From an uncultured virus (IMG/VR IMGVR_UViG_3300005782_000717) (lineage: Duplodnaviria > Heunggongvirae > Uroviricota > Caudoviricetes): a DNA stretch of 64,000 nucleotides. This document shows positions 1 through 64,000 of this stretch, piece by piece. Location of the stretch: IMG/VR virus record IMGVR_UViG_3300005782_000717. The stretch is one strand, 5' to 3'. A program made the position numbers and the translations under genes. The notes under the pieces were generated by a model, which was given only the letters and a program-made list of their open reading frames with translations, was not told where the DNA came from and ran no database searches. Positions within the stretch are counted from its first letter, which is position 1. Each line of letters opens with the position of its first letter.

Positions 1-273
1 TTAAAGTTCCTCCTGTACGCAGTTGATGCACCGTGTCGGGACGCCGGGATACTCTTTCATCGTCCGCTGGGTGGAAGGGGCCAGGGCTATGTCGCCGCCG
101 CATCGGTCGCATTTACCCTTCTTCGACCCGGGTACCATCGGGCCGCCCCAGGGCACGGCGACGATGACATCCATCTTGTCGCCTTGCTTCAGGAAGCGGA
201 TGAAGGCCCCACCCAGCCGGATTCCCAACTCACCCTTTCTGTATTCCAGGAAAAGATCCTTATCCTCTACCAT
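1..273 (-). CDS. Small Zn-finger-like hypothetical protein
   Basis: CDRC...CINC pair. Confidence 0.5.
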   Translation of the reverse strand: MVEDKDLFLEYRKGELGIRLGGAFIRFLKQGDKMDVIVAVPWGGPMVPGSKKGKCDRCGGDIALAPSTQRTMKEYPGVPTRCINCVQEEL

Positions 274-375
274 TTTTAGTCGTGCTACCCCTTCTCCTTA
301 TGCCTCCATGACTAGACCAACCTAAATTGTTTCATTACTCAGTCTGTTTACCCTTTCTTATACATAATATCCTGA

Positions 376-564
376 CTACGGCCAACCTCCTGTCTTTGTC
401 CTATTAACATTGCACTTACTGCAACAACCAGTATAAGTTGGTCTCTTTGTGTATTGAACCTTCACATACCTTCCCCCACCACAATCAGGGCAAATTACCC
501 AGACAGACTTATACCTTCTTCCCGAAGGGTAGGTGGCTATTACTATATCTCCTGGTTTTGGCAT
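376..564 (-). CDS. Small Zn-ribbon hypothetical protein
   Basis: CPDC...CSKC; GGAGG-like RBS upstream. Confidence 0.5.
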   Translation of the reverse strand: MPKPGDIVIATYPSGRRYKSVWVICPDCGGGRYVKVQYTKRPTYTGCCSKCNVNRTKTGGWP

Positions 565-630
565 TATTCTTTCCTACCCTCCAGTCTTATGTGATTAGGC
601 AACAAAACTAAAAACTGTGCGGACAGAAGT

Positions 631-1305
631 TTATGTTGTCACTCTCAAATTTTGCGGTGGGTTTTTCACAAATGTGTCAAACAAATCCCCACGTCCCTTT
701 TCGCTCAGTATGGGCTTTAAACTCTCGAGCTGCATACCGAGCCTCTGGTGTGTCTGCTTAATATTGTCCCATCCGCTGGAGTCTTCCGCAGGTGCATTTT
801 TAATATTTCGGCACAAATCTCGAGAGAGGTGTGACTCCAATCCCAGCACACGACCGAGTATCGGCCCAAGAGTTCCTACGACATCGACGATATGTGACTC
901 CTCAAAAGGATCAACCTCCTCCAACTCCTTTTTAAGCGAACTTAGAGCCCTTTGCTGATGGTCTCCGATACTTTCGATATAGTACTGCCATCCCTGAACT
1001 CCGATGCGTCCCACTTCCTCTATAACATATTTATTACCCAAGAGATGTCTTGCAAAAGTGAGAATTAATTCTTCAAGCTCCCCGACTTCCTTAACCAGTG
1101 GCCGCAACTGCCGAATCAGATTTTCATTGTCATGACCACTCCGTCCAATGCGGCTCGCAACCCACATCGCAATTGGCCCCACAAGTAGCACCGGTATACT
1201 CCACCATTTATCTGGATAAGAAAGAATGAAGTAAAGGGCTATTGCTGCCAACGAAACAATCGCAACCCCCACTCCTGTGGCATGTTTCCTAAGACATTTA
1301 ATCAT
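631..1305 (-). CDS. Membrane protein with two N-terminal TM helices (moron-like)
   Basis: Two hydrophobic segments then a helical domain; lower GC than the integrase. Confidence 0.6.
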   Translation of the reverse strand: MIKCLRKHATGVGVAIVSLAAIALYFILSYPDKWWSIPVLLVGPIAMWVASRIGRSGHDNENLIRQLRPLVKEVGELEELILTFARHLLGNKYVIEEVGRIGVQGWQYYIESIGDHQQRALSSLKKELEEVDPFEESHIVDVVGTLGPILGRVLGLESHLSRDLCRNIKNAPAEDSSGWDNIKQTHQRLGMQLESLKPILSEKGRGDLFDTFVKNPPQNLRVTT

Positions 1306-1335
1306 CGTTTGCTCATCTCCTTTATTTTAGTCGTG

Positions 1336-2334
1336 CTACCCCCAGCCGCCGTTGTGGTTATGGTTATCGCCGTGATACAGCCGGTCCAGCGGGTCGAACT
1401 GGTCATGCTGGGCCAGCGCCTTCCTGATGTCGACAAACCTTGAGTACTTAAGCACCATATCCAGGGTGGAGTGCCCCAGGAGCAACCGCAGGGAATTTAT
1501 GTCTCCCCCGGCCTCGAGGTACCTGGTGGCGAAGTAGTGGCGGAAGCGGTGGGCGCCGCCGCCCGAATTTACTCCCGCCCGCTTTTTTAGCCTCTGTATC
1601 ATTATCTTGACCGCGTACGCCGACATCGGCTGGCCGTCATCGGTCAGCCACAGATCGTCGCCGCCCGGCGTCCTCAAGGTGAGGTATTGCTTGAGAACTT
1701 TCCTCGCCTCCCGGCTTATCGGCACCACCCTGACCTTGGCCCCCTTGCCCATGACCCTGACCTCCTGCAGCCTGGAGTCAAGGGAAGTGAGCCTTATCCC
1801 AGCCAGCTCCTCAAGCCTGAGCCCGGTGGCGACGAAGAGGGAGATGATAGCCCTATTCCTGACGCCCAGGTAGCGATAGCGGAACCTGGCTTCGTCCTCG
1901 CAGAGTGAGAGGAGCGCCCTGACCTCGTCGTCGGAGTAGGGCTCCACCTGCTTGTAGCGGGGCGATCCCAGCTTGAGGCGCCGGGCGGGATTGTCCTTGA
2001 GGTACTCCTCATCTTCAGCCCAGTTAAACAGGGTCTTGACCACCTTGCCGTAGTGGTGGATGGTGGCCGGGGCCGCCGGCTTGGCAGACGAGCGCCGAGC
2101 ATTGGGCCAGCGGTAGCTCTCGGTTGAGACGTAGTCCAGGAACTCCCTGATGTGGCCCCGGGTTATAGCTTCGAGTTCATCGGGCCAGTCCTGGTTCTTG
2201 GCATACCACCGGAAATTGGCCAGCACCATCCGGTAGTATTCCTGTGTTCTCGGGGAGAGGTTGCGCCGGGAGCGAAGGAAGTCGCTGATAATCCCCGACA
2301 GGGTTAATTTCCGTTCCAGTGTTTCGGTTACCAT
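1336..2334 (-). CDS. int: Tyrosine recombinase / integrase
   Basis: TGLRLEEL (R), GKGAK (K), HRFRH (HxxR), LLGHS, KY catalytic motifs; SAM-like N-terminal domain. Confidence 0.95.
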   Translation of the reverse strand: MVTETLERKLTLSGIISDFLRSRRNLSPRTQEYYRMVLANFRWYAKNQDWPDELEAITRGHIREFLDYVSTESYRWPNARRSSAKPAAPATIHHYGKVVKTLFNWAEDEEYLKDNPARRLKLGSPRYKQVEPYSDDEVRALLSLCEDEARFRYRYLGVRNRAIISLFVATGLRLEELAGIRLTSLDSRLQEVRVMGKGAKVRVVPISREARKVLKQYLTLRTPGGDDLWLTDDGQPMSAYAVKIMIQRLKKRAGVNSGGGAHRFRHYFATRYLEAGGDINSLRLLLGHSTLDMVLKYSRFVDIRKALAQHDQFDPLDRLYHGDNHNHNGGWG

Positions 2335-2362
2335 TTTTTCTTTTTTCCACCTCCGCCAGCAA

Positions 2363-2391
2363 AATGTAAACCATTATAAACAAAATGTCAA
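2363..2391 (-). promoter_or_regulatory. Sigma70-type promoter of the integrase
   Basis: TTGACA-17 nt-TACATT on the minus strand, then GGAGGTGG RBS before the ATG at 2334. Confidence 0.65.
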
Positions 2392-2476
2392 CCCCCCTGA
2401 CCACAAGGAAAGCTTGGACACAACCTGTATCCTTTTCTCCTTTTTGAAGCGGGGAAAAGCCATTTTATTCAAATGA

Positions 2477-2514
2477 TTGGAAGGCAGGGACTCTACCAGC
2501 TGAGTTACTCCCGC
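2477..2514 (-). other. attP-like core: 5' half of a tRNA-Gly(TCC)
   Basis: Minus strand reads GCGGGAGTAACTCAGCTGGTAGAGTCCCTGCCTTCCAA (acceptor 5' strand, D-arm, anticodon loop TCC) and then stops; ~140 bp from int. Confidence 0.85.
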
Positions 2515-2789
2515 CAAAATGACGACTGGCAGCGTGGTTTAACCTCCTTTTAGCTTCAGTTTTCGTAATGACCTATTTACAACGTGTAATGACCTTTTGA
2601 CAATTCCCGTTAACCTTTTACGAATCATGGACACACCTAGTATCCTTTTGTCGCCTATATCACCCCCTTTTGAATGTCAACTCAATGGTCGCCCGAGGCA
2701 GGTAGATGTTGGGAAGCTTCCAGAATCTCGGCAGCAGTCGTATTCGCGGCAATACCATCTTCATTATCCCCCCCCTTCGTATATTTACC

Positions 2790-2818
2790 TTGACAAAATG
2801 ACGGAGCGTCCTTACAAT
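2790..2818 (+). promoter_or_regulatory. Near-consensus sigma70 promoter
   Basis: TTGACA-17 nt-TACAAT. Confidence 0.7.
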
Positions 2819-2821
2819 CGA

Positions 2822-2898
2822 GGCAAGGCAGAATCCTCTGCTACGCAGAAAAGGAGGATTTCCACATCCGCCTTAGCGGGAGGGGTCTGCCTTTTTAT
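2822..2898 (+). ncRNA. Putative small hairpin RNA / bidirectional terminator
   Basis: AAGGCAGAATCCTC pairs with GAGGGGTCTGCCTT followed by a T-run, directly after the promoter at 2790. Confidence 0.45.
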
Positions 2899-3076
2899 CA
2901 GGCTTCTTTAGGAAAAGGCCAAACTTAAACAGCAGCTCTTGACATTCCGGGTCCAACTCTGAAGCATGCCTTATTACTCTGCTTATTAGTTCCACCTGGC
3001 TGTTTCCTTCAGCCTGCGACCCGTTTCCATTGATTTCGATACGGATGGTTGCGGTTATGGACTTAGGCTTTTTCAT
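2873..3076 (-). CDS. Small hypothetical protein downstream of the repressor
   Basis: Start overlaps the repressor 3' end; helical ELDPECQELL resembles the repressor C-terminus. Confidence 0.5.
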   Translation of the reverse strand: MKKPKSITATIRIEINGNGSQAEGNSQVELISRVIRHASELDPECQELLFKFGLFLKKPDKKADPSR

Positions 3077-3437
3077 TGGCCTTCTTCTGCTCCTTAAGGA
3101 ACTCGGCAAAACGGGCCATTAGCTTGAGCTCCGACTCATCGAGTTGCCGCATCTGGTCCAGCAGTCGAGCCATCGGCTCACTGATCTCTCCATCAGACCG
3201 GGGGCTACGAGAACCGGTAAGGACGAGTAGTTTGTCCTCCAGTGCCAGCCTCTGGTTATTCCCATTACCGAAAGCAGCAGCCAGTTTCTTTATGGTGTCT
3301 GGTGTCGCCCCGCCACCATTGATAATGTCGCGTATAGTGGCGTGGCTTAAGCCAGTCTTAGCTGCCGCCTTCCGCAACGACAGCCGCTCCCTCTGGCACA
3401 TCTCGCCTAACCACTTACCTAGGGAAACCTGCTCCAT
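3063..3437 (-). CDS. XRE/Cro-CI HTH repressor
   Basis: LSLRKAAAKTGLSHATIRDIING HTH; divergent from a second HTH gene. Confidence 0.85.
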   Translation of the reverse strand: MEQVSLGKWLGEMCQRERLSLRKAAAKTGLSHATIRDIINGGGATPDTIKKLAAAFGNGNNQRLALEDKLLVLTGSRSPRSDGEISEPMARLLDQMRQLDESELKLMARFAEFLKEQKKANEKA

Positions 3438-3450
3438 AAAATATACCTCC

Positions 3451-3592
3451 TACTTTAGTACCCCATACTTTAGTAATATTTTTTGGTACTATTTTGGTGA
3501 CATTATATCACTCCCCATTGACAAAGTAAACACCCCTGTTGACACCACTCCTGTAAGAGGCTATTGACAAATTGGCTACACTCATTTACAAT
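3451..3592 (+). promoter_or_regulatory. Lysis/lysogeny-type switch region with rightward promoter
   Basis: TTGACA(3564)-17-TACAAT(3587); extra TTGACA at 3518 and 3539; TACTTTAGTA repeated at 3451 and 3467. Confidence 0.65.
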
Positions 3593-3626
3593 TCTTTATT
3601 GCCAACCATTATTGCCGAGGTGAATT

Positions 3627-3842
3627 ATGGAACAGAAGCACCCACTATTTTTTCAGTACACGCGCGATTGGCTACACCAGGTAACAGGCTTCTCCAAGGG
3701 ATACCTAAGCCGGGTGGCTACCGGGAAGATCCCACTCAGTCGTTCCTTCATTGAACGGGTTTGCTTTAAGCTTAAACGGCCCGAGTCAGAGTTGTTCTTG
3801 CCCGATGCACCACGGTCCGATTCTTCTGGACGCGAGCATTAG
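3627..3842 (+). CDS. Cro-like HTH protein
   Basis: WLHQVTGFSKGYLSRVATG HTH, ...ELF tail. Confidence 0.75.
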   Translation: MEQKHPLFFQYTRDWLHQVTGFSKGYLSRVATGKIPLSRSFIERVCFKLKRPESELFLPDAPRSDSSGREH

Positions 3843-3880
3843 TCCGTCATCTACTAGCCTTAACCGTTTAGGGAGTAGCC

Positions 3881-4114
3881 ATGTTCACAGTGAAAAGGGT
3901 CACCACCTTTGAGTATTACTGCCCCAATGGACATACCCTGCCGGAACTAAACCAGAGCCATCGGGCAAGGTTTTGCTATACGTGTGGCCTGCGGCTTGAG
4001 GAGAGACAGGTGCCCTACGATGCTGCCTACTGTACTACTTGCCATAGCCCGGTTAACCCCGAATGGGATTATTGCCCCAACTGTGGTCAAGGGAGGGAGA
4101 ATGGAAAAAGTTAA
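3881..4114 (+). CDS. Double zinc-ribbon protein
   Basis: CPNGH, FCYTCG, CTTCH, YCPNCG. Confidence 0.7.
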   Translation: MFTVKRVTTFEYYCPNGHTLPELNQSHRARFCYTCGLRLEERQVPYDAAYCTTCHSPVNPEWDYCPNCGQGRENGKS

Positions 4115-4376
4115 GACAGAACGAGAGTTGGGCTTTAATGAGCCAGAGGTCGGCTATAAATGGGACGCCGGCAGCACTCCACCGGGAGACAAAGCACCAG
4201 GACGGTGGGCAGTAAGGAGATACCCCGACCACTGGGTGGTGCTATTCCACTCGGTTGATGGGCCTGAGTATATTATCCATGATTTTGAACCGACTGAAGA
4301 GGGGGAGAGAGCAGCCAAGATTATGGCGCTGAAGTTGGTGGATATTGCCTGGGGAAGGGAACCAAGGGAGGAATAA
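4101..4376 (+). CDS. Hypothetical protein
   Basis: RBS GGAGGGAG, ATG at 4101, coupled to the upstream gene. Confidence 0.55.
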   Translation: MEKVKTERELGFNEPEVGYKWDAGSTPPGDKAPGRWAVRRYPDHWVVLFHSVDGPEYIIHDFEPTEEGERAAKIMALKLVDIAWGREPREE

Positions 4377-4380
4377 GGTT

Positions 4381-4599
4381 ATGGAAGTTACTGTTACCGT
4401 TCAGAGCAAACAGCTGACCAAAGAGGAGCTGCGAGCCTTAATCCAGGGCATTCGTGATTCCGAGCAAAAGTCATTCCCGGATAAGGAAATCTATATCTGG
4501 ATTGACGCCCCAGAGCTGAGCAGGGTGGAGTGTGAGGAACTCCTGACCAGCATAAAACCACCCTATAAAAGTGGACCGTTTCACCTAGACCTCCGGTGA
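4381..4599 (+). CDS. Hypothetical protein
   Basis: RBS and operon spacing. Confidence 0.55.
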   Translation: MEVTVTVQSKQLTKEELRALIQGIRDSEQKSFPDKEIYIWIDAPELSRVECEELLTSIKPPYKSGPFHLDLR

Positions 4600-5149
4600 C
4601 GAAGAGGATAAAAATGAAAGGAGAATGTTGTGCGGGTCCGAGGCAAAAAGCAGGCGGTTGATATCTGGTACATTTGCTGGGGAGAGCTAGACGCTTCTTA
4701 TAATGCAGAGTTATATGCGACTTGGTTTGGGGTTCGCAGGTGGTTGACAGGTAAGGCGATGAGAGACGTTCCAATTCACCGCATCGGGTGGATAGTAATC
4801 ACGGAGGAGGGGCCAATCGAGAAGGACCACTGGTCTAGCCGAGAGGAATTTCTAAAAGCCCCCAGCTAAGAAAGCAAGAGGAAAGTTAACCAGTAAGGGG
4901 ATACTGTAGTACACACCGGTGTTGCCTGTAGAACACACCTAAGGAGGCCGGAATTGGTAAAAGAGAGGTGGTTTGTAAGACTGGATCTTATTTCCCCGAG
5001 GAAGCAGTCCATCGAATTCACCGACCTCGATAAGGAGTCTGTGAGAGCGCTAGCGCTGGGCTTTCTGGGCGCGGCATTCTGTAGCTCAGATTCTCTGTCT
5101 TTCGTCGCCTGGAAAGAGCCGGCCCGGGGAAGAAAGGGAAACCAGCCCC

Positions 5150-5278
5150 ATGAGTGAGATAGAAAAGCTGCTGGCCGAAATCGAGAAAAGGAGGCGACTG
5201 ATGTTAGGATTTGAGATTGCAATACTTCTTCTCCTCTGCTTCTTGACAGGTTTGGAAGTGTCAAGGCTGAGGTTTTAG
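5150..5278 (+). CDS. 42-aa membrane peptide (not in the ORF track)
   Basis: MSEIEKLLAEIEKRRRLMLGFEIAILLLLCFLTGLEVSRLRF*; the stop abuts the array. Confidence 0.5.
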   Translation: MSEIEKLLAEIEKRRRLMLGFEIAILLLLCFLTGLEVSRLRF

Positions 5279-5690
5279 GAAGCTAGTTCGTATAAGGTAA
5301 CAGAGAGAAGAAGGCGAGCCAGTCTCGATAAGGTAACAGATGAAGGTAGGCGAGCCAGGTTGAGGTAGGCTACAGGACACAGGAGGCGAGCCAGACGATA
5401 AGAGGTAACAGGTAGGAAAAGGCGAGCCAGTTAGCCGCAGGCAACAGATCGAAGAAGGCGAGCCAGGTAACGTTAGGCAACAGAGTACGGAAGGCGAGCC
5501 AGGTTTGGAGAGGCAACAGTTAGTCAAAGGCGAGCCAGGTGCTTTGAGGTAACAGATTGAGAAAGGCGAGCCAGGACAAGCAAGGCAACAGATCGAAGAA
5601 GGCGAGCCAGGCGATGAAAGGCAACAGAAAAACAGAGGCGAGCTAGGCATTTTAAGGTAACAGCGCATTGAAGGCGAGCCAGGACTCCGT
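5277..5690 (+). repeat. TIGR-like dual-repeat / dual-spacer array, 36-nt period, 11 full units plus a partial
   Basis: Units of AGGCGAGCCAG-N8-AGGYAACAG-N8 with exactly constant spacing. Confidence 0.85.
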
Positions 5691-5702
5691 AGAGGGAGCA
5701 GA

Positions 5703-5915
5703 ATGATAACTGATAGGATCGGGAAGAAGATAGCCAAGGTTTCAGCGAAACTCATCACCGACCGGCTGCAGTCCACCGCTTACGAGCAGGTGGTGGAGAA
5801 GTTCTGCCTGAAACGGTGCGGCCGCACCCCTGACGGCGAGCTCTGCGATGAGGCGGAGAGGGTCCACCGGCTGTTTCTTGCCCTCCTTTTTGGGGACTAT
5901 AGCGGGTCGAACTAG
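5703..5915 (+). CDS. Hypothetical protein
   Basis: RBS GAGGGAG at the array end; CxxxC...C. Confidence 0.5.
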   Translation: MITDRIGKKIAKVSAKLITDRLQSTAYEQVVEKFCLKRCGRTPDGELCDEAERVHRLFLALLFGDYSGSN

Positions 5916-5923
5916 GTGATACG

Positions 5924-6745
5924 GTGGCAGAAGAAGTAGTAGAGAAAAAATTAACCGGCCGAGAACTTGCCGAAAGCTTAGCCCGGCAGCTGCAGCTGAG
6001 TGGTTGGATGGCTTGGGTAAACATGCCCATGGGGTCGGTCCTATGGAGCAACCCAGGAATAGCCGATGTAATAGCCATTTCTAAGAGCCACAGCAACACG
6101 ACAGTTAAGGTCTATGAAGTGAAGGCCAGCCGTAATGACTTCTGGACAGACGTAAACAGGGGGAAGTACCTCAGGTACATGAAGGAATGCAACCAGTTCT
6201 ATTTCGCTGCGCCGGCAGGAATGTTGAAGAGGGGGGAGATCCCCCAGGGATGCGGGCTCATCACCCTGGGCGACCATGGCTGGCATGTCCAGATGGGCGC
6301 CCGGAGAAACGAGTGCGAGCTATCGAGGGAATTCCTGATGGCGCTGCTGATAAAGGGCCACCAGGACTATCTACTGAAGATGCGGGCGTTTAAGGACAAG
6401 GATTACTACGAATACCGGGGACTGACCGACGCCGCCGCTAAATATGGCAAGAGGCTGGCCCAGGAACTAGCCATAGGGCCAGAGTACCTTCAAGAAGCCC
6501 AGGAGCTTAGCAAGAAGGTCGGTGAAGCCTTAGGCGAAAACCACGATAGCCTCGATCTCTCGATCTGGAGTCTTCGCCAGAAGGTTTCGGAGCTTCTCAA
6601 CGAGTATAAATTCGCCGAAGAAGTAACTGAGCTCACCAGTATACTGAAGCAGCTATTCCGCGGAAACACCTATCAGGCACCCGAGGCACTCAGGGAAATA
6701 GCCAACAAACTAGAGGCAAAGCGGCAAGGAGGTGAGCATGGCTAA
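5924..6745 (+). CDS. MmcB-like PD-(D/E)XK nuclease with helical C-terminus
   Basis: IADVIAI...YEVKASRNDF..D, FYFAAP, CGLI motifs. Confidence 0.75.
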   Translation: MAEEVVEKKLTGRELAESLARQLQLSGWMAWVNMPMGSVLWSNPGIADVIAISKSHSNTTVKVYEVKASRNDFWTDVNRGKYLRYMKECNQFYFAAPAGMLKRGEIPQGCGLITLGDHGWHVQMGARRNECELSREFLMALLIKGHQDYLLKMRAFKDKDYYEYRGLTDAAAKYGKRLAQELAIGPEYLQEAQELSKKVGEALGENHDSLDLSIWSLRQKVSELLNEYKFAEEVTELTSILKQLFRGNTYQAPEALREIANKLEAKRQGGEHG

Positions 6746-7021
6746 AAGGGCGAAATGCGACAAGTGTAAAATCAAGTGGAATGTCCAGGAAAAAGACCAG
6801 ACCCCGCTTCGGGAGCTTCAATGCCCGTACTGCGGCGGGCCCGTAACACAGATATACTCTCCTTGCAGATATCCCCTAGCCAAGGGAGAGCCTATTCTCA
6901 AATAGGTGAAGGCGAAGATGGTTGAATTGAGAGTTTCTGCCTGAGCCGAGGGCTTTTCAAAATGGTGCTAGACTTTGTGCTGGTCGGCAGCAGGCTCAGG
7001 CACCATAAAGAGTAGCGGTGT

Positions 7022-7097
7022 CGCGGAGTAGAGCAGTGGTCAGCTCGTTGGCCTCATAAGCCGAAGGTCGTGGGTTCGAATCCCACCTCCGCTACCA
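7022..7097 (+). tRNA. tRNA-Met(CAT), initiator-like
   Basis: Full cloverleaf, CTCATAA loop, GTTCGAATC T-loop, encoded CCA, unpaired C1/T72. Confidence 0.9.
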
Positions 7098-7489
7098 GAG
7101 AAAGAGGAGATGGTGGAAAAGGAAGAGAGAGTAGCTAAAAGGGAGATAGTAAAGGTAGAGATAGGAAACGAGGAGTTGGCCGCTGAGATAGAGGATGGGG
7201 AAGTGGTTGGCTTCCGGCCCATCTCGATAGCTCACCTGAATAAAGACAGGCTGGGGTGTATCACCTATATCACGCTTATCGGCAACGCTATGACGAAAAC
7301 GGGGAGGTAACCATGGGTATTGAATTTAGGGTAACTGGCCACGGAATACTTCCTGGTAATCAGATGGTGGGGTGCTGCCGGCATGGGATAACAGCTGGGC
7401 GCCCGATGTTCAGTTACTCTGGTTAAGAATATACGACAAGCTTGTTTAGAGGGAAAATATGACCAGAAATATGCCACTTTGAGGGTATT

Positions 7490-7744
7490 TTGAACGTAGG
7501 AGTTTGGCAAGGGGATAAATATATGAATATACCGGATAGGCTGTACCAGATACTGCAGTTTAACGATAACCTGGCCTTCAGCATTTTAGAGCTGGTCGAC
7601 AGGATACTCGACCGCGTGTGGATCGTCAGGTATTTCAAGGTCCTGCGCGCTTTAGCTAGTCTTGAGAGAAAAGGCCTGATAGATTCAAAACACATCGGCG
7701 GGAGGAAATACTACATCTACAGGAAGGGCGAGCAGTCGAAGTGA
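7490..7744 (+). CDS. Small winged-helix-like protein
   Basis: LASLERKGLIDSKHIGGRKYY wing motif. Confidence 0.5.
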   Translation: MNVGVWQGDKYMNIPDRLYQILQFNDNLAFSILELVDRILDRVWIVRYFKVLRALASLERKGLIDSKHIGGRKYYIYRKGEQSK

Positions 7745-8703
7745 ACGACATGGAAACCCTTAAGCGGGCCTACGAGCGGGAGCACGACTCCCGCGACCGC
7801 CGGCCGCCGCATCTACGCAGCTGGGAGTATTACACCCTGGGAGCTTCCCGCAGTGACATCAAGCGCCTCCTGGACGAGGGGCTTATCACCGTCGCCCTGA
7901 AGACCTCGGCAATAACAAAGTACCGGCTGAGCGATAAGGGGCGCGACCTGGTATGGGCCTTTACTATGGAGCGTGAGTTCGCCAAGATACCGGCCGCCTC
8001 GGTGATGGAGGCCCTAGAGCTGGTTATCGGCTTTGACGACCTCAAGGAGGCCATCGCCCTGGCGGTAGAGGCCCGCCGCCGCATCAACTTCCTGCTTGAG
8101 GGGCCGCCGGCCTGTGCCAAGAGCATCATGCTGGAGGGGGTGCGCTCGGCCGTCCCCGACGCCTATATCGCCTTCGGGTCCCGCACTTCCGCCGCCGGCC
8201 TCTCCGAAGCCCTCTTCGAGCACCAGCCCTCGGTTCTGCTCCTGGACGAGGCGGACAAGATGGATAACGAAGTCTACTCGGTGCTGCTGGGGCTCATGGA
8301 GAGCGGCGAGATTCTGGAAACCAAGAGCCGCAAGACGCGTGGGGTGAAGCTCAACACGATGATTCTGGCCGCCTGCAACAGCTCGGTGAAGATGCCCGGG
8401 GAGTTCCTGTCCCGGTTCGCCCTCCACGTCCACTTCCCCACCTATTCCCGCCAAGAGTTCATCGACGTGTGCCGGGGCTTCATGGCCAAGGCCGAGGGGT
8501 GCCCCAGAGACCTGGCCGGCATCATCGGGCAGCTCATCTATGACTACGGGATAGGCGATGTCCGCAAGGCCAGGGGTGTCTGGCAGCTTATGACCGCCCC
8601 CACCGAGAGCGAGGTTCAGCGGGTCGTCCAGCTGATGCTCAAATATAGCCCAGACCACCGCCGGCTTAAAAAGCCAGCCAAGAACCGGTTGCCCGGGATT
8701 TAG
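7741..8703 (+). CDS. wHTH plus RuvB-like AAA+ ATPase
   Basis: Variant Walker A GPPACAKS, Walker B LLLDEADK, sensor N, FLSRF Arg finger. Confidence 0.8.
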   Translation: MNDMETLKRAYEREHDSRDRRPPHLRSWEYYTLGASRSDIKRLLDEGLITVALKTSAITKYRLSDKGRDLVWAFTMEREFAKIPAASVMEALELVIGFDDLKEAIALAVEARRRINFLLEGPPACAKSIMLEGVRSAVPDAYIAFGSRTSAAGLSEALFEHQPSVLLLDEADKMDNEVYSVLLGLMESGEILETKSRKTRGVKLNTMILAACNSSVKMPGEFLSRFALHVHFPTYSRQEFIDVCRGFMAKAEGCPRDLAGIIGQLIYDYGIGDVRKARGVWQLMTAPTESEVQRVVQLMLKYSPDHRRLKKPAKNRLPGI

Positions 8704-9117
8704 AGGGTGAAATAGGAGGATTTAGACATGGGGCTATTCAGAAACTGTAAAAACTGCGGCCACATCGAGGAAGGGCATGCCATGGACGCCCCTGAGGGAG
8801 AGCGGGTGTGCCTGGAAGAAGACTGCGACTGCGAAAACTTTGAGCCGGAGGATTAGATGCCCTGCACAGCCGATTTTTTTATGACCAGCTGCGGCTCCAT
8901 CTGCCACATCTACAAAAAATACATCGAGGCAGGAGCGGGGGGAGAATTCTACCATGGGGAACTCTGCGGAGGCTGCCTGTGGTGGGAGGATTCCGAAGAA
9001 GACAAGGAGGCCTGGGAGAGAAGAGAGCGGCTCGGGATTAAGAGAAGGTGGTAGCCATGAAAGTCCCGCGTGATGAGCTGAACGACGAGAAATATCAGAT
9101 AAAGGAGAGAAATCAAG

Positions 9118-10287
9118 ATGACAACACAAACAAAAGCAGTCGCAACGCAGCAGAAGGCGGTCGTCAAGTGGAAAGGTGAGCAAATCATCGTCACCTTCAG
9201 TGATGTCAAAAATCTCATCTGCCCCCTGGCCACCGACCAGGAAGCCGCCGTCTTTCTCAAAACCTGCTCCTCACTGTCGTTGAACCCATTCGCTAATGAG
9301 ATTTACTTAATTAAATACTCGGAGAGGGAGAAAGCGGCCACCGTTATCTCGATTGACTCATACCTGAAGGCAGGTGAGGCAAATGACAATTTCAGCGGAT
9401 TTGAGGCTGGCATCGTCCTGAAGGACAGTGGCGGCAAGTTGGAATTCAGGGAAGGCTCATTAATCTTACCAGATGAGGCAGAGAAGTTGGTTGGAGGCTG
9501 GGCCAGGGCATACAGAAAAGATAGGGAGAAGCCATTTTATATAGCCGTCAACAAGGCAGAGTGTGTGAGGTATACCAAAGAGGGCAAACTGACTCGCTTC
9601 TGGACTAAAGAAAAGCAGCCCTCAATGCTCCGGAAGACAGCCCTGAAGCGAGCACTGGTTGAGGCATTTCCATCGCTCTTTGCTGGTACTCTGGCTACTG
9701 CCGAGGTCGGTGATGATATATCCGAAGCCGAATACGAAGAGATACCAGAAGGCACGCTCCCGCCGGCCCTGGAAAAAGGCGGTCAACCGGACTGGAAAAA
9801 GTTCTGGGCCAGGGTAAAGTCCGAGCTCGGCCTTACTACCGAGGAAGCTCGGCTACTCCTACAAGTAGACTCCATCAAAGAGGAATTGATAGACACTGGC
9901 TGGACGATGGAGAAGATATGGGACAATCTAGTGACAGCTTTAAAGCTACAGAAGGCTACCGAGGTCAAGTCTGAACGGGCTCAGGTAGTCGACGTCGAGA
10001 CAGGCGAGATTACTGCCCCGGAAGAAGACCTATTCGGAGAAGAGGAGAAAGCTGGCGTCGCCGCCCCGGCGGAAGCTGAAATAGAGCAACCGACCGGCAC
10101 GGCGGCCCCGGCTAAACCCAAGCGGGACCCGAAGTCCATCAAAACCGTGAATGACCTTCTCAAGGCTTGCAACCAGGACTTTAAGATGCAGCCCAAGCAG
10201 ATCTACGCAGAGCTTAACATCTCGGGGGTGAGGGAGATAACCGACCCAGCGGAGGCATACCAGAAAATAGCAGCGGTGAGAGGTTAG
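9118..10287 (+). CDS. RecT/Bet-family single-strand annealing protein
   Basis: LNPFANEIYLIKY, GGWARAYRKDR, W...PSMLRKTALKRALVEAFP. Confidence 0.9.
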   Translation: MTTQTKAVATQQKAVVKWKGEQIIVTFSDVKNLICPLATDQEAAVFLKTCSSLSLNPFANEIYLIKYSEREKAATVISIDSYLKAGEANDNFSGFEAGIVLKDSGGKLEFREGSLILPDEAEKLVGGWARAYRKDREKPFYIAVNKAECVRYTKEGKLTRFWTKEKQPSMLRKTALKRALVEAFPSLFAGTLATAEVGDDISEAEYEEIPEGTLPPALEKGGQPDWKKFWARVKSELGLTTEEARLLLQVDSIKEELIDTGWTMEKIWDNLVTALKLQKATEVKSERAQVVDVETGEITAPEEDLFGEEEKAGVAAPAEAEIEQPTGTAAPAKPKRDPKSIKTVNDLLKACNQDFKMQPKQIYAELNISGVREITDPAEAYQKIAAVRG

Positions 10288-10438
10288 CGCGTGGGATTCC
10301 CTGAGCAACCAATTACCAGAGAGATGAAATACGGCAAGATCCGCAGGTACAAGTGCCGCTTATGCGGGCGGACCTTCAATGACTACTATCTGCCGGAGGA
10401 GAAAAGGCTGTGTACGAGGTGCGCGAGAGAGGGTAACC

Positions 10439-11389
10439 ATGGCTAGGAGCATCACATCAGAAAGACAGGAGCTGAGGGCTGAGGCCATCCAGTTACGTAA
10501 GGCTGGGTGGAGTCAACCCGAGATTAGCAAAGCATTGGCAGTGCCACAGAAAACACTCAGCAATTGGCTAATTGTGGCTAACTCCGAGGCTAACGATACT
10601 CAGCCATTATCTATTCTGGCTAAAAACTCCAGTATCATAATTAGCCATAATAACCATCGCCCGATAGCCCTATTCCCCTGCAAGTATGAGGAAGTGGGGG
10701 ATGGTATTGCCCCTGGGAGTGTTGACTTAATCCTCACCGACCCGCCCTACTTGGCATCTTCCAGAAACCTGAGTCGCACCCTCCAGAAGACAAACCTGCG
10801 CCGCGACTACGGTAAGTGGGACAAGATACCGCCCCGTCAATATGTCCGTAATGTGGGCACCTGGGCTGGCTTGATGGCACAGCATCTCAAAGAAGGCGGG
10901 GCACTCTATTGTTTTATGGACTTGCGCCAATTATCACTGTGGTGCGATGCCCTCGAGAGAGCCGAACTTACCTATCAAAACTTTATTATCTGGCATCGTG
11001 TCAATCCAGCACCCCAGATGAGGCAGACCAAGTGGTGTCATGCCTTTGACAGTATCCTCTACTTCACTAAGGGAAGCCCCAAGACCTTCAGGTGGTTTGG
11101 CCTCAATAATATGCATAACGTGATTAAGGGACCGATTTGCCAGGGAGCCGAACGCACCTACCACCCCACACAGAAGCCCCGGTGGTTGTTGAGACGGCTG
11201 CTAATGGTCAGCAGCCGTAGTGGCGACACGATCCTTGACTCGTTTGCTGGCTCTGGAGCCACGGCTTTTGCCGGGCATAACTTTGACCATCGCAAATACA
11301 TACTTGTCGAGCCGGACCCGCAATATGCAGGGTTAATACGCGGCAGGGCGAAGGAAGAATTCGATTGGGATGTCACCGTCCATGAATGA
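10439..11389 (+). CDS. HTH-fused DNA N6A/N4C methyltransferase (beta class)
   Basis: LILTDPPY, HPTQKP, ILDSFAGSGAT; N-terminal HTH. Confidence 0.9.
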   Translation: MARSITSERQELRAEAIQLRKAGWSQPEISKALAVPQKTLSNWLIVANSEANDTQPLSILAKNSSIIISHNNHRPIALFPCKYEEVGDGIAPGSVDLILTDPPYLASSRNLSRTLQKTNLRRDYGKWDKIPPRQYVRNVGTWAGLMAQHLKEGGALYCFMDLRQLSLWCDALERAELTYQNFIIWHRVNPAPQMRQTKWCHAFDSILYFTKGSPKTFRWFGLNNMHNVIKGPICQGAERTYHPTQKPRWLLRRLLMVSSRSGDTILDSFAGSGATAFAGHNFDHRKYILVEPDPQYAGLIRGRAKEEFDWDVTVHE

Positions 11390-12767
11390 TTTACCATCAA
11401 CTATAAAATATCCAGAGGCATTCAAGGCATCACTGCCCGCTAGATATGATGGCATTTTCGATTGGTCTTTTCTGTTGCCGATTTTTGAGGGCACAAAGAT
11501 AGAACCGACGGATATTGATGGCATGGTTGAAAGGCGCGGTAAAGTATTACTTATGGAAACGAAAGGACCCGGTGTGCCAATCCCCCAGGGGCAGATTATT
11601 GCATATAAAACACTTCTAACTATTGGCAAGGGGAAGATACACTTGATGATATTTTACGGCAAAACCTCATCTACTATCGAAGGCATGGATGAGTGGTATT
11701 ACAGGGAGGGGGGAATAAAACAACAAGACTACCAAGGATGCGATTGGAATTATGTCTTTGAGAGAGTTAAAGCATGGTTTAACTGGGCAAATAGTAAACC
11801 GGGAAAGCAAAGAAAACTTGATAGCCTACACTATCGCGGAGCCAATATGAGACAAGCCGTTGCCAGGGGAGAGGAAGGTGAAATGCCCAGGGAGCAAGTA
11901 TTGGAGATATGGCAGAGGTCTGGGAGGCCGGCAATTCCTCTAAGACAGGGGGAGACCTGTCGTGACCTTGAAAAGTTTCTTTCGCATTCTAATATCAGCG
12001 ATAGTGACATTGAAGCCATTAAGGCATGGGCTCGGGAAAAGGAGGTAAAAGTGTCAAACGAAAAAGGACATTGCAAGCACGGAGAGTTTATCTTAAGGGA
12101 AGGCTGTCCACAGTGTATGGCGGAAAGGCGGCAACAAGATGATCCGGCAAACACACCTCGGCCATATCACCTGGCGGACGGCGCCATCATCCCCTCCGTC
12201 ACCACCATCCTCAGTGTCCTGGACAAGCCCGGGCTACCTCACTGGGCATGGGAATGTGGCAAGGAAGGATTAGACTACCGCGAGGTAAGAGATACCGCCG
12301 CCAGTGTCGGTACCATAGCCCATTATCTCATCGCCTGCTATCTCAAAGGCGAGACGCCCGATACTGCCGCATGTGCAACAGAGGAAGCGGCGAAGGCAAA
12401 CAACTGCCAGGCCAAATTCAAAAACTGGTTGAAGCTGCACCCCCTCAGTCCAGTGATGATAGAGACGCCCCTGATATCTGAGGAATTCAACTACGGTGGC
12501 ACCCCGGACATTCTCGCCGAGCTTGACGGCGACTTTGTCCTGATAGATTTTAAGACAGGAGGTGGAATTTACGACAGCATGTTTTACCAGCTTGCTGCCT
12601 ACTGGAAGTTGCTTGAAGAACAGGGCTGGCCGGTGGCCAGCGCCAGAATACTGAGAATCAGCGCAGATGATAGTGACTTCGAGGAGGTAGTAAAGACAAA
12701 CCTGGACGTAGAGTGGCAAATATTCCAGCGTTGCCTTGAGATATACCGGCTACAGAAGGGAGGCTAG
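11370..12767 (+). CDS. In-frame tri-partite ORF: PD-(D/E)XK-like domain, small domain, and phage PD-(D/E)XK exonuclease (probable RecT partner)
   Basis: TDIDG...METK; PSVTTIL...GTIAH...GTPD...IDFKTG...QLAAY; internal RBS plus start at 11883 and 12051. Confidence 0.75.
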   Translation: MSPSMNDLPSTIKYPEAFKASLPARYDGIFDWSFLLPIFEGTKIEPTDIDGMVERRGKVLLMETKGPGVPIPQGQIIAYKTLLTIGKGKIHLMIFYGKTSSTIEGMDEWYYREGGIKQQDYQGCDWNYVFERVKAWFNWANSKPGKQRKLDSLHYRGANMRQAVARGEEGEMPREQVLEIWQRSGRPAIPLRQGETCRDLEKFLSHSNISDSDIEAIKAWAREKEVKVSNEKGHCKHGEFILREGCPQCMAERRQQDDPANTPRPYHLADGAIIPSVTTILSVLDKPGLPHWAWECGKEGLDYREVRDTAASVGTIAHYLIACYLKGETPDTAACATEEAAKANNCQAKFKNWLKLHPLSPVMIETPLISEEFNYGGTPDILAELDGDFVLIDFKTGGGIYDSMFYQLAAYWKLLEEQGWPVASARILRISADDSDFEEVVKTNLDVEWQIFQRCLEIYRLQKGG

Positions 12768-12769
12768 AT

Positions 12770-13684
12770 TTGCCAAGAGGACGCCGGCCTCTACCCTGGA
12801 TAAAATTGTGGTTTGACACTATTGGCGACCCAAAGATGGCTCAACTATCAGCCGCAGAGAAGTGGTGCTGGGTTGGTATCCTTCTCCTCGCCGGACAGTC
12901 GCCAGTACGAGGCAAGCTGATGCTCTCCAACTCCAAGCCAATGAACGAAAATGACATTTATAGGGCGCTAAGGTTATCCCCAAAAGAACGGAAATTTTTA
13001 AAAACTTGCATTTCTAAAATGACAGATATGGATTCTCTAAAGTGGAATAATAGTTGTTTAGAGGTTATACATTTTAAGGACCGGCAAGAGGTTTTTGAGT
13101 CTGATTTGATTAATTATCATAAAAAGAAAAGCGCTGAATTAACTCCTGATAAACTCCTGAAAACTCCTGATTTAACTCCTGATTTACTGCAGAAAGAGGG
13201 AGAGGGGAGAGGGGAGAGGAAAGATACTACACCTTTATCTAAAGATAAAGGTGCCCACACCAAGCAAGCTGACCCTGTTGTTAACGAAATATTTGCCGAA
13301 ATGAGAAAGGTTTTAGGCTACAAAGAGCCGCAAGTGTGTGAACCGGGGAGCCCGACCCCTAGAGAAAAAAAAGAGGCAAAAGTGCGTGGCGGGGAGGCTT
13401 TACCCGCAATAGAAGAAAACCAAGCCATGCCGGCGGAGAGCCGTGACCCTATTCCAAACTACGGCAAGGAAGGCCAAGCTATTAAGCGAATGTTGACCCG
13501 GGGCTTTACCCGCGAGGAGATAATGGCTTGCTGGGAAAGCAAGGTATCTCAGCGTGGCGGGGAGTTTGTAAGCATGACCTGGGTTAACGAGGATATCGGC
13601 AAGAAAGGAGCTAAATCAGGTGGAACACATCGGCAAGGCGATAAAGAACCTTCCGCAGAGAGATACAGGCGGGGTCTTGAGTGA
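12770..13684 (+). CDS. Phage replication initiator (replisome-organiser-like)
   Basis: PWIKLW N-terminus, internal iterons, followed by a DnaC-like gene. Confidence 0.75.
   Translation: MPRGRRPLPWIKLWFDTIGDPKMAQLSAAEKWCWVGILLLAGQSPVRGKLMLSNSKPMNENDIYRALRLSPKERKFLKTCISKMTDMDSLKWNNSCLEVIHFKDRQEVFESDLINYHKKKSAELTPDKLLKTPDLTPDLLQKEGEGRGERKDTTPLSKDKGAHTKQADPVVNEIFAEMRKVLGYKEPQVCEPGSPTPREKKEAKVRGGEALPAIEENQAMPAESRDPIPNYGKEGQAIKRMLTRGFTREEIMACWESKVSQRGGEFVSMTWVNEDIGKKGAKSGGTHRQGDKEPSAERYRRGLE
13139..13186 (+). repeat. Iteron-like repeats (candidate origin) inside the initiator gene
   Basis: Four AACTCCTGA copies next to AT-rich sequence. Confidence 0.6.
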
Positions 13685-14381
13685 AGAGCCAGGCGAAGGT
13701 GGGCAATATACCTGTCAGATTTGCCACGATGCCCACTTTGTCCATCCCCACACGGAGGACGGCAAGGTCGACTATTCCAGGGTGGTGGTCTGCCAGTGTG
13801 TGATGGCGAAACTGGAAAGGGAGCGTATGCAAAGCATTCTCAGATACTGCGAGCTGCCCCCCGGGACCGAGCACATGACCCTGGAGAATTTCAAGGTCAG
13901 CCCCCAGCTGCAGGAGGCGTATGACTTAGCCGCTGAGCTCGCCGGTGATGCCGGCGAGATTAGATGGCTTACCCTGTCGTCCGGGGCTGACCGGGGCAAG
14001 ACCCATCTTGCGATAGGGATATGCCGGCAGTGGCTTCGGAGGGGCAAACCAGCTCGCTATGCCTTTGTCCCGCTACTCTTAGAGGAGCTAAGGAGGGGTT
14101 TTGGGGAGGAGGGGGATAGGTCCTACGAGGCCCGTTTTGACCGCTTCCTCAATGTGCCTTTACTCGTCCTGGATGACCTGGGGGCCGAATACCGGACGCC
14201 CTGGGTTCAGGAGAAGTTGGATACCATAATCGACTACAGGCTTATGCATGACCTCCGCCTGGTGGTTACCACCAATACGCCGATGGATGAATTGCCCTTC
14301 CGCATCGCCAGCCGGCTCAAGCGGTCTCCAGGCTCCAGGGTGGCGTTTATTAAGGCGCCAGAGTTCCGGAAGAAGAGGTGA
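13620..14381 (+). CDS. DnaC/IstB-like helicase loader ATPase
   Basis: CxxC...CxC Zn site, GKTHLA, LLVLDDLGAE, TTN, RIASRL. Confidence 0.9.
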   Translation: MEHIGKAIKNLPQRDTGGVLSEEPGEGGQYTCQICHDAHFVHPHTEDGKVDYSRVVVCQCVMAKLERERMQSILRYCELPPGTEHMTLENFKVSPQLQEAYDLAAELAGDAGEIRWLTLSSGADRGKTHLAIGICRQWLRRGKPARYAFVPLLLEELRRGFGEEGDRSYEARFDRFLNVPLLVLDDLGAEYRTPWVQEKLDTIIDYRLMHDLRLVVTTNTPMDELPFRIASRLKRSPGSRVAFIKAPEFRKKR

Positions 14382-14557
14382 ACAATGAGGAGCGAATCCA
14401 TGAGCTGGAGCGGAAGATTGCTACGGTATGTGCCAGGTGCCCTGATGCCAAGTGGCTTATCGGGAGGTTTCAGTGCACGGTGGGTATGAGGCATTGCCAC
14501 AGTAGGAGAGTAAGACGCTGGCTGGATGAGATAAAGAAGCTGGAGGGAAGAGAGTGA
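14378..14557 (+). CDS. 59-aa Cys-containing protein whose 3' end supplies the cassette-junction motif
   Basis: MNNEERIHELERKIATVCARC...RRWLDEIKKLEGRE*; GTGA overlap with the dnaC-like gene. Confidence 0.6.
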   Translation: MNNEERIHELERKIATVCARCPDAKWLIGRFQCTVGMRHCHSRRVRRWLDEIKKLEGRE

Positions 14558-14821
14558 CATTCCAAAATCCAAATACCATAGAGGAAAAAGAAGCAAAAGA
14601 AATTTGTGATTACCTTGGGGTGATAAAACTAAGTAATAGCAAGTGGTTCCGCTTACAGAGGAAGCTTAACCGGATTCGCAATGAGGCGAGGGATGCAGCG
14701 TATGCAGACTTGGGGAAAGGCGTTATTCATTTCTTGGAGAATATAGAAAAAATACCCGAACTAATTAAATCTTCTCGGAGTGAGTAGATGAGATAAAGAG
14801 ACTGGAGGGAGGTTAGAAGCA

Positions 14822-15271
14822 ATGGGGAAAAAGTTGTTAATAAGTTATGCTCAAAAAAGGGAGGAAAAGCCAAAGCCGAAGCCTATAGAAGTAGAAGAAG
14901 TCAGGCATCCTAAAAACATAACCCGAGAATACCAAGTATGGTTAGGACACTGTACTAAGGGGCAATGGTGGTGGCGACATATAGCTTCTCTAAAAGATGT
15001 TAATCATGCCTTTTACATTGCGAAGACTATGCTCGCTGTTTTCTTTTGCTTTATAGAACCAACGCCAGAAAAGTTCTTTTACCAGTATGGCAATTACCTA
15101 ATTTTGTCACCCGATAACAAGCCAGTAGATATGCCAAAGCTATCGAGCATACAACCTGATTTACCTTTCCCGCCAGAAGAGGAAAAGGGAGCTAAAGTCA
15201 CATGGCAAATGCTAGATAAGTTAGGGGACCTCTACGGCGAAATTAAGGTTTCTTACAAAGGTAGAATCTAA
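14822..15271 (+). CDS. Hypothetical cassette protein
   Basis: RBS within the junction motif; AT-richer sequence. Confidence 0.55.
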   Translation: MGKKLLISYAQKREEKPKPKPIEVEEVRHPKNITREYQVWLGHCTKGQWWWRHIASLKDVNHAFYIAKTMLAVFFCFIEPTPEKFFYQYGNYLILSPDNKPVDMPKLSSIQPDLPFPPEEEKGAKVTWQMLDKLGDLYGEIKVSYKGRI

Positions 15272-15344
15272 GGACGCTAGCGGACGATAGTAAGAGTCCT
15301 GCGCTGACTGGCTAAAATAAAGAGACTAGAAGGAGGATTAGAAC

Positions 15345-15983
15345 ATGTGGAAAAAGTATGAGGTCGAGCAGCAGATGACAGGCAGGTTTGCGGCAGCCCT
15401 TCCCAAGGCCAAAGAGGCCATTGAGCAAATGCTGGAGCACCGGATGCCAGCCACCCTGCCGGAGAACTTTACCCCCATAGCTGAACTCACCGAGGAAGTT
15501 GCCGAAAAGGTAGGCGCCCCTGCTGAGGGTGAAGAGGAGGAGGAGGAGCTCAAATATGGCTGGGCTACCTTCCCCCGGAATGAAGAAGGTCTCTACTACG
15601 AGGGGCGCTGTATCCGAGGTCACATTAAGGACTGCGCCAACCAGGTAAAGGATGCCATCGAACCTCCAGTAAAGGCCCTAAAAGCCAAGGTGGCCAACAA
15701 GGTCTATGTGATGACCGATGTTATCCCTCTTGGCGCCAAGGAGATAGGGGGGACAGAACAACGCTTCGTGCAGGTCATGACCCCTAAGGGTCCTAGGTCA
15801 ACCATCAAGTATGTTGACTACTTGGAAAAGCCCACGCTGAAGTTTCGGCTAAACGTGCTTGATGACGGCATCATTACCAGGGAAATTCTCGATGCCATCT
15901 TTGAGTACGGCAGTGTTCATGGTCTCGGCCAGGAAAGAAGTCAAGGATGGGGGCGATACACGTTCATAATCACTGAGCTTTGA
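15345..15983 (+). CDS. Stand-alone Cas7/RAMP-like protein (partner of the TG-NNN array)
   Basis: C-terminal G-rich loop GLGQERSQGWGRY, IRGHIKD helix, RRM-like strand pattern; its TGA stop is the start of the first array repeat. Confidence 0.75.
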   Translation: MWKKYEVEQQMTGRFAAALPKAKEAIEQMLEHRMPATLPENFTPIAELTEEVAEKVGAPAEGEEEEEELKYGWATFPRNEEGLYYEGRCIRGHIKDCANQVKDAIEPPVKALKAKVANKVYVMTDVIPLGAKEIGGTEQRFVQVMTPKGPRSTIKYVDYLEKPTLKFRLNVLDDGIITREILDAIFEYGSVHGLGQERSQGWGRYTFIITEL

Positions 15984-16580
15984 AGCCGAGTACTGAAAAT
16001 GATGTGAGATGGCGTGCTTTGGGCTGAAGCCGAGGGGGGCGATGGCGTGAATTGTATTGCCGTGACTTGAAGCCGAGATGTGAGTTGACATGTACTGAAA
16101 TGGACTGAAGCCGAGGAATGCCGTGAAATGGTTTGGTGTGGTCTGAATTGTGGTGAAGCCGAGTGCTGCACTGGGTTGCACTGTATTGGGTTGGGTTGGA
16201 ACGAAGCCGAGACCTGCCTTGAGATGGGATTGGATGGAATGCCGTGAAGCCGAGACATGAGCTGTAGTGCAACGGGATGACTTGAAGCCGAGGGCTGTGG
16301 TGTTTTGTTCTAGCCTGACGTGCCGTGAAGCCGAGCCGTGAGATGGGCTGCTGTGGGGTGTGGTGAAGCCGAGAAATGGTGTGCCGTGTTTTGCCTTGTA
16401 TTGTTGTGGGTTGGAGCCGAGGACGGTGGTGATTTGCTGGGGACTGAAGGGGGTTGAAGCCGAGATGTGGACTGGCTTGCGGTGGAGTGGCTTGAGGTGC
16501 CATGGAGCCGAGGTGTGAAGTGACGTGAAGTGATTTGCGACTGAAATGAGAATTGGCGTGATAGGGGGTGCGATGTTCTG
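15981..16580 (+). repeat. Repeat-spacer array: 13 x TGAAGCCGAG (variants CGAAGCCGAG, TGGAGCCGAG) with NNN(TG-NNN)n spacers
   Basis: Repeats at 15981, 16025, 16068, 16106, 16154, 16202, 16245, 16283, 16326, 16364, 16412, 16455, 16503. Confidence 0.9.
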
Positions 16581-16642
16581 GCACTGGCTGGCTGAGATAA
16601 AGAAACTGGGAGGTGAGCAAGCGAAGAATTAATCAGGTTCAT

Positions 16643-16712
16643 GGCAAGGTGCGGCGTGGTGGGGCCTGGTACGGTCCGGTGCGGCAAGGTAAGGCGCGGC
16701 AAGACAAGGAGA
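16643..16712 (+). ncRNA. (GGY-NN)n tract 1, vrRNA-like
   Basis: 12 perfect GGY-NN pentamers, then GAC/GGA end. Confidence 0.8.
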
Positions 16713-16734
16713 ATAAAAACAAGGAGGAAAAGAA

Positions 16735-17397
16735 ATGGATAAAGTGAAGTCAGCAGCAATAGAGGCCATAGAAGACACAGGTTTTTGGTCAGAATATATT
16801 CTCAAAATGCTTATAGAGGGCATAACTCCATTTTTGCAGAATAGCCCCAAAAATATGAAAGCAAAGGAACCAGGAATTAAAAGAGAAAAAACCTATGACC
16901 CAGAGATAGAAGCAGAAAAAGTTACCTATCGTCGAGATGACGGCACTTTGGGCTTCCCGGCGGATGCAGTGAGAAAATGTTTGATAGGCGGTGCTACTGG
17001 GCTAAAGATTGGAAACAGGTTTGCCTCAACGGTGCTGCCTGAGATTATCGGCCACTTCCCGCCGCTTGAAGGCGACGAGCTTTTTCCGTTTGAGACCTTG
17101 GAAGGAGAACCCATCAGCGATTATGAAATAGATACCAGGCGTGCAGTTAGAGGGCGACAGGGAGTTCTTGTTAGCAGGCCAAAGATTTGGCCATGGCGGT
17201 TGCGCTGCACCTTGAAACTGACAGTACCTGTTGGCACTGATATGGATGGTTTAAGAAGTGACCTTCTTCGGATAGCTAACAAGGCAGGGCAATATCCCGG
17301 TTTGGGCGATGGCCGCCCCCAGAAGATTAAGGGGAAGGGGCTCTGGTTTGGTAAGTCTAGGGTAGTTGAGCTGGAGATAGAGCCTCTGGAGGAGTAG
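16735..17397 (+). CDS. Vipr-like RAMP (Cas7-related) protein
   Basis: IEGITPFLQN, Y...DGTLGFP, RRAVR...SRPKIWPW, AG..PGLGDGRP...FGK G-loop; flanked by GGY-NN tracts. Confidence 0.8.
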   Translation: MDKVKSAAIEAIEDTGFWSEYILKMLIEGITPFLQNSPKNMKAKEPGIKREKTYDPEIEAEKVTYRRDDGTLGFPADAVRKCLIGGATGLKIGNRFASTVLPEIIGHFPPLEGDELFPFETLEGEPISDYEIDTRRAVRGRQGVLVSRPKIWPWRLRCTLKLTVPVGTDMDGLRSDLLRIANKAGQYPGLGDGRPQKIKGKGLWFGKSRVVELEIEPLEE

Positions 17398-17400
17398 CCC

Positions 17401-17638
17401 GGTCTGGCAAGGCCAGGTCAGGTGTGGTAAGGCAAGGCATAGTGAGGCAAGGCAAGGTTTTAACCGAAAGCAATATAACGGGGCGCGGTTCGGTGAGGTT
17501 AGGCCGGGTCCGGTGGGGTCTGGCTTGGCACGGTAAGGCAAGGCGCGGCACGGATTAAATTGAGAAAGGGATCGGCAGAATCTGGTGCGGCATGGCTAGG
17601 CCAGGCGTGGCAAGGCGTGGCAAGGCAAGGTGCGGAGA
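17401..17638 (+). ncRNA. (GGY-NN)n tracts 2-4, vrRNA-like
   Basis: 17401-17460 (12 units, one AGT), 17482-17551 (14), 17584-17633 (10), separated by A-rich linkers. Confidence 0.85.
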
Positions 17639-17658
17639 AATAAAATGAGGGGGCAGAT

Positions 17659-18336
17659 ATGAAAGAGACAGCACAAAAGGTGAAAATAACGAAGCTGCTA
17701 TTAGACTACAACCTTTATCCCAGGGAGCAAATTCAATCATTTCATGTCAGGCAGATGGTTGAGGCATTGGAGGCTGGAACTATTTTGCCGCCTATCATTG
17801 TTGATAGGAAGAGCAAGCGGGTGGTAGACGGCTTTCACCGAGTACGGGCACACCGGAAGCTATATGGCAAGGACGCTGAGGTTTCCGCTATTTTTAGGAC
17901 TTATGAGGGCGAGACGCAGATGTTTATAGAGGCTATAGCTCTCAATGCTACACACGGCAGAAATTTGACTCCCTACGACCGGGCTAGATGTCTAGCTCGG
18001 GCCGAAGAGCTCAAGATGGACCCAGCGGTTGTGGCGAAGGCATTGAACATGACCGTCGAGACCCTGGGCAGGCTTAAAACAGAGCGTCTGGGGTACTTCC
18101 ATACAAAGCCGATAGTGCTCAAGCGAACCACCGCCCACCTGGCTGGCGAGGAATTGACTGAGGAGCAGTTCGCCTATAACCGGCAGGCCGGCGGCATGCA
18201 GTCAACCTTCTATATTAAGCAGATTATTGGCATGCTGGAGGCGGAGGCTATTGATTGGGAAGACGAGAAGGTGGTTAAAGCCCTGAAGCATTTGCATCAG
18301 CTATTAGATGAGGCAATGAAGCCTATCGGAGTGTAG
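17659..18336 (+). CDS. ParB/Srx N-terminal domain protein
   Basis: YPR, LPPIIVD...VVDGFHRVRA, NATHGRNL. Confidence 0.85.
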   Translation: MKETAQKVKITKLLLDYNLYPREQIQSFHVRQMVEALEAGTILPPIIVDRKSKRVVDGFHRVRAHRKLYGKDAEVSAIFRTYEGETQMFIEAIALNATHGRNLTPYDRARCLARAEELKMDPAVVAKALNMTVETLGRLKTERLGYFHTKPIVLKRTTAHLAGEELTEEQFAYNRQAGGMQSTFYIKQIIGMLEAEAIDWEDEKVVKALKHLHQLLDEAMKPIGV

Positions 18337-18341
18337 TGCTT

Positions 18342-18532
18342 GGTGAGGTGAGGCAAGGTGGGGTGGGGTAAGGCACGGTACGGCCAGGTCTGGTATGGCC
18401 CGGCGTGGTGAGGCAAGGCATGGAATTACAGTATTACTAAAAGGCGCGGTCGGGCACGGTGTGGTCAGGCTAGGTCAGGTCAGGTCGGGCATGGCTTGGT
18501 TCGGTCAGGTTGGGCAAGGCACGACGCGGAGT
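18342..18532 (+). ncRNA. (GGY-NN)n tracts 5-6, vrRNA-like
   Basis: 18342-18421 (16 units), 18443-18522 (16 units). Confidence 0.85.
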
Positions 18533-18960
18533 TAACGAGGTGCCGCTGGCTGGCTGAGATAAAAAGACAGGAAGGAGGTTAAAAGTGGAGAAACCGACAA
18601 AGGGCGAGTTGATAATAAAGCTTGATGAAGTGGATAAGATCATCAGGGACAGGCTGTTTGCCAACCCGGACCCGGTAGAGCTAGAAACCCTGCTGGCGAT
18701 TCGGGCAAAGCAGCAGGAGCTGATGAACTTGGTGCTGGCGATGTGATCGAGGTCAAGGTCAAACGTTTACAGTGTTTCGCCTGCGGGATTAGCATTGGCC
18801 CCGGATATAAGGAGACCTTTCCCAGCAAGGTGGGCGACAAGACGCTTTGTGGCCAGTGCCATGCCATGCTAAAGAAGCAGGGGTATATTCAACTGGACAG
18901 GGAGAGGAGGTTGCTGCCTGATGGCACGGTAATCAGATTTGTACAGGGGGTAAAAGCATT

Positions 18961-19290
18961 ATGGGAGAAACAAAGCCCGATATAACCATTGAGAATGGTA
19001 GACCGGTGATAAAGTGCCCGCACTGCGGTGGCAATACTCCTCTGGACTCCGTGATCTGTGTGAAGTGTGGGAAGGTGGTAAGAAGAGTGACGGGCAAGCT
19101 ACCATTTCATACTTGGAAATGTCATATCTGTGGGGAGGAGCGGCCGGACGAGAGGATCTCGGTCGTTACTAAACCGTTGGTAATCAACGGTCAAACCGTT
19201 GGTGACCAGAATATCCGATACTGCAACGACCGGCCCGCTTGTATCGAGGGGGCAAAGGAGTTTGGTTTTTTCAAAGAGGGGGAGAAGTGA
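18961..19290 (+). CDS. Zn-ribbon protein
   Basis: CPHC, CVKC, CHIC motifs. Confidence 0.55.
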   Translation: MGETKPDITIENGRPVIKCPHCGGNTPLDSVICVKCGKVVRRVTGKLPFHTWKCHICGEERPDERISVVTKPLVINGQTVGDQNIRYCNDRPACIEGAKEFGFFKEGEK

Positions 19291-19802
19291 AGCTGGAAAA
19301 GGCTAGGGCAATAGCCGAGGAGCTTAAAGAGCTTCTGGCACCGGCCTGTGAGAGGGTGACAATAGCCGGCAGCACCCGGCGCCGGAAACCTGATGTTGGC
19401 GACCTCGAGCTGCTGTGCATTCCGAAGTTCAACGGGGTGGTTGAACTGCTAGACCAGAAGCTGAAGTGGCTTATTGGCACACATGTGCTAGAATACCGGC
19501 CCAACTCGAAGGGCTCAATCGTCTACGGACCAAAGAACAAGCTCCTGCGCCACGTGGATAGTGGCATCGGTATCGATATATTTTCAACTACTGCAGAGTG
19601 CTGGCCGGTCGCCCTGGTGGTCCGCACGGGGCCTAAAGAGTCGAACATCGCAATTGCTATGGCCGCCCAGAAGCAAGGCTGGCGCCTGAAAGCATATGGG
19701 GCCGGGTTTGACACCCCTGAGGGGTTAATCCGCTGCGAATCGGAGAGGGATGTCTTCGAGTTAGTGGGCCTACCCTATAAAAAGCCCTGGGAAAGGAGAT
19801 AG
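19287..19802 (+). CDS. Minimal DNA polymerase X / beta-nucleotidyltransferase (palm and thumb only)
   Basis: AGSTRRRKPDVGDLELL, IDIF, TGPKESN, SERDVF...GLPY..PWER. Confidence 0.85.
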   Translation: MKLEKARAIAEELKELLAPACERVTIAGSTRRRKPDVGDLELLCIPKFNGVVELLDQKLKWLIGTHVLEYRPNSKGSIVYGPKNKLLRHVDSGIGIDIFSTTAECWPVALVVRTGPKESNIAIAMAAQKQGWRLKAYGAGFDTPEGLIRCESERDVFELVGLPYKKPWERR

Positions 19803-19831
19803 ACAGTAGTCTTATACTGTGGGGGTGTGTA

Positions 19832-20794
19832 ATGTCTGAGTATGATGTTGCACTTGATTATCAGGTAGATTGGGCTTCATTCTGGAGTTCGGATACTGGC
19901 CGTGCCCTTTTTCATGGTTTGGGGTTAGCTGTAAGCAAACAGCGTCAAGGTAAAGGGGAGAGTAGGTTTGTTGAAATAGTAGAGCACGAGGTGGACGAGC
20001 TCCAGTTAATTTTGGTGCCCGTCATTTATGGTGAGTGCTATTACTGGTCAACTGAGATATTAGACGTAGTTAAATTAGCCTCCAAGTCACTGCCGGATAG
20101 CTGGGCATTGATGAGGAATCATATCCCCTCGGTTTCCGGTTTTTTCTATTTCGCCAAAGCGTTAGAAAGAGGAATACAGGCATTTGCCTGGACTACCCTC
20201 ACTACAGAGGGCAATGGGCATATGGCTGCTATTCATATACCGGGTGAAGATAACGCTATGCCGGACTTTAATGCCGTGGCTTTTACTAGTTTTGTCAAGA
20301 GTCCTGACCCGGGATTTCCCCGGCCATTACCTTGCCGCACCACCATGGTCCTAGGTGAAAGTCTCGTAGATTGGAGAAAGGAGGCGGTGCGCTACGCTGC
20401 AGAAATAAACGCAGATGTGAGCGAATATTTTGCTGACTATGAGGCTATTCGTCTTTTTGGGACAATGCTGACTTTCCTCCAGCAGCGCATACTGGTGCCT
20501 TCCCGATGGAGCGTTTCTAGGGCAACGCGCAAAAGAGTAGAAAGAATGGTATACCAGCAGAAGCATGACCTTGGCGTAAATGTTGTTAAACTTCGTAGCA
20601 TACAACATCGTCTCTCCGAAGGCCAGGGGGAACCAGTTGACTGGGCCTGTCGGTGGGTAGTTCGTGGGCATTGGCGGGAGCAGTGGTATAGTTCTCTTGG
20701 AAAGCATCAGCCGGTATTTATTAGCCCATATATCAAAGGCCCCGAAGATAAGCCATTGAGAAATATGACTAGGCTTTTTGCTGTCGTTAGATAA
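19832..20794 (+). CDS. Phage hypothetical protein
   Basis: C-terminal WVVRGHWR.QWY...FISPYIKGP motif. Confidence 0.65.
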   Translation: MSEYDVALDYQVDWASFWSSDTGRALFHGLGLAVSKQRQGKGESRFVEIVEHEVDELQLILVPVIYGECYYWSTEILDVVKLASKSLPDSWALMRNHIPSVSGFFYFAKALERGIQAFAWTTLTTEGNGHMAAIHIPGEDNAMPDFNAVAFTSFVKSPDPGFPRPLPCRTTMVLGESLVDWRKEAVRYAAEINADVSEYFADYEAIRLFGTMLTFLQQRILVPSRWSVSRATRKRVERMVYQQKHDLGVNVVKLRSIQHRLSEGQGEPVDWACRWVVRGHWREQWYSSLGKHQPVFISPYIKGPEDKPLRNMTRLFAVVR

Positions 20795-20808
20795 ACAGTA
20801 GAGGTTAG

Positions 20809-21339
20809 TTGAAAGGAGATAAAGTGAGGTCCATTGACACAGATAGAACCCGATCAGAGATACGCCGGCAGTTCGCCCTCTGGGATATTGACCCGTCGGA
20901 GTTTGAGATCATCTGGGAGGAGGAGAGGGACGGCGCCGGCAGAATTTTCCGCCGGCCCGGGGTAAAGGTCCGGTATTTGAGGAATGGGCAGTGGCAGGAA
21001 ATCGCCTGCTACGCCTTCCCAACCCGGGCGGCAAACATAAGGCGGTGCTTTCTCCTCCTGGAGAGGTTGCGCATCGCCGAGCAGCACGGCGTCCAGTACC
21101 AGGGGCTTACCTACACCAAAGATATGGCCACGGTAGGGAAGGAGATAGGCAGGAAGCAAGACCTTTTGGATGCTTATGATGTCTTGGGCGTTGGCCCGGA
21201 TGACCCGGTAGAACTGATTAAAGATGTCTACCGGAGGAAGAGCATGTATTACCATCCGGATAAAGGCGGCGACCAGGAGAAATTCAAGAGGCTCACTAGG
21301 TCGTATGAACTGGTTATGAAAAGCCGGGGGGAGAAATGA
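20809..21339 (+). CDS. C-terminal J-domain protein
   Basis: YDVLGV...YHPDKGGD..KFKRL..SYE. Confidence 0.85.
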   Translation: MKGDKVRSIDTDRTRSEIRRQFALWDIDPSEFEIIWEEERDGAGRIFRRPGVKVRYLRNGQWQEIACYAFPTRAANIRRCFLLLERLRIAEQHGVQYQGLTYTKDMATVGKEIGRKQDLLDAYDVLGVGPDDPVELIKDVYRRKSMYYHPDKGGDQEKFKRLTRSYELVMKSRGEK

Positions 21340-21785
21340 AGCAGACAATATTTCTAATCGTTAATAGCCAGACTGGGGAATGCAGGCTAAGAAAGACACC
21401 ATCGGCGGGTCCCATGGAGTATGTTTTTCAGGTAGATTTGGAGATTCCTGATAACCCCGTGCCGGTGGTGACTATCACGATACCCGTGCCGGCGGCGCCG
21501 GCGGTAGTGACCGAGATCAAAGAGATTCCCTTCGGGGTCCCCTGGGCAATCTCCGAGGGGATAGTAAAGGTAATTAGCATCAATGAAAACGGGACAGTAG
21601 TGCTCGACTACACAGATGAGGGGCTAGCCCGACTCTACAAGGAAGCCGGCGGTGAGGAAAGAGAGTTGGAGCTTTGGGACCTCCATCAATATGCACAAAA
21701 GAGGTGGGGGGTGCCGGTTATCTACATCGAGGCAGACCGGTGGGATAGGCTGAAAGCCCCTGGGGAGAAGCAAGATGAGCAATGA
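21336..21785 (+). CDS. Hypothetical protein
   Basis: ATGA-coupled ORF. Confidence 0.55.
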   Translation: MKQTIFLIVNSQTGECRLRKTPSAGPMEYVFQVDLEIPDNPVPVVTITIPVPAAPAVVTEIKEIPFGVPWAISEGIVKVISINENGTVVLDYTDEGLARLYKEAGGEERELELWDLHQYAQKRWGVPVIYIEADRWDRLKAPGEKQDEQ

Positions 21786-22191
21786 AATCACAGGTCCGGT
21801 GGATAAGGTAACCAATGTCAAAGTGAACCTCGGCCCCCTGATGATAATGACCGGCGGCGAAGTTGTGGGTACCGCAGACGATATCTCTATCTTAGTAGCC
21901 GAGGCAAAGAAAGAAGAGCTTGAGAAGCTAAAAGCGGCCAATGAGGTTCGGCTGGTCAAGATGCTGGGTGAGGGCACAGATAAGATCCTCAATGAATTGA
22001 GTGCGAAAGAAACGGCAGCATGGGATTCGCTTAGCAAGTATAAATTCATTATGTTTGGTTATCATGCTGCTATATGGGTTACCCTTAATCGTATTCACCG
22101 TTGCCATCAGAGGAATCCATTTTTAGGTGTAGTGAAACTAGCAAAACTTAAGATTGAAAAGAGACGCTACCCAGAGGGTCGTGGTCAGTAA
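21775..22191 (+). CDS. Hypothetical protein
   Basis: Coupled ORF; SLSKYKFIMFGYHAAIWV. Confidence 0.55.
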   Translation: MSNEITGPVDKVTNVKVNLGPLMIMTGGEVVGTADDISILVAEAKKEELEKLKAANEVRLVKMLGEGTDKILNELSAKETAAWDSLSKYKFIMFGYHAAIWVTLNRIHRCHQRNPFLGVVKLAKLKIEKRRYPEGRGQ

Positions 22192-22391
22192 AGCAACGTT
22201 CCGAGGCAGAACGTTAAGGGAGAACTTCAACGAAAAGGCGTGATGAATTTCCCGACATGCCCAAATACCAACCGTGCCCGCACTGCGGCAAGAGGTCTAA
22301 GCGTGATAGAAAGACCTTTGGCGGCGCCAATTACCTGTGCCCGAATAACGGGCAAATTTTCGTGAGGGCGGCACGCTGAAAGGAGAGAGCC

Positions 22392-22964
22392 ATGACAGAA
22401 CAATTCAAACTTCAGCCAATTGATTTTCTAGTGAACATCAACAGAGGACAGGACCCCATGTCAGTTATTAAGCGGTGGGCGGTTGGTGAGTACTCCCACA
22501 TCTTTGCCTACCTGCCTCTATGGGTTCCTGTCCACGGGTTGCTATTGCAGCACCCCTTCCTTTACGAGAGTAGTGGCCGGGGTGTAGTAATCCAGAGCCT
22601 CTCTAACCGGTATGGTGAGAAAGTGGTAGTGATGAGGCTCAAGCCCGAGTTTCGGGACAAGATAGAGGTCATAGTCGCGGAGGCTATCAAGCTGGCCAGC
22701 GACCCCCAGTCTTACTACGACTACTACTGCATCCCTCTGAATATCGCCCCCCGGGTCTTCCACGATAAGTTCGGCATGCCGATACCAGTGAAGTATGACC
22801 GCAATGAATGGCATATCTGTAGCGAGGCTTGCGCTGAGCCATGCTGGCGAGCTAAAGTCCCAGTATTGCCTGAGAATATCGTCCCGCTGCCGGGTGATTT
22901 CGTTATTGACAGTCCCCCGCTGGAAGAGGTCAATCGGGGGATTTTGTCGCAGGATTGGGTCTAG
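22392..22964 (+). CDS. Permuted papain-like NlpC/P60 (YiiX-like) enzyme
   Basis: YSH before ICSE (His-then-Cys order), YDY motif. Confidence 0.75.
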   Translation: MTEQFKLQPIDFLVNINRGQDPMSVIKRWAVGEYSHIFAYLPLWVPVHGLLLQHPFLYESSGRGVVIQSLSNRYGEKVVVMRLKPEFRDKIEVIVAEAIKLASDPQSYYDYYCIPLNIAPRVFHDKFGMPIPVKYDRNEWHICSEACAEPCWRAKVPVLPENIVPLPGDFVIDSPPLEEVNRGILSQDWV

Positions 22965-23635
22965 CCCCTCCTGAATAACCCCCTGAAAATATCCAGCGCC
23001 GCCCCTAGCAGCCCCAGCAGGCAGCCGCTGCCGCTACCGCCACCGTTTTCCTCCGGCCCGTGCCCGTCATAGGCAACGAGGCTCTCCCTGTTTTTCCTCA
23101 TGTAGATAGCCGCCATAATCTTGCCCTGGGAGACCAGCTCTGAGGCCAGTCTGTCAAATGTCTCCCTGGCCTTGTCGAAGGCGTCTTCATGTGGAGTGCC
23201 CTCGATAAAGATATACATAAACCCGCAGTTGAAGGACTCCTTGAATTCCTTCAGCGCGTCGGTGGTGAAGCCCACCACCTCGGTGTACCCCCAGTATTTG
23301 CCTCCCTGGCGCCAGATCTCGGCTCCGAGCTTCCTGGCACTGAGGCAGGCCAGGGTATAGGTTTCCTTGTCGGCCAGCCAGTGGCAGTTGCTGAGGTCGA
23401 TGACCGGTCTCTCGTCCTGGCCGATGAGAGCATCCTCATCGCCATGGTCGTAGAAGATGAATACGTCCGCCCCTTTCCTCAGCTGTTCTTCCACCCTCTC
23501 CCTCACCGCCTCACCCTTCGCCAGCTCCACGACATCTATTTTAGCCTGCCGGCACCACTCCAGGATCTCTTCGGCAAAGGAAAGGGTATAATTCGTAGCA
23601 TCGTCAAAGCTGGGGCGTATCAGAATCGCCTTCAA
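22961..23635 (-). CDS. Clan CD (caspase/gingipain/CHAT-fold) cysteine protease
   Basis: FIFYDHG...YTLAC catalytic dyad pattern. Confidence 0.65.
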   Translation of the reverse strand: MKAILIRPSFDDATNYTLSFAEEILEWCRQAKIDVVELAKGEAVRERVEEQLRKGADVFIFYDHGDEDALIGQDERPVIDLSNCHWLADKETYTLACLSARKLGAEIWRQGGKYWGYTEVVGFTTDALKEFKESFNCGFMYIFIEGTPHEDAFDKARETFDRLASELVSQGKIMAAIYMRKNRESLVAYDGHGPEENGGGSGSGCLLGLLGAALDIFRGLFRRG

Positions 23636-23888
23636 TTTTCTTGCTCCCTTCGTAAAACATGTCGACCGCCAGGGCGTCTGCCCACTGCCTTATCTCCCTC
23701 CAGAGCTTCTTGTCTTTCTGCAGCCTCTCCCGGAGCTGGGCGGCAGTGAGACTTTCCCTCCCCAGGTAGAGCGTCCAGCCGGGGTCTCTCTCGGCTGTCC
23801 TCTCCAAGTAGCGCATCACGGCGTTTTTCAGTATCTTTTCGTCTCCCACCTAAAAACTCCTTTCTACTCTGGCGTTTTCTTTCTGAAC

Positions 23889-25058
23889 CTATGCTGCTGT
23901 GATGTTGATCATATCTGGCACCGCGGAAGCAACCGGGTCCAGCTCGACAGGTCTCCAGTTGACGGTTACCCATTTGCTACCTACCCGTTGCTGCCCATAC
24001 CCCGGGTCATAAACTAGGGACCAGGCTTTCAGCGCCACAGCACAAAGGTCGAAAGGTCCGGTGACTCCCTCAGCCGGGACATAAACCGAGGTTACGGCTT
24101 CGCCGCTACCATCATTGAAATAACACCCGCTAAGACCTCCCCATGCCCAGCAGGTGATCTCGACGCCAGGGTGGTTACTTTCGTAGTGCTCTTTTATTCC
24201 TCCTGTAATAATCTCCCCGCATAACACACACTGGTAAGCTCTAACTTGTAGGTCACCCCCCAGGTGTGCATCTTTTACTGTCGTTATCGACCCACCAGGT
24301 GGAATCTTGAGCCAGTAATCCGCTGCCCCTATCGTTCGTGGAACACCGTCAGGATCATAGATACCTAATACCATATTACTACCGACATTTTGCCCCCTTG
24401 CGTCCCAGGGTTTTTGCCAGTCGGTGGTATATGAGTAATCCCCCTCGATATACGCGGTGCTCAACAACAGGCGGAAATAGAGGAGCTTCTTGGCATCGAA
24501 GCCCCTCAGCACCCCGTTCACGTATTCAAGGGGTACCTCGGTCAGGTGCCCAAAAGCATAGTCTGGCTTGACCCAGATATCGTAGTCAAATGGGTTGGAG
24601 AAGGTGATATTGATAGTAAACGGGTCTCCCCAGTAGCCAAGGCCAAGGCTAGTCTCGTATTCATGCCTAGCGGTTGTCAGGTTGGTCGGGTTTACGGTTA
24701 TGCCGGTTATCTTAACCTGTGGAGCCTCAACAGCAGTGAAGCTCCCCGTCAGCTCATCCACTGAAACCTGGTATGTCCTGGCCTCGTGGGGAGTAGCCTC
24801 AAAGGAGACCGGCCTGCTTTCGCCGGGAGCCAGCTCTACTGTTTGCCCAGCCCCCTCGCCCTCTGCTATTAGCTTCTCAAGCGCAGTAACATCTAGCATA
24901 TTAATTACCCCATCACCATTTATATCGGCACGACGCCTGAACTCTATATCGCTGAGCGGTGTTGAGACAGACAAACCTGCTATGTATCTTTCAAGAAGAG
25001 TGAGGTCAAGAATGTTTATTATCCCATCATCGTTCAGGTCGCCGATTGAGTCTGCCAT
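23889..25058 (-). CDS. Dockerin-I plus Ig-like virion/surface protein
   Basis: GDLNDDGIINILD and ADINGDGVINMLD duplicated Ca-binding loops. Confidence 0.75.
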   Translation of the reverse strand: MADSIGDLNDDGIINILDLTLLERYIAGLSVSTPLSDIEFRRRADINGDGVINMLDVTALEKLIAEGEGAGQTVELAPGESRPVSFEATPHEARTYQVSVDELTGSFTAVEAPQVKITGITVNPTNLTTARHEYETSLGLGYWGDPFTINITFSNPFDYDIWVKPDYAFGHLTEVPLEYVNGVLRGFDAKKLLYFRLLLSTAYIEGDYSYTTDWQKPWDARGQNVGSNMVLGIYDPDGVPRTIGAADYWLKIPPGGSITTVKDAHLGGDLQVRAYQCVLCGEIITGGIKEHYESNHPGVEITCWAWGGLSGCYFNDGSGEAVTSVYVPAEGVTGPFDLCAVALKAWSLVYDPGYGQQRVGSKWVTVNWRPVELDPVASAVPDMINITAA

Positions 25059-25069
25059 AGTTCCACTCC

Positions 25070-25594
25070 TTAGGTAATTGTGCAGGTTATTGTCTTGCTT
25101 CCGGCCACCGTTCCATAGTTGGTGGCGGTGGCGCTAATTGTCACCTTCTCGCCAACCTGGACCTCAGTTGGTGAGATGACCAGATTACTGAGCCTGATAT
25201 CAGCGACAGGCATCGTGGTTGCAACAAAGCTTCCAGAGAGCCCATCAACGTTGACAGAGTAGGTCTTGGCTACATCGGGCGTAACCTCAAAGGATACTGA
25301 CTTTGACTCACCCGGAGCTAGGCTTACTGTCTGATCTGCCACGAAATCACCTCCTAGTTTCACTGTGTAGTCGCCAGCCTCGCTGCCGATATTGGTTACA
25401 GCGCAGGTTATCGTCACCACCTGCCCCGGGTTAACCTCGGTGGGGGAGATAACCAGGTCACTGACCACGAACTCGGCCCCCGGCGGCTTATACCACGGCC
25501 AAAATATTTTTAGAAACTCGGGCAAAGGCGGACCCTGGGAAGGCTCCTGGGGCATCCAGTCTTCAAGCTTATGTCCTAATATATCATCAGGCAT
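25070..25594 (-). CDS. CARDB/Ig-like domain protein with N-terminal GPPLP motif
   Basis: VSDLVISPTEV..G..VTI...VTNIG..., SLAPGESKSV. Confidence 0.75.
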   Translation of the reverse strand: MPDDILGHKLEDWMPQEPSQGPPLPEFLKIFWPWYKPPGAEFVVSDLVISPTEVNPGQVVTITCAVTNIGSEAGDYTVKLGGDFVADQTVSLAPGESKSVSFEVTPDVAKTYSVNVDGLSGSFVATTMPVADIRLSNLVISPTEVQVGEKVTISATATNYGTVAGSKTITCTIT

Positions 25595-25659
25595 TTTAAT
25601 CTACCCCAGTTTTGCCGAATATCTCCATTTCGTAATATCTTTTCCACAGTTTCACCCCA

Positions 25660-26349
25660 CTACACCGTAATCTGAATCGTGTAGGTAACCCGCAGCAGCT
25701 CGGTATTTGCCACGGCAACGCCGCCCGTTAAGTCACGGGCTATGCAGAAGGGGAAAACAGGACCCCAATCATTGGACACATAATGTCCTCCGGCTGCATT
25801 AATACCTACTTCCTCAACCGTGATAGCTCCCCCGCTGAGGTTGGTGAAATAACGCCTGACATCGAATGTGCCGTTTGGGTCAGCGAAGGCGATATTAACC
25901 AGTTCGCAGCCCCCATATTCCATCTCGCCACCAGCACGCCCGTTGTTGATAACAGCTCCGAGGGCAAAGTCGATGGGGGTTACAGCTACCGCTCCTGTTC
26001 CAATGACGATGCCGATGGTTTCACCCTGAATTTCAGCATTTTGTATTGTATCTGCTGCGGCGTTCTCTACGGACCCTGCATTTACAAGCTGCGTGGCTCC
26101 ACCAGGGACGGAGGCTATTTTTAGGTTGTCCTTGCGGAAACCTGTTGCCGTGGTACTGCTAGAATCTACATCCCGGGCTACGTTTGCAATGTCCTGCATC
26201 GAGTAAGGCGCCCCAGTTAGGATTTGGGCACTCCCCACATAGAGAAGTTCTATAAACTGAAGAAGAAAGCTCCTGGATGGCTGCTCCCTCCTTTCGAGCA
26301 ACCTGTGGTCTTTATCGAACCTTTCAAGAGTCAATTTTGCTGTTAACAT
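25660..26349 (-). CDS. Virion protein, paralogue of 26360-27019
   Basis: SFLLQFIELL, GIVIGTG, FTNLSGGAITVEEVG. Confidence 0.65.
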   Translation of the reverse strand: MLTAKLTLERFDKDHRLLERREQPSRSFLLQFIELLYVGSAQILTGAPYSMQDIANVARDVDSSSTTATGFRKDNLKIASVPGGATQLVNAGSVENAAADTIQNAEIQGETIGIVIGTGAVAVTPIDFALGAVINNGRAGGEMEYGGCELVNIAFADPNGTFDVRRYFTNLSGGAITVEEVGINAAGGHYVSNDWGPVFPFCIARDLTGGVAVANTELLRVTYTIQITV

Positions 26350-26359
26350 ATCAACCTCC

Positions 26360-27019
26360 TTAAGCCGTCGCCTGCGGACGATAATTTACCGTCAATGTTT
26401 GACCGTTGGGGACAAGGATACCCCCACCGATTACATCCCTGATAGCCAAAAATTCAAAAGTGGCCGTCCATACGCCCCCTTCTACATACAGGCCGATTTC
26501 GTTGACCGTGATTGGGCCCCCGCTGCCATTGGCAAAGTCTCTGGTTATGGTAAACTGGGAAGTTGTGGCGTCAGCAGCGGGCGCACCAAAGGCAACCCCC
26601 CCATACTGAAGCTGACCGCCGCCCACTCCATGGGCAATCGGGGTCCCCAGGACGAAGTCGTCGATAGTCGCTGCGACGGCTCCCGTACCGACAATGATGC
26701 CAAGGGTTACATCTCCAGCCCCAGCATCTGCTGCAAAAGCGTACGAAGAACAACATATACTTTGAAGTACATTTCCCGTATCTCTCACATCATAGGAGGT
26801 TGGCCTACCTAATGAGAGCGCCTGTATCCAGAACAGCTCCAGGAACTGCCTGACGAATGACTCCGACCGCATAGGACCGCGGTGCTCTGTGATTTTACCG
26901 TCCTTGTCTTTCACGGTAAGTTCGAGGGTGGCCCCGACCTCGCCAGGCAAAAGCAGCGGTTTAATCTTCTCGGGCTCGATTACATTAAGACTCGATTTTG
27001 CCTTGATTTCACTGTTCAT
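26360..27019 (-). CDS. Virion protein, paralogue of 25660-26349
   Basis: SFVRQFLELF, GIIVGTG, FANGSGGPITVNEIG. Confidence 0.65.
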   Translation of the reverse strand: MNSEIKAKSSLNVIEPEKIKPLLLPGEVGATLELTVKDKDGKITEHRGPMRSESFVRQFLELFWIQALSLGRPTSYDVRDTGNVLQSICCSSYAFAADAGAGDVTLGIIVGTGAVAATIDDFVLGTPIAHGVGGGQLQYGGVAFGAPAADATTSQFTITRDFANGSGGPITVNEIGLYVEGGVWTATFEFLAIRDVIGGGILVPNGQTLTVNYRPQATA

Positions 27020-27029
27020 GTCTACCTCC

Positions 27030-27950
27030 TTAAGCTATGGCTACCCATACCTGGGAGCCTAAAGGTGCAGTTACTTGGTTAACGAAGGCTGTTGTATCTG
27101 ACATCAGCCAGTATAGGTTCATGGCCTGGATAACTTTAAGCGCCCAGGCACCTTGTGGCGTATGGGTGATAGTTGTCATCCCAGGCGTATACTGCCACTC
27201 GTTGGAGCCATCGATTTCGTTGACCACAGGGACCCAGGCGCCTCCGTTCCAGAACTTCCACAAGTTTGTCCAGTTGCCGACTCCCGGAAGACCTAACATC
27301 ATCTGTATTTGCCAGAACTTGTAATTGGAGCCGACATAGACCTTGTCGCCAACGGCGGGGGTCAACCCGGGGTTCAGGTTGAGGTCGTTGGCAACCGGGC
27401 TCTGCGCCTGGGCGGTCTTGTCGGTCTGTACAGCCGCCGCAGTTTCCTCAACGAACCCGTCACAGAGGATACTAAGGCCAGACCTCGAGGTAAGCGTGGC
27501 AGCGATGGTTTGGTCGGGCCCGGCCAGTACAGCCTCCGCATCAGCTATAGCTAGGGAGCGGTCAAGTCTCCTGATAAAATCGGCGGGAGCATCCGCATGA
27601 GCCTGCACGTGCTCAGACGCAAGCGGCGCATTCTCATTGTGGGACTGGTCTACGGGGACTATCGCCTCGGCATGGGAAAGGTCTATCGGCACAGGCAGGT
27701 AGAATTCCAAGGCTGCACCGGGTTGCCAGGTCGGTATGTGGAGCGGCCCGGCCGAGGTGAGAACAAGGCCAATACCACCAGGGACGAGCTTAACGAGCAC
27801 GGAGGTATTGCCACGAACCGCCAGGTCACCTTTGGCCATACTTGCAGCTATCTCTTTAATGTTGGTTATGCCCTTAGCCTGCCAGTCCTTGTCGGCATCT
27901 ATGATAAGTTCAGACAGGCTGGTTATTCCACCCTTAACTAATAGACTCAC
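27030..27950 (-). CDS. Fibre/spike-like protein
   Basis: N-terminus LSELIIDADKDW shared with 27959-28210; fibre-like KGDL...G.VLTS repeat. Confidence 0.6.
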   Translation of the reverse strand: MSLLVKGGITSLSELIIDADKDWQAKGITNIKEIAASMAKGDLAVRGNTSVLVKLVPGGIGLVLTSAGPLHIPTWQPGAALEFYLPVPIDLSHAEAIVPVDQSHNENAPLASEHVQAHADAPADFIRRLDRSLAIADAEAVLAGPDQTIAATLTSRSGLSILCDGFVEETAAAVQTDKTAQAQSPVANDLNLNPGLTPAVGDKVYVGSNYKFWQIQMMLGLPGVGNWTNLWKFWNGGAWVPVVNEIDGSNEWQYTPGMTTITHTPQGAWALKVIQAMNLYWLMSDTTAFVNQVTAPLGSQVWVAIA

Positions 27951-27958
27951 TGCTCCTC

Positions 27959-28210
27959 CTATATTGACCAGGTTGGTAAGGCTCCCAGGCCTTGAGTGGT
28001 AAGACGAGTCCCTGAGGAGCCTGGTGTAATTTTGACAAGAGTACCATCACTTCTAACGAGCATATCCCCTTTTTGCATTAAACTAGCTAACTGAAGGAGA
28101 TTAGTTATTCCCTTCACTTGCCAGTCCTTATCAGCGTCTATGGTTAGCTCGGACAGCTTGGTAACACCTAGCTTAATGAGTAGAGCACCACCGTTCTTTA
28201 ATAGTCCCAT
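27959..28210 (-). CDS. Short fibre-like paralogue
   Basis: LSELTIDADKDWQVKGITN. Confidence 0.6.
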   Translation of the reverse strand: MGLLKNGGALLIKLGVTKLSELTIDADKDWQVKGITNLLQLASLMQKGDMLVRSDGTLVKITPGSSGTRLTTQGLGALPTWSI

Positions 28211-28236
28211 TACATTGCCTCTTTTTTATTTACTCC

Positions 28237-29424
28237 TTATATCTCCTGCACTTGCAACCACACATCTATATCGTTGCTACCCGATTCCGATTTAGCCGAT
28301 GCGCTGATTACTGTCCCTATATTGAAGATAAACTCTGTACCGGAAGGTGCGGAAGCGGCTCTCTTGCCGATCCCAACGCCACCCTCAACATAGATATCAT
28401 CGAAATAAGTCGTGCCATCGTAAAGCCTCACCCTGTATTTCTCCGCGGCATCTGGGTAAAGAACCACGCCCACAATACGGAACGGTTTGGCTGCCGCAGC
28501 CCTGACCTGGGTATCTGCCGCCGACCAGGTATTCCCCCCAACCCCTGCCGTTATGGTCACTCCCGCCAAATCATTGGGGGTTGTGGTAATCGGGAATGCC
28601 CCATGAATATTTACCCAGTGATGGTCGCGGGGAGTATCCTCCACATTGAGGGTATTGCCGTGAAGGGTTATGTTGCTAAAGTGCTGCCCATTGCCGGCAT
28701 CAATCTTGATAGCCTTTGCACAGTTACCGATATCAATAGTATCAAAGATATTCTCATCCGCATCGGCTCCTAAAATATGAACCCCGACAAGGCATTTGTG
28801 TATTCGTAAATGTTCAAATTCGGAGCAACACAGTTCATCTACTTTGAAAGCCGTCATTTTGGTTTGGTCTTTACCGAGAAAGTCTAAATCATACGCCTTG
28901 AAATGCTTTTGAGAAGCCGTGTCATACCATAAGGCAGTTGCCGGAACAGTTAAATCGTGTCCCACAAACTGACAATGCCTAGTCCTGGCGCCACCCCTTG
29001 TTTGAATAAGCCCGTTATTACCTGTGCCGAGATTGAAATTCAAATCAATAACAGATGACCTGCCAGTTAGTTTTAGAATAGAAGTGGCACCGAGGTGGTC
29101 ATTCTTTATCTTCGCCCAGTTTCTATGCGTTCCCAGAAGGATAACATTTGCCGCCCAAGTGGGGTTGCCGGTAGTATCTATGTCGTAATACCCCGCTCCA
29201 TGGGGCGAAATGATAATCAGAGTGGCATCCTCGTCATCAGTAGAAGCCGCATCAAGTGCGTCCTGGATAGTAGTAAAAGCAGTCCTCAAAGATAATCCAT
29301 CCACCCCTGTCCCGTTGGGCGAAACCCTTAAAGTAGCCGAAACGGCTCTCTCAAGAGTGGCATTGCCGAGCATATCTTCCTGCCGCTCAATCAACCTCTC
29401 TAATCTTCCCGTCTCGTCTATCAT
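28237..29424 (-). CDS. Right-handed beta-helix spike-like protein
   Basis: VSPNG...AFTTIQDALDAA and Asn/Ile beta-helix periodicity. Confidence 0.65.
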   Translation of the reverse strand: MIDETGRLERLIERQEDMLGNATLERAVSATLRVSPNGTGVDGLSLRTAFTTIQDALDAASTDDEDATLIIISPHGAGYYDIDTTGNPTWAANVILLGTHRNWAKIKNDHLGATSILKLTGRSSVIDLNFNLGTGNNGLIQTRGGARTRHCQFVGHDLTVPATALWYDTASQKHFKAYDLDFLGKDQTKMTAFKVDELCCSEFEHLRIHKCLVGVHILGADADENIFDTIDIGNCAKAIKIDAGNGQHFSNITLHGNTLNVEDTPRDHHWVNIHGAFPITTTPNDLAGVTITAGVGGNTWSAADTQVRAAAAKPFRIVGVVLYPDAAEKYRVRLYDGTTYFDDIYVEGGVGIGKRAASAPSGTEFIFNIGTVISASAKSESGSNDIDVWLQVQEI

Positions 29425-30326
29425 ACCCCGAACCAGTCCCTTTCCTGTTCAAATATCATCCTGTGTTCACTGGCAGACAAAGCCCTCGACCACGCCCTCG
29501 GCCGGTGCAATCTACCCGTCCAATAGTGAGTATCCTTAGAATATCTGCACCCAACCACAAGGTCGTATGTAGTATTGGTGCTGGGGTCTATCAATCCGCC
29601 TGCCGAAGTGGTTGTCGTAATGGGCTGACCGTCTCTATAGTGCTGCCCCACGCCACCTGCCCTGCTCACGCCGAACAGGTGCATCTCGCCATCGTATATC
29701 CATCCCCTCGAATAGCAGGCCGTTCTGGTCGTCCCGTGATGGTGCCTCAGCGTTATGATATTATTGGGGTCGTAATAGTAAAGCTCCCAGCCCCTTCCCA
29801 AAATCATAGGCACACCAGGATCGTAAACATAATACCGGCCCATGAGAATCATGTCATCATCTTCCCAATGGGCGGCATCTATCCATATCGCCAGGCTGTA
29901 ATCGGTATCTGTGAAATTAAGGGCTGTGGTATCAGCCACCGGGGCATCAAGGTAGCGCGAATTGATTTCGTTAGCCAATAGCTCGGTGGCACGGGATATC
30001 GGGGTTGTAGCCTGGGCTCGCCGTTCTCCTGACTCATAATTTGCCCCTGGAGGAGCAGCGGTAAGGCTATACCCTACCTGGATATGATAGGTGGTAGAGG
30101 CACTTATCTGGTCAACTACTATGCCGATTACATCATAATCAAAGGGAATGGTGTCAACTGGAATTATCTGTGTCCAATCCCCAAAGGTATTTATTACTGC
30201 TGCTGCCTCCAGCTGAATAAAACTAGAAACATCTTGGGGATAGACACGCCACCTGGAGTGTACTTCATGTTCTATCTTAGAGATGTCGCTGATAATCCTC
30301 GGCGTTAGAAGCAGGCTCATGGTCAC
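29421..30326 (-). CDS. Virion protein with C-terminal LamG-like domain
   Basis: YSLAIWI, HLFGVSR, LVVG, RAWSRALS. Confidence 0.7.
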   Translation of the reverse strand: MTMSLLLTPRIISDISKIEHEVHSRWRVYPQDVSSFIQLEAAAVINTFGDWTQIIPVDTIPFDYDVIGIVVDQISASTTYHIQVGYSLTAAPPGANYESGERRAQATTPISRATELLANEINSRYLDAPVADTTALNFTDTDYSLAIWIDAAHWEDDDMILMGRYYVYDPGVPMILGRGWELYYYDPNNIITLRHHHGTTRTACYSRGWIYDGEMHLFGVSRAGGVGQHYRDGQPITTTTSAGGLIDPSTNTTYDLVVGCRYSKDTHYWTGRLHRPRAWSRALSASEHRMIFEQERDWFGV

Positions 30327-30730
30327 TACATTGCCTCCAGCATAGCAGTATAGGCGATCGCTTTGCCGTCATCGGCAACGTTATCTGACTGGCAGGTAAC
30401 CCTCAATATGTCGTGAATACCTATTGTGCCATTGACAATCCAGCAGCCGTCAGGGTCGGTGCCGACAACAAAGGTTTGCTCGTAAAGTTGCCTTTCAACG
30501 CCATTGACTTTCATGTAGAGCCTGATGGTTATGGTAGCAGTAGCCGTTAGCTGGCTAATATCAACGATTAGCGAGTGGATCTTTTTCTTGGTTACGGCAA
30601 CCCCCAGCGAAACTAAGTCCTGTTCAGCGGTGTTCCAAAGTTCTGACTCAGTGCCTTCAGCTATAGCTTCACCAGCTAGTTTATCGGTCTGGGTTAATAT
30701 TCTTTTAATTCGCCCAATCAAGTCTATCAT
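30326..30730 (-). CDS. Small beta-rich virion protein
   Basis: Operon position; beta-strand pattern. Confidence 0.55.
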   Translation of the reverse strand: MIDLIGRIKRILTQTDKLAGEAIAEGTESELWNTAEQDLVSLGVAVTKKKIHSLIVDISQLTATATITIRLYMKVNGVERQLYEQTFVVGTDPDGCWIVNGTIGIHDILRVTCQSDNVADDGKAIAYTAMLEAM

Positions 30731-31420
30731 TTATAATATCCCGTATAGGTGATGTTCTGCTTTATATATGGATAGCATTTCATCGGGTGACAGCCACCTT
30801 CCCCAAATTCTAGGATAGGCAAAACTACCGTTCCAAGGATTTGCAATTTCGTCGTTGTAAATTCCAATATGATGGTCCTCCACAGCAGCATTAACTGGAG
30901 CTATATGAGTGCCAACTATAACAGTATCGTCAATTCCCTGAATAAAGATTCTAACGCTTCCAGCAGCTCTGGTGCATCCAACCAAAGTCCAGTTATTAAT
31001 CATTACAGAGTTGGTGTTGCTACTTGATACTTGGTGGGCACCTAATTGATTAGTGAAAAGGCTAACCCTACCCTCAGTGTCTACTAAGAAATACCAGCCG
31101 CTACTATCGGTGATACCACGGCAGAAAATCATCCTCTGCGCACTCAGGTCTCCGGCGTAAACCCAGCATAGCAGGCTAAAGTCTCCAAACTGGAAGTTCA
31201 GGTCACCAGAATCAGCGTTCGGGCAAACAAGAAAATCTGGGGTAGTAGAGTCAAAGACTAAAATGGGATTATCAAACATGGTGCTCCAAAGCGGCACTCC
31301 CGACAGAGTATGGGTCTGGTGAGGCTTGCCTCTATCAAAAGCCTCAGCGCCGGTCATCTCCTCAAGGGTTAGACCTAAAAGAAGAGTCTGATATACTGAC
31401 CTTTTATCGTAGCCTATCAT
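30731..31420 (-). CDS. LamG/concanavalin A-like domain protein
   Basis: FSLLCWV, NNWTLVGCT, HIG, RIWGRWLSPDE. Confidence 0.8.
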   Translation of the reverse strand: MIGYDKRSVYQTLLLGLTLEEMTGAEAFDRGKPHQTHTLSGVPLWSTMFDNPILVFDSTTPDFLVCPNADSGDLNFQFGDFSLLCWVYAGDLSAQRMIFCRGITDSSGWYFLVDTEGRVSLFTNQLGAHQVSSSNTNSVMINNWTLVGCTRAAGSVRIFIQGIDDTVIVGTHIAPVNAAVEDHHIGIYNDEIANPWNGSFAYPRIWGRWLSPDEMLSIYKAEHHLYGIL

Positions 31421-32460
31421 GCCGCGTACAATGCCTCCCAGTCGTAGTCTTTAGCGCCGCCGGCCGTTCTTTCCATTGTGACCTCTACCCCAAATCTATT
31501 AGGCTCCAATTCAACATTTATTAGTGGCGGGTCTTGAACACCGGCAAATGTTACTTCATCTTTCAGGATAAGGTTTCCTGTAGACTTGATGCGATAATAT
31601 GTCCTAACCACTACTGTCTCCGCAGCAGTTTGGTTGGTAAAATCTATCATTACCTTCTTTGGTTCATACACCCCGGCCGGAGCATCATTGACATAGACAT
31701 CATCCTCACCACCAGTAGTAGTAACTGTGCCGCCGGTCTCGGTCAGAGTAAGCAAAGCATTAACTGTGGCAAAGATATCACCGCTACTAGCAAACAGCTT
31801 TGCCAGCCAGGCAAATAGTGTGGTTGTCCCCGCTGGGTCGGTGTTGGTGCCTACCTTGGCGTCAAGAGCAGCTATCTCAGCAGGGACAGTCCTGATGGCG
31901 GTGATGGAAAACCTAGTGCCTTCGGTAATCGTCCCGCCAAAGGATGTATGGGGCGTTACTGTGCCACCGGTAGTTACCCCATCAATGTCTCTGACCTGAC
32001 CAGCATAGGAACCCGACTTAATGACGGCCTGGTTGCCGTCAAAGTCAGGCTTGGTGGTTAAATCAGAACATACCAGGGTTCCACCGCCAATTGCTCCATC
32101 GGCTGTGGTCGTGCCCCGGTAGCTCACCAGGGCATCCAGTAGTTCTGTCACCTGGCCAGCGCCCGCATTGAGTATTCTGAAAATAGTGCCCGCTTTTATC
32201 TGAGCACTGAATGGTGACCCAACGGTGATGGTGCCGTCTGTATTGTCGAATGATGCTGCCCCCTTGTCCTCATAGAGAGCGTCACCACTACCGATAAGAA
32301 CGGTCTTCCCGCTAATAAAGTCATTTTCGCCGATGAGATTGGCGTCTATCAGGGTGTTAAATACCGGAGTGGCTCCGTCGGCGGTAGTGATGCCGGTATA
32401 CGCTGTTAGGGCAGCTATTATCTCCTCTCGGGCTAAAGAGTAATGTCTATCCATTACCAT
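31417..32460 (-). CDS. Virion protein with internal duplication
   Basis: Y.G.TTADGA...TL repeated twice. Confidence 0.6.
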   Translation of the reverse strand: MVMDRHYSLAREEIIAALTAYTGITTADGATPVFNTLIDANLIGENDFISGKTVLIGSGDALYEDKGAASFDNTDGTITVGSPFSAQIKAGTIFRILNAGAGQVTELLDALVSYRGTTTADGAIGGGTLVCSDLTTKPDFDGNQAVIKSGSYAGQVRDIDGVTTGGTVTPHTSFGGTITEGTRFSITAIRTVPAEIAALDAKVGTNTDPAGTTTLFAWLAKLFASSGDIFATVNALLTLTETGGTVTTTGGEDDVYVNDAPAGVYEPKKVMIDFTNQTAAETVVVRTYYRIKSTGNLILKDEVTFAGVQDPPLINVELEPNRFGVEVTMERTAGGAKDYDWEALYAA

Positions 32461-32464
32461 CTAT

Positions 32465-33028
32465 CTACTCCTGCACCACCACCTCAACCTTGACCTCTCC
32501 CGCGGTTGGCGCTACGGCGGTTGTTATGTCGCAGCCAATAAACGGGTGCCAGTCATCCCAGGCAAGCCCCACGGAGATGTAACCGTTGGCAGCGCAAGGC
32601 CAGGCGGGGAGTATGTTGACGGCACCATCTATGGCGTCCCTGATATTGCCTATGGGCTGTATCTGGACTATCTGGTTAAGGGTGTTCTTCACCTTGAGGA
32701 GCAGTCTCTTACCCTTCTTCCAGTTGACCAGCTCGCTGTGGAAGGTGCCGATGGTTCTGATTGACTGCCGGTAGATTTTCTCTGGCTCCCTGGCCTCCCA
32801 GGTGGTGGTAACCGTGATTTTTAGTTCGGCAAGCTGAACCCTTATCTCCTCCAGTTTACTTAGGACAGGTTCCCACCCCGGCCATTCTGGAGGAGGGGCT
32901 GCTGGTGCTGCCCCCTCCAGCACGGCTATTAGCCTGTCGAGCTTGTTGACAAGAGCCTCAACATGGTCCCACGGGGCCAGCCTTGGCGTTGTTGGCGGCG
33001 GCGGTGGATGCATTCCCGGCTCTACCAT
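32465..33028 (-). CDS. Pro-rich N-terminus plus beta domain, virion-like
   Basis: Operon position. Confidence 0.55.
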   Translation of the reverse strand: MVEPGMHPPPPPTTPRLAPWDHVEALVNKLDRLIAVLEGAAPAAPPPEWPGWEPVLSKLEEIRVQLAELKITVTTTWEAREPEKIYRQSIRTIGTFHSELVNWKKGKRLLLKVKNTLNQIVQIQPIGNIRDAIDGAVNILPAWPCAANGYISVGLAWDDWHPFIGCDITTAVAPTAGEVKVEVVVQE

Positions 33029-33041
33029 ATTTATCCTCCCT

Positions 33042-33488
33042 CTAGTCCTTCTTCCACGGCCACTTGATTGTGAATATCCTCGGCAACGGGGGACCCTCCT
33101 CGGGTGACATTGGCAAAAGTTTCTCTGCCCCGCCCTCGGCAGGCAATTTCCCCCGCTCCCTCAAGACTTCCTCTGCGGCACTGACCGCATAGGCCCTATT
33201 CTTCTCCATCAGCTCTATGCCGGTTGGCTCCCTACCTTTTAACTCTCCATAAGCCTCCCTGAGTTTCCAGGTCGGCATCTTCCTTAGCTCTATACGAACC
33301 ATCGTTTGGTAAGGCTCGGGGACGATGCTTCGTTCGGGGCCGCGGCTTTCTTGCTGTTGTATCCACTTATCCACTAGCGAGGCTAGCTCCTCGGACTCCT
33401 CAGGAGTTAGCGCTCTTACATCATCACCAGTCAGAGCCAGGATTCCCGAAAAATACCGAACCCTCTTCAGTTCCTCAGGGGTAAGCAT
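33042..33488 (-). CDS. Hypothetical protein with C-terminal GPPLPR..WPW motif
   Basis: RBS GGAGGAG; motif shared with other small ORFs. Confidence 0.6.
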   Translation of the reverse strand: MLTPEELKRVRYFSGILALTGDDVRALTPEESEELASLVDKWIQQQESRGPERSIVPEPYQTMVRIELRKMPTWKLREAYGELKGREPTGIELMEKNRAYAVSAAEEVLRERGKLPAEGGAEKLLPMSPEEGPPLPRIFTIKWPWKKD

Positions 33489-33586
33489 AGCTCTCCTCCT
33501 TGGCGTGTTCTCCTTTAGCAAAAAGGGAAACCGAGGCTTGTTTACCCCCGTCTCCCTCTATTTACAACTAAGAGTTAGCCTCTCCT

Positions 33587-33913
33587 TCACTCAAAGTCAT
33601 AGGCGAAGGTTATGTGGCAGCTGCCGTCCAGCACCCCCCTTACCACCTGGGCCTTGCCCAGAAACCTGATGTCCTTGAGCTCGTCCCTCAAGGTAACGCA
33701 GGCATCAACCGAGACATTTAGCCTGAGCCGGTCTACTGTTACATCGACCGCGGGGGCAGCCGCCGTTTGGAACACATCCTGAAACTGAAGCACGGCATCA
33801 GCCCCTGCCAGGACATTGTCCACGGCGATAAAGCTGGGCTTAATCTTGGCATTCTTCTTTTCGGCAATCAGGTCTTCGGTGGCCGCATCCATGCTCACTA
33901 CTGCGCTTGGCAT
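33587..33913 (-). CDS. Small beta-rich virion-like protein
   Basis: Strong RBS; operon position. Confidence 0.55.
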   Translation of the reverse strand: MPSAVVSMDAATEDLIAEKKNAKIKPSFIAVDNVLAGADAVLQFQDVFQTAAAPAVDVTVDRLRLNVSVDACVTLRDELKDIRFLGKAQVVRGVLDGSCHITFAYDFE

Positions 33914-33925
33914 TCCTTACCTCCT

Positions 33926-34552
33926 TTACCAGCGAAGCTCACTGTAGTACTTGATTTGTTTGGCCAGCCTCAGCTGCTCGGCAGTCGGTGCCGCCATCTG
34001 GGTCAGGTGGCACTTGTTCACCGTCAATCCAAGCACGCACTTCTCGTAGTCTATACCCGTATCCACGAAAACCCTGAGAATCAGGGGCTCCAGGTCCTTG
34101 ATGAAGTACATGAATATCCGCTTGTCGTCGTAGGGGCTGTCCTCGGGCTTGCGGGCGCCGAGATACCTCCGGGTGGCATGGGTGACATCGGGAACCATCC
34201 CCGTCTGCTCAAGACGACTCACGAACTCGCCGGCAGGGATGTAGAAGTGAACCAGGTAGTTTCCCGGCTTGAAGCCCAAGGCCACCTCGTAGAGTGTCCT
34301 GGTATTCTCGGGGTAGATGTTCTCACCGCCGGCGGAGTTGGACAGGTCGACATCGCGGAAATTCGCGGTTTGTATGACGTAGCTCAGGTCGTGGGGAACC
34401 TGGTTGGTTCTGTCGACCTGGAAGAGCTTGCCCTTGACATAGGACAGGGTGTCCGGCCAGGCATCGGAGAACTTAACGAAGTAGTTTTCCTGTAAGAGGG
34501 CAGGCACCCCTGGGCTGACCCTGGCCAGGGATACCGGTCTTAGTTCCAACAT
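33926..34552 (-). CDS. Candidate structural protein
   Basis: Strong RBS, biased codon usage, beta-rich. Confidence 0.5.
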   Translation of the reverse strand: MLELRPVSLARVSPGVPALLQENYFVKFSDAWPDTLSYVKGKLFQVDRTNQVPHDLSYVIQTANFRDVDLSNSAGGENIYPENTRTLYEVALGFKPGNYLVHFYIPAGEFVSRLEQTGMVPDVTHATRRYLGARKPEDSPYDDKRIFMYFIKDLEPLILRVFVDTGIDYEKCVLGLTVNKCHLTQMAAPTAEQLRLAKQIKYYSELRW

Positions 34553-34673
34553 AACTTACCTCCTTTTCCTCTCCTTCTCGCCAAGGAGAGTAAGTTTAGT
34601 TTCTTTGGGCGAGTTTCGGCCCCCGCCCACGGCTTTTATTCTGCTATTTTCTCAAGCAGAGGATCTTCCTTCC

Positions 34674-35423
34674 TCACGCGGGGACATCAGCTAACGGCCG
34701 CATCTCATCCAACTGCTTCTGCCAGAGTAAGGCCCTTGATTCATCCATAAGAAGAAGCTTGGCCGTAGCTACCTTCCCGCTCATAGCCAGTTTCCTGTAT
34801 CTGGCTGGTTGAGCTATAGCTAGGATAAGAGTAGGGAAAAATCCCGTCTTAGATCCAATCGGGTTAGGGTCCTTTTTTACCAGATCATCAAGGATTGATT
34901 TAATCTCAGCTGCTCCCAGGCCACCGAAGTAGGCTTTCCTATTTAAGCTTTCACCCTTACCAAGTGGTCGTTGGCAATCCATGTGAACTGTTCTGGTAAC
35001 CCCAAAGGCACGACAGGCTAAAGGCCTATATGGGTAAATAAGGCACCTCTTGTCTTCGTCTAAAAAGGGGCACCAGGAACGGGCTAAGCTATTAATCTCG
35101 GCATCCAGCTGGTGGGTTATAACAATCGGCTCTCCGCCAAAGACAGGCGTGTGAGTTGGCGCCACCTTATGATTTTCCAGAAGCCAGCCTTCAACTCTGT
35201 CCAGGATTGGCTTTAAGTTGCCGGCAACGACCAGATTTGATACCGCATAGGCAGCTTCAAGGCCGTAGCAGAACACGCAATTCTTACAGCAGAGGCCGCA
35301 CTTTTCGACACAAAGAGGTACTCCCAGCCGCTGGCTTAATTGGTCAGCGGCCAGGTCATACGCCCAATGAACTGTCTTCAGTCGCTTAAAGCACTCAAGA
35401 CTTTTCTCTGCTGTTTGAGTCAT
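34674..35423 (-). CDS. YkgJ/CxxCxxCC Fe-S cluster protein (FliB-like)
   Basis: CVEKCGLCC, CPFL...CLIYPYRPLACRAF. Confidence 0.85.
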   Translation of the reverse strand: MTQTAEKSLECFKRLKTVHWAYDLAADQLSQRLGVPLCVEKCGLCCKNCVFCYGLEAAYAVSNLVVAGNLKPILDRVEGWLLENHKVAPTHTPVFGGEPIVITHQLDAEINSLARSWCPFLDEDKRCLIYPYRPLACRAFGVTRTVHMDCQRPLGKGESLNRKAYFGGLGAAEIKSILDDLVKKDPNPIGSKTGFFPTLILAIAQPARYRKLAMSGKVATAKLLLMDESRALLWQKQLDEMRPLADVPA

Positions 35424-35427
35424 TTTA

Positions 35428-35907
35428 TTACAGTCCTGTGGCTACCTTGATACTGATGGTGATGTTCTTGGCGCCAGCATTTAAGCTTGCTGAGCGGGCG
35501 CTGACTTGCGAAGCGGCCGCTAGCCTCACCGGGTAAGGCACCATTGAGAAGGGCATTCCCAAATCCGTACCAACGGCGGTGAACTTTGCCCACTGAATCT
35601 CGTCTATCGCGCGGGTTAGAGCTGGAGGCGGGCCGGTGCCGTCGGTGAGACCGATCTGCACAGCGCAATTATCGGCAGCGGCGCCAACACTGAAGAGCTG
35701 GGTGCCAATATACCAGAACGCGCTACCGGCAATGTCGGTAGTCGCAATGACTTCTGTCCAGTCCCCCCAATCATCAGCCGCAGCCTTGGACGGAATAGCC
35801 ACGCCGGGCGTCTGCTTGGTAGCTGTTACCGGCCAGACGGAATAAATAATACTACCCGTTTCAACGAGGGCATTCCTGAGTTCTCTTAACTCACTGAACC
35901 ATGACAT
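35428..35907 (-). CDS. Virion protein, paralogue of 35936-36397
   Basis: MSWFSELR...WGDWTEVIA...KVATGL. Confidence 0.7.
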   Translation of the reverse strand: MSWFSELRELRNALVETGSIIYSVWPVTATKQTPGVAIPSKAAADDWGDWTEVIATTDIAGSAFWYIGTQLFSVGAAADNCAVQIGLTDGTGPPPALTRAIDEIQWAKFTAVGTDLGMPFSMVPYPVRLAAASQVSARSASLNAGAKNITISIKVATGL

Positions 35908-35935
35908 TTCTTACCTCCTTTACACCTGAAAGCTT

Positions 35936-36397
35936 TTACAGCCCGGTGGCTACCTTGACGCTGACGGTGACGGTCTTGCCGCCAGTTTTGCCAGCTGAGC
36001 GGCCACTGAGTTCCGCCTTCGCCGGGAGCAGCACCGGGTAAGGCACCTGTGACAGGGGCATCCCAAAATCCTGGTCAGCTGCAGTCATCAATCGCCACTC
36101 AATCTCATCTATCGCCTGGGTTGAGCCGCCTGCGCCGTCGCCTTGGCAAATTTGCACCGCGGCATCATCACCAGCCTGCCCTGTGTTAAGGAGCTGGGTG
36201 CCAACGTACCAGTACTTAGTGGCAATGGTGTCCGTAGCAATGATTGTTGTCCAAACCCCCCACACGTCAGCCGCACCCTGGACAAGGGCCTGGCCGGGAC
36301 TCTGCTCGTCAACTGTTATCGGGTAGACGGCATAAATAACACTGTCCGATTCAACGAGGGCATCCCTAATTCGTCTTAACTCAGTCCACCATGACAT
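35936..36397 (-). CDS. Virion protein, paralogue of 35428-35907
   Basis: MSWWTELR...WGVWTTIIA...KVATGL. Confidence 0.7.
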   Translation of the reverse strand: MSWWTELRRIRDALVESDSVIYAVYPITVDEQSPGQALVQGAADVWGVWTTIIATDTIATKYWYVGTQLLNTGQAGDDAAVQICQGDGAGGSTQAIDEIEWRLMTAADQDFGMPLSQVPYPVLLPAKAELSGRSAGKTGGKTVTVSVKVATGL

Positions 36398-36443
36398 CTC
36401 CTACCTCCTTTTGGGCGGGTACTACCCGCCTGAACTATTCGGT

Positions 36444-37238
36444 TTAAGAACTTATCGGTGAGAATTCGGGTTCCAGCTCGAAAGCTTTGGCTACGTCAGT
36501 AAATGAGTTGTCCCGTACATCCTCCGCCGTTATCAGCCAGGGATGATCGGTATGATAACCGGCATATTTTGCCTGCTGGACACGTTTAGATAATGTTTTC
36601 CACCTCTCCGGTTCGAGGAACGCGTAAATTATAGAGGGCATCCAGTATTCGGTCAGCCAATCAGGTGCGTGTTCTTTAAGGTGATTTACCAATGCCTCTC
36701 TTTGCGCTTCCAGGGAAGCCTTGGCTGAAATGAATCTTCTGTCCCCTTCTGATTCGCCCTTATAAAAAGGCCGGGGACACTTCGGTGCCGGGCGCGTCAC
36801 TGCATATGCCCGGCAAACCGGGTCCCTCCATGGATAAATAAGGCACTTCATGTCTGGAGCTAAAAACGGGCAGGAAAGCCGGTGGGCAGTACGGTATTCG
36901 TTTAACCGGGTTTGCTCCTCCTCCTGCCCGTCACTGGAAAATCGGAAGCGCACATCAGGTAACTCGTATAGCAGCCATTTTTCCAGCTGCTCAACTATGT
37001 ATTTCCGGTCGTCCTTCGGGAAGGTGTTGATTGCAACCGCAATATAAAGCCCGGAAAATCGGGGTATAGGAAAGGATTGGTGGCAACAGCGACCACAATC
37101 AGTCATGCAGACCGGGCCTCCCAGGTAGAAACTTAAAGCTGTAGCCAGGAAGTCCTGCTCCTTGTGGAGATTGTACAGCATCACCAGTGCCTGCTGCACT
37201 GGCTGCGGGGGCGCTGATATTTGTAAACCTGATTCCAT
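36444..37238 (-). CDS. YkgJ/CxxCxxCC Fe-S cluster protein (FliB-like)
   Basis: CMTDCGRCC, CPFL...CLIYPWRDPVCRAY. Confidence 0.85.
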   Translation of the reverse strand: MESGLQISAPPQPVQQALVMLYNLHKEQDFLATALSFYLGGPVCMTDCGRCCHQSFPIPRFSGLYIAVAINTFPKDDRKYIVEQLEKWLLYELPDVRFRFSSDGQEEEQTRLNEYRTAHRLSCPFLAPDMKCLIYPWRDPVCRAYAVTRPAPKCPRPFYKGESEGDRRFISAKASLEAQREALVNHLKEHAPDWLTEYWMPSIIYAFLEPERWKTLSKRVQQAKYAGYHTDHPWLITAEDVRDNSFTDVAKAFELEPEFSPISS

Positions 37239-37324
37239 AACTATTACACTCCCCTTTAACTACTCTCCCCAGAAGGGACAATAGGTTAATGGGGGCAGCG
37301 GCGGCCACCCCCATAGCCTATAAT

Positions 37325-37798
37325 TTATGCAGAGACTACTCTTGAGTCCGGGGAAAGGGGGACGTAGCGTAGTGTCCATATGATACTGCCAGTTGTTTGA
37401 CCCGGAGCAGCAATATCCAAGTGCAAAGCGCCTACAGGCAACACCACAGGCATTGTCATGCCCTCTATGCTTCCAGAGCTTCCACGTACTGCTGTAGGTA
37501 TAAGAGCATCAGTATTGACACCCGAAAGGCCAACCAGGTCACCTGCAGCAAAGCCTTGAATATCCTCGGCAGTACAAAGGTCTCGTGTTGTCGCGGTACC
37601 AGCTGTAGGCACAGCCTGAAACTTGCAACTTGTAGCGTTAGCCGACATAACGGCAGCGATTTCCCCTATCAGTGAGGTCACTAGTATTGGCCCGCCAGTA
37701 ATAAGGAAAAGGTCTGCACTTACTGTGGGCAGGGTTGCAGTATCATTTATTGCCTTTTCGCCTAAAATCCCAACTTTAGTCCACCATGCTCCTGCCAT
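37325..37798 (-). CDS. Beta-rich virion protein, paralogue 3 of 3
   Basis: LFLITGGPILVTSLIGE...TDALIP...WTLRYVPL. Confidence 0.7.
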   Translation of the reverse strand: MAGAWWTKVGILGEKAINDTATLPTVSADLFLITGGPILVTSLIGEIAAVMSANATSCKFQAVPTAGTATTRDLCTAEDIQGFAAGDLVGLSGVNTDALIPTAVRGSSGSIEGMTMPVVLPVGALHLDIAAPGQTTGSIIWTLRYVPLSPDSRVVSA

Positions 37799-37846
37799 AA
37801 TTGTTCCCTCCCTTACTTTAATGTACTATGTGTGTCCATATAGCCA

Positions 37847-38314
37847 TTATGTTATTACGGCCGTCACAATAGCACCATCATCAAGAGCAACGTAGCCCAT
37901 TGTCCACTGGATCTTACCGGTCTCGCTGGCGCTGCATTCCCAGTCCAGGGTGCCCTCCTGTAAGATGACCGGGCATGTCATACCCTCAACGCTACACGCT
38001 TTTGTCGGAGGTATTAGAGGATCAGTGTTGATACCAGTAAGACCCAGCACATCGCCTACTAGCCAGGGTGCTGTCCCAATATCCAGGTTAGCTGCGATAT
38101 CCACATCTGTCCCTGTGGTGACGTTAGCCGTCAGCTTGAGGTTGTTAGCAGCAGTGGCGATGAGGGTGTCAATTGTCCCGACCAGCGAGGTCATCAGCAC
38201 CCGCCCGCCGCTAATTTTGAACATATTCTTCGCCACGCCCTGTGGTAGGACGGTAACTTCCCTCACGCAAGTCTCACCTAATGAACCTAGTTTATCCCAC
38301 CATGCTCCTGCCAT
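37847..38314 (-). CDS. Beta-rich virion protein, paralogue 2 of 3
   Basis: MFKISGGRVLMTSLVG...TDPLIP...WTMGYVAL. Confidence 0.7.
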   Translation of the reverse strand: MAGAWWDKLGSLGETCVREVTVLPQGVAKNMFKISGGRVLMTSLVGTIDTLIATAANNLKLTANVTTGTDVDIAANLDIGTAPWLVGDVLGLTGINTDPLIPPTKACSVEGMTCPVILQEGTLDWECSASETGKIQWTMGYVALDDGAIVTAVIT

Positions 38315-38380
38315 TTCCCTGTCCTCCTTTTGCTTATTGTCGTGGGAGTGGCCCTAAAGCCACTCCCACTCGCTTACTTT

Positions 38381-38848
38381 TTAGGCCGCGACTACTGCAG
38401 CTCCCTCATCGATGGGGACCCACTTGAGGGTCCACTTGATTGAGCCCGCATCGAGAATGTTATTTAGCAGTTCAATAGTCCCTTCCTGGACGATGACCCC
38501 CATGGTCTGGGCCTCCACCACACCGGAAGTTGCCGGTGGTAACATGGCGTCGGTGTTAACCCCGGTGATGCCCAGCAGGTCCCCTATGACGTAAGCTGTG
38601 ACAAGAAGGCCACCACACATGGCACGAGTAGTACCTGTTTCCGGGTCGGCCTGGAGACTGATAGTGAGTGCACCAACCGGTGCTATAGTAACCTCACCCA
38701 GGATCTGGGTGACGAGGATACGGCCACCGGTGATCGTAAACAAGTCATAGGTTACGCCGGTCATCGTCGCGGTTCCCCTCTCGGTTGTCTGGCCGAGTTG
38801 CCTACGACCCAACCACAGGTCCCTAATCCATCTAAATACTGCTCCCAT
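38381..38848 (-). CDS. Beta-rich virion protein, paralogue 1 of 3
   Basis: LFTITGGRILVTQILGE...TDAMLP...WTLKWVPI. Confidence 0.7.
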   Translation of the reverse strand: MGAVFRWIRDLWLGRRQLGQTTERGTATMTGVTYDLFTITGGRILVTQILGEVTIAPVGALTISLQADPETGTTRAMCGGLLVTAYVIGDLLGITGVNTDAMLPPATSGVVEAQTMGVIVQEGTIELLNNILDAGSIKWTLKWVPIDEGAAVVAA

Positions 38849-38951
38849 ATCTCTAACACCTCCTCGTATTAGGTCTCAGCCACCAATTTCTTGGTGCTGG
38901 CTCGGCATTAAGCAAGATTTCAATGCCGGTATCTGGGATTATCTATCCTAA

Positions 38952-39728
38952 TTAGCTGGTGGCCAGAGTCCTCAGATTCGAAGCCATCTTCACCCAGAGC
39001 CCGATTGGCCTCAGCTCATCGATGCCCGCCCGGTAGTAGTTAACCGTAACCAGGGCCGTCTCCTTGGGGTAGATGAACAGCGGCTGCTTCAGCTCGACGA
39101 TGGAGTCGCCGATGAACGGGTTGGCCAGCTCAAAGTCGAGGTTCTGGATGTTGTAGAGCTGGGACAAATAGGTAATCTGGGTGGTGTCAACGCACAGTGC
39201 CGCCGCCGGGTTGGCAAATCCGAGGAGCGCAATGCCCTCCTCGTCGGCCATCGGTAACGCCTCACCATGGGCGACAGCGCCAGTTCCCCTCTCGATGAAG
39301 TTTGGTGCTGCCGCGGCGACATGAGCCGCGGCAATTGGCCTTATCCAGCTTGCTCTAGCTGTTGGCCATGCGGCTACATCCGGGTCCTGAAACTGCTCCG
39401 CTCTCAAGAGGATGGCATCCAACTGCCTGCCTGCACCGACCGAGCCCTTAAAGCCTGAGGCACTCTCGGTATTGATCACTCGGATGAGGCCCGCCATGAC
39501 CGCTGCGTTTTTGGTGAACAGGGATTGAACCAGGGGGTTCTGGAGCTTGAGGGCGATGTCGAGCTCATCGGCGAATATCTTGAGGTCAAGGTAGTCAATC
39601 TCCGCCATCTTGTGCTCTCTTACCTCGCCATTGGGCAGGACGGTCTTGAGCATCTGCTCCTCAATCCGTCCGGTCTCCTTGTAAAGGCCAGCGGCCTTTA
39701 GTGCTTCTACGACTGATGTGTTTGCCAT
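38952..39728 (-). CDS. Candidate major capsid protein (possibly jelly-roll)
   Basis: Near the head of the virion operon, biased codons, helical N-terminus plus beta-rich C-terminus; fold not verified. Confidence 0.4.
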   Translation of the reverse strand: MANTSVVEALKAAGLYKETGRIEEQMLKTVLPNGEVREHKMAEIDYLDLKIFADELDIALKLQNPLVQSLFTKNAAVMAGLIRVINTESASGFKGSVGAGRQLDAILLRAEQFQDPDVAAWPTARASWIRPIAAAHVAAAAPNFIERGTGAVAHGEALPMADEEGIALLGFANPAAALCVDTTQITYLSQLYNIQNLDFELANPFIGDSIVELKQPLFIYPKETALVTVNYYRAGIDELRPIGLWVKMASNLRTLATS

Positions 39729-39729
39729 C

Positions 39730-40065
39730 TTACATTCCCCTCCTTGATATTACTTCTGGGAGAACCCCAACAACGGGAGACGGGATAACCACCCTTTTCG
39801 TCCCTGTGGGTGCTGGTGTCACCGTGACCCCGGTGACGAAGGGCTGCAGCCCGAGTCCCCTTAGCCCTGCTGGCGCTTCAGGAATGGTGGGCGGCGCCGG
39901 GAGATCAGGGATTTCTATGGGGAAGTCGGGTATGGCCGGGATCTTACCGGCTGTATCCGCCAGCATGGTAGAAATCTTCGGTGCCCCCTCAGGTAGCTTG
40001 GCCTCTATCGCCGCCGGGAATTTTGTTGCATCCAGCAATAAGTCCTTTGGATTCTTGATAGGCAT
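39730..40065 (-). CDS. Pro-rich small protein
   Basis: RBS AGGAGGT; operon position. Confidence 0.6.
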   Translation of the reverse strand: MPIKNPKDLLLDATKFPAAIEAKLPEGAPKISTMLADTAGKIPAIPDFPIEIPDLPAPPTIPEAPAGLRGLGLQPFVTGVTVTPAPTGTKRVVIPSPVVGVLPEVISRRGM

Positions 40066-40079
40066 AACCTATACCTCCT

Positions 40080-40391
40080 TTAGCCGGTTACCCGTTTGAT
40101 TTGTGACTTGATACCCTCAAAGGTGTCCATGATTCCTGTTCCGACGCCTTCAGCCATGCCCAGCCCAGCCTTGACCGTCTGGCCAACGGCCTTCACCGCG
40201 ACATCAGCTATCACTGCCGGGTCATCGGGCATGCGGGCCTTAAAGTCTTCCATGTTGGCCTTTACCTCACCGGCATAGGTGTCAGCCACACTGGCCACAT
40301 TCTGGGCCACCCGGGCTGGGCCCTCGGCTAGCTCAATAGCGCCATCGGCTACACTATCGACCAGTTCCTTTGGATCAGGCAGTTTTACCAT
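40080..40391 (-). CDS. Amphipathic helical small protein
   Basis: RBS GGAGGA; Ala/Val-rich helices. Confidence 0.55.
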   Translation of the reverse strand: MVKLPDPKELVDSVADGAIELAEGPARVAQNVASVADTYAGEVKANMEDFKARMPDDPAVIADVAVKAVGQTVKAGLGMAEGVGTGIMDTFEGIKSQIKRVTG

Positions 40392-40510
40392 CTCATCCTC
40401 CCTTGGGGGGGGGAGCAACCTTCTCAAAAAGGCAGGGGGCGCACCCTCACCTTCTCTCGAAGGTTGCGCCCCCGTTTTATTTTCATTCCCCGCCAGGGGA
40501 GGCGGTGCAA

Positions 40511-40638
40511 CTCTGGAATAACGGAGGCGGGTAGCCCCAAGATTACTCCAGGGTTGCTACCCGCCCCTTGTATCTATATAATGTAATAAGTTTTCGCTTT
40601 TGTCAAGTCCTCCTTACAGGCAGGATTATCGGTGGCGG
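40511..40638 (-). promoter_or_regulatory. Promoter plus structured leader, copy 1 of a 128-bp duplication
   Basis: TTGACA-17-CATTAT, then GGGGCGGGTAGC...GCTACCCGCC hairpin; near-identical to 59893-60020. Confidence 0.7.
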
Positions 40639-41283
40639 CGGAAGTATCCGGAAAGGCAAGGCTAATCCCGGTCTTGCCCTTATCCTGGCCCCCGGGTCGC
40701 CCAGCAGCACAGCATTATCACGGTTAAACTCCAAGCAGGCCTTTATCAGCTCATCATCTTCGGCTAAGGCATTCCTTGTATAGCCTTCGAGCTCAATGTC
40801 CAAGGCCTCCCTAGCCGTCTTGCCATCGAGCAGGGCGTTTAGCCCGTCAATTACCGGCATTAGGCAGGTGGCGGCCATTGCGTCGGCCCAGGGGGTTGAG
40901 GCTAAATCAGCATCGCATACCCAGAGGTAGTCATCGGTATAACCGAGGTAGGCAACACAGCCATTGGCAACAAGGTCAGGGCCGAGCTCAACTCCAGTCT
41001 GGCATGACAGGAGCTTTACCACCTTGCCTTCTACTTCCCTCGGGTCATACTGGCCGACCTGCAGAATTATAACCTCATTCTGGCCAGTAAAGATGGCCTC
41101 TTCGCCATGACCCATGCCGATGATTACGTCGGACCTTGGAGCTGATAGCTGAAAGGGCAGCCTACGGTCAATCATCCCATAGAGGGGAGCTGGCCCCAGA
41201 CGAGGCAAAATATATCTCAGGAGGAACCCCGACGCGCTCCTGGTGGGCAAATCGAAGTCGGCCATGCAAATTGTTGCCGGCAT
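40603..41283 (-). CDS. Clan CD (caspase-fold) cysteine protease, paralogue of 22961-23635
   Basis: IIGMGHG...VKLLSC; YLGY; RDNAVLLGD. Confidence 0.65.
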   Translation of the reverse strand: MPATICMADFDLPTRSASGFLLRYILPRLGPAPLYGMIDRRLPFQLSAPRSDVIIGMGHGEEAIFTGQNEVIILQVGQYDPREVEGKVVKLLSCQTGVELGPDLVANGCVAYLGYTDDYLWVCDADLASTPWADAMAATCLMPVIDGLNALLDGKTAREALDIELEGYTRNALAEDDELIKACLEFNRDNAVLLGDPGARIRARPGLALPFRILPPPPIILPVRRT

Positions 41284-41555
41284 TTACTTACCCCCTGTAG
41301 CCCTTTTCATCAGCTCGAAGAACTCCGGGCTTTTCTCCAGCTCTTCGGCGATCTGGTCCACAGGTATGGCGTTCGGGTAGGCTTTGGCTGTGGTGGAGAG
41401 GTTTACCAGGGTGGGCCTCGAGCCGCCTTTACCCTCTCGCCTCCTGGCTTCCTGGTATCTTCTAAAGGCTTCGGCCGCAGCTGCTCTGTCGCCACGGCGC
41501 AGCGCCTCCTGGTATTTTTGCCATTCGTCTTTGCTGCTCATTCTTCCCCCCATTC

Positions 41556-44459
41556 TTAATGAGGCACGATTGTATTAATCGAAAACCGGAAGTCGTATCT
41601 CTCCCCCTGCTCAGGGTTGAATATCGGGCTGGTTCGCGAATAGGACCAGCCCTTGTCGGGATGCCACAGGGAGGCGTTGATACTCCCGCCCGGCATTACA
41701 TTATCGAATCTGATGGCGCTCGAGATGCCAACCCCAACGTCGGAGCCTATCCAGCTCCCGGTCCCGGGGTCGTAGTAATAAGCCGCCCAGTGGGTCGCAT
41801 CTGTCCATCCCGAGGGTAGGTTGGTAACATACACGTAAAAGTCGACAGGCGCTTTGACTGTTACAACATTATATTTCGTCGGCGTAAATACATCCGGCAG
41901 AGCGCCGGTGATCTTGGCGTAGAGGTCATAGACGCCGGCGCTTATGGCCGTGGATATGTATATCCGCGCCGTTGCGGTATAGGTCCTCCAGCTCGATGTT
42001 TCAGGCACAGAAATGCTCTCAGTGTCATAAACTATCTCATCGAACCCGAAGGCGCCGACATTGCCGAGGGCCGCCCGGAGGGTGCCGGAGTTAGCCGGCC
42101 CCTGGTACTCGAAAGAGCATATGACCTGGCAGTAATCGCCGGTCTGAACCTGGCTGTCATAGGAGGAGATCTTGAAGTTCCTTATCTCGGGGTTAGGAAC
42201 CGCGGCTACTACCTCGACCACGTTATACAAAAATGGCCCGATCAAGCTCGGAGCTCCGCCACCGATTTTGGCATACAGATCGTAAAAGCCGGCGCTCATG
42301 CCTGAGGTAGGTATAGACAAGGTGAAGGAATATTTGGTCCAGGTCATCGACTGCGGTATGGAGACGTAGTCCTGGTCGTATTTCACCTCATCGAACCCGA
42401 AAGCCCCGACATTGCCGAGGGCCGCCCGGAGGGTGCCACTGCAGGCCTTTCCTATATACTCAAACTCGACTGTGACAGCACAGTAGTCGCCCATATCCAC
42501 TATTCTGTCATAGTCGATAATCTGGAGATTCCTGACGTCCTGGCTCGGCACTCCAACGGTAATGTTAATCACGCTCTCAAGGATCGGGCTGATGATATCA
42601 GGCGTTACCCCATCGATCTTGGCGTAGAGGTCATAGGGGCTGCCGGCGGGGTCTATGGCGGAAGTGATGGAAATATCGACATAGCCAGTGTATGTCTGCC
42701 AGGAATCAGTTTCGGGTATTGATATTGTCCTTGAGCCGTGCAAGATTTCGTCGAAGACAGCCCAGCCACTGTTACCGATGGCGGCATATAGACTCTTACT
42801 AACACTCGGTCCCTGATAGTCAAATTCAACCATAACCCTACACTTGTCCCCTATCTCGAGCGGGCTGTCATAAGATGTGATCCGCAGGTTTCTAAATTCC
42901 GGCGTTATTGGAGGTCCGGCTACTGTGATGACGCTTTCAAGGACCGGGCTGATAACCCCGTCAACCTTGGCATAGAGGTCGTAGGGGCTGCCAGCCGGGT
43001 CAATAGCCAATGTTATCGGGATAGACACATCGCCCTCATACTCCGTCGGCGTCTGCGACTCCGGTATATTGATGGTCTTTGACCCATAGAGTATCTCGTC
43101 AAAGCCCGCCCAGCCATAGTTGCCGATCGCTGCGTAGAGGGTCTTGCTGATTGCCGGACCCTGGTAGGTAAAGCGCACCTGGACCTGACAGCTGCCCCCT
43201 GCATCAACCGGGGAGTCATAATTGATAATCTGCAGGTCGCTGAGCTGTGGCTCCTCAACTCCCACAATCTCAATAATATCATCTTTATAGTCGTAGAGGT
43301 CAGCGCCGGGAATATCAGTGAGCTTGGAGTAGAGGTCATAATCAACCCCGGGACTAATGGCTGTGGCAATTGGAATAGTTACCTCAACATCATAGCCCAC
43401 CCAATCCTCGTTAGGGCCAAATGCCCCAAGGCTAACACTCTTAGCTAGTATCTCGTCAAAGCCGGCCCATCCCCTGGTGCCTATAGCGCTATGGATATCG
43501 GCAGTAGTATATCGGGGGCCTTTGTATTCAAAGTGGTGGGTAATAATCAGACTATCACCGATACTTAAAACAGCAGGGGCTGGTGTCCATCCAGTAATGC
43601 CGAAGTTTCTAAATTCCCCTCCAACGGGCACGCCAGTAATGGTTATGACGTCCTCCAGGAACTCGGTGAAGACATCGCCGCCGGTGATGCCCATGATCTT
43701 GCAGTATAGGCCGTAGTCACTCCCCGGGGAGATGGCCGAGGTTATAATGATATCGACGGACTCTTCAAACGGCTCCCAGTCGGCGGTCTGCGGCACGGAG
43801 AAGCTCTGCTCAGTGAAAAGGATCTCGTCATGGGGATCTATAACCCCCCTGTGCCAGATGGCGGCGTGGAACTTCCCGGTCACCGCCGGCCCCTTGTGGT
43901 TGTAGACGAGGTTCACACGGCACCGATCGCCAACGTCGAGCTCCAAAACGCCGGGTGGGGTGACCGGGGCACCGCCGTTCTTGCTGTAGGAGGCGATGCT
44001 GAAATCTTGAAACAGCTCTTCCTGTGGCGGCACCTCGCCGGCAACTATAAAGGTGGTCTCAAAGGTGGCTGCTGCCGGCGCCGGCGGGAGCACGATGGAA
44101 TCAATGGGGATAGTAGGTCCGGGGTACACCCGGACGCTCAGTGAAAACTCCCCCTCTCTCTGAAAACCGTTTGCAAAGGTTATCTCAAAGTTGCCGCCTA
44201 TGGCGATATCAGTCGCCCTTACCTCAGGGGAGCCCCAGATGGGTATTATTTCCTCCCACCAGGTTTCAGGATATGCGACAGTTGCAATTACCCAGAGAGG
44301 GCCGAAAAAGGGGATCTTCAGCAGGTCGATCTTACCCTTCACGGTGAAGGGCTCGTTCATTGTTGGAGTTTCGGGGGTAGAGATTATCTCTTTTAAGGAG
44401 AAAAGTAAATCCCCGCCACCGAACTCCGGTGCTTCAAAGAGTTTAGCTGGTCTTTGCAT
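41556..44459 (-). CDS. Large Ig-like repeat protein (about five ~120-aa repeats)
   Basis: F.Y.GP...LYAAIGN.G...FDEI...YDLYAKI repeats. Confidence 0.8.
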   Translation of the reverse strand: MQRPAKLFEAPEFGGGDLLFSLKEIISTPETPTMNEPFTVKGKIDLLKIPFFGPLWVIATVAYPETWWEEIIPIWGSPEVRATDIAIGGNFEITFANGFQREGEFSLSVRVYPGPTIPIDSIVLPPAPAAATFETTFIVAGEVPPQEELFQDFSIASYSKNGGAPVTPPGVLELDVGDRCRVNLVYNHKGPAVTGKFHAAIWHRGVIDPHDEILFTEQSFSVPQTADWEPFEESVDIIITSAISPGSDYGLYCKIMGITGGDVFTEFLEDVITITGVPVGGEFRNFGITGWTPAPAVLSIGDSLIITHHFEYKGPRYTTADIHSAIGTRGWAGFDEILAKSVSLGAFGPNEDWVGYDVEVTIPIATAISPGVDYDLYSKLTDIPGADLYDYKDDIIEIVGVEEPQLSDLQIINYDSPVDAGGSCQVQVRFTYQGPAISKTLYAAIGNYGWAGFDEILYGSKTINIPESQTPTEYEGDVSIPITLAIDPAGSPYDLYAKVDGVISPVLESVITVAGPPITPEFRNLRITSYDSPLEIGDKCRVMVEFDYQGPSVSKSLYAAIGNSGWAVFDEILHGSRTISIPETDSWQTYTGYVDISITSAIDPAGSPYDLYAKIDGVTPDIISPILESVINITVGVPSQDVRNLQIIDYDRIVDMGDYCAVTVEFEYIGKACSGTLRAALGNVGAFGFDEVKYDQDYVSIPQSMTWTKYSFTLSIPTSGMSAGFYDLYAKIGGGAPSLIGPFLYNVVEVVAAVPNPEIRNFKISSYDSQVQTGDYCQVICSFEYQGPANSGTLRAALGNVGAFGFDEIVYDTESISVPETSSWRTYTATARIYISTAISAGVYDLYAKITGALPDVFTPTKYNVVTVKAPVDFYVYVTNLPSGWTDATHWAAYYYDPGTGSWIGSDVGVGISSAIRFDNVMPGGSINASLWHPDKGWSYSRTSPIFNPEQGERYDFRFSINTIVPH

Positions 44460-44512
44460 AGCTAGCCTCCTTAAGCCAGTTTAACCCCAAATTATCAGGT
44501 TTGGCAAGCCTC

Positions 44513-46740
44513 TTACAACCCCAGGCTGTCTACAATATCCTGCACGCCCTTGCCGAGTCCCAAGGGCAGGTGTTTTATCACTCCCTCACCCCAACTTCTG
44601 GGGATAGGTACCCCAGGCCAGTGCTCGCGCATCCACTTCGAGACTGGATCCGGCCACTTCACCCCTCGTGGTAGAGGCGGCCCCTCGGTGACCCTATTTA
44701 GACCGAGCTGCTCTACCCTTGGTAGCTTCGGCAGTGTTATCTCATCTTTCATCCCACAGCCACCTGCGCCCTATCGGTCAGAATCTCGAAGGGGACTATC
44801 CCCACCCTTATTTCTACCACTGCCGGCTCTAAAGTGTTAAGGGTGAGTCTCCAGTCATCAACGCTGAACGTGCCGATGTGGTCCGTCTTCTCGATATAGT
44901 CAGCAGAAGAATTATATTCAGCCCTGACATATATCCCATAGAAAAGCGGCAGCGGCAAGCCATTCCTAACCGCAAGCAGGATATGCCTCTTATCGTCGGC
45001 TTCCTCAATCTTGAAGTCCCCGTAGAAGCGCAGTATCGGAAGGGGGGGGCTGGCCAGATATTCGGCAAGTTTTTCACCGAAGCTCTTGGGCCTGTCGGAT
45101 TCCTTCAGCAGGATCATCTCTCCACAATCCCGGCTAAAAATTTTGGCATCGGTGGGAGGAATTTACTCTTCAACAAACGCGGGGCCAGCACCGCATTTAT
45201 CTGGCCGCGCAACTTTGCCCCACCTACTGCCTCGGGCAAGGGTGGCGCCAGAATATTGACCAGCTTGGTGAATTGAGCTTCAAAATTAGGCCCAGGTTTA
45301 GGCACAAATAAGGGAAGCTCCACTCCAGCTAGCTGCACTGGCCCGATCTTCCGGGTAGATAAAAGTTTTAAGCTGTCTGCCATTTTTTACGGCAATCTGC
45401 GCCCGGCACCCCTCATCTTCACAATCGCCCATCTAGGCAGTGGCGGCTGGAACTTCCCGTCAGGACCTCTAGGGGAAGCTGGTAAATTTGCCCAGATTAT
45501 CTCTGGGAGTGTTTCCATTACCGGGCCAAGTCTCTTTCTCACCTCCGGTGGAAACTCACCAGCACCATAGATTTCCTGGTGCCTCTTCAACCTTTCTTCC
45601 TCTGTTCTCGGAACTCCGAATGGCATAATTCACCTCCTTATTTGCACAGCATGGCATGGCTAATTCTCCTTTATATCAAACCCATTTTCCTTAATGGGCT
45701 ATCTGGGTGGTCAGGTTCAACTTTACGACCATCGGGTAGAGTGATCACTCCTTCAAAACACATGTGCTTGAGGTCTCGCTCCGATGGTATTACTAGGGCA
45801 CCTTTTGCATTTAATATTGAGTATTTTGATGTAATAGAACTGATAGGAACGCATACAGGAACCTCTTGACCTTCAGAGGCAGCCTTAACCGCTTTTTCTC
45901 CGTATTCCTCGACAGCTTTCTTATAAGCATCTTCCTCCAGGAGGTCAACGGATGTTCCCCAAATTCCATCACCATACTCGTACGAGTAAACTTGGAATTT
46001 TGGGTCTTTATACACGACATCTATTTCACCCGTACGGTATTTACTCTTTCGAAGAACAGCTTGTATTGTATTGCAGCCACATGTTTCAGCCATTTCATCG
46101 CCTCGTCAATGATTGTAATAACTCTGGCTTCTCATACATAAACCTCGGAAGAGGGGGATAGGGCGGTGGCATGGGCAGTAAATCGCTAACCTCCAGCTCC
46201 GGCCCCGCCTTCTTAGCGAAGTCGTATGCGCTGTAGGTTATCACGCCGGCTAGTCCAGCTACTAGGAAAAGTAATAAGCCTGTCTCCGGGTCAAGCATCT
46301 CATTCCTCCCAAAAAAGAACGGGGCGCAACTTTCGATGCGCCCCCTTGGTTATTCTACTTTTAGTTTACTGCCAAACCAGTGCCTTGGCAAGCTTTAGCC
46401 GTCAGTGGTTGACCACTCACTCCTCCTTCAAGCTTGTTAAAAAGCCCATCAGCTCCTGCGGTGCACTTTTCATTATCTTCTCAACCCTCTTCAGCACTTT
46501 CTCCACTTTCTCCAGCTTGTCCATAGGTAGCGAGTTTATTTCTCTAATGAGTCCGATAACCTTGTCAAGCTCAGGTGCGCTCCGGGAAACCCTCTCAGCT
46601 ATAACCAGCACTTCCTTAATCAGCTTCAGACGCCTTTCGTCAGGCAGCTTATCGAGGGATTCAACCATTTTGGAAAGAGGAGGAAGCCCGAGTTTTCGTT
46701 CAGCCTCTCTGGCCGCTTCAACAAGTTTATCTAAAACCAT
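44513..46740 (-). other. Cluster of seven small ORFs, most of them Pro-rich (44513-44752, 44749-45117, 45114-45383, 45387-45626, 45671-46093, 46095-46298, 46417-46740)
   Basis: Tight coupling, RBSs, recurring PPLP motif. Confidence 0.6.
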
Positions 46741-46783
46741 GATAGCCTCCTTATTGAAATTCTAGACCCAAAAGGGGCGTTGG

Positions 46784-47710
46784 TCAATGCTGCAGCAGGC
46801 TGCTCCTGATGGTATCGTGGATAAACTCTCTGGTGATGGGGCAGCTCTCCAGGTCGCTGGGGAAGTCATCCCCTTCCAAATAGGGGGCGAAGGAGGAGGC
46901 TATCTTGGCAAACTGAGCCTCGATCAGGGTTGGCCTGAAATCAGGTTCAATCTTCATATCAATCATTATGAACTCCCCAGCCCACTCTACCAGCTGTCCC
47001 AGGGTCGGTGGATTGGGGTCGGTGAGCCAGAATGTCCCCTCTTTATCAATGTTCGCCATGGCCTCGGCCACCGCATCTACGGTGACCAGGTTGAGCTTGC
47101 CTTCGGGGTTGCCCTTGATTCTGAACACTGGTTCGATGACTGGTAGTCGCAAAGTACCCTCGAGATTCCTCCGGATAAGCTCCGCCCTCTGGTGAATTCT
47201 GACCACCAAGGAGATAAACTGGGAGAAGTGCCCCGGGTAGGGGTGTTCGGTGGTGCCCATAATTATCGATGGCTTGAATATGGTGGTCTTTAACCCCTGT
47301 CTTTCCCGGTATTTCCGAATATGCTCTTCGTTTGTTATCTTTGACCTCCCGTAGGGGTTGCGCTCCAGGGTGTAGGCCGTGGAGGCGAAGAAGACTCTGG
47401 GGATGTCATGGCGCACGCAGAAGTCGAGCACGTTCTGGGTACCGTCCACATTGGTACTCTTTATCGAGCCATCTTTATCCTCCTGGCGAAGGCTGTGAAT
47501 ACCAGCCAGATGGTAGATGGCATGAATATCCTTGGGCACTGTATCAAGGCCAAGGTTAGGCTCGGTAATATCCCCCACCAGAGGGATAAGATTTTTAGCC
47601 GAGGCAGGGGGATGGCGTGAGAGAGAGTAAATACGATGGCCTTTCTTTAGTAAGCGCCGAGTAAGTACACTTCCTACAAATCCTGAACCGCCAGTTACCA
47701 AGATAGCCAT
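46784..47710 (-). CDS. Extended SDR / thioester-reductase-like NAD(P)-dependent enzyme
   Basis: LVTGGSGFVG, GDIT, HLAG, NVDGT, YGRSK. Confidence 0.85.
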   Translation of the reverse strand: MAILVTGGSGFVGSVLTRRLLKKGHRIYSLSRHPPASAKNLIPLVGDITEPNLGLDTVPKDIHAIYHLAGIHSLRQEDKDGSIKSTNVDGTQNVLDFCVRHDIPRVFFASTAYTLERNPYGRSKITNEEHIRKYRERQGLKTTIFKPSIIMGTTEHPYPGHFSQFISLVVRIHQRAELIRRNLEGTLRLPVIEPVFRIKGNPEGKLNLVTVDAVAEAMANIDKEGTFWLTDPNPPTLGQLVEWAGEFIMIDMKIEPDFRPTLIEAQFAKIASSFAPYLEGDDFPSDLESCPITREFIHDTIRSSLLQH

Positions 47711-47724
47711 GGTACCTCCTTGTC

Positions 47725-48768
47725 TCACTCTCCAAAGCGAAGAAGGGTTGCCCCTCCGGTCATTCCCGGTCCGACGCTCATCATTAGGCAATACCCCTTT
47801 GGATCCTCCTCTTTAAGCATCAGTCTTTTCCCAGTTATCCCCACTGAAGTGCTGGAGGTGTTGCCGAACAGCCGCAATGTTTCCCGTGACAGTGTCACTT
47901 GACTTTCGTCTAAGCCTAAGCTGTCCCTTATCCTGTCCAGTACCGAACCTCCCGCTCCATGTATAACCCAGTTCTCGATATCCTTAATCTTCAGCTTATT
48001 TCGCTCCAGCAACCGGCTGACAGCCACACCGGTAACCTCTGCAGCCAGATCGGGGATACCTCGCGACAGCAATACCCTCAGCCTACCGTCCCTCCAGACA
48101 TAGCCCAGCGCATAGAGATAATCGGTGTTGGTGTATGTCTCGGAGTCAATGATGTAAGGATGTCGGGGGTCATCGTCATAGCCTACTAGCCCCGCCGTGG
48201 CTGCGTCAGCAAAGATGGCATTGCTGCGCAGGAGCTCGTAGTGGTTCTCAGGGTCGGGCTTGCCATCCAGCTCAGGGAAATAGGAGCAAGAGGCCAGTTC
48301 ACATGTCACCACCAGCGATGCCTCTTTGGTGGTCGAAGTAAAGTCGAAAGCTCTCTTTATTCCGGGGAATCCTGCCTCGCAGCCCTGGGAGGCGATATTA
48401 GTGTGATAGACATCCCGGGACATGCTCAATTCCTTAGCAAGGAAGTGCCCTATGGTCGGGCCAGGCGCAAAACCAGTGCAACTTGCGAAAACTAAGCACT
48501 TGATGGCTTCGGGATGCCTCCCATCCAGGCATCTGAGGGCAGCCTTTTTAGATAGCTCCACTGCTCCCCTCATGTACTCCTCTTGCTGCTCCTGAAAGCT
48601 GAGTTGCCTGATTCTGGAAAGCGGAACCCAGAAGTGGCGTTTCTCAATCCCGCTGTCTCGATAGAGCTTCCAGAAGGGCTTGGGGTATTTGAGAGTGTCA
48701 AAGACCTCTCTCTGAGTCACCGCCTGTTCCGGCACGGCGTAGCCTAAACTGATAAGTTTTGGCCTCAC
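47725..48768 (-). CDS. Type III polyketide synthase (chalcone-synthase-like)
   Basis: Cys-His-Asn triad: QGCEAG, WVIHGAG, FGNTSS; GPGMT. Confidence 0.9.
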   Translation of the reverse strand: MRPKLISLGYAVPEQAVTQREVFDTLKYPKPFWKLYRDSGIEKRHFWVPLSRIRQLSFQEQQEEYMRGAVELSKKAALRCLDGRHPEAIKCLVFASCTGFAPGPTIGHFLAKELSMSRDVYHTNIASQGCEAGFPGIKRAFDFTSTTKEASLVVTCELASCSYFPELDGKPDPENHYELLRSNAIFADAATAGLVGYDDDPRHPYIIDSETYTNTDYLYALGYVWRDGRLRVLLSRGIPDLAAEVTGVAVSRLLERNKLKIKDIENWVIHGAGGSVLDRIRDSLGLDESQVTLSRETLRLFGNTSSTSVGITGKRLMLKEEDPKGYCLMMSVGPGMTGGATLLRFGE

Positions 48769-48769
48769 T

Positions 48770-49660
48770 TCAACCTCCTATAATCTGTCCTACCAGGAGA
48801 AGTATGGGGTAGAAGACAGCAACCAGAACAATGGCCCCCATCGTCTTTCTGAAGTTACCCTTCATCATGACGAGCAGGGGGATAATTGCCGCTGCCGGGA
48901 TAAAGGCGAGGGCTGTCACCGGGCTAAATATACCCAGCTGGATTAAGAGGAGCTGGTAAATCAGCAGGAACATGAGCCAGGTCGAAGCATACCACTCTAG
49001 GCTTACCCCATATTTCCACACCATATAGGCCACGCTTTTGACTCCCTTCTTGAGGTTGGCTTCAGCATCCGGCCACTCATCGAGGGCCAGCCCGAGATAG
49101 GAAAGGATAATGGCGATAGGCACGCTCGCCAGCAGGCCAATGCCCCAGGGGGGATTGGGGCTAACCGCGAACATACCGAGCAAGACCGATCCCGGCCCAA
49201 CCCCCACGGCAAGGGCCGTCTCGTGGGTCCAGTTAAACTTGCCCCAGGAATACCAGAATGTCACCAGCATACTCAGAACCCAGACAATGATTATTGGCCA
49301 GCCAACAGTAAAGGCCAGATAGATAATGGGGATTGCCGATAGTAGGTACCAGGCCAGGGCATTAAAGGCTACCTCTCGTGGGGTAACTATGCCGGCTTCA
49401 ATGATGTTCTGGCCGCCGGTATAGTCTTTCTCGGCGCTGCGGTCCTCAATTTCGCCCTTATCTAATCCTGTCCAGGCATAGTCGAGGAAGCTATTAAAAG
49501 AGTGGCCGCCGGCCATAACCAGGAGGCCAGCGATAAGAGCTATCCAGGCGTTGGCATTGATGCCGCCGGCCAAAACCGCTCCCAGCAGTATTGCTGAACC
49601 AAAAAAGGGAGCTGCAAACCATCGAGGCAAGGTCCATAGATGAGCTTTTAGTTTTGTCAC
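48770..49660 (-). CDS. UbiA/MenA-family prenyltransferase
   Basis: NSFLDY...GLD, DEWPDAEAN, multiple TM helices. Confidence 0.85.
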   Translation of the reverse strand: MTKLKAHLWTLPRWFAAPFFGSAILLGAVLAGGINANAWIALIAGLLVMAGGHSFNSFLDYAWTGLDKGEIEDRSAEKDYTGGQNIIEAGIVTPREVAFNALAWYLLSAIPIIYLAFTVGWPIIIVWVLSMLVTFWYSWGKFNWTHETALAVGVGPGSVLLGMFAVSPNPPWGIGLLASVPIAIILSYLGLALDEWPDAEANLKKGVKSVAYMVWKYGVSLEWYASTWLMFLLIYQLLLIQLGIFSPVTALAFIPAAAIIPLLVMMKGNFRKTMGAIVLVAVFYPILLLVGQIIGG

Positions 49661-49673
49661 TTTAGCCCTCCTA

Positions 49674-50036
49674 TCATTCCTCTAGGGATACCTCCGGAAT
49701 CTCCTTCTCATCAACAAGCTCTGCTTTTAGAACGAAGAATCCATCCGGCCCCAAGTCGCTGATAATCAACTTCGGATCATATTCATAAATAAGGTAGTAT
49801 CCTCCAAATCTACCATCATATCTCATTGCCTCTTCCTCTGTGTGGGTTAGCCATACCCCCTTAACATCCTCATATCGCTTCTTGAACTCAGATAAGACTG
49901 ATTCCCAGGTACCTTGTGCCTTAAGGAAGTTGGAAAGGTCATCCTTTATATGCTCATTCCCGAGCTCATCATATTCAAAGCTTAGAGCTTTCCAGGCTAA
50001 GGGCTCCTCCGGATAGTTGATGCGATATCCTCTCAC
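49674..50036 (-). CDS. Hypothetical protein
   Basis: Coupled ORF. Confidence 0.5.
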   Translation of the reverse strand: MRGYRINYPEEPLAWKALSFEYDELGNEHIKDDLSNFLKAQGTWESVLSEFKKRYEDVKGVWLTHTEEEAMRYDGRFGGYYLIYEYDPKLIISDLGPDGFFVLKAELVDEKEIPEVSLEE

Positions 50037-50404
50037 TTGTTCACCTTAGGCCCGACCCATCTAGGTCTCTCGTAGACACCCCAGGTAACGCCATATAGAT
50101 TCTCAGCATCGGGCGTCTCGATAAAGCCCCCCTCTATTAGCTTTAGCCCTTTCTCTTTGGCTTTCCTCGGCAATATCTCCTCAGTCAAGTCCTCAATATA
50201 GGCTATCTTCCTCGCAGTCTCGCCCTCCTCCATTGTGGGAAATCCAGTACCAGCCAGGCATGCGTCGGCCCAACCTTCCAAATAAACAAACCTACCTTGA
50301 ACCTTTTGCCAGTAGCTTATGCAGGTTTCCTCCGGAGCGCCAACATCAGGTACTTTGTTAATTAGCTCTTGCAGCTTCTCTTTTCTGATACTCTTTACGT
50401 CCAT
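50033..50404 (-). CDS. Hypothetical protein
   Basis: Coupled ORF. Confidence 0.5.
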   Translation of the reverse strand: MDVKSIRKEKLQELINKVPDVGAPEETCISYWQKVQGRFVYLEGWADACLAGTGFPTMEEGETARKIAYIEDLTEEILPRKAKEKGLKLIEGGFIETPDAENLYGVTWGVYERPRWVGPKVNK

Positions 50405-50438
50405 CTTTACCCCTTCTCCTGGAGACCGTAATCAAATC

Positions 50439-51113
50439 CTATAATTCTCCTATCAAAGCCAGTATCCCGAAAACAGTGGCGCAGCTGGTTAAGGGTATCA
50501 TGAGGTTATCGTCAGCCCACCTGAGCCACTTAACCTTAGAAACGTCTCCACAGGCCCATTCGGTAATGGTAGCCACTAAAGCGGTAACCGCCCCCACCCA
50601 GAAGGGCGAAATAAAGCACCAGGCGATTATCAGACAGGTTGCAAGCATCGCCGCCGACCCCCAAAATCCCTTCACCGCCCTGCCGTAGATCTGGGACCTC
50701 ACGACTCCGGTGGTCATATCTCCCCAGGCCATGAACAAGAGGCAGGATATGGCTATTAGGGGTTTATCCAGCCAGACCCACCCCACACCTATAACGGGGA
50801 TAGCGGCAAGAGGAAACCAGACCTCGGCTATAGCCTCCGTCGGCCTGCCAGTACCGCCGACACCCCTGAAGGTGTCCGGTCTGATAACTCTGGCTCCTCC
50901 CAGTAGCGCTACAAAGCAAGCCGCCAGTATTAAAGTCCACCATCCAGAGCTAAACAAAAAGGCACAGAGCAAGAAGCCCAGTCCCCCAGCGGCATGACCG
51001 ATTTTCCTTGAAAGATAGTGGGGCACCTTTAGGTCAAACAAGATGTTTGAAATCCATAGTCCGACTAACACCGCTCCAGTAATTAAGATAACAAACGGGA
51101 TTTCAGCCACCAT
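50439..51113 (-). CDS. Phytol/dolichol (polyprenol) kinase-like, CTP-dependent
   Basis: SRKIGH, AWGD, KGFWGS, DDNLMIP; TM-rich. Confidence 0.85.
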   Translation of the reverse strand: MVAEIPFVILITGAVLVGLWISNILFDLKVPHYLSRKIGHAAGGLGFLLCAFLFSSGWWTLILAACFVALLGGARVIRPDTFRGVGGTGRPTEAIAEVWFPLAAIPVIGVGWVWLDKPLIAISCLLFMAWGDMTTGVVRSQIYGRAVKGFWGSAAMLATCLIIAWCFISPFWVGAVTALVATITEWACGDVSKVKWLRWADDNLMIPLTSCATVFGILALIGEL

Positions 51114-51553
51114 CAGGCCCTCCTGCCTCCCAGTACCAGCCGCATCTCATCCAGGAAATTCTCAAAGGCCTGGGCGAACTCCTCAACGTCATAGATTATC
51201 CTGTCAGTGTTGGCCCGGAAGAACTTGTGGCTGATGACCGCCCGCGGCGACAGACTGCCGCCAATCACATCGAAGAACACCTCATCGCCGCTGGGGTAGT
51301 TTATTTCGTCCCCATCGAGCAGGAACTTGTCCATCTTATCGTAAGCGACCTCCGGCCTCTTATCCAGCATCCTGAGCCGCTGCCCCTGGAACTGGACGTG
51401 GAACACCCCGCCCTCGGGGCCGGTAACCCTCAGCTCGGCGTACTTGTTCTCCACCTCGGCCAGCTTCTGCTTGGCATCCCTGGACAGATGATTGAAGAAG
51501 CGAGTCTGCCTCGCCTCAAACCTTCTGAACATGTCTCCTACCAGTCCAGCCAT
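51113..51553 (-). CDS. SCP2-like lipid-binding protein (tentative)
   Basis: LRVTGPEGGVFHVQF...GSLSPRAV pattern. Confidence 0.45.
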   Translation of the reverse strand: MAGLVGDMFRRFEARQTRFFNHLSRDAKQKLAEVENKYAELRVTGPEGGVFHVQFQGQRLRMLDKRPEVAYDKMDKFLLDGDEINYPSGDEVFFDVIGGSLSPRAVISHKFFRANTDRIIYDVEEFAQAFENFLDEMRLVLGGRRA

Positions 51554-51640
51554 CTATAACCTCCTTAAAAAGAAAGGGCGCTAAACCTTCATTCAGGTAG
51601 CGCCCCCGTTTTTCTATTGAACTCAACTAGAGCTTTGTCT

Positions 51641-52543
51641 TTAAATCCTCCTCGCTATTCCTTTAACCACCTTCCTCTTCAGTTTTCTGCCCATGGTAAC
51701 TTCCTTCAGCACCACAGGCCTGGAACCAACGACCCTCTCTGCCAGCTCCGAGAAGTAGGGCTTGAGCTTATCGCCATCCCCGCATTGAGGAATTGAGACA
51801 AGAAACGGTATCCCGGCTTCTCTGGCCACGCGTTTAAGGTCAACCCGGGGGGATAGGAACTGGTATTCGTTCTCTCCATGCCGGTTAAGAAAGCCGTCCT
51901 GGTTGGCCACCAGACCTATAATGGGTATCTGTTTTTGCCGCAAAAGGTCTATGGTTCTCAGCAGCCCAATAGTCGACATCTTCGCTGGCTGGGAAACGAT
52001 AATGACCCCGGAGAGGTCCTTCACCTGGTCAAAGAAAGAGAACATCTCATTTGAAGCCGAGGGCGGCAGGTCGGCAATGAGAAAGTCAAGCGGCTCCGGC
52101 CAGGTGACTATCTCATCCGACAGCAGCTCGCTGACGAAGCGCCACTTGGATGAGGCCAGAACATCGTCAATCTTCCTTCTTACCACCTCGAGATCCTCGA
52201 CTGTGGCACCATTCCCGAGTTGGCTAAGCCTGTCCCTGGCGTCAGTAAGCTCCTGATTATGAGACCCCTCCCACAGCACGGCGTAATCTTCGCCGACATA
52301 GGAGGCAATAGACAGCAGCCAAAAGCCGTTCACCTCGGGTACAACTACCTTCTCGTTTAGGCTGTCCAGATCCCACTTTGGTGAGTGGGCAAGCCCCAAA
52401 GCACTGAACAGGTTTGACCCGGTGATATCAATATCAAGGAATCCAACCTTGAATTTTTTGATAACTAAGGCCAGCCCCAGCCCGGCAACCACCGAGCTCT
52501 TGCCTACCCCACCCTTGAGGGCACATACTGCGATCTTCTTCAT
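51641..52543 (-). CDS. Mrp/NBP35 (ParA/MinD superfamily) P-loop ATPase
   Basis: KGGVGKS, LDIDITG, DLPP, IPIIGLVANQ; likely ATG at 52543. Confidence 0.85.
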   Translation of the reverse strand: MKKIAVCALKGGVGKSSVVAGLGLALVIKKFKVGFLDIDITGSNLFSALGLAHSPKWDLDSLNEKVVVPEVNGFWLLSIASYVGEDYAVLWEGSHNQELTDARDRLSQLGNGATVEDLEVVRRKIDDVLASSKWRFVSELLSDEIVTWPEPLDFLIADLPPSASNEMFSFFDQVKDLSGVIIVSQPAKMSTIGLLRTIDLLRQKQIPIIGLVANQDGFLNRHGENEYQFLSPRVDLKRVAREAGIPFLVSIPQCGDGDKLKPYFSELAERVVGSRPVVLKEVTMGRKLKRKVVKGIARRI

Positions 52544-52600
52544 CGTTTCCTTGCAAAAAAAGGGCGCCCTTCTTTCGAAGGTGCGCCCCCGTTTTCCTCT

Positions 52601-52725
52601 AGGATAACCGATAAATTGAGATGTGTCAACACCGCCGGGTTCCAGCCAGCAAAAGCTGTTCACCTTAATCTGGCACATCGGTAAATAGAGGCGTTGTTGC
52701 AATTGGTTCCAGAAGGTGCTATAAT
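52601..52725. promoter_or_regulatory. Divergent promoters
   Basis: Minus strand TTGACA-17-TATCCT (52629-52601); plus strand TTGCAA-17-TATAAT with extended TG (52697-52725). Confidence 0.65.
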
Positions 52726-52795
52726 TTCTTTACAATTTAATAAAGGAAACGGGGGCGCTAAAGTTTAGCGCCCCTTATCTTTTTAGGGGGACATT

Positions 52796-53032
52796 ATGGT
52801 TGTAGAAAACAAGCCTGGGGCAGCAGAAGAAGAGACCGGGGAGAAAGGCGAGTACGGCCTGCACATAAGGCTGGCCAGGGAAATGCAGCCGGTGCTGAAG
52901 AATGCTGCTGATCTCGCCTATGAGATGGGGGACATCCCCAAGCCAGACCTGGTTAACCTGATGAACCTGTTTATTGTCTGGGGCCTGAGCATCCAGAAGA
53001 AGAAGTGGCTGGACCGCATGGGCTACCGATAG
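52796..53032 (+). CDS. Small hypothetical protein (possible regulator)
   Basis: First gene after the plus-strand promoter. Confidence 0.5.
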   Translation: MVVENKPGAAEEETGEKGEYGLHIRLAREMQPVLKNAADLAYEMGDIPKPDLVNLMNLFIVWGLSIQKKKWLDRMGYR

Positions 53033-53080
53033 TCTTTTATCGGCAGTTAAGCAAATGAACCAACTTAAGTTGGTACAAAG

Positions 53081-53326
53081 ATGAGGCAAAGGGAGTGGCG
53101 CCCTTACAAAGCATCGAAAAGAGAAGTTTTATCTTTCTTGGAGGAAAGAGAGGTTGTCACCATTCATAGCCTCATGGACAGATTCGGTTATTCATACTAC
53201 GGAGCGAGAAATAGACTGCGGGGGCTTTATCGGGAAGGGTTGATTCAACCCCTTTTTGAGAGAGGCACCTGGGGATTAACTAAAAAGGGAGAAAGGAGGT
53301 TAATGCACTATGAGCAAGGAAAATGA
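53081..53326 (+). CDS. Winged-helix protein
   Basis: RLRGLYREGLI...WGLTKKG. Confidence 0.65.
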   Translation: MRQREWRPYKASKREVLSFLEEREVVTIHSLMDRFGYSYYGARNRLRGLYREGLIQPLFERGTWGLTKKGERRLMHYEQGK

Positions 53327-54788
53327 AAAGACTGAAGTCCCTATTGTCCAGGAGGAATTCGCCAATTTCCTGAGAAAGTATAAAGTAGTCAAGGGCGGTG
53401 AGATGTGCGACACCATCGCTGAGAACATCGCTGAAACTGGCGGGGCGGACGTTTTTGAGACCCCCGAGGCGTTAGCCAAGGGACTAGGAACTTGGTCAGA
53501 ATACATTGGCGCGCCGCTGAGAAAGCAAATTCTGCAGCACTGGTTTGCCAAGAAGCGCATAGAGGTACCCCCGGAGGCAATAGAGATGGCCGGGTTAACG
53601 GCCAAGACAGAGGCGACAATGAAAAATAAGAAGGAAGTAGATAAGAAGAAAGCCGAGGGAGCGCTGTGGACGATTGACATTGATGACAGCGGGACGCCCA
53701 GAATTCGGATGATAAAGGACGCGGCGGAACCCGGGGTCACCCTGGCCGAGGCTAAAGCCGCCGCCAGGGAAATAGGCAAAGAGCGCGAGGAGCCGATTGT
53801 CGTCTATAACGAGGAACTGAGCAGGCACATGCCGAACTTCAAGTCCTCCTTTGTCAAACAGAACCTGAGTGCTGCCTGGGCAACGGCCAGACAGATGGAT
53901 AGGGCAATAGCTGAGGGCGAACCCATCGACCCCATGGATGTTTGGATTGAGCAGCAAGCAAAGATGGCGCAGTTCAGGGAAGTGATGGGCCCAACTCCTG
54001 ATACCAAAGGAGCGGGAACCATGGGCGAGATTGTAACTGCACTAAAGGACCTCAAGGAAATGGCGGACGAGGGGAAGGTCAGCGGGGTGCCAGAATGGAT
54101 GACTGACCCGATTGAGTTCATCAACACTGTCAAAACTATCACAACTCCTGAGGCCAAAGGAGCGGGAACCATGGGCGAGATTGTAACTGCCCTAAAAGAC
54201 CTCAAGGAAATGGCGGACGAGGGGAAGGTCAGCGGGGTGCCAGAATGGATGACTGACCCGATGAAGTTTCTTGAGACTGTCCGTGGACTCTCCGGAGGAG
54301 GTGAGGGCAAGGGCTCTCCTGACTGGATGACAGACCCGGCCAAGTTCATCGAAACGGTGGAGAGGATCTCAGGCGGCGGCAAGGGGGACGAAGCACTCAA
54401 GCAACAGGTGGCCAGTCTGGAAAAGATCCTCACCGATATGAGAGAGGACAGGTACAAGGAACAGATAGATAGCCAGAAACAGCAAATGGGGGTGTTAACG
54501 ACTAAGGTCGTGGAACTCACCGACCGAATAGCTGATATCGGCAAGACGGCTATCGGGCGAACCGAGATGGACATTATCCACGAGCTTGCCACTGAAGGCC
54601 TAGGGGTTCTCAAGACCGAGCTGCCCGGCTTTAGGAGAGATGTAAAAGAGGCAATAGGCAGCACAGTACTTCCCCCGGGCAAGAGTGCCGAGGAGCGAAA
54701 AGAGAGAACGACAAATTTGAGGCAGGCAGTTGAAAGGGACAAGAACATAGAAGAGATAGGGCGCCGGCTGTTCTTCAGCGAAGGTTGA
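53310..54788 (+). CDS. Helical/coiled-coil protein with a recent 50-aa tandem duplication
   Basis: 54004-54112 repeated at 54154-54262; third (P/D)WMTDP motif. Confidence 0.75.
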   Translation: MSKENEKTEVPIVQEEFANFLRKYKVVKGGEMCDTIAENIAETGGADVFETPEALAKGLGTWSEYIGAPLRKQILQHWFAKKRIEVPPEAIEMAGLTAKTEATMKNKKEVDKKKAEGALWTIDIDDSGTPRIRMIKDAAEPGVTLAEAKAAAREIGKEREEPIVVYNEELSRHMPNFKSSFVKQNLSAAWATARQMDRAIAEGEPIDPMDVWIEQQAKMAQFREVMGPTPDTKGAGTMGEIVTALKDLKEMADEGKVSGVPEWMTDPIEFINTVKTITTPEAKGAGTMGEIVTALKDLKEMADEGKVSGVPEWMTDPMKFLETVRGLSGGGEGKGSPDWMTDPAKFIETVERISGGGKGDEALKQQVASLEKILTDMREDRYKEQIDSQKQQMGVLTTKVVELTDRIADIGKTAIGRTEMDIIHELATEGLGVLKTELPGFRRDVKEAIGSTVLPPGKSAEERKERTTNLRQAVERDKNIEEIGRRLFFSEG

Positions 54789-54846
54789 TGCCAGGCGGAT
54801 TAAGGGGTAAAATCAGTATAGTCACTTTATCGATGGGGAGATTAAA

Positions 54847-56901
54847 ATGAGTCCAGGGCCTCCGTTTTCAAAGTTACCGTCACTGCCCCCCAGTCCAATA
54901 AAACCACTAAGGGAGATACTGAGGCAAGGTCGCCAGCAGGTGGGAAAGGCTGGCGAGGATATCCGCTCCATCGCCGACGATATGCGGGGAGCTACCACCA
55001 CAGTCCCCAGGGAGGCAAATAAAGCCCCCCCAGGGCAAAAGACGGCTCCTACTATTCAGGAGCTATCCTTAGAGCAAACTGAAACATCCCCCAATCCAGT
55101 TTCTGAGGGCACAGCCTGTTTACCATGCGTTCCGGCAGGAACCATTGTTCTTGGAAACCCGAATGCCAAAAGCATAGAAGGATTAAAAATAGGCGATAAG
55201 ATACTCGATATAGAGGGCGGCTACAGCACAATTACCAATACTATACAACGACCTTACCAAGGAGAGGTAGTAGTCATAAAAATTCCGTATCAGAATAAGC
55301 CTATTATTCTAACCCCCGAGCATCCAGTTTTAGCGATAAAGGCAAACAGTTGCCGAAGAATGCACCAGACCCTATGCTTCCCTGGCAAAGACAATCCCCA
55401 CTGTAAAAATTGCTCTCTAAGCAGGGAATATCATCCCGAATTTATACCAGCCAGTGAATTAAGCACATCTGGGGTCAGGAGTAAATGGGTAAAACATATT
55501 TTACTGATGCCTAGGCTGAAGGGAACCAATGATATTAGGACAATAGATATAACTTCTATTGCCTCTGTTGAATATGAGAAGCTACCTGATGGCTGGATAA
55601 AACCGAGAAAAAAGAATGCCCATAATCGAGGACGCTCCGCTATTGCAGTAAGAAGATATGTAAAAGTTGACTATGACTTAATGAAGCTCATGGGTTTCTA
55701 TCTGGCTGAGGGTTCAGTTACCTACCAAAGGAGAGGCGCACAATTAAGGTTCGATTTTGGTAAGCATGAATCGAACTATGCCCAAGAGGTGGTTACCCTT
55801 ATAGGCAAAGTTTTTGGGATAAAAGCAAATATAGTCAACAACACCCGAAGCACACTCAGGGTTCAAATATTATCATCAATCGTGGCACACTTCTTTGCTA
55901 ACCTTTTAGGCAAGGGAGCAGTAAATAAACAGATACCATCTTGGGTGCTAACTTTACCAACTGAGAAGCAAATTCATTTAATTGAAGGTTATTGGCGAGG
56001 AGATGGCTACAGCCGACGAGAAAAGGGGGTAAGAAATTCAATGTCCTTTCAGGCAACCACTGTATCTCAGCAATTAGCATATTCTCTCCGCCTTATACTA
56101 CACCGGTTAGGACTTATCCATAATTTAAGCAAACGAAAGCTAGGTGCCTCAATTATCGAAGGTAGAAAGGTTAATGGGCAAGATTACTGTTATATTCTAA
56201 GCATCGGTGGCCCTTCAGCTATTAAACTGGCAAAAATGATAGGCTACAAGACCTGCCCCTGGAGGTTTCTACAAAGCCACTTAGCGGGAATAGATGAAAG
56301 CTGGATATACTTGCCAACAAAGAGCATAGAACGAAAGCGCTACAAAGGAACCGTATATAATATAGCCACAAAACCATCCCAAACATATACTGCCAATGGT
56401 ATTATCGTTCATAATTGCAGCCGAGACCATCTGTCTGTAACCTCATCAGCCCTATCCGAGGGAATAAGGTTTGCCCGGGAGAAGGGCGTGAAGAGCCCTG
56501 AAGTGCTGAGGCGAATCCGCATCGCCCTGGATGAACTCAATATCATGGAGCGTATCGACCTCGCCCCAGAGGAAACCGCCAAGCTTAAGGGGGCAGAGAA
56601 GGAAATCGGTACCTGGACGCTCAACCAATCAAGAAACCTGAGGCACTCTATCACCGCCATAAAGGACACCGAGACAATGGAGCAGGCTGCGGCCCAGGCA
56701 AGCGCACTCACCGAGGAATTCATGAGCAGGTTGTGGTCCATCCCCGAGGAGGAGTGTGAGACCTGCGGCGAAGCACGAGAGAGCATCAAGCGGTTCGTTG
56801 AGCAAAAGAGGAAAGGAATAGCTGTTGAGGTAGGCCGGCTCAGCCCTGAAGATAAAGAGCGAGTCCTGAAGAGAGCTGAGGAACTTGTTGAGGAAGATTA
56901 A
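54847..56901 (+). CDS. Hypothetical protein interrupted by an intein
   Basis: Extein junction GTACLP|CSRDH. Confidence 0.8.
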   Translation: MSPGPPFSKLPSLPPSPIKPLREILRQGRQQVGKAGEDIRSIADDMRGATTTVPREANKAPPGQKTAPTIQELSLEQTETSPNPVSEGTACLPCVPAGTIVLGNPNAKSIEGLKIGDKILDIEGGYSTITNTIQRPYQGEVVVIKIPYQNKPIILTPEHPVLAIKANSCRRMHQTLCFPGKDNPHCKNCSLSREYHPEFIPASELSTSGVRSKWVKHILLMPRLKGTNDIRTIDITSIASVEYEKLPDGWIKPRKKNAHNRGRSAIAVRRYVKVDYDLMKLMGFYLAEGSVTYQRRGAQLRFDFGKHESNYAQEVVTLIGKVFGIKANIVNNTRSTLRVQILSSIVAHFFANLLGKGAVNKQIPSWVLTLPTEKQIHLIEGYWRGDGYSRREKGVRNSMSFQATTVSQQLAYSLRLILHRLGLIHNLSKRKLGASIIEGRKVNGQDYCYILSIGGPSAIKLAKMIGYKTCPWRFLQSHLAGIDESWIYLPTKSIERKRYKGTVYNIATKPSQTYTANGIIVHNCSRDHLSVTSSALSEGIRFAREKGVKSPEVLRRIRIALDELNIMERIDLAPEETAKLKGAEKEIGTWTLNQSRNLRHSITAIKDTETMEQAAAQASALTEEFMSRLWSIPEEECETCGEARESIKRFVEQKRKGIAVEVGRLSPEDKERVLKRAEELVEED
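55126..56415 (+). mobile_element. Intein (430 aa) with LAGLIDADG homing endonuclease
   Basis: N-terminal CVPAGT, block B LTPEHP, LMGFYLAEG and GYWRGDG, C-terminal IIVHN followed by Cys. Confidence 0.92.
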
Positions 56902-56902
56902 G

Positions 56903-58381
56903 ATGACAACAGAGTTATCCCAGGAAGATGTAAACCGCATTGCGGAGGCCATGGTAGAGAAAGCCATGGAGGACGTGGGAATCAGGGATATAATGATAGG
57001 GTCCGCAATGGGTAAGGGCGCAATACCTCTCTATGGCAGAGAAACCCGCAAGGAGCCCTGCTCCTGTTGCCTCATTGACCCAGCAGGCCCTAACACCCCG
57101 GATAACCGAATGTGTACAACGAAGGGAGCTATCGGTACCCTCTCTGACAGGGAGGAACGAGAGTGGTGCTCGGAGATAAATATCGTCGCGGATGGAAGAT
57201 GCGCCAGGGCTATGGCAATCAGGGAGGCCGCCAGGGAATGCAAGGAGAAACATCCGAGCGACACTGAAGCGTTCTTCCAATGCTACATTCCGGCCTTTAG
57301 TGCAGCCACCAAGGAAAGCAACCCTGCCCGGGTACATTTCGATCGTGCTGACATTGATAGCGCCATAGAAGCTGCTAAGCGGTTGAAATCAGATAGAGAC
57401 TTATATATCTTCGCTACACATCTGGGATATACCATAGATAAAAGACCACCACCCGGAATGCAGCAGTATGTAATAGTTCACACAGGTGGCTCAACAGAAA
57501 CGATAAAGCCAGGAGGCGAGAGCAACCCCGGCACCCCCTATCAGGAAGAGGGAGAGCGAATCGCCCGGCAGCTGGGCAACGGAGTCATCTACAATGGCCC
57601 CCAGATGTATTACGATAAACTCTATGCACACATCTTCACCGATGTCGCCGTTACTGGCACAACCTTTGCTTGCCTCGGTCTCGAAGAGTGCAAGGCCAAT
57701 CTCATTCAAAAGCGAAAAGACTTCGGAGCTGCCCCACCGGCTTTCAGCCAAATCACCAAGGGGGGCAACCCTGGTACTGTGCCTGAAGTAACTGAAGACT
57801 TTGAGCATACAGTTATAGGGCGTATGGCTAGTGGCGAAGCCAATTTATTACAAACCCCCGAAGGTGAGTTAATAGAACGCATTGCGGGTGGTGAAAAGCG
57901 AGGGTGGTGGAAGATTCTTGTTGGTAAAACAGAATACGTTGGTAAAACTCCCGCGGATGTATTAAACCTTGCTCGTAGAAGAGAGGCTATGCGAGGAGAG
58001 GCTTTACCCAAAGCACTCCCAACTAAACCCCGCACAGCAGGCAATCCCGGTCTCCCTGAGCCTGGGCCACCTATTCCTGACCCTTGGCTGATGACAAGAA
58101 CGGAGTATGAACCGTTGGCACGAAGTGAGTTCAGGCGGGTTACTGAGGATATGATTGCCCGTCTCGAGGAGAGACTCTCTGACTTTAAACCAGGCATGGC
58201 AGCGTATGAGGATACTCTTCGTGGCATTGCGATGCAGAAGCAGCAGCTGGAGGAAGGGTTGACTTCCGAGGGGATAAGATTCACACATCGATTGCATGTA
58301 AGGAAAGCGTTTCTCGAAGGCAAGCCTGTTCCCGCCGAAGTCTTAGCTGATTATCCTGACCTGTCGAAAGGAGCGATATGA
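56903..58381 (+). CDS. Modular polyvalent-like protein with (S/G)NP-delimited segments
   Basis: Cys-rich N-domain; ESNP, ESNPG, GGNPG, AGNPG; C-terminal PW.MT...GKPVPAEVLADYPDL. Confidence 0.7.
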   Translation: MTTELSQEDVNRIAEAMVEKAMEDVGIRDIMIGSAMGKGAIPLYGRETRKEPCSCCLIDPAGPNTPDNRMCTTKGAIGTLSDREEREWCSEINIVADGRCARAMAIREAARECKEKHPSDTEAFFQCYIPAFSAATKESNPARVHFDRADIDSAIEAAKRLKSDRDLYIFATHLGYTIDKRPPPGMQQYVIVHTGGSTETIKPGGESNPGTPYQEEGERIARQLGNGVIYNGPQMYYDKLYAHIFTDVAVTGTTFACLGLEECKANLIQKRKDFGAAPPAFSQITKGGNPGTVPEVTEDFEHTVIGRMASGEANLLQTPEGELIERIAGGEKRGWWKILVGKTEYVGKTPADVLNLARRREAMRGEALPKALPTKPRTAGNPGLPEPGPPIPDPWLMTRTEYEPLARSEFRRVTEDMIARLEERLSDFKPGMAAYEDTLRGIAMQKQQLEEGLTSEGIRFTHRLHVRKAFLEGKPVPAEVLADYPDLSKGAI

Positions 58382-58412
58382 AAGGTGGCGTAACTAAGCG
58401 CAGGGGGCTGAA

Positions 58413-58802
58413 ATGGACATAAGCAAGGCAAAAAAGGTTGTGGAATTGACCAGGGGCGATAGGAAAATACTGGTCACCCTCTACGAGGGCGGCCAGGTGG
58501 CCAGCTGCATTGAGGACGAAGCCAAAAAGCAGTACTGCGAAACCTGCCAGGCGGATGACGAGACCTGCCAACAGTGGATAGAACACCTGAAGGAAAAGGG
58601 TTACCAGGTAACCGAGGTCGAGCTTGGGAAACTGGGGATTGAGGAGAGCCTGCCCAAATTTATTGAGCAGAGAGAATCAGCAGGTACCCCGACCGAAGTA
58701 GTTGAAAAGCTGACTGTGGCGGTGCCGGAGGTGGCTTCAGATGTAGAGCCGGAGGAAAAGCCAGAAGGAGAAGAAGAAAGTGCCGTCAGCGAGCCCGATT
58801 AA
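58413..58802 (+). CDS. Hypothetical protein
   Basis: ORF in operon. Confidence 0.55.
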   Translation: MDISKAKKVVELTRGDRKILVTLYEGGQVASCIEDEAKKQYCETCQADDETCQQWIEHLKEKGYQVTEVELGKLGIEESLPKFIEQRESAGTPTEVVEKLTVAVPEVASDVEPEEKPEGEEESAVSEPD

Positions 58803-59002
58803 GCTCTACCTTGAGGTTTTGGAGGCATACAACAGGGGAGAAGAAGAAGGGGCAGCACAGAAGTTAGCTGAAGCCCTTGGCGCTAAGGAACCCGGCCCCG
58901 TCATAATCAACTCTCTTGATAAGTTTCTTAATTACGGCTCCATGCCGAATGATGTAGCACTACAGATAGTAGCCACAGAAGTATCAAAAAGCAGAGGAAA
59001 TA

Positions 59003-59314
59003 ATGACTGAAAAAAAATGCCCAGTTAAATTAAAACCCATGGCGACGTGGGTTCAGGAAGAAGACCCAAACGGCATTTGTCGGGAGTGCCTTTTAGGTCC
59101 AGTACTTCAGTGGTACCGCGATGAACTGAATGACAAGGGTCATGCCAAGTTCGTGGATGAGCTGAACCAAATTGCTCGTGAAGCTGAGGTTTTACCCTTG
59201 ACTCTTTGTGAAAAGCTTGATAATATAAAAGGTGAGGTGGAAGAACCATTGAGGGAAAGGCTTGAGGAGTTCGATTGTGCCGCTCAAGCATATAAACCTA
59301 AAGATGATTCATGA
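59003..59314 (+). CDS. Cys-containing hypothetical protein
   Basis: ORF in operon. Confidence 0.55.
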   Translation: MTEKKCPVKLKPMATWVQEEDPNGICRECLLGPVLQWYRDELNDKGHAKFVDELNQIAREAEVLPLTLCEKLDNIKGEVEEPLRERLEEFDCAAQAYKPKDDS

Positions 59315-59339
59315 TGATGAAGAAGTTTTTATTTAGGAG

Positions 59340-59567
59340 GTGTCTCCGATGGCCAAAATTAGAATGGCTCAGGTAGCTGGCCTACCGGTCCGAACCCTCC
59401 GGCGAATGGTTGGGATTCCTGCCCACAGGCCCAGCGCTTTCAATGCTTGCATTGGTGCTGCGCTCAGGGGCAAGACATATTCCACCCCTGCAGTCGGAAC
59501 CGGCGGACAGCAAGACAAGAGGATCCAGTCTGCTTTTACTGCTGCGGCTAAGTCCTGCGGTAGATAG
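59340..59567 (+). CDS. Small basic protein
   Basis: Arg/Lys/Ala-rich, strong RBS, terminator-like hairpin downstream. Confidence 0.55.
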   Translation: MSPMAKIRMAQVAGLPVRTLRRMVGIPAHRPSAFNACIGAALRGKTYSTPAVGTGGQQDKRIQSAFTAAAKSCGR

Positions 59568-59649
59568 AAAGCGTAACCTCCACTGACAAAAATAGCCCGT
59601 GGTTTGACCTTTCCCTTCCACGGGCTTCTTCTTAATAAAAAATGAGCTA

Positions 59650-59862
59650 CTACTTCCGCTGCCTGGAAGCCATGGAAAAGTAGCAAGCCTCATTGTGGCA
59701 AGCCTTCCATAGATTGCAACCAGTCTGGACAACGATTTTGCTTTGTTCCTCGTTCGCCGTCACCTTCAAGGGAGAGATGACTATAGAAACATTCTTTTGC
59801 TTCCCCTTATCATCAACGAACTCGCTGCAGACACCCTGCGTGGCCTGTATATTGACTTCCAA
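59650..59862 (-). CDS. Small Cys-containing protein
   Basis: GGAGGT RBS; follows the duplicated promoter/leader. Confidence 0.55.
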   Translation of the reverse strand: MEVNIQATQGVCSEFVDDKGKQKNVSIVISPLKVTANEEQSKIVVQTGCNLWKACHNEACYFSMASRQRK

Positions 59863-59892
59863 TGTTACCTCCTGTGGAAGTATCCGGAAAGG

Positions 59893-60020
59893 CTCTGGAA
59901 TAAAAGGGGCGGGTAGCCCCGAGATTACTCCAGGGTTGCTACCCGCCCCTTGTCTTTATATAATGTGATAAGTTTTCGCCTTTGTCAAGTCCTCCTTACA
60001 GGCAGGATTATCGGTGGCGG
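59893..60020 (-). promoter_or_regulatory. Promoter plus structured leader, copy 2
   Basis: Near-identical to 40511-40638. Confidence 0.7.
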
Positions 60021-60027
60021 TAGTTCT

Positions 60028-60342
60028 CTAGCCCTTAGTTTTTGTGCTCAACATCCACTCCCGCCAGCAGACCTCGCAGGTGCCGCTTATCAAAGTATCA
60101 ACCTTGTTGTGGCATATCATGCACTCGAGGTCTGTGCCATGCTCAACCTGGCTTTGGGCACGCTTTTCCTCAAGATATTCCTCCTCACCGAGGGGCTTTT
60201 CATGTTTCGCAAGCCATCTCCCGTTGGCAATCTGCGCCCTGGTCTTTTTGAGCTCTTCGGCATCGCCTCCCCTGGCCTCTATATCCGCTATCATTGCGTC
60301 CACTTCCTGTATGCTTAGTGTGACTGCAGCCCCTTTCGCCAT
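60028..60342 (-). CDS. Zn-finger hypothetical protein
   Basis: CMIC...CEVC. Confidence 0.55.
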   Translation of the reverse strand: MAKGAAVTLSIQEVDAMIADIEARGGDAEELKKTRAQIANGRWLAKHEKPLGEEEYLEEKRAQSQVEHGTDLECMICHNKVDTLISGTCEVCWREWMLSTKTKG

Positions 60343-60400
60343 TTGCCCTTCACCCCCTTTTTTCTGACTGTATCCTTTTATATACCTGGTTAACTAACCC

Positions 60401-60883
60401 CTACCGGATTGACGCCTCAATTTCGCTCGGCCTTATGGTTTCCGCCAGTTTCAGGGCCACGTCCTTTGCCTCGTCCAGGTCCTCCACCAGCTTGTGTACG
60501 TGTATGTGCAGGGGAACGATGTTTGGATCATACTTGTCAGGATTATAGTGCACATGGAAGTTACTGAAACTTGCCCCGGGTGGCAGCTGCGGCTGAAGAT
60601 ATTCCCTTATCTTGCCCTCCTTTTTCGTGCACTCCCGCTCCCACTCGGGCCCTTTGCCGGCGAATGCGCCATAGGCATAGTCAGTCTTATACTTGACCTC
60701 AATGTCGGTCTCCACCGAGAGCCGGCCGTCGTGGCGGATGATCTGGATGGTGTCGTAGAACTGGAAGTCCTTGGGCCAATATTCCTGGAGGCCGAGCTTG
60801 ACGTGGCAGGCCCCCATCCCATTCTCCACGCACGGGTTGCACTTCATATCGATCTCTTTCAGGTAATCGCAAAATTCAGCCAT
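60401..60883 (-). CDS. Hypothetical protein
   Basis: FHVH / LHIHVH motifs. Confidence 0.55.
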   Translation of the reverse strand: MAEFCDYLKEIDMKCNPCVENGMGACHVKLGLQEYWPKDFQFYDTIQIIRHDGRLSVETDIEVKYKTDYAYGAFAGKGPEWERECTKKEGKIREYLQPQLPPGASFSNFHVHYNPDKYDPNIVPLHIHVHKLVEDLDEAKDVALKLAETIRPSEIEASIR

Positions 60884-61195
60884 CTTTCTAATCCCTCCAG
60901 CAGTCCCAGCACAGGGCCTGGGCTATCCTAGAGTCAATCTCCAGGAATGTCCTGTCTATAACGTATTGGTCCTTCGTTTCGAGAACTCTCTGCAGGTGCT
61001 GCTTTGTCGACTCGCTTATTGGCGACTGTTTGACGCTCTCCAGCGCCTTGTCGAATTGCCCGCTGTGGGCCAGCCTCCTTATCTGGGCGTAGCTCTCCAT
61101 CTCCTCCGGTATCGCGGCCACTACCTTTGCTGCTTCGTCGTTCATTGCCTATCCCTCTGCTTGATGCCTTTGACTAATTCTGTTACTATTATACT

Positions 61196-61594
61196 ATGTC
61201 AACTTGCCCCTGCAAAATCGGCGCAGACCCGAACCGCATGCCAGTCCAGGCCATACAGGACGAGCTGAACGCCCTCATTTACGAGGAGGAGGTCCAAAAG
61301 GCTTGCGACGCCAAGGATCGGGAACTTCTCTCCATCATAATCGCCCAGCCGAAAGCCCATCACTTCGATTTCCTCCAGGGCAAGACGGAGTGGAAGGTTC
61401 GCGGCAAGTGGAAGCGGCCCGACGAGGGCTTTGACATTGAGAGGAATGTCCAGCTCGACGTCGAATTCAAAGATGCCGCCGACGAATGCGTCGGGAAGCG
61501 TGTTATCGAGCTGCTCAAGGCCTACAACACAAAAGTGGTCGGTGAGGAGGTTCTCTACGCCCGAACCATCCCCATCGAAGAAGGTACCCTCTAG
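61196..61594 (+). CDS. Hypothetical protein
   Basis: Biased codon usage ORF. Confidence 0.55.
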   Translation: MSTCPCKIGADPNRMPVQAIQDELNALIYEEEVQKACDAKDRELLSIIIAQPKAHHFDFLQGKTEWKVRGKWKRPDEGFDIERNVQLDVEFKDAADECVGKRVIELLKAYNTKVVGEEVLYARTIPIEEGTL

Positions 61595-61809
61595 TCCTTG
61601 TGCGTCCGGGCGTATTCCTTTTTGGCCTTCTCTATTTCTGCCTCGCTCCAGCCCCTGGGGGTATCCAGCCAGCCGCCGCCTGGCAGCCCCTCTTCCTCGC
61701 AGCGGCAGACATTATGGCGCCCCCTCTGGTATGGCGGCGTGGTTATCTGTAGGTCCTTGCCGCACAGCCAGCACCGGTATTGACCCAGCCTCCTTCTTTT
61801 CGCTTTCAT

Positions 61810-62130
61810 TCAGCCTCCTTTCGCCGCCTCAACTATCTCCGCCAGCTCCGGCGAGGCGTCCTCGACCGGGGTAAACCCGCCCAGGACAAGCCCGAGCTCG
61901 TCGTAGGACCAGTAGACCTCTTGGCCCCTGTAGCCATTGCCATTGGCGGTATGCCCCTCGGTGATGACGTTGCCGAAGGCGGCCTCGAGGGCCCGGACAG
62001 TGGCTCCATTGTCACATGGGACACGCTCGCACACGCCGGTTTCCGAGTCCTTAATCTCCAGTAATCCCAGGCCACTTCCCCAGGACCCGCCGAACTGGAT
62101 CAGCTTGCCTTTTTTAATTTCCACTGTCAT
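61810..62130 (-). CDS. Hypothetical protein
   Basis: RBS AGGAGG. Confidence 0.55.
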   Translation of the reverse strand: MTVEIKKGKLIQFGGSWGSGLGLLEIKDSETGVCERVPCDNGATVRALEAAFGNVITEGHTANGNGYRGQEVYWSYDELGLVLGGFTPVEDASPELAEIVEAAKGG

Positions 62131-62360
62131 GCCTCCTTTCCTTTCTTAAGTTCGGGTATCTGTCTGCCCTGCTTGCTCTTCAAGTAACACCGGTTACCTT
62201 TGCGCCAGTAGCAGGACGGATAGCAATACTCCTGCCCAATCGGGCACTTGGCTACCCTAACGCCTTTGTCATTAGCCACGACAATCACCCCCTTTCTTTT
62301 TATTTGAGCTTACCCGCTCAGGAGAGAGTGGGACCGGCTCCCGCCCTCGGCCTGAATTGG

Positions 62361-62666
62361 TTAGCTGCTTAATCCTGGTATATCCTTAATCTTAGGCTGC
62401 CCAAAATAGAGATCTCTCTCTATCTTCAGCCCCACGGGGCCGGTGATAGATTCCAGCTCCTTCAGCGAGAAGTAACCCCATTCCTTCTCCTGGCCATCCA
62501 CTAGCCCGAAGAAGAGGTCTTCGCCGTCAAACTCCACCGCGTACCAGGTCCAGCTGGTCCAGGGTGTGAAGAACTTTGCAATTACTACCTTCTCATCTGT
62601 CGGGATTTCCTCGCCTTCATAGAGCTTCGGGAATTGCTGCCTAAGTTCTTTGGTGAGTAGTTTCAT
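62361..62666 (-). CDS. DUF2958-like protein
   Basis: KFFTP...WTWY..E...FFGLVDG.E.EWGYFSL.EL...IERDLYF. Confidence 0.8.
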   Translation of the reverse strand: MKLLTKELRQQFPKLYEGEEIPTDEKVVIAKFFTPWTSWTWYAVEFDGEDLFFGLVDGQEKEWGYFSLKELESITGPVGLKIERDLYFGQPKIKDIPGLSS

Positions 62667-63403
62667 TGGTTTACCTCCTTTGTTTGATAAAGCCGGTTCG
62701 AGATCGAGCCATGGTCATAAAAATAGGCCGCCTCCTTTCCAGCTTTGGGCTATCGAGAAAGCGGCCGCGGGCAACAAAAAAACCTCCGGGCGGAGGTTTA
62801 CCGCCTTCCTTTTTCACAGTCTCTGCTGTGACCTATCGTTCCCCTGGCGGGGCCAGCTTTGGCACCTTCAAGAAAGACTCAAAGGTTGCCGTGCGGATCA
62901 TCGGGCTGGTTCCCTAACCGCAACTCTCAATAGCTCCAGGACTTATTCAATTGTTAATGTGCAATTTATATTTGGTTCCACATTTATATTACCGCTAGTA
63001 ATATACTAGGAGGGATACAACACTCGGCTATAACGCATAAATCATCTCCTCCCTATCCTCAGCGCCCACCATAATTTCAGACTCTGCTTTAGGTGAAGCC
63101 AACTCTCCCTCCGCATAAACACCAGCCAAGTCTTGTCTCTGGGTAAAGCCAGGGCCTCAATTAGCCGCTTACTGGACCGGTGTATCAGCTCTACCGTCTG
63201 CTCTAGTTTCATACTGCCTCCTTAGTCTGCACAGGGGATAGTAAACTCCCCAGAGCAGCTCCCGCAGCGGATATAGTGCCAGGGCCCCAGGCTGGCAGTG
63301 GGGATTTGGGGTTCTTTCAAGTCTAGGCTAACAAACCCCGCATCCGTGAGCTTCTCCTTTTCCCCACAGTAGGGGCACTGGATGTTGTCATACTCGCAGA
63401 TCT

Positions 63404-63604
63404 TCAAGGCCTCACCTCCATTCGTATGGTTTCCCAGGCATCTTCACCTGGGACAAGACCCAGGCTATGCCCGTCATCCCAAGTGATATGGACTGTACCT
63501 AATGCGTCCACAAAATCAACGGTTCCCTCAGTACCAGGGGCAATGCTTGTATAGGGATCGGGGCAGGAAATGAGCCTTACTCTATCACCTGCTTTATTTG
63601 ACAC
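63404..63604 (-). CDS. DUF4314-like protein
   Basis: GDRVRL...DPY...GTEGTV..VD..GT.H..WD.G..LGL.PGED. Confidence 0.8.
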   Translation of the reverse strand: MSNKAGDRVRLISCPDPYTSIAPGTEGTVDFVDALGTVHITWDDGHSLGLVPGEDAWETIRMEVRP

Positions 63605-63700
63605 TCCTCACCTCCTTATACTTTAGTGTCTACTGTTAAATGGCGCACCCCGCCGACCCGGGCACAAAGGGGAAGGCCCAGGCCGACAGGATGCATGTAC

Positions 63701-64000
63701 CTAATGGTGGCTATGGCACATCGGGCAGTAGGTGTGGTGGGTTTCCTCGCTGGCGAAGGTGGCGGCGACTTCCCTCACCCGCCCGATCTGTGCCGGCTCG
63801 GTGATCAGGTGGCTCGACGCCCAGGTGAGCAAATTCATCATCTCGTAGCTGTTGCGGGGTGGTTCCTGGATAGCCCGGGACCTGATGACGTCAGCAATCT
63901 CGCCGCCGATCTTGGCCCTTTTGAGCATTTCCTCGAGTATGAGGGCCCGCTGCTCCGCGGGTATGCGGTCCTGCATCATCTCCCGGTAGCGGTTGACTAT
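63701..64000 (-). CDS. C-terminal part of a hypothetical (DUF932-like?) protein, truncated by the window
   Basis: SYEMMNLLTWASSH motif. Confidence 0.4.
   Translation of the reverse strand: MVNRYREMMQDRIPAEQRALILEEMLKRAKIGGEIADVIRSRAIQEPPRNSYEMMNLLTWASSHLITEPAQIGRVREVAATFASEETHHTYCPMCHSHH

Follow-up and report, generated by a model that had tools for sequence, protein, structure and literature searches.

Three candidate RNA-guide modules with two different pentamer codes in the early operon of a marine-sediment prophage

VIPR and TIGR-Tas are compact, PAM-free RNA-guided DNA binders of very recent description. TIGR arrays alternate two repeats of 8-12 nt and correspond to 36-nt tigRNAs, in which edge and loop repeats carry common start and end motifs (PMC12045711). 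In the VIPR preprints, vrRNAs are defined as 9-16 YNNGG units (10.64898/2026.04.26.720920), and the D and R of the G-loop in Vipr of Escherichia phage SUSP1 read G1 and Y3 of each unit (10.64898/2026.04.26.720927). The preprints also describe non-canonical arrays built of NNNGG, YNNNG or NNNNG and “staggered arrays” (10.64898/2026.04.26.720920), and codes of the forms GAC/NN, CAC/NN, WGT/NN and TGH/NN (10.64898/2026.10.21.760802). The methods of the VIPR preprint count 667 systems on 664 representative loci; loci with two systems look rare.

We analyzed a 64,000-nt stretch of DNA (the window) from a prophage of marine sediment, in which repeat arrays share one early operon with two different Cas7-like proteins. 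The operon is of the phage early/replication type, encoding RecT, a DnaC-like protein, an MCM-like ATPase, a methylase and an exonuclease; an integrase gene lies beside it (1336-2334, minus strand). At its head, on the plus strand, stands a candidate sigma-70-like promoter (TTGACA-17-TACAAT, 3564..3592) that matches 11 of 12 consensus positions, a call that is a consensus match only, such sites being as numerous in the region as in shuffled sequence. The original prediction of three distinct array architectures on a single strand of a viral early operon was confirmed by mapping units and tracts: array A, array B and the GGY/NN tracts all lie on the plus strand, co-oriented with the operon, far above chance. 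Very probably the operon encodes three RNA-guide modules, which we call A, B and C; homology gives good support to reading their arrays as guide RNAs.

Module C (16643-18549) is, by its sequence, a canonical VIPR system. Its six tracts are predicted vrRNAs on the plus strand: one of 12 GGY/NN units with an A/T-rich tail upstream of vipr (16643..16734), three of 12, 14 and 12 units with short tails (17401..17658), and two of 16 units each, also short-tailed (18342..18549). GGY is intact in 12 of 12 units at 16643-16702, 11 of 12 at 17401-17460, 14 of 14 at 17482-17551, 11 of 12 at 17574-17633, and 16 of 16 at both 18342-18421 and 18443-18522. Across the 82 units G1 is kept in 80, G2 in 81 and Y3 in all (C in 42, T in 40), positions 4-5 vary, and the tracts conform to the published 9-16-unit definition. 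At its 3' end every tract reads GGCAA-GGCRN-GGA and then runs into an A/T-rich stretch of about 20 nt. Tracts of at least 6 units number six on the plus strand and none on the minus strand, against a mean of 0.00 in 100 local-composition shuffles.

The gene flanked by these tracts (16735..17397, plus strand; phrog_4652) encodes a 220-aa Vipr homolog with the G-loop GLGDGRP, which we assign to family 2. The family-2 profile, A2, matches SUSP1 Vipr (PDB 36pp_D) over residues 34-194 at E 7.9e-5, the G-loop GxGDxRP included. In Foldseek the AlphaFold model (pLDDT 82.9) matches Cas7/Csm3 subunits from type III and type VII complexes (best E 1.4e-5; 100 chains at E<=0.001). A ParB-like gene (17659..18336, plus strand), the probable accessory (vap) gene of the module, adjoins the family-2 gene in the window and in all six relatives. 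Five of the six relatives carry GGY/NN tracts and the sixth has GTC/NN, the code of the arrays at locus L085; with a 71%-identical relative, the tracts share no vrRNA NN string (pentamer lists compared by eye). By homology, the 220-aa Vipr would polymerize along each of the six vrRNAs, one protomer per pentamer, gripping each GGY and leaving the NN pair exposed; the filament would then bind and silence double-stranded DNA, following the gapped rule already published.

Module B begins upstream with a 212-aa protein (15345..15983, plus strand) of a second family, family 1, with a predicted Cas7/Csm3 fold and the G-loop GLGQERSQGWGRY. Its AlphaFold model (pLDDT 75.7) again matches Cas7/Csm3 chains, from complexes of the same two types (best Foldseek E 2.8e-7; 128 chains at E<=0.001). 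In BFVD it matches four proteins at E<=0.001, all of them viral, from metagenomic phages and an archaeal virus; one is named as a RAMP superfamily protein and three are unnamed. The family is large, with 1196 clusters (50% identity, E<=0.001), and has 311 matches at E<=0.001 in a metagenome and genome protein collection. Neither the narrow (A1) nor the broad (A4) family-1 profile matches the solved Vipr sequence. A4 does align with the family-2 profile A2 (hhalign 96%, E 3.9e-9, 144 columns), whereas A1 does not (hhalign probability 7.5%), and pairwise BLASTP finds no similarity between the 212-aa and 220-aa proteins. From the modeled fold and the broad-profile link, the 212-aa protein is best classed as a distant Vipr-like RAMP.

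Array B (15984..16587, plus strand) directly abuts the stop codon of the 212-aa gene and contains 13 copies of an 8-nt mark, AAGCCGAG, arranged as marks (NAGCCGAG) between (NNNUG)n guides with the final unit unmarked. All 13 cores match AG[CT]CGAG, the guides comprise 6-8 pentamers, and 11 of the 12 inter-core intervals are multiples of 5 nt built of NNNTG pentamers; two bases are therefore fixed and three vary, so that the unit is NNN plus UG and not GGY/NN. TG runs number 11 on the plus strand and none on the minus strand (mean 0.07 in local-composition shuffles). The pattern extends to relatives, in which 711 of 796 inter-mark intervals are multiples of 5. Across loci, T occupies position 4 in 91% and G position 5 in 98% of pentamers, and positions 1-3 use all four bases, with cytosine depleted at each (14-20%); guides have 4-11 pentamers, most often 4-6. 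We propose that one transcript carries both the 212-aa RAMP gene and some 13 short guides. Each guide would consist of 6-8 pentamers with UG fixed and three bases varying, and would end in the mark, which may be a handle or a cut site. By analogy with Vipr, the protein would hold UG and expose three bases per protomer.

Gene and code travel together. The 212-aa family occurs with UG/NNN arrays in all 73 informative loci; among 80 loci examined, the array lies within 600 nt downstream of the gene in 63 and within 1200 nt upstream in nine, always on the gene's strand, while seven contigs end less than 150 nt past the gene and at L038 the arrays come some 900 nt after it. No such array occurred in 126 opposite-strand control pieces. 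The BLASTP result and this linkage in relatives together uphold the claim of two adjoining, highly divergent RAMP genes with a pentamer code each; no locus with two systems was found among the related loci compared. The linkage also bears on whether the pentamer tracts are DNA-level binding arrays, centromeres or iterons for ParB-like or replication proteins, instead of RNA guides. A ParB-like gene does sit inside the GGY/NN tracts, and the region is a replication module. We nevertheless regard this reading as scarcely credible: strand asymmetry is strict, with the array co-oriented with the RAMP gene at all 72 loci where the two are adjacent; a period of 5 bp spans half a turn of DNA; at none of the 80 loci is there a ParB neighbor to array B; and the homologous SUSP1 tracts are reported to be transcribed, to co-purify with Vipr and to have been solved as RNA (10.64898/2026.04.26.720920; 10.64898/2026.04.26.720927).

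A search of about 0.8 Mb of local sequence gave no target for array A, array B or the GGY/NN tracts, and real guides scored as shuffled ones did. The null carries little weight, since the guides would most likely be aimed at further mobile elements of that host and these lie outside the searched set. The absence of targets held for array-B guides under a skip of 0, 1 or 2 and for GGY/NN vrRNAs at an NN match of at least 80%. The proposal of a guide-RNA arsenal is partly supported: its guide component is well backed by homology, and local searches for what the guides might be aimed at, convergence on a competitor included, came back empty. A virus-versus-virus role would follow by analogy from published experiments with homologous systems (bioRxiv 10.64898/2026.04.26.720920, 10.64898/2026.10.15.759431), not from evidence in the window.

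Module B might instead form an RNA-protein filament that does not target DNA, its RNAs acting as decoys, sponges or RNA-targeting guides, or, on the TGH/NN interpretation given in the Evo-PIN preprint, just two of its three variable bases might be read. The empty searches under all three skips, the cytosine depletion, the shortness of the guides and the published action of solo vrRNAs as decoys would suit such a reading, as would the conservation of one array-B unit across phages while the others turn over. The base after UG, however, is G in 31% of units and is therefore N, not H, and the information in a guide, some 12-24 variable bases, comes close to that of a canonical vrRNA only when every one of the three is counted. 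The turnover itself is high and looks like an arms race over specificity. The original prediction took invariant and untranscribed arrays as its refutation, and the invariance half of this fails, 10 of the 12 array-B spacers in the window having no counterpart in the 80 related loci. We consider the non-DNA-targeting or two-base reading unlikely, and favor a DNA-targeting guide array with three exposed bases per protomer.

In its behavior the GGY/NN module is a cassette, bounded by a repeated 19-nt element. This leader/junction element occurs four times in the window, against 0.02 copies expected; plus-strand copies lie upstream of the 212-aa gene (15308..15326) and at the left (16588..16606) and right (18550..18568) edges of the cassette. 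The cassette is absent from the related locus L056.

Array A, the TIGR-like dual-repeat array, comprises 11 units at an exact 36-nt spacing (5295..5690, plus strand), each consisting of AGGYAACAG, 8 variable nt, AGGCGAGCCAG and 8 variable nt. Repeats of 9 and 11 nt thus alternate around 8-nt spacers, and both repeats begin with AGGY and end with CAG. Scans of ORFs from the 64-kb window against Pfam, NCBIfam, PHROGs, PDB sequences and Atlas, sequence methods that may miss Tas, gave no Nop/Tas protein; as far as these 64 kb go, array A therefore departs from the TIGR definition on one point. Module A would be a TIGR-type dual-spacer array with no recognizable effector in the window.

An alternative has array A as an orphan without a Tas of its own: a relic, or an array served in trans by Tas from the host or a co-resident element, or one bound by a non-Nop protein of this phage. 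At L029 an array of the same type lies directly 3' of array B and is followed by a tyrosine-recombinase-like ORF (judged by eye from its translation), not Tas; together with the search of the window, and with orphan vrRNAs that exploit a rival's Vipr, as documented for VIPR, this speaks for an orphan. Against it, a protein identical to the 212-aa one lies on a contig of up to about 130 kb and the Nop/Tas search covered 64 kb; Pfam can miss Tas, because Tas was originally found with custom profiles and structure mining; and a decaying relic would not be expected to keep 11 units in perfect phase. We take the orphan reading seriously without favoring it, and continue to treat array A as a TIGR-type array whose effector is not in the window.

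Taken jointly, these observations allow a tentative reading that we think rather doubtful as a whole: UG/NNN would be a second non-contiguous code working beside GGY/NN without cross-talk, three exposed bases per protomer in place of two would give a target geometry, or skip rule, unlike the 1-nt skip already published, the G-loops (GQERS versus GDxRP) would set the code, cassettes would be swapped at the 19-nt leader element, and array A would borrow Tas in trans, much as a rival's Vipr is borrowed by orphan vrRNAs. A locus in which two Vipr paralogs differ in their fixed motifs would offer a direct handle on what sets the code; G-loop and thumb residues can be compared between the 212-aa and 220-aa proteins, and array swaps between them would bear on orthogonality. 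A three-base code, if true, would make each subunit more specific than in the published code, and the guides shorter. The cassette behavior, like the TIGR-like array without Tas, is informative about how such weapons are traded among phages.

Among known systems, module C most resembles the type II VIPR of SUSP1 (10.64898/2026.04.26.720920; 10.64898/2026.04.26.720927), sharing a phage-encoded solo RAMP with the G-loop GxGDxRP, flanking predicted vrRNAs of 9-16 GGY/NN pentamers with candidate 3' tails, and a single DNA-binding accessory gene. It differs in having six vrRNAs to the four of SUSP1, an accessory gene that is ParB-like and may be one of vap1-6, and, as candidate tails, A/T-rich stretches of about 20 nt after the terminal GGA where SUSP1 has a pseudoknot. 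Module B, like the GTC/NN arrays of L085, recalls the non-canonical VIPR arrays, with a 5-nt period, an adjoining Vipr-like fold and abutting guides without spacers. Its fixed dinucleotide UG with three varying positions, and its short guides of 4-11 pentamers set apart by a conserved 8-nt mark, set it apart; neither NNNUG, UGNNN nor the mark appears in the searched passages of preprint text.

Both RAMPs find their best structural matches in class 1 CRISPR Cas7 backbones (type III Csm3, type VII Cas7), with which they share an RRM, thumb and G-loop and a predicted periodic coating of guide RNA, but the period is 5 nt instead of 6 and the system is phage-borne. Membership of CRISPR-Cas class 1 itself was rejected: Pfam scans gave no Cas5, large subunit, Cas1/2 or other cas or adaptation genes, and CRISPR repeats are missing, the arrays having periods of 5 and 36 nt and no 25-40-nt repeats. 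Array A resembles TIGR-Tas (Science 2025, PMC12045711) in its 36-nt unit, its two alternating short repeats with the same end motifs, its two short spacers per unit, a length within 5-15 units and its phage context; it differs in that the window yielded no Nop-domain Tas gene, in its repeat ends, AGGY...CAG against UG...CCA in TasR arrays, and in its spacers, which have 8 nt, as in SpTIGR, and not 9. A ParB-like gene accompanies some TasA loci as well (PMC12045711). Each kind of system was already described in 2025-26, and the locus therefore represents no new kind but a combination that is rare in nature and includes a variant code; what is new is UG/NNN as a code, its presence next to a second code, and a TIGR-like array that lacks Tas.

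The window, which comes from marine sediment, is a prophage-like element. All sampled words of 15300-18600 occur in four sequencing runs, each labelled 'marine sediment metagenome', and no RNA run was listed for this stretch. A family search of window ORFs places an integrase gene at 1336-2334 (- strand), and a consensus match places a rightward sigma-70-like promoter at 3564-3592 (+). The + strand operon spanning ~3.6-22 kb encodes an HTH protein, an MmcB-like nuclease, an MCM-like ATPase, RecT, a DNA methylase, a PD-(D/E)XK exonuclease, a DnaC-like loader, a ParB-like protein, a Pol-beta thumb domain protein and a DnaJ-domain protein; a tRNA-Met gene (anticodon CAT) also lies within it, at 7022-7097 (+). 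The two spacer arrays and the GGY/NN tracts are all on this strand. TG runs number 11 on the + strand and none on the - strand (mean 0.07 in 100 shuffles of local composition), and GGY tracts six and none (shuffle mean 0.00). The original prediction of three array architectures on one strand of the early operon described the arrays accurately. We dismissed as genes the long - strand ORFs across the arrays (5261-5776, 15970-16620 and 16310-16759), which look like by-products of the repeats; the one over the first array reads as a 'protein' with a 12-residue period, and such ORFs could be mis-called as genes. Further along the window are a 684-aa protein with an intein and LAGLIDADG homing-endonuclease domain (54847-56901, +), genes for an epimerase, a type III polyketide synthase-like enzyme and a UbiA-like prenyltransferase (46784-49660), and a SAM riboswitch (53.5 bits; 62830-62936, -); the riboswitch and the enzyme genes look like host or auxiliary genes next to the phage.

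Two RAMP proteins are encoded within the operon, one of 212 aa (family 1; 15345-15983, +) and one of 220 aa (family 2; 16735-17397, +), the latter recognized as a Vipr by its profile match to SUSP1 Vipr. The two share no pairwise similarity, and neither has a Pfam family. AlphaFold models of both (pLDDT 75.7 for the 212-aa and 82.9 for the 220-aa protein) resemble the Cas7/Csm3 subunits found in CRISPR complexes of types VII and III, with best E values of 2.8e-7 and 1.4e-5, and both proteins end in a glycine-rich loop. The 220-aa family profile matches the PDB entry 'SUSP1 Vipr protein' (36pp_D; E 7.9e-5) over helix 1, the thumb and the G-loop GxGDxRP, whereas 212-aa family profiles do not match 36pp_D. 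Aligned against the 220-aa family with hhalign, a narrow family-1 profile reached a probability of 7.5% only, and a broad profile of 79 diverse members reached 96% (E 3.9e-9, 144 columns). On this basis the two proteins are remote homologs that belong to a single RAMP lineage.

Family 1 has many members. A word-indexed search returned 311 matches, and at E<=0.001 there were 1196 clusters at 50% identity. Counting members with a taxon record, the Atlas clusters nearest to the family are 89-100% viral, the phylum where known being Uroviricota throughout, and its four structural matches in BFVD at E<=0.001 are all viral proteins. The 212-aa protein had no match among cultured phages, and cluster look-ups returned accessions other than the UniProt seeds that the VIPR preprint lists.

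The stop codon (15981-15983) that closes the 212-aa gene marks the beginning of array B (15984-16587), which consists of 13 copies of an 8-nt mark, mostly AAGCCGAG, separated by 12 intervals that are chains of NNNTG pentamers, 11 of them multiples of five in length. The linkage of gene and array holds across the family: among 80 fetched metagenome loci, which include a few redundant copies, a UG-periodic array lies within 600 nt downstream of the family-1 gene in 63 and within 1200 nt upstream in nine, always on the gene's strand. Seven of the 80 contigs end less than 150 nt past the gene, one further locus, L038, has its arrays ~900 nt downstream, and none of 126 opposite-strand control pieces reached threshold. 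Intervals between marks were multiples of five in 711 of 796 cases, most commonly 20-30 nt. Across 569 unique spacers, T occupies position 4 in 91% and G occupies position 5 in 98%, whereas every base occurs at positions 1-3 (A, C, G and T follow UG in 36, 14, 31 and 18%); the fixed part is therefore a dinucleotide, and three bases vary. The mark drifts slowly with protein distance, from AAGCCGAG through GAGCCGAG and TAGTCGAG to AAGACAAG at 42% identity, where periodicity is looser. Two loci with such 42%-identity relatives, L092 and L096 (about 3650-4300), carry marks AAGACAAG or AAGTCAAG and arrays of much looser TG periodicity, retained mainly at the 3' end of the unit. No Rfam family, hammerhead included, was found in the arrays. 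The original prediction that the adjacent, divergent RAMPs have separate codes is borne out by the lack of pairwise similarity and by this family-wise linkage. The family-1 G-loop, GLGQERSQGWGRY, is unlike the GGY-reading GDxRP loop, and we infer that this difference is the obvious candidate determinant of the code.

The second RAMP lies among six tracts of 12-16 GGY/NN pentamers between 16643 and 18522 (+). Their units have G at position 1 in 80/82, G at position 2 in 81/82 and Y at position 3 in 82/82, with positions 4-5 variable. Phage-encoded Vipr RAMPs with vrRNAs of 9-16 GGY/NN repeats are described in a preprint (10.64898/2026.04.26.720920), according to which Vipr holds GGY and the NN pairs read dsDNA with one base skipped; a structure preprint shows a single protomer on each pentamer, GGY being read by D177, W178 and R179 of the G-loop and by R138 of the thumb (10.64898/2026.04.26.720927). 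By protein homology and tracts, the module that includes the 220-aa gene, the tracts and a ParB-like gene (16643-18549, +) is a canonical VIPR system. Each of the six relatives fetched (L001 and L082-L086) has a ParB-like gene next to its family-2 gene, and five of them have GGY/NN tracts. The sixth, L085, has GTC/NN pentamers with the mark GTGCC, and the fixed motif therefore shifts within the family-2 lineage. Its units at 5350-5770 are ~11 pentamers long with GTGCC between them, and its Vipr relative, 34% identical to the 220-aa protein, has a ParB-like neighbor. L086, a contig of a MAG labelled Thermotogales, encodes a Vipr 71% identical and a ParB-like neighbor 66% identical to those of the window; its vrRNAs follow the same layout, 1 + 2 + 2 versus 1 + 3 + 2 in the window, and a side-by-side reading of the pentamer lists found no NN strings common to both. 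Upstream of its GGY/NN cassette, at 142-215, lies a short ORF that is identical over its first 17 nt to the beginning of the 212-aa gene in the window, and that may be a remnant of a lost family-1 module.

Array turnover among relatives, which the original prediction had set as a test, is apparent: for 10 of the window's 12 array-B spacers, none of the 80 loci has a counterpart with at most 20% mismatches. A degenerate unit of mixed GG/TG pentamers (16422-16456, +) recurs with 1-3 changes in five loci (L004, L005, L011, L012 and L022) and with 6 in L040; it could guide to a target that is itself conserved, or play a structural role. The 19-nt element CTGGCTGAGATAAAGAAAC occurs in four + strand copies (14522-14540, 15308-15326, 16588-16606 and 18550-18568 in a pattern search) versus 0.02 expected at up to 3 mismatches, each ~30 nt ahead of the point where a gene or module begins. 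Joints in contigs from other metagenomes coincide with these copies, so the element may act as a leader or as a junction between modules. The copies at 16588 and 18550 flank the VIPR module, and in L056, whose family-1 protein is 85% identical, array B runs straight to the genes that in the window follow 18568. In contigs from two other sediment studies, 16581 is joined to 18544 and 16557 to 18559, and one contig joins 15325 to 18567; the joints lend weak support, since their sides span just 34, 34 and 21 nt (>=85% likeness). Contigs of other runs left parts of the arrays uncovered at >=85% likeness, an observation not counted as evidence. From the flanking copies, L056 and the joints, we conclude that the VIPR module behaves as a cassette gained or lost at the 19-nt element.

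Target searches of the window and fetched loci (~0.8 Mb, both strands) yielded no targets, and likely targets lie outside this set. The best non-self matches of 11 window array-B guides, with 0, 1 or 2 skipped bases in both orientations, were 13-18 of 18-24; 150 guides from all loci gave means of 0.752-0.759 versus 0.753-0.757 for shuffled guides; and 11 GGY/NN guides from the window and L086, with skips of 0-3, reached at best 19/24 under the 1-nt rule, equal to shuffles. In the same set, applying the TIGR two-strand rule to the spacer pairs of array A gave 13-14/16 versus 13-16/16 for shuffles. These local searches are uninformative on function.

Array A (5295-5690, +) comprises 11 units of exactly 36 nt, each AGGYAACAG, 8 variable nt, AGGCGAGCCAG and 8 variable nt. 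Both repeats start with AGGY and end with CAG, as would be expected for symmetric dimer binding. TIGR-Tas arrays are described as having 36-nt units with two short spacers and two alternating 8-12-nt repeats that share start and end motifs, and an adjoining Tas protein with a Nop domain (PMC12045711). The array itself fits this definition; the effector, however, has no counterpart in the window, as Pfam, NCBIfam, PHROGs, PDB-sequence and Atlas searches found no Nop or Tas among its ORFs. Sequence methods could miss a Tas, or it may lie on a portion of the contig outside the window (contigs that encode an identical copy of the 212-aa protein reach about 130 kb). The 273-aa protein beside the array was rejected as a Tas, being an ordinary phage MmcB-family protein. 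The repeat pattern was absent from the viral contigs searched, and the array had no match among cultured phages. The related locus L029 has an array of the same type directly 3' of its array B, followed by a gene whose translation, read alone, resembles a tyrosine recombinase.

We suggest that these arrays probably encode guide RNAs, a reading strongly supported by homology and gene-array linkage. A competitive role would follow by analogy with published homologs, since VIPR is described as silencing transcription of competing phages and satellites (10.64898/2026.04.26.720920). Each of the three kinds of system has already been described; worth following up are the UG/NNN code, the presence of two codes side by side and the TIGR-like array that lacks a Tas. 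A literal search of literature text returned nothing relevant for NNNUG, UGNNN or the mark; the figures and data tables of both preprints may already depict UG/NNN. The Methods of the VIPR preprint give alternative NNNGG, YNNNG and NNNNG repeats and 'staggered' arrays (10.64898/2026.04.26.720920), and non-canonical fixed triplets GAC, CAC, WGT and TGH have been fitted under a forced XYZNN model (10.64898/2026.10.21.760802). The family-1 module is a variant, its UG/NNN code unlike GGY/NN and unlike the alternatives listed in the preprint text.

Follow-up and report, generated by a model that had tools for sequence, protein, structure and literature searches.

The stretch of viral DNA analysed here (64,000 nt; hereafter the window) contains a tandem array of two alternating short repeats, which raises the question of whether this is a TIGR array and, if so, which protein would serve it. 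TIGR-Tas systems were described only in 2025, and their natural role and targets are left open in the discussion of Faure et al. (2025, PMC12045711). A TIGR unit consists of two alternating 8-12-nt repeats and short spacers and gives a 36-nt tigRNA (Faure et al. 2025, PMC12045711). The arrays are tandem runs of 36-nt units, typically 5-15, and as defined they have a truncated edge at the 5' end and another, followed by a terminator, at the 3' end. TIGRFinder examined the surroundings of tas loci only (Xu et al. preprint, 10.64898/2026.09.09.750476); since published surveys start at tas, stand-alone arrays escape them.

Architecture, identity and setting of the array

The array comprises 11 guide units with an exact 36-nt period at positions 5277-5682 on the + strand, each consisting of an 11-nt edge repeat (AGGCGAGCCAG), an 8-nt spacer A, a 9-nt loop repeat (AGGYAACAG) and an 8-nt spacer B. 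It opens with a degenerate 5' edge repeat, AGGAAGCTAG (5277-5286, +), which is 10 nt long (1 nt short) and begins at the stop codon of the small ORF o42, a junction that has a homologue in the related contig L172. The ten full units start at 5312 + 36i, and the last full edge lies at 5672-5682. With up to two mismatches, AGGCGAGCCAG-N8-AGGYAACAG was matched 10 times as compared to 0.00 expected from 100 shuffles, and CAG-N8-AGGYAACAG-N8-AGG was matched 11 times with up to one mismatch as compared to 0.02 expected; Tandem Repeats Finder returned periods of 36, 72 and 108. These counts, which are far above those of shuffled sequences, confirm the exact 36-nt period claimed in an earlier note on this DNA, and all 11 spacer pairs listed there were present as written, with one spacer B (ATCGAAGA) occurring in two units, at 5420 and 5564. 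The edge at up to one mismatch was found at 12 sites in the window, namely the 11 of the array and one stray at 51506. The edge at 5636 has a C>T change, and the loop at 5367 reads AGGCTACAG.

At its 3' end, the array runs directly into the next ORF (o70) through the full edge and a terminal degenerate pseudo-unit (GACTCCGT AGAGGGAGCAG A; 5683-5702, +), and no terminator was found behind it. A Shine-Dalgarno-like motif, GAGGGAG, lies in the pseudo-unit ahead of the ATG at 5703, and an array ending of the form ..ACTC.. GGAGG.. start codon is common to the window, L172, L140 and L242. Hairpin terminators close the arrays of the relatives L142, L148, L190 and L134.

As in the definition of a TIGR unit, the window array has two different alternating repeats (edge 11 nt, loop 9 nt) and two 8-nt spacers. 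Both repeats begin with AGG and end with CAG, that is, edge and loop share their start (box D-like) and end (box C-like) motifs, as expected of TIGR repeats. The start and end motifs of edge and loop covary between TIGR arrays, the TasR motif being UG...CCA (Faure et al. 2025, PMC12045711). Although the earlier note regarded the flanking motifs as non-canonical, they represent a mild variant of the common type, with AGG...CAG instead of NAG/NTG...CCA, and their identity in edge and loop agrees with the rule of the TIGR family. Among 47 distinct viral arrays with the GCGAGCCA core, there were 41 whose edge and loop begin with the same dinucleotide. Nor are the 8-nt spacers unusual, as had been thought, since 16 variable nt are given for SpTIGR (Faure et al.) and the reference array reads 8 + 8. 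The orientation of the window array agrees with that of Tas-linked arrays and of the SpTIGR reference. The dual-spacer TIGR reading is upheld by the SpTIGR unit architecture, by the 8-nt edge core and by identical repeats adjoining bona fide Tas genes in metagenomes (see below). Judged from its sequence, the array is a true member of the dual-repeat TIGR class and belongs to the widespread 'GCGAGCCA-edge' type.

The array is located inside a + strand early/replication operon with an integrase, an HTH protein, RecT, an MCM-like ATPase and a DnaC-like loader, and the source of the window is a temperate virus or provirus from marine sediment. The upstream neighbour, o42 (5150-5278, +; 42 codons), has a hydrophobic C-terminal half and shows 85% identity to L172 over 27 aa; its position corresponds to that of the tas gene in the relative L242. 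Directly 3' of the array lies o70 (5703-5915, +; 70 codons, function unassigned), which has conserved Cys35, Cys39, Cys48 and His55, occurs behind arrays of the window type in four other contigs, one of them Tas-linked, and gave no match in Pfam, PHROG, NCBIfam or Atlas. The best sigma-70-like promoter match (TTGACA-17-TACAAT, 11/12; 3564-3592, +) is followed by uninterrupted + ORFs up to the array (HTH 3627-3842, Zn-ribbon 3881-4114 and small ORFs) and is a candidate source of the array transcript; we can only infer this assignment, because the scan gave no more promoter-like sites than shuffles. Contigs from two possible source runs, which are not independent, matched the window over 3000-8000 without differences.

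Tas in the window and beside the same repeats elsewhere

The earlier note had seen no Nop-domain gene in the 64 kb, and the searches for Nop and Tas bore this out. Three Tas HMMs applied to all 1198 six-frame window ORFs of at least 30 aa gave best E values of 0.52, 0.67 and 0.38. Pfam assigned neither Nop nor Transposase_20 to any of 107 window ORFs, with SpTasH itself matching Transposase_20 at 2.5e-5 as a control, and NCBIfam found no NF052498 in 117 window ORFs. As a positive control, the same HMM detected Tas beside 26 of 30 viral arrays with at least 3 kb of flank. Direct comparison of SpTasH with the window by tblastn and phmmer yielded nothing under E 0.9. No remnant of tas was found beside the array, where tblastn of the cognate Tas matched the translated array only, and reading three frames of 3880-5290 for a broken or recoded tas revealed only unrelated small ORFs. 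PDB sequence searches with three unexplained window proteins returned no Tas and no Nop, and Rfam identified a tRNA and a SAM riboswitch only. The window thus does not hold a complete TIGR-Tas system, in which tas lies next to the array; 'orphan' applies to the window, that is, to 5.2 kb upstream and 58 kb downstream of the array.

A scan of metagenomes for the exact repeats identified at least 134 stretches, the longest array having 38 edges. In sediment metagenomes, identical repeats adjoin Tas genes on the same strand (24 Tas ORFs at E <= 0.01), and Tas fragments were present at 30 of 138 loci. The check proposed in the earlier note, namely to find the same repeats in other genomes and inspect their neighbours, thus yielded Tas-linked homologous arrays, which are placed upstream, downstream or on both sides of tas. 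The Tas alignment A2 matched the solved TasR structure 9MTY at E 3.7e-24 and TasH at 3.6e-7, and scored 142 bits on the TIGR-Tas model NF052498 of NCBIfam (cut-off 100). The cognate Tas proteins consist of an N-terminal coiled-coil-like segment, two CxxC...CxxC ribbons, with extra ribbon inserts in some members, and a C-terminal Nop-type part that matches 9MTY; no HNH or RuvC domain was detected by Pfam. The word 'zinc' is absent from the main text of Faure et al. 2025 and of the Xu et al. preprint. A Tas clade with Zn ribbons replacing the nuclease domain, for which the guide repeats are known, makes a ready experimental pair. In viral_contigs, the exact window repeat gave 0 matches, and relatives of neither o70 nor the cognate Tas were found.

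Persistence of arrays without tas and alternative explanations

In three related contigs, L147, L172 and L140, the array is likewise followed by o70, and no Tas intervenes between the genes on either side. Identity to the window is only 69-82% in their flanks, yet they carry perfect or almost perfect repeats, with different spacers. The layout in L242 is Tas-array-o70. Spacer A GTTGTGGT is common to L242 and L147, and the window carries the near-identical GTTGAGGT together with the spacer B of L147. Tas was missing at 9 of 12 related arrays having at least 1.2 kb on both sides, a status that is local for the comparison contigs, which are mostly short (1-10 kb). The window repeats, with mismatches at 1/121 edge nt and 1/80 loop nt, are at least as clean as those in Tas-linked arrays (31/2167 edge, 19/1424 loop). 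Some Tas-less arrays have promoter-like and terminator elements of their own, and mini-arrays of one and two units occur. One MAG with a mini-array has Tas on another contig; no Tas at all was found in the mini-array carrier G001, which may be incomplete, and among 401 genomes sampled from the class of G001 the pattern was present in G001 only. The gap proteins between paired arrays (L155, L166, L138, L184, L248 and L206) were mutually unrelated. The comparison with relatives shows, at the level of sequence, that purifying selection holds the array intact without tas; perfect repeats would also be seen if Tas had been lost very recently or if the array had been transferred not long ago. Intact arrays are retained where no effector gene adjoins them, and they are frequent in one sediment virus family; if this holds, TIGR guides and effectors are heritable separately.

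The target search suggested in the earlier note was negative: at up to one mismatch, none of the 11 spacer pairs was matched, either within the window or across 1.6 Mb of related loci. Among the 749 units of the family, 671 distinct spacer pairs were counted, with turnover between close relatives. In the published geometry (opposite strands, gaps of 0-2 nt), 38 near-matches of family spacers were observed as compared to 20.0 expected from shuffled pairings, while the control geometry gave 14 as compared to 19.3 expected. Near-matches between the spacers of the family and its own genomes are therefore more numerous than expected in the geometry and over the gaps predicted from the biochemistry; if this is true, related viruses represent a testable natural target class.

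It is conceivable, though we judge it unlikely, that the array is a recently orphaned remnant, in which the small ORFs o67 and o42 took the place of a lost tas and the array is a non-functional passenger of the early operon that has not yet decayed. This explanation would fit with the Tas of L242, which sits exactly at the place of o42 in the window, with the tas of L206, which is cut after ~25 codons by an inverted array and indicates that such rearrangements occur, and with the failure to detect targets of the window spacers in the window and 1.6 Mb of related loci. However, three relatives share the Tas-less layout despite 18-31% divergence in their flanks, and clean repeats combined with differing spacers between such flanks speak against neutral decay; besides, the window repeats are no less clean than those of Tas-linked arrays.

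Less probable still is a role of the repeats themselves, either as a decoy that titrates away the Tas of related viruses with which it competes (an RNA anti-TIGR) or as a switch, where a Tas-dependent cleavage and occlusion site in the early mRNA alters the expression of o70 and the replication genes. The array indeed lies within an operon with the ribosome-binding site of o70 in the terminal pseudo-repeat, an arrangement kept in four other contigs, dual-repeat Tas has been reported as needed for pre-tigRNA processing, which TasH performs, and RNA anti-CRISPRs made of solitary repeats, as outlined in PMC10651486, provide a CRISPR analogue. A decoy, however, needs repeats only, and the 671 distinct spacer pairs in 749 units and their turnover between close relatives are as expected of working guides.

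It is very improbable that a different, non-Nop effector in the window uses the array, the candidates being o70, an MmcB-like PD-(D/E)xK protein (5924-6745) and a ParB-like protein (17659-18336). Although o70 follows arrays of the window type at five loci, parB-like genes occur in operons with tasA (Faure et al. 2025, PMC12045711), and a homologue of window 16735-17397 is found behind Tas and the array in L141, predicted canonical Tas proteins are linked to identical repeats elsewhere, and when all genes neighbouring Tas-less arrays were clustered, no candidate effector recurred. No related locus encodes a homologue of the MmcB-like protein, and its PDB search returned neither Tas nor Nop; the ParB-like gene lies at a distance of 12 kb, and tasParB as published occurs together with TasA and does not replace it (Faure et al. 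2025, PMC12045711). With 70 aa, o70 would be too small for a Nop-type dimer platform.

Finally, the reading of the region as a 12-aa-repeat protein encoded on the minus strand, a translated 12-aa repeat being one of the outcomes that the earlier note set against the array reading, failed: one minus frame (5261-5776, -; 171 codons, C/T-rich strand) stays open over the entire array because the spacers are C-poor, but its ORF had no family match, the window array has 5-8 stops in each + frame and 3-4 in the other two minus frames, stops were present in all six frames in 24 of 35 distinct related arrays and the minus frame in question was open in 5 of the 35, and variation in the array falls in 8-nt blocks, not at codon positions. 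The frame is spurious and not a gene, and the array reading stands.

Supply of Tas and comparison with known systems

Since there is no tas in the 64 kb and the array is kept intact, Tas is most likely supplied from a distance, and we consider it reasonably probable that the intact array works with a Tas that is encoded beyond the window or contributed by a co-resident relative. The array would probably be transcribed along with the early/replication operon. Going by published TIGR biochemistry, a Tas of the Zn-ribbon/Nop clade would bind this transcript and cut it in the middle of the edges to give eleven 36-nt tigRNAs, in each of which the two spacers, A and B, would pair with opposite DNA strands. 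The tas gene could lie in the same genome beyond the window or on a related element, either co-resident or co-infecting.

Supply of Tas from a distance leads to a more tentative possibility, which we put forward as speculation: marine-sediment viruses may keep guide-only TIGR loci, that is, Tas-less arrays and one-unit mini-arrays under selection, whose guides are loaded onto the Tas of co-infecting or co-resident relatives to bind, silence or destabilise those relatives. In the lineage of the window, the array may also couple the presence of Tas to the processing of its own early mRNA before o70. If this is true, guide-only loci are the TIGR counterpart of virus-borne mini-CRISPR arrays.

Among known systems, the SpTIGR-TasH system of Salicola phage CGphi29 (NC_020844; PMC12045711; PMC13421893) resembles the window array in its 36-nt unit, 8 + 8 spacers, edge core GCGAGCCA, A-rich loop repeat and phage location. 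Its repeats, in contrast, are 10 + 10 nt (AAGCGAGCCA-N8-AAGACAACCA-N8) with CCA ends, while those of the window are 11 + 9 nt with CAG ends; the Sp array lies directly 3' of tasH and has a terminator hairpin at its end, whereas the window array has neither a tas gene nor a terminator. The Tas clade that uses the window repeats has two Zn ribbons instead of the HNH of the SpTIGR-TasH system. In lacking HNH and RuvC by Pfam, the cognate Tas is similar to the nuclease-less TasA of dual-repeat TIGR-TasA systems, which are RNA-guided repressors and whose arrays may precede tas, follow it or flank it on both sides (Xu et al. 2026 preprint, 10.64898/2026.09.09.750476), as window-type arrays do; unlike TasA, it bears a coiled-coil-like N-terminal segment and Zn ribbons. 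Virus-borne mini-CRISPR arrays in inter-viral conflicts, as outlined in PMC6858448, offer a working analogy, as they are viral guide arrays without effector genes that need the effectors of another genome. They differ in belonging to CRISPR-Cas rather than TIGR-Tas, and their targets are documented in that account, whereas those of the arrays described here are indicated by a statistical excess of near-matches only.

Structure and identity of the array

The repeats described in the earlier note at 5277-5690 were recovered as described, with 11 of the 11 listed spacer pairs present. The array pattern occupies 5277-5682 on the plus strand, beginning with a degenerate 10-nt edge (AGGAAGCTAG, 5277-5286), continuing through 10 full units that start at 5312 + 36 × i, and closing with a full edge at 5672-5682. 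Each unit consists of AGGCGAGCCAG, 8 variable nt, AGGYAACAG and a further 8 variable nt; with an 11-nt edge and a 9-nt loop, the unit length stays at 36 nt. An AGG start and a CAG end are common to both repeats, and ATCGAAGA serves as spacer B in two units. Within the window, the complete pattern (≤2 mismatches) matched 10 times against 0.00 expected, and the spacer-centred pattern CAG-N8-AGGYAACAG-N8-AGG matched 11 times against 0.02 expected. No second array was found in the window, a single stray edge-like 11-mer at 51506 being the only other one. The array is intact and is placed between the stop codon of o42, a 42-codon ORF, and o70, a 70-codon gene whose ATG at 5703 has its GAGGGAG ribosome-binding site in a degenerate pseudo-unit that follows the final edge. 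No terminator was found after the array, and the best promoter-like site (3564-3592) precedes the HTH gene; we infer that the array is co-transcribed with the early operon.

In dual-repeat TIGR arrays, edge and loop repeats of 8-12 nt alternate with two short spacers between them, start (box D) and end (box C) motifs are common to edge and loop, and processing of the arrays yields 36-nt tigRNAs (Faure et al., PMC12045711). The array of a Salicola phage, which has 16 variable nt (PMC12045711), was examined directly in the phage record, the accession of which was taken from PMC13421893. It lies directly behind the TasH gene (309 aa), its unit is AAGCGAGCCA-N8-AAGACAACCA-N8, and the window array equals it in period, in its 8+8 spacers and in the 8-nt edge core GCGAGCCA. 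Viral contigs contained at least 122 stretches with two GCGAGCCAG words 36 nt apart, and many of those listed were arrays of 36-nt period built as NAG/NTG-CGAGCCA-N8-NAG/NTG-(A-rich)-CCA-N8. Among the matches listed, edge and loop began with the same dinucleotide in 41 of 47 distinct viral arrays, which is the covariation rule of the published TIGR family. With AGG...CAG ends, an 11-nt edge and a 9-nt loop, the window array is one variant of these CGAGCCA-type arrays. Judged by its sequence, the region is thus a TIGR array, and the earlier reading of it as such was upheld by the published unit architecture, the Salicola phage edge core and the identical repeats linked to Tas elsewhere.

A translated repeat protein, which the earlier note had set against its own reading, was also considered. 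Stops occur inside the window array in all three plus frames, and one minus frame is open (5261-5776, -, 171 codons) because the spacers are poor in C (12.1% in spacer A and 11.1% in spacer B; 749 units from 108 sources, the window and 107 loci). This ORF had no match in Pfam or NCBIfam. Other contigs supplied 35 distinct arrays with the same type of repeat, each uninterrupted and at least 6 full units long; 24 of them had stops in all six frames and just 5 were open in the minus frame that is open in the window. The coding reading was therefore rejected, and we regard it as extremely improbable.

Tas in the window and beside identical repeats

The earlier note had seen no Nop-domain gene in the 64 kb, and this held in searches with three Tas profiles, Pfam, NCBIfam and tblastn. 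Pfam detected neither Nop nor Transposase_20 in 107 window ORFs at E ≤ 0.01 (as a control, the Salicola phage protein SpTasH matches Transposase_20 at 2.5e-5), and NCBIfam NF052498 had no match among 117 window ORFs. Profiles of TasH, of 47 diverse array-linked Tas proteins and of the cognate clade, i.e., Tas proteins beside repeats identical to those of the window, gave best E values of 0.52, 0.67 and 0.38, respectively, on 1198 window ORFs (all stop-to-stop, ≥30 aa, six frames); the same profiles picked up Tas at E 1e-138 to 1e-6 in the fetched comparison loci. With them, Tas was also found beside 26 of 30 viral arrays with at least 3 kb on both sides; three of the four misses have poor or non-TIGR consensus units, and the other (L024) looks like a real array. 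No tas remnant was seen beside the window array, where tblastn of cognate Tas matched only the translated array. The upstream ORFs (3881-5278) are small and unrelated. Downstream, o70 is followed by an MmcB-like PD-(D/E)xK protein, and PDB sequence searches with this and two other unexplained window proteins returned no Tas or Nop. Tas is thus absent within 5.2 kb upstream and 58 kb downstream of the array in the window.

The earlier note had proposed inspecting the neighbours of the same repeats elsewhere, and in metagenome loci Tas was found beside identical repeats. An exact scan for AGGCGAGCCAG-N8-AGGNAACAG returned at least 134 stretches in metagenome contigs and 14 in genome contigs, from at least 138 non-redundant loci; among those listed, 66 had four or more edges in register, 40 had two or three and 32 a single edge, some of the latter probably being chance matches. 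A profile for Tas, made with a diverse set of array-linked proteins, matched 24 ORFs in the listed loci, on the array strand and tens of bases from the arrays, and BLAST clustering identified Tas fragments in 30 of the 138 listed loci. The cognate proteins are ca. 290 aa long; they combine a helical segment at the N terminus with two CxxC...CxxC zinc ribbons, and their C-terminal part matched the solved TasR 9MTY (E 3.7e-24) and TasH structures (E 3.6e-7). One of them scored 142 bits on NF052498 ("TIGR-Tas system RNA-guided endonuclease", cut-off 100). By Pfam, only zinc-ribbon families were detected in them; HNH and RuvC were not found. Since Tas proteins matching 9MTY and NF052498 lie beside identical repeats, the window's repeat type has a known kind of partner, a Zn-ribbon Tas without a nuclease domain.

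Members of this clade, in which two zinc ribbons lie N-terminally and HNH and RuvC domains are lacking, include L143:393-1223, L139:4984-5847 and L132:412-1302, among others. The Tas proteins of L154, L188 and L173 carry further Zn-ribbon inserts within the Nop-like part, and some Zn-ribbon tas genes run at their 3' end into the first array units. In L206 (290-583), tas stops after ca. 25 conserved N-terminal codons and is followed by an inverted array, a disruption of tas by array rearrangement.

Genomic setting, related loci and spacer targets

The window, DNA of which was found in marine-sediment metagenome runs, resembles a temperate virus, a provirus or some related mobile element. It encodes a tyrosine integrase (1336-2334, -), an HTH protein (3627-3842), tRNA-Met (7022-7097), an MCM-like ATPase (7741-8703), RecT (9118-10287), a DNA methyltransferase (10379-11389), an exonuclease (11370-12767), a DnaC-like loader (13620-14381) and a ParB-like protein (17659-18336); a structural role is probable for the laminin-G and CARDB proteins of the minus strand. 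The stretch 7008-7099, which holds tRNA-Met, has 77-81% identical counterparts directly beside TIGR units in L174, L196, L182 and L153. Next to the ParB-like gene lies a 220-aa phrog_4652 protein (16735-17397), a homologue of which (L141:157-681; 30% identity, E 1e-14) is directly downstream of Tas and an array; Faure et al. (PMC12045711) mention that parB-like genes occur in operons with tasA.

About 14 copies of GAAGCCGAG at irregular spacings of 38-50 nt occupy 15980-16530, in a G/T-rich 750-nt stretch without a plus-strand ORF between the genes at 15345-15983 and 16735-17397. This stretch may be an iteron-type origin; it was rejected as a TIGR array, having neither a fixed period nor a second repeat. 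A 35-nt motif containing GCTGGCTGAGATAAAGAAACTGGAGG occurs five times (14513, 14775, 15299, 16579 and 18541) just upstream of successive plus-strand genes, perhaps as a leader common to them with a regulatory or ribosome-binding role. A 128-nt direct repeat (94% identity; 40511-40638 and 59893-60020, 19.4 kb apart) flanks SDR, type III PKS, UbiA and Mrp-like genes and a 684-aa protein split by an intein with a LAGLIDADG domain (54847-56901), and may mark an insertion or duplication. In L163, a homologue of the 684-aa protein (61% identity) lies close to both a TIGR unit and a ParA/Mrp-like gene. The ORF 53310-54788 contains a 150-nt tandem duplication (53992-54281, 92-95% identity), and the mobile-element-like right end carries a SAM riboswitch (62830-62936, -; RF00162, 53.5 bits, above the gathering score).

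Several metagenome loci share window genes, including RecT (66% identity), integrase (54-62%), exonuclease and the DnaC-like loader. The array neighbourhood is common to the window and four loci: L147 (HTH, Zn-ribbon, array, o70), L172 (o42, array, o70), L140 (array, o70) and L242 (C-terminal part of Tas, array, o70). At the DNA level, their flanks match the window at 69-82% identity. No repeat mismatch occurs in L147 (6 edges, 5 loops) or L140 (4 edges, 3 loops), and L172 has a single one. The spacers of the window and these relatives differ with one exception, the window having GTTGAGGT/GACACAGG, L147 GTTGTGGT/GACACAGG and L242 GTTGTGGT as a spacer A; these near-shared spacers show common descent. 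With chains defined by edges of ≤2 mismatches, the caveat being that this definition clips decayed ends equally in every group, mismatches amounted to 1/121 edge nt and 1/80 loop nt in the window and to 31/2167 edge nt and 19/1424 loop nt in 17 Tas-linked arrays. The pattern is consistent with purifying selection on repeats in Tas-less loci, the alternative being a very recent array transfer.

Relatives with this layout show that the absence of Tas is no chance property of the window's contig. Among the listed loci, 12 arrays of two or more edges were flanked on each side by at least 1.2 kb; Tas was present in three and absent from nine (L129, L142, L144, L148, L152, L164, L177, L200 and L264), and the BLAST cluster of Tas included none of the nine. 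Tas-less arrays are thus common in the repeat family of the window. The arrays of L142, L148 and L190 close with a truncated edge and a hairpin terminator, with promoter-like sequence upstream of the array in L142. Mini-arrays of one or two units, with no Tas in the locus, occurred in L129, L144, L164, L185, L156, L134, L264 and L265. Several mini-arrays adjoin integrase genes or end in hairpin terminators, and two are in Dehalococcoidia MAG contigs. Three MAGs contained such units: one has a canonical Tas with array, one lacks Tas, and in the third Tas and the unit are on different contigs, both at contig ends.

A target search with the 11 spacer pairs of the window, as the earlier note had advised, gave no composite match (≤1 mismatch/16), whether within the window itself or across 1.6 Mb of fetched loci. 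We then compared 671 distinct spacer pairs of the family with 0.51 Mb of array-masked sequence, using shuffled A-B pairings as the control and ≤1 mismatch as the threshold. Published cleavage leaves 3' overhangs and, as reported there, tolerates 1- and 2-bp gaps and none larger (PMC12045711); from this we derived that one strand should carry spacer B, then the gap and then spacer A reverse-complemented. At gap 0, the window had 4 matches against 1.14 expected (reached in 8/300 shuffles) and related loci 3 against 5.25; at gap 1, 5 against 1.14 (3/300) and 14 against 5.5 (1/300); at gap 2, 1 against 1.1 and 11 against 5.9 (13/300). Gap 3 gave no excess in either, and unrelated genomic loci had no excess of near-matches. 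Gaps 0-2 summed to 38 observed against 20.0 expected for window and family, and the other layout to 14 against 19.3, in an exploratory test of eight layout/gap combinations in which the expected layout was derived after the first excess had appeared. The only exact match was of L130 spacers in L172. In the window, near-matches number ten and lie scattered; one of them, with spacers from the Tas-linked L242, spans the methyltransferase start codon. As an exploratory lead, guides of the family may aim at related elements.

Proposed mode of action and relation to published systems

Zn-ribbon Tas proteins use the window's repeat type elsewhere. By analogy with published work, the array would be transcribed with the operon, Tas would bind, and the precursor would be cut within the edges. 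Tas is needed for tigRNA processing (Faure et al., PMC12045711), which in dual-repeat TasH is done by a Tyr/His loop (Xu et al., preprint 10.64898/2026.09.09.750476). The products would be 36-nt guides, the two spacers of which would pair with opposite DNA strands. With a hypothetical mid-edge cut, 5' GCC pairs with 3' GGC in 8 of 10 36-mers; the predicted energies are weak, which agrees with the compact repeats described for TIGR.

We consider it rather probable that Tas is supplied from a distance, either from the same genome outside the window or by a co-resident relative; the third MAG has Tas and unit on separate contigs. That the array is a recent remnant appears unlikely: its repeats are nearly free of mismatches. 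A decoy or mRNA switch, for which the position before o70 may be noted, seems less likely still. A different effector is very improbable, as clustering of all ORFs within 1.5 kb of arrays yielded no other recurrent effector-like family.

The kind of array is already known. Neither Faure et al., nor the Xu et al. preprint, nor preprint 10.64898/2026.08.11.744272 uses the word "orphan" in its main text, and a full-text literature search on orphan TIGR arrays returned just an unrelated paper. According to the text of the Xu et al. preprint (10.64898/2026.09.09.750476), TIGRFinder searches were confined to the surroundings of tas loci. Compared with the main texts of these descriptions, what appears new is an intact, apparently selected Tas-less array within an operon, and also how abundant Tas-less arrays and mini-arrays are in a single virus family.

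What the first reader, a model, noticed from the sequence alone, without database searches (positions are those of the whole stretch)
22961..46740. Virion operon without tailed-phage hallmarks joined to a lambdoid-style replication arm
Seen: about 24 kb of beta-rich, paralogous, adhesin-like genes with no recognisable terminase, portal, HK97 capsid, tail tube or tape measure, whereas the early arm is CI/Cro, RecT and initiator/DnaC. Inference: a possibly undescribed non-tailed (jelly-roll or membrane-containing) temperate virus lineage; capsid candidates are 38952-39728 and 33926-34552. Caveat: hallmark genes could lie outside the window.
Basis: inference. Interest (0 to 1): 0.7.

Follow-up and report, generated by a model that had tools for sequence, protein, structure and literature searches.

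The report
Hallmark-free jelly-roll module in Dehalococcoidia element
A phage-like mobile element of sediment Dehalococcoidia carries a large, widely conserved structural operon built around jelly-roll proteins and lacking every recognisable tailed-phage gene, so it may be a new kind of non-tailed bacterial virus, though this is not yet proven.

Summary
None of the 37 minus-strand ORFs at 22961-46740 matches a terminase, portal, HK97 capsid, tube or tape measure (Pfam, PHROGs; NCBIfam on a subset). They include 10 paralogous pairs and dockerin, CARDB and LamG domains. The plus-strand arm is integrase, cI/Cro, RecT, exonuclease and DnaC-like.

New findings:
- The operon runs on to 52702 and starts with an Mrp/ParA ATPase, a UbiA-like prenyltransferase, a type III PKS and an SDR.
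- Its core (33-52.7 kb) is syntenic in many of 149 metagenome relatives and 9 MAG loci (7 Dehalococcoidales/Dehalococcoidia).
- Two 41-43 kb MAG contigs keep the module with different replication arms and no hallmark genes.
- The capsid candidate 38952-39728 folds confidently (pLDDT 92) as a jelly-roll. Its nearest structure is the SPV1 capsid protein, at background level (Z about 7).
- The three 155-aa paralogues next to it are jelly-rolls nearest to tailed-phage cement proteins (Z 9.2).
- No adhesin-like protein has a signal peptide.

Caveats: the parent contig is 129,992 bases, so about 66 kb is unseen. No packaging ATPase was found, and particle formation is untested.

Verdict: probably an undescribed non-tailed virus-like lineage (about 0.45). 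A tailed phage with hallmarks elsewhere (about 0.22) remains the main rival.

The parts
1336..2334 (-). Tyrosine integrase
   Evidence: Pfam Phage_integrase 2.3e-31; phrog_1 integrase 3e-49
3063..3842 (.). Divergent cI-like HTH repressor (3063-3437, minus) and Cro-like HTH protein (3627-3842, plus)
   Evidence: HTH_3 2.2e-8, phrog_8/phrog_4 repressor families; HTH_31 4.1e-5. Homologues of both sit at one end of G001:C45
7741..14381 (+). Replication and recombination genes: MCM-like AAA+ (7741-8703), RecT (9118-10287), N6/N4 DNA methylase (10379-11389), exonuclease (11370-12767), unassigned 304-aa protein (12770-13684, initiator by position only), DnaC-like loader (13620-14381)
   Evidence: Pfam MCM 2.4e-11, RecT 3.2e-27, N6_N4_Mtase 2e-30, IstB_IS21 4.8e-10; phrog_298 exonuclease 5e-34; phrog_50 DnaC-like 3.8e-36
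16020..16531 (.). Nine iteron-like repeats with the core GAAGCCGAG in a stretch without a plus-strand ORF; candidate replication origin (inference)
   Evidence: the repeat finder family D2, 9 copies; ORF list
22961..33521 (-). Distal, poorly conserved part of the operon with adhesin/fibre-like proteins: His-Gly/Cys paralogue (22961-23635), N-terminal dockerin protein (23889-25058), CARDB protein (25070-25594), paralogue pair 25660-27019, 27030-28210, 28237-29424, two LamG proteins (29421-30326, 30731-31420), Gly/Thr-rich 31417-32460
   Evidence: Pfam hits; paralogues. Most of these have homologues in 0-5 of the 80 metagenome loci; 25070-25594 and 33042-33521 reach 12 and 20, in the loci mapped mostly through short PPLP-motif matches. 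Relatives carry beta-helix/NosD tail-spike-like, GLUG and InlB-repeat proteins at this position. No signal-peptide-like N-termini
33587..34552 (-).
   Evidence: Homologues in 22 and 26 of 80 loci; alignment A5 has 71% mean column identity. No match in the PDB profile search, the phage collection or the Atlas
34674..37238 (-). Duplicated unit: two CxxCxxCC (PF03692) proteins (34674-35423, 36444-37238) flanking two 153/159-aa paralogues (35428-36397)
   Evidence: Pfam 3e-5 each, above the curated cut-off; BLASTP 2.5e-22 and 2.6e-53; present in only 8 loci and 1 locus
37325..38848 (-). Three 155-157-aa jelly-roll paralogues with an N-terminal helix (1-5 copies in relatives)
   Evidence: BLASTP 36-41% identity; AF2 on alignment A4 gives pLDDT 80.6. 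Nearest structures are KHP40/KHP30 cement proteins Z 9.2/8.6, BPP-1 cement Z 8.3 and Ena1B Z 8.2. Copy numbers
38952..39728 (-). 258-aa jelly-roll protein (N-terminal hairpin and helices, then an eight-stranded sandwich); shell-protein candidate
   Evidence: 54 relatives among 1.84 billion representatives; AF2 pLDDT 91.9, pTM 0.89. Best match is the SPV1 capsid protein: Foldseek prob 0.98, Z 6.7 and 7.1. HCIV-1 and HHIV-2 capsid proteins score Z about 5
39730..40427 (-). Conserved 111-aa Pro-rich and 115-aa proteins directly upstream of the jelly-roll gene (scaffold-like by position; inference)
   Evidence: Homologues in 70 and 53 of 80 loci; no family hits
40511..40638 (-). Promoter-leader repeat, copy 1: TTGACA, 17 nt, TATATA, then a GC-rich hairpin, upstream of the jelly-roll sub-operon
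   Evidence: 128-nt direct repeat 94% identical to 59893-60020; alignment with G002:C48 shows the hexamers conserved
40603..41283 (-). 226-aa protein with invariant His59-Gly60 and Cys94; putative Cys-His peptidase (inference from the motif)
   Evidence: Alignment A7 of 28 sequences. One member hits Peptidase_C25 at only E 0.3; no PDB sequence match. The G002:C48 homologue carries a LAGLIDADG-type insertion just after the HG motif
41556..44459 (-). 967-aa protein of tandem beta-rich repeats of about 117 aa; length varies among relatives
   Evidence: Translation; repeat families D8/D9 at 348-357-nt spacing; homologues of varying length in 20 loci
44513..46740 (-). Seven small proteins, five of them with a PPLP motif; 46095-46298 has the only clear N-terminal TM helix in the block
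   Evidence: PPLP occurs 7 times in 7 late-block proteins against a shuffle mean of 0.28 (maximum 3 in 500) and 0 in the early arm; hydropathy
46784..52702 (-). Conserved proximal part of the same operon: Mrp/ParA-type ATPase (51641-52702), 146-aa protein, 224-aa polytopic membrane protein (50439-51113), two small ORFs, UbiA/MenA-like prenyltransferase (48770-49660), type III PKS (47725-48768), SDR reductase/epimerase (46784-47791)
   Evidence: Pfam ParA/NUBPL 7e-35, Epimerase 8e-27, Chal_sti_synt 3e-11, UbiA 2e-5 (below cut-off). NCBIfam DpgA-like 2e-36, MenA-like 1.6e-9 and MrpORP 7e-31, all below cut-offs. Syntenic in relatives, with the PKS sometimes missing
53310..59314 (+). Divergent plus-strand block: 492-aa coiled-coil protein with internal repeats, 684-aa protein split by an intein (about 55126-56415), 498-aa Cys-rich protein and three small proteins; accessory to the family
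   Evidence: LAGLIDADG_3 4e-14 and Intein_splicing 3.4e-7; boundaries; an intein-free allele in one contig of run X5. Partly present in G002:C48 and L065, absent from G001:C45
59893..60020 (-). Promoter-leader repeat, copy 2
   Evidence: contigs of run X5 skip about 146-163 bases here, so this copy is absent from those contigs

Best explanation
The window lies inside a temperate, phage-like mobile element of sediment Dehalococcoidales. I think its roughly 30 kb minus-strand operon (52702 down to 22961) builds a virus-like particle that is not of the tailed (HK97/portal/terminase) type.

Shown:
- An integrase and a cI/Cro pair.
- A replication and recombination arm (AAA+ ATPase, RecT, exonuclease, DnaC-like loader, iteron-like repeats) that converges on the operon.
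- An operon core that is syntenic in many relatives even though their replication arms differ.
- Two core proteins that are jelly-rolls.
- Adhesin-like proteins without signal peptides.

Inferred:
- Transcription starts in the divergent region at 52.7-53.3 kb and again at the internal sigma-70-like promoter near 40.5 kb.
- The 258-aa jelly-roll forms the shell and the 155-aa jelly-roll paralogues stabilise or complete it.
- The 115-aa and 111-aa proteins act as scaffold, and the His/Cys 226-aa protein acts as a maturation enzyme.
- The 208-aa and 108-aa proteins join the shell to a variable set of receptor-binding proteins (LamG, CARDB, dockerin; beta-helix spikes in relatives).
- The PPLP motif shared by seven small or adaptor proteins docks them to a common partner.
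- The Mrp/ParA ATPase, prenyltransferase, PKS and SDR at the head of the operon make or modify a lipid-linked compound needed for assembly or for changing the host surface.

How DNA gets inside the particle is unknown.
For: No tailed-phage hallmark genes:
- None in 92 window ORFs.
- None in 66 ORFs of two related MAG contigs of 41.4 and 43.1 kb that hold the whole module plus both flanks.
- None in 58 representatives of the 107 large flank ORFs of relatives that have no window counterpart.
- Positive control: Pfam finds TerL, portal and HK97 capsid in other clusters of the same MAGs.

Structure:
- The 258-aa protein is a confident jelly-roll (pLDDT 91.9).
- Both structure aligners (Foldseek by probability, VIA-align by Z) put the SPV1 capsid protein first, and HCIV-1 and HHIV-2 capsid proteins are also listed.
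- The adjacent 155-aa family is a jelly-roll too.

Conservation:
- 149 metagenome stretches and 9 MAG loci encode the 258-aa family.
- The core order from the Mrp ATPase to the 108-aa protein is kept, while the distal genes vary as in host-recognition modules.
- The family is sporadic in genomes, found in 1 of 401 sampled class genomes, and that one is G001 itself.

Other:
- None of the adhesin-like proteins has a signal-peptide-like N-terminus (crude hydropathy test).
- Replication arms differ among relatives (RecT/DnaC here, Rep plus HerA-like ATPase in G001:C45, primase-helicase in G002:C48) while the operon stays the same.
- Precedent: a 2026 preprint reports IME1, a Dehalococcoides virus lineage without tailed hallmarks (10.64898/2026.09.15.751708; I read the abstract and sections 6, 10 and 11).
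Against: - About 66 kb of the 129,992-base parent contig is unseen, and the window shows no element end.
- Structural matches are weak. Z 6.7-7.1 for the 258-aa protein is within the tool's stated background, and jelly-rolls are also common in fibres, lectins and pili.
- The 155-aa family is closest to cement proteins that decorate HK97 capsids of tailed phages (Z 9.2, 8.6, 8.3).
- No packaging ATPase of any known kind is in the window.
- The block has only one small TM protein.
- The nearest Atlas clusters are labelled mostly viral, with Uroviricota the commonest phylum.
- Relatives' distal proteins hit PHROG tail-spike families, and one hits a 'neck protein' family weakly.
- Relatives carry ArdC and DUF2958, which by my recollection are typical of conjugative elements.
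- There is no evidence of particles: no virome or RNA library is among the runs that hold the DNA.
Confidence: 0.45

Rival explanations
1. It is a tailed phage after all. Terminase, portal and HK97 capsid lie in the unseen part of the 130 kb contig (or are too divergent to recognise). The block is the decoration, neck, tail-fibre and accessory region of a large Caudoviricetes genome, and the 155-aa proteins are capsid cement.
For: - The parent contig is 129,992 bases.
- The 155-aa jelly-rolls match the cement proteins of KHP40, KHP30 and BPP-1 and capsid-entry chains of Pam1, Carin1 and GP4 (Z 9.2 to 7.3).
- Relatives have tail-spike-like beta-helix proteins.
- The LamG protein is 29% identical to one in a podovirus-like cluster of a related MAG.
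- The nearest Atlas clusters are mostly labelled viral, commonest phylum Uroviricota.
Against: - G001:C45 (41.4 kb) holds the repressor/Cro end, a replication arm, the whole operon and about 11 kb beyond it with three recombinases, yet it has no hallmark gene and no conserved ORF of portal or TerL size.
- G002:C48 (43.1 kb) is the same and reaches a DctP-family gene, which may be host DNA.
- The gene next to the 'cement' genes, where the capsid gene would sit by my recollection of those phages, is a jelly-roll, and no HK97 protein appears in its fold lists.
- Hallmarks are easy to detect in other phage clusters of these hosts.
Confidence: 0.22
2. It is a non-viral integrative (conjugative or mobilisable) element. 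The operon is cargo that builds a cell-associated structure: an adhesive fibre or coat of jelly-roll subunits (Ena- or TasA-like) together with surface glycan or lipid modification.
For: - Ena pilins are among the best fold matches for both jelly-roll models (Z 8.2 and 6.2).
- G001:C45 carries ArdC, DUF2958 and a HerA/FtsK-type ATPase next to a Rep initiator, and DUF2958 is in the window.
- The operon holds prenyltransferase, PKS and SDR genes, and one relative adds glycosyltransferase, methyltransferase and radical-SAM genes.
- Dockerin, CARDB and Ig-like repeats are typical of surface proteins.
Against: - None of the adhesin-like proteins has a signal peptide or membrane anchor, and the dockerin sits at the very N-terminus.
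- No relaxase, T4SS or FtsK/TraB gene is in the window.
- cI/Cro, RecT, exonuclease and a DnaC-like loader form a phage-type early arm.
- The HerA-like ATPase is absent from the window and from G002:C48, and it lies among replication genes.
- A conserved core with a hypervariable distal end is the pattern of virion modules.
Confidence: 0.15
3. It is a capsid-less satellite or hijacker. The element supplies decoration (cement-like jelly-rolls), adaptors and receptor-binding proteins, but is packaged into HK97 heads made by the podovirus-like TerL-portal-capsid cluster that most genomes of the host class carry on the chromosome.
For: - A TerL, SPP1-type portal, SU10-type capsid and adaptor cluster lies on other contigs of 3 of the 5 module-bearing MAGs.
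- Its capsid gene is in 223 of 401 sampled genomes of the class (the tally includes the unpublished genome G249).
- The element's 155-aa proteins resemble HK97 cement proteins.
- A LamG protein is shared at 29% identity.
Against: - Presence in 3 of 5 MAGs equals the 56% base rate, so there is no specific association.
- The element is at least 41 kb, which is large for a satellite.
- This reading leaves the strongly conserved 258-aa jelly-roll, the 208-aa protein and the putative protease unexplained.
- No small-terminase or packaging-redirection gene was recognised.
Confidence: 0.08

Closest known systems
Portogloboviridae (Sulfolobus polyhedral virus 1, SPV1)
   Same: The SPV1 capsid chains (6oj0) are the top structural match of the 258-aa protein in three searches: Foldseek prob 0.98, VIA Z 6.7 over 131 residues and Z 7.1 over 126 residues. 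Here too, no terminase or FtsK-type packaging ATPase was found. That SPV1 lacks a recognisable packaging ATPase is my recollection.
   Different: The Z values are at background level and identity is 10%. The host is an archaeon. By recollection the SPV1 genome is about 20 kb, against at least 41 kb here. No other gene is shared. This element has a lambdoid-style early arm.
Viruses with two vertical single-jelly-roll capsid proteins (P23-77, SH1, HHIV-2, HCIV-1)
   Same: Two neighbouring jelly-roll gene families, one larger (258 aa) and one smaller (155 aa). HCIV-1 and HHIV-2 capsid proteins are listed for the 258-aa model (Z 5.2, 5.1) and P23-77 VP16 for the 155-aa model (Z 6.2).
   Different: Those viruses encode an A32/FtsK-type packaging ATPase and several membrane proteins next to the capsid genes (recalled); neither is seen here. 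The matches are weak. The small jelly-roll occurs in 1-5 paralogues here. No profile-level relation exists between the two families.
Jelly-roll cement proteins of tailed-phage capsids (KHP40/KHP30, BPP-1, Pam1, Carin1, GP4)
   Same: These are the best structural matches of the 155-aa family: Z 9.2 (111 of 124 residues), 8.6, 8.3, 7.7, 7.7 and 7.3. The size is similar, and the gene lies next to a putative shell gene.
   Different: The partner gene here is a jelly-roll, with no HK97 protein in its fold lists. There are three paralogues instead of one. Identity is 7-14%. No HK97 capsid was found in the window or on the relatives' contigs.
IME1 elements of Dehalococcoides (bioRxiv 10.64898/2026.09.15.751708)
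   Same: Dehalococcoidia host, integrative, lambda-like repressor, tyrosine and serine recombinases in relatives, a CARDB protein, and no tailed-phage hallmarks. The authors propose IME1 as a new virus lineage (abstract and sections 6, 10 and 11 read).
   Different: IME1 is 21-28 kb, with a pI-like ATPase and SSV1 VP1-like membrane proteins, and is proposed to be filamentous or budding. The window has no Zot/pI-like hit and only one small TM protein in the block. It is built around jelly-roll proteins and a biosynthetic cassette.
Lambdoid temperate phages (early arm only)
   Same: Integrase, divergent cI/Cro, a RecT plus exonuclease pair, a DnaC-like loader and a DNA methylase.
   Different: Late genes are on the opposite strand and converge on the early arm, and no lambdoid head or tail gene is present. 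Relatives swap the whole replication arm.

Membership tests
Caudoviricetes (tailed phages) | Large terminase subunit (ATPase plus nuclease) | tested here: inconclusive
   No Pfam/PHROG terminase hit in 92 window ORFs and no Walker A motif in any late-block ORF that I take as a gene. None on G002:C48. On G001:C45 the only such hit is a HerA/DUF87 ATPase next to a Rep gene, which matches phrog_2666 ('terminase large subunit', 2e-19). Terminase_6N and TerL_ATPase: 0 of 5 MAGs. About 66 kb of the parent contig is unseen.
Caudoviricetes (tailed phages) | Portal protein | tested here: inconclusive
   No hit in the window or on the two MAG contigs. Portals found in the MAGs lie on other contigs within ordinary phage clusters. 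The unseen part of the contig remains.
Caudoviricetes (tailed phages) | HK97-fold major capsid protein | tested here: inconclusive
   No sequence-family hit in the window. The two folded candidates are jelly-rolls. Other ORFs were not folded, and 66 kb is unseen.
Caudoviricetes (tailed phages) | Tail tube, sheath or tape measure | tested here: inconclusive
   No family hit. The only very long ORF (967 aa) is a beta-repeat protein, not a helical tape measure. Only receptor-binding-type domains are present.
Single-jelly-roll capsid viruses (SPV1; P23-77/SH1 group) | Jelly-roll major capsid protein(s) encoded by adjacent genes | tested here: inconclusive
   Adjacent 258-aa and 155-aa jelly-roll genes are shown. 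The capsid-protein matches are at or near background: SPV1 Z 6.7-7.1; HCIV-1, HHIV-2 and VP16 Z 5-6. A capsid role is not shown.
Single- and double-jelly-roll capsid viruses (PRD1-like, P23-77/SH1 group) | A32/FtsK-HerA-type genome-packaging ATPase | tested here: not met
   None in the window by Pfam, PHROGs or Walker A scan. The HerA-like ATPase of G001:C45 has no homologue in the window or in loci L001-L080.
PRD1-like viruses (Tectiviridae, Corticoviridae and relatives) | Double jelly-roll capsid protein and several small virion membrane proteins | tested here: inconclusive
   No family hit. Both folded proteins are single jelly-rolls. One small TM protein lies in the block. Most ORFs were not folded.
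IME1 (Dehalococcoides non-tailed virus lineage) | pI/Zot-like ATPase followed by small membrane proteins, in a 21-28 kb element | tested here: not met
   No Zot or pI-like Pfam/PHROG hit among 92 ORFs. One small TM protein. Relatives of this element span at least 41 kb. Direct sequence comparison with IME1 was not possible.
Conjugative or actinomycete-type integrative elements | Relaxase/T4SS, or an FtsK/TraB-type DNA translocase | tested here: not met
   None in the window. One relative has a HerA/DUF87 ATPase plus ArdC; the window has only DUF2958.
Jelly-roll capsid cement proteins of tailed phages | Small trimeric jelly-roll that binds an HK97 capsid lattice | tested here: inconclusive
   The fold match to KHP40/KHP30/BPP-1 cement proteins (Z 9.2-8.3) is only about 1-2 units above unrelated jelly-rolls.

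The most novel reading that the evidence does not exclude
This is the morphogenetic module of an undescribed lineage of temperate, non-tailed dsDNA viruses of Dehalococcoidia, with genomes of at least 41 kb. The shell would be built from single-jelly-roll proteins (the 258-aa protein plus one to five 155-aa paralogues) and matured by a Cys-His enzyme. It would be filled without a terminase, a portal or an FtsK-type ATPase. The module would also include a ParA/Mrp ATPase and its own prenyltransferase, polyketide synthase and reductase pathway.
Probability: 0.3. Interest if true: 0.9.

Novelty: new variant of a known kind. Interest (0 to 1): 0.66.

Why it matters
By my recollection, nearly all known temperate dsDNA viruses of bacteria with genomes above 30 kb are tailed, and non-tailed jelly-roll viruses of bacteria are small and use an FtsK-type packaging ATPase. 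A widespread 40+ kb element that pairs a lambdoid-style early arm with a jelly-roll-based, hallmark-free structural operon would add a new virion architecture to bacteria. It would do so in Dehalococcoidia, common in marine and subsurface sediments by my recollection, whose viruses are barely known. Viral detection pipelines that require hallmark genes, such as the one described in the cold-seep virome preprint, could miss such elements. The conserved lipid or polyketide cassette and the shared PPLP docking motif are testable leads on how such a particle is assembled. If the tailed-phage rival proves right, the module still defines about 20 unannotated, strongly conserved phage gene families.

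Tried and rejected
Searches that found nothing
- Relatives of the 258-aa protein in IMG/VR: none. Deposited phages: no tblastn match for the 258-, 208- or 155-aa proteins.
- The 226-aa protein gave one weak hit (25% identity, E 9e-4) in a Methanofastidiosa-associated Caudoviricetes record, in a non-structural region. It was uninformative.
- An exact match to the window's end in viral contigs: none.
- PDB profile searches with four family alignments gave nothing below E 0.08. PHROGs on 41 members of the 258-aa family: no family.
- hhalign found no relation between the 258-aa family and the 155-aa or 208-aa families.
- No HK97-fold protein appears in any of the fold-search lists shown for either model.
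- Atlas search for the 208-aa protein: best score 0.77, below the lead threshold.
- Source-given names for core proteins: only 'hypothetical protein'.

Tools or data not available
- No whole genome is held for the window. The metagenome loci are not in held records.
- No earlier scan notes exist for this genome.

Ideas considered and dropped
- The 128-nt direct repeat as att sites of a nested 19 kb element. Rejected: it contains a sigma-70-type promoter plus hairpin, lies inside the conserved module, is conserved in G002:C48, and its second copy is missing from contigs of run X5.
- The 967-aa ORF as a tape measure. Rejected on reading it.
- The HerA-like ATPase of G001:C45 as the family's packaging ATPase. 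Rejected as a family feature: it has no homologue in the window or in L001-L080 and lies beside a Rep initiator in a replication arm that differs in each relative.
- The HK97 capsid hits in 4 of 5 MAGs as the missing head genes. Rejected: they lie on other contigs in ordinary TerL-portal-capsid clusters, and the capsid is in 56% of sampled class genomes.
- The clan-CD peptidase assignment of the 226-aa protein rests on the His-Gly/Cys pattern only. The sole family hit is Peptidase_C25 at E 0.3 in 1 of 28 members.

Element ends, expression and particles
- The MAG contigs have no terminal overlap or long-range repeats, so neither circularity nor att sites could be shown.
- Sequencing runs: no RNA holder is listed and no virome library is among the holders.
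- Laying contigs of runs X1, X2, X3 and X5 on 40300-60200 gave no joint that marks an element end. One X5 joint, 40483 to 52847, has only 25 letters on its shorter side, and I treat it as unreliable.

Literature
- Three full-text searches (Dehalococcoidia + prophage + capsid; Chloroflexota + jelly-roll + virus; Dehalococcoidia + virus + major capsid protein) found only the IME1 preprint as relevant. I read passages of the cold-seep virome preprint; they do not describe this element.

Full report
**What is in the window**

ORF listing and profile scans show three blocks.

- Block 1 (1.3-23 kb) is a phage-type early arm.
  - Integration and control: tyrosine integrase (1336-2334, minus), a divergent cI-like repressor (3063-3437) and a Cro-like protein (3627-3842).
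  - RNA gene: tRNA-Met (7022-7097).
  - Replication and recombination: an MCM-like AAA+ ATPase, RecT, a DNA methylase, an exonuclease and a DnaC-like loader.
  - Other genes: a ParB-like protein, a DNA polymerase beta-thumb protein and a DnaJ-domain protein.
  - Likely origin: nine iteron-like repeats at 16020-16531 lie in a stretch without a plus-strand ORF.
- Block 2 is one run of minus-strand ORFs from 52702 down to 22961. It converges on block 1.
- Block 3 (53.3-59.3 kb, plus strand) diverges from block 2. It is followed by small genes of mixed orientation.

**Checking the observation**

The finding's range holds 37 minus-strand ORFs. None matches a terminase, portal, HK97 capsid, tube, sheath or tape measure in PHROGs or Pfam, and NCBIfam on a subset of 24 ORFs agrees. 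The domains found are dockerin, CARDB, two LamG and two CxxCxxCC.

Paralogy is real, with ten BLASTP pairs. The 967-aa ORF is a tandem beta-repeat protein. No late-block ORF that I take as a gene has a canonical Walker A motif.

**Relatives and host**

- The capsid candidate at 38952-39728 has 54 relatives among 1.84 billion representative proteins. It has none in IMG/VR or in deposited phages.
- A metagenome scan found 149 stretches encoding relatives, of which 80 were kept, at 57-83% identity.
- A scan of species genomes found 9 loci: six titled Dehalococcoidales, one Dehalococcoidia, one Chloroflexota and one Deltaproteobacteria.
- In 401 sampled genomes of G001's class, only G001 itself has the family. 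So it is sporadic, as mobile elements are.

**Synteny**

tblastn of the window's proteins against the loci shows a conserved order in the direction of transcription:

1. Mrp/ParA ATPase, a 146-aa protein and a polytopic membrane protein.
2. UbiA-like prenyltransferase, a type III PKS (sometimes missing) and an SDR.
3. A 107-aa protein, then a 122-aa protein.
4. The beta-repeat protein, of variable length.
5. An 89-aa protein, then the 226-aa protein.
6. The 115-aa and 111-aa proteins.
7. The 258-aa protein.
8. One to five 155-aa paralogues.
9. The 208-aa and 108-aa proteins.

After that come poorly conserved genes. The 'cellular-looking' genes at 46.8-52.7 kb therefore belong to the module. 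The variable distal end behaves like a host-recognition region.

**Whole-contig views of two relatives**

I fetched two MAG contigs completely.

- G001:C45 (41.4 kb) has the cI/Cro pair at one end. It then has a different early arm with an integrase, a peptide deformylase, a Rep initiator and a 565-aa HerA/DUF87 ATPase. The whole operon follows, and then about 11 kb with a 508-aa protein, DUF2958, an ArdC-like protein, a second tyrosine recombinase and a serine recombinase.
- G002:C48 (43.1 kb) has the operon and homologues of part of block 3. Its early arm has a primase-polymerase/D5 helicase, HNH nucleases and a PAPS reductase, and the contig ends in a DctP-family gene.

I scanned 66 ORFs from these contigs that lack a window counterpart, and none is a hallmark gene. 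The HerA-like ATPase does hit a PHROG labelled 'terminase large subunit'. It has no homologue in the window or in loci L001-L080, and one search shows no counterpart for it in the window. It sits beside the Rep gene, in an arm that differs in each relative, so I read it as part of that relative's replication module. That reading is an inference.

I also took the 392 ORFs of at least 180 aa in loci L001-L089. Of these, 107 had no window homologue after overlap filtering, and I scanned 58 representatives of them. None is a terminase, portal or capsid. The hits are beta-helix/NosD tail-spike-like, GLUG and InlB-repeat proteins, glycosyl- and methyltransferases, radical-SAM enzymes, TnpB-type transposases and one weak 'neck protein' hit.

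**A control and a false lead**

Searching the five module-bearing MAGs for hallmark families gave:

| Family | MAGs with a match |
|---|---|
| Terminase_6N | 0 of 5 |
| TerL_ATPase | 0 of 5 |
| Phage_portal | 1 of 5 |
| Phage_capsid | 4 of 5 |

The capsid hits lie on other contigs. One is a canonical prophage (G002:C10). The others belong to a cluster of TerL nuclease domain, SPP1-type portal, scaffold-like protein, SU10/GP7-type capsid, LamG protein and SU10 adaptor, and in G005 this cluster lies next to housekeeping genes. That capsid gene occurs in 223 of 401 sampled genomes of the class (the tally includes the unpublished genome G249). Its presence in 3 of the 5 MAGs therefore matches the base rate. 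The result shows that hallmark genes of phages of this host lineage are easy to detect, and it gives no evidence of linkage to the module.

**Folds**

- The 258-aa protein, with a 41-sequence alignment, gave a confident model (pLDDT 91.9, pTM 0.89). It has an N-terminal hairpin and helices followed by an eight-stranded sandwich.
  - Foldseek against the PDB gave weak jelly-roll matches. The SPV1 capsid protein had the highest probability (0.98, TM 0.49 on the target).
  - The Foldseek-independent search put SPV1 first at Z 6.7 (131 residues, rmsd 4.4).
  - The second look gave Z 7.1, with HCIV-1 and HHIV-2 capsid proteins at Z 5.2 and 5.1.
  - The tool states that a best Z of 7-8 is typical background, so I claim the fold and not homology.
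- The 155-aa family, with 48 sequences, gave pLDDT 80.6. It is an N-terminal helix plus a jelly-roll.
  - Its best matches are the cement proteins of Helicobacter phages KHP40 and KHP30 (Z 9.2, 8.6) and of Bordetella phage BPP-1 (Z 8.3), and Ena1B (Z 8.2).
  - Lower matches are Pam1, Carin1, IBDV VP2 and P23-77 VP16.
  - This is slightly above background, and it is the strongest single point in favour of a tailed-phage reading.
- The two families, and the 208-aa family, show no profile-level relation to each other.

**Other features bearing on mechanism**

- **No signal peptides.** None of the adhesin-like proteins has a signal-peptide-like N-terminus, and the dockerin starts at residue 6. In the 37-ORF block only the 67-aa protein at 46095-46298 has a clear N-terminal TM helix. 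The UbiA-like protein and the 224-aa protein upstream are polytopic (this is a crude hydropathy test, not a trained predictor). This argues for assembly in the cytoplasm and against a Sec-exported surface structure. It also gives little support to a membrane-rich virion.
- **Putative enzyme.** The 226-aa family has invariant His59-Gly60 and Cys94, shared with the distant paralogue at 22961-23635. In G002:C48 a LAGLIDADG-type insertion follows the HG motif. The pattern suggests a Cys-His peptidase, but family searches do not confirm it.
- **Shared motif.** A PPLP motif, often GPPLP followed by a Trp-rich stretch, occurs once in each of seven late-block proteins. The shuffle expectation is 0.28, and the early arm has none.
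- **Internal promoter.** The 128-nt repeat at 40511-40638 and 59893-60020 carries TTGACA, 17 nt, TATATA and then a hairpin on the minus strand. It is conserved downstream of the 226-aa gene in G002:C48. It is an internal promoter-leader for the jelly-roll sub-operon, and contigs of run X5 lack the second copy.

**What could not be settled**

- The window's proteins are on record from a contig of 129,992 bases. I could not fetch it, so about 66 kb next to the window is unseen.
- The window shows no element end. Genes to the left of the integrase look element-like, and no att-like repeat was found.
- The runs that hold the DNA are marine-sediment metagenomes, with related strains in subsurface and cold-seep runs. 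No virome or RNA library is listed.

**Weighing the explanations**

The tailed-phage rival needs the hallmark genes to sit in the unseen 66 kb. Yet two relatives that keep the whole operon and both flanks on 41-43 kb contigs have none, and they have no conserved ORF of portal or terminase size. The cement-like fold, the tail-spike-like distal proteins and the 130 kb contig keep this rival at about 0.22.

The non-viral rival explains ArdC, DUF2958, the Ena-like fold matches and the biosynthetic genes. It conflicts with the absence of export signals and with the phage-type early arm (about 0.15). The satellite idea is consistent with the cement-like fold but has no specific support (about 0.08).

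I put about 0.45 on a particle-forming, non-tailed virus-like element whose shell uses the jelly-roll proteins. Within that, the roles assigned to individual genes are inferences from order, conservation and fold.

**Comparison with known systems and novelty**

The early arm works like a lambdoid one. The structural module fits no described family that I could test:

- It has no double jelly-roll hit and no FtsK-type ATPase (PRD1-like, P23-77/SH1-like).
- It has no pI-like ATPase (IME1, inoviruses).
- It has no HK97, portal or terminase set (Caudoviricetes).

The nearest analogy is SPV1-type or two-jelly-roll capsids, at fold level only. Three literature searches found only IME1 as a Dehalococcoidia lineage without tailed hallmarks, and IME1 differs in size and content. 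I rate the finding as a new variant of a known kind, namely a temperate virus-like mobile element, with a real chance that it is a new virus lineage.

Noticed in passing
window 62830-62936 (minus), upstream of 62361-62666: A SAM riboswitch (RF00162, 53.5 bits, gathering score 44.4) sits directly upstream of a 101-aa DUF2958 gene inside the mobile element. That is an unusual gene to put under SAM control.
   Followed up: no
window 54847-56901 (intein about 55126-56415): The 684-aa protein is split by a LAGLIDADG intein, and splicing would create a CxxC motif at the junction. One contig of run X5 joins 55109 to 56421 (skips 1311 bases, 21 other letters between), which is an intein-free allele in a related population.
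   Followed up: partly
G002:C48 14215-16038 (locus L093): The homologue of the 226-aa His/Cys protein is 607 aa because of an insertion of about 1.1 kb with a weak LAGLIDADG_3 hit placed just after the conserved HG motif. It is probably a second intein in this module.
   Followed up: partly
window 25070-25594, 33042-33521, 44513-45626, 46095-46298: A PPLP motif (often GPPLP, then R or E, then a Trp-rich stretch) occurs once in each of seven different late-block proteins, at N- or C-terminal positions. The shuffle mean is 0.28 and the early arm has none. It may be a shared docking peptide.
   Followed up: partly
G001:C48 about 28-43 kb (L099); G005:C122 (L101), G005:C91 (L100), G003:C179 (L102): A compact cluster of TerL, SPP1-type portal, scaffold-like protein, SU10/GP7-type capsid, LamG and SU10 adaptor. 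Its capsid gene is in 223 of 401 sampled genomes of the class, mostly single copy at 60-87% identity and sometimes next to housekeeping genes. It could be a domesticated, GTA-like head-tail cluster of this class. The tally includes the unpublished genome G249.
   Followed up: partly
window 14513-18575: Five copies of a 35-nt motif ending in a Shine-Dalgarno-like GGAGG lie just upstream of early-arm genes. They are probably a shared early promoter or translation-initiation element.
   Followed up: no
window 5295-5683: Seven copies of a 36-nt period lie inside the minus-strand ORF 5261-5776, which would encode a 12-residue tandem repeat protein. It has no family hit.
   Followed up: no
locus L033 13358-19059; L017 744-2081; L026 240-1487; L077 279-1415: Relatives insert extra genes into the module: a methyltransferase-glycosyltransferase fusion, a radical-SAM/SPASM methyltransferase, a B12-binding radical-SAM enzyme next to the SDR, and TnpB/IS605-type transposases.
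   Followed up: no
window 46784-52702: The NCBIfam matches of the cassette genes (DpgA-like PKS, MenA-like prenyltransferase, SDR) all fall below the curated cut-offs, so the product is unknown. The set could make a prenylated aromatic polyketide or a polyprenyl-linked sugar donor.
   Followed up: partly
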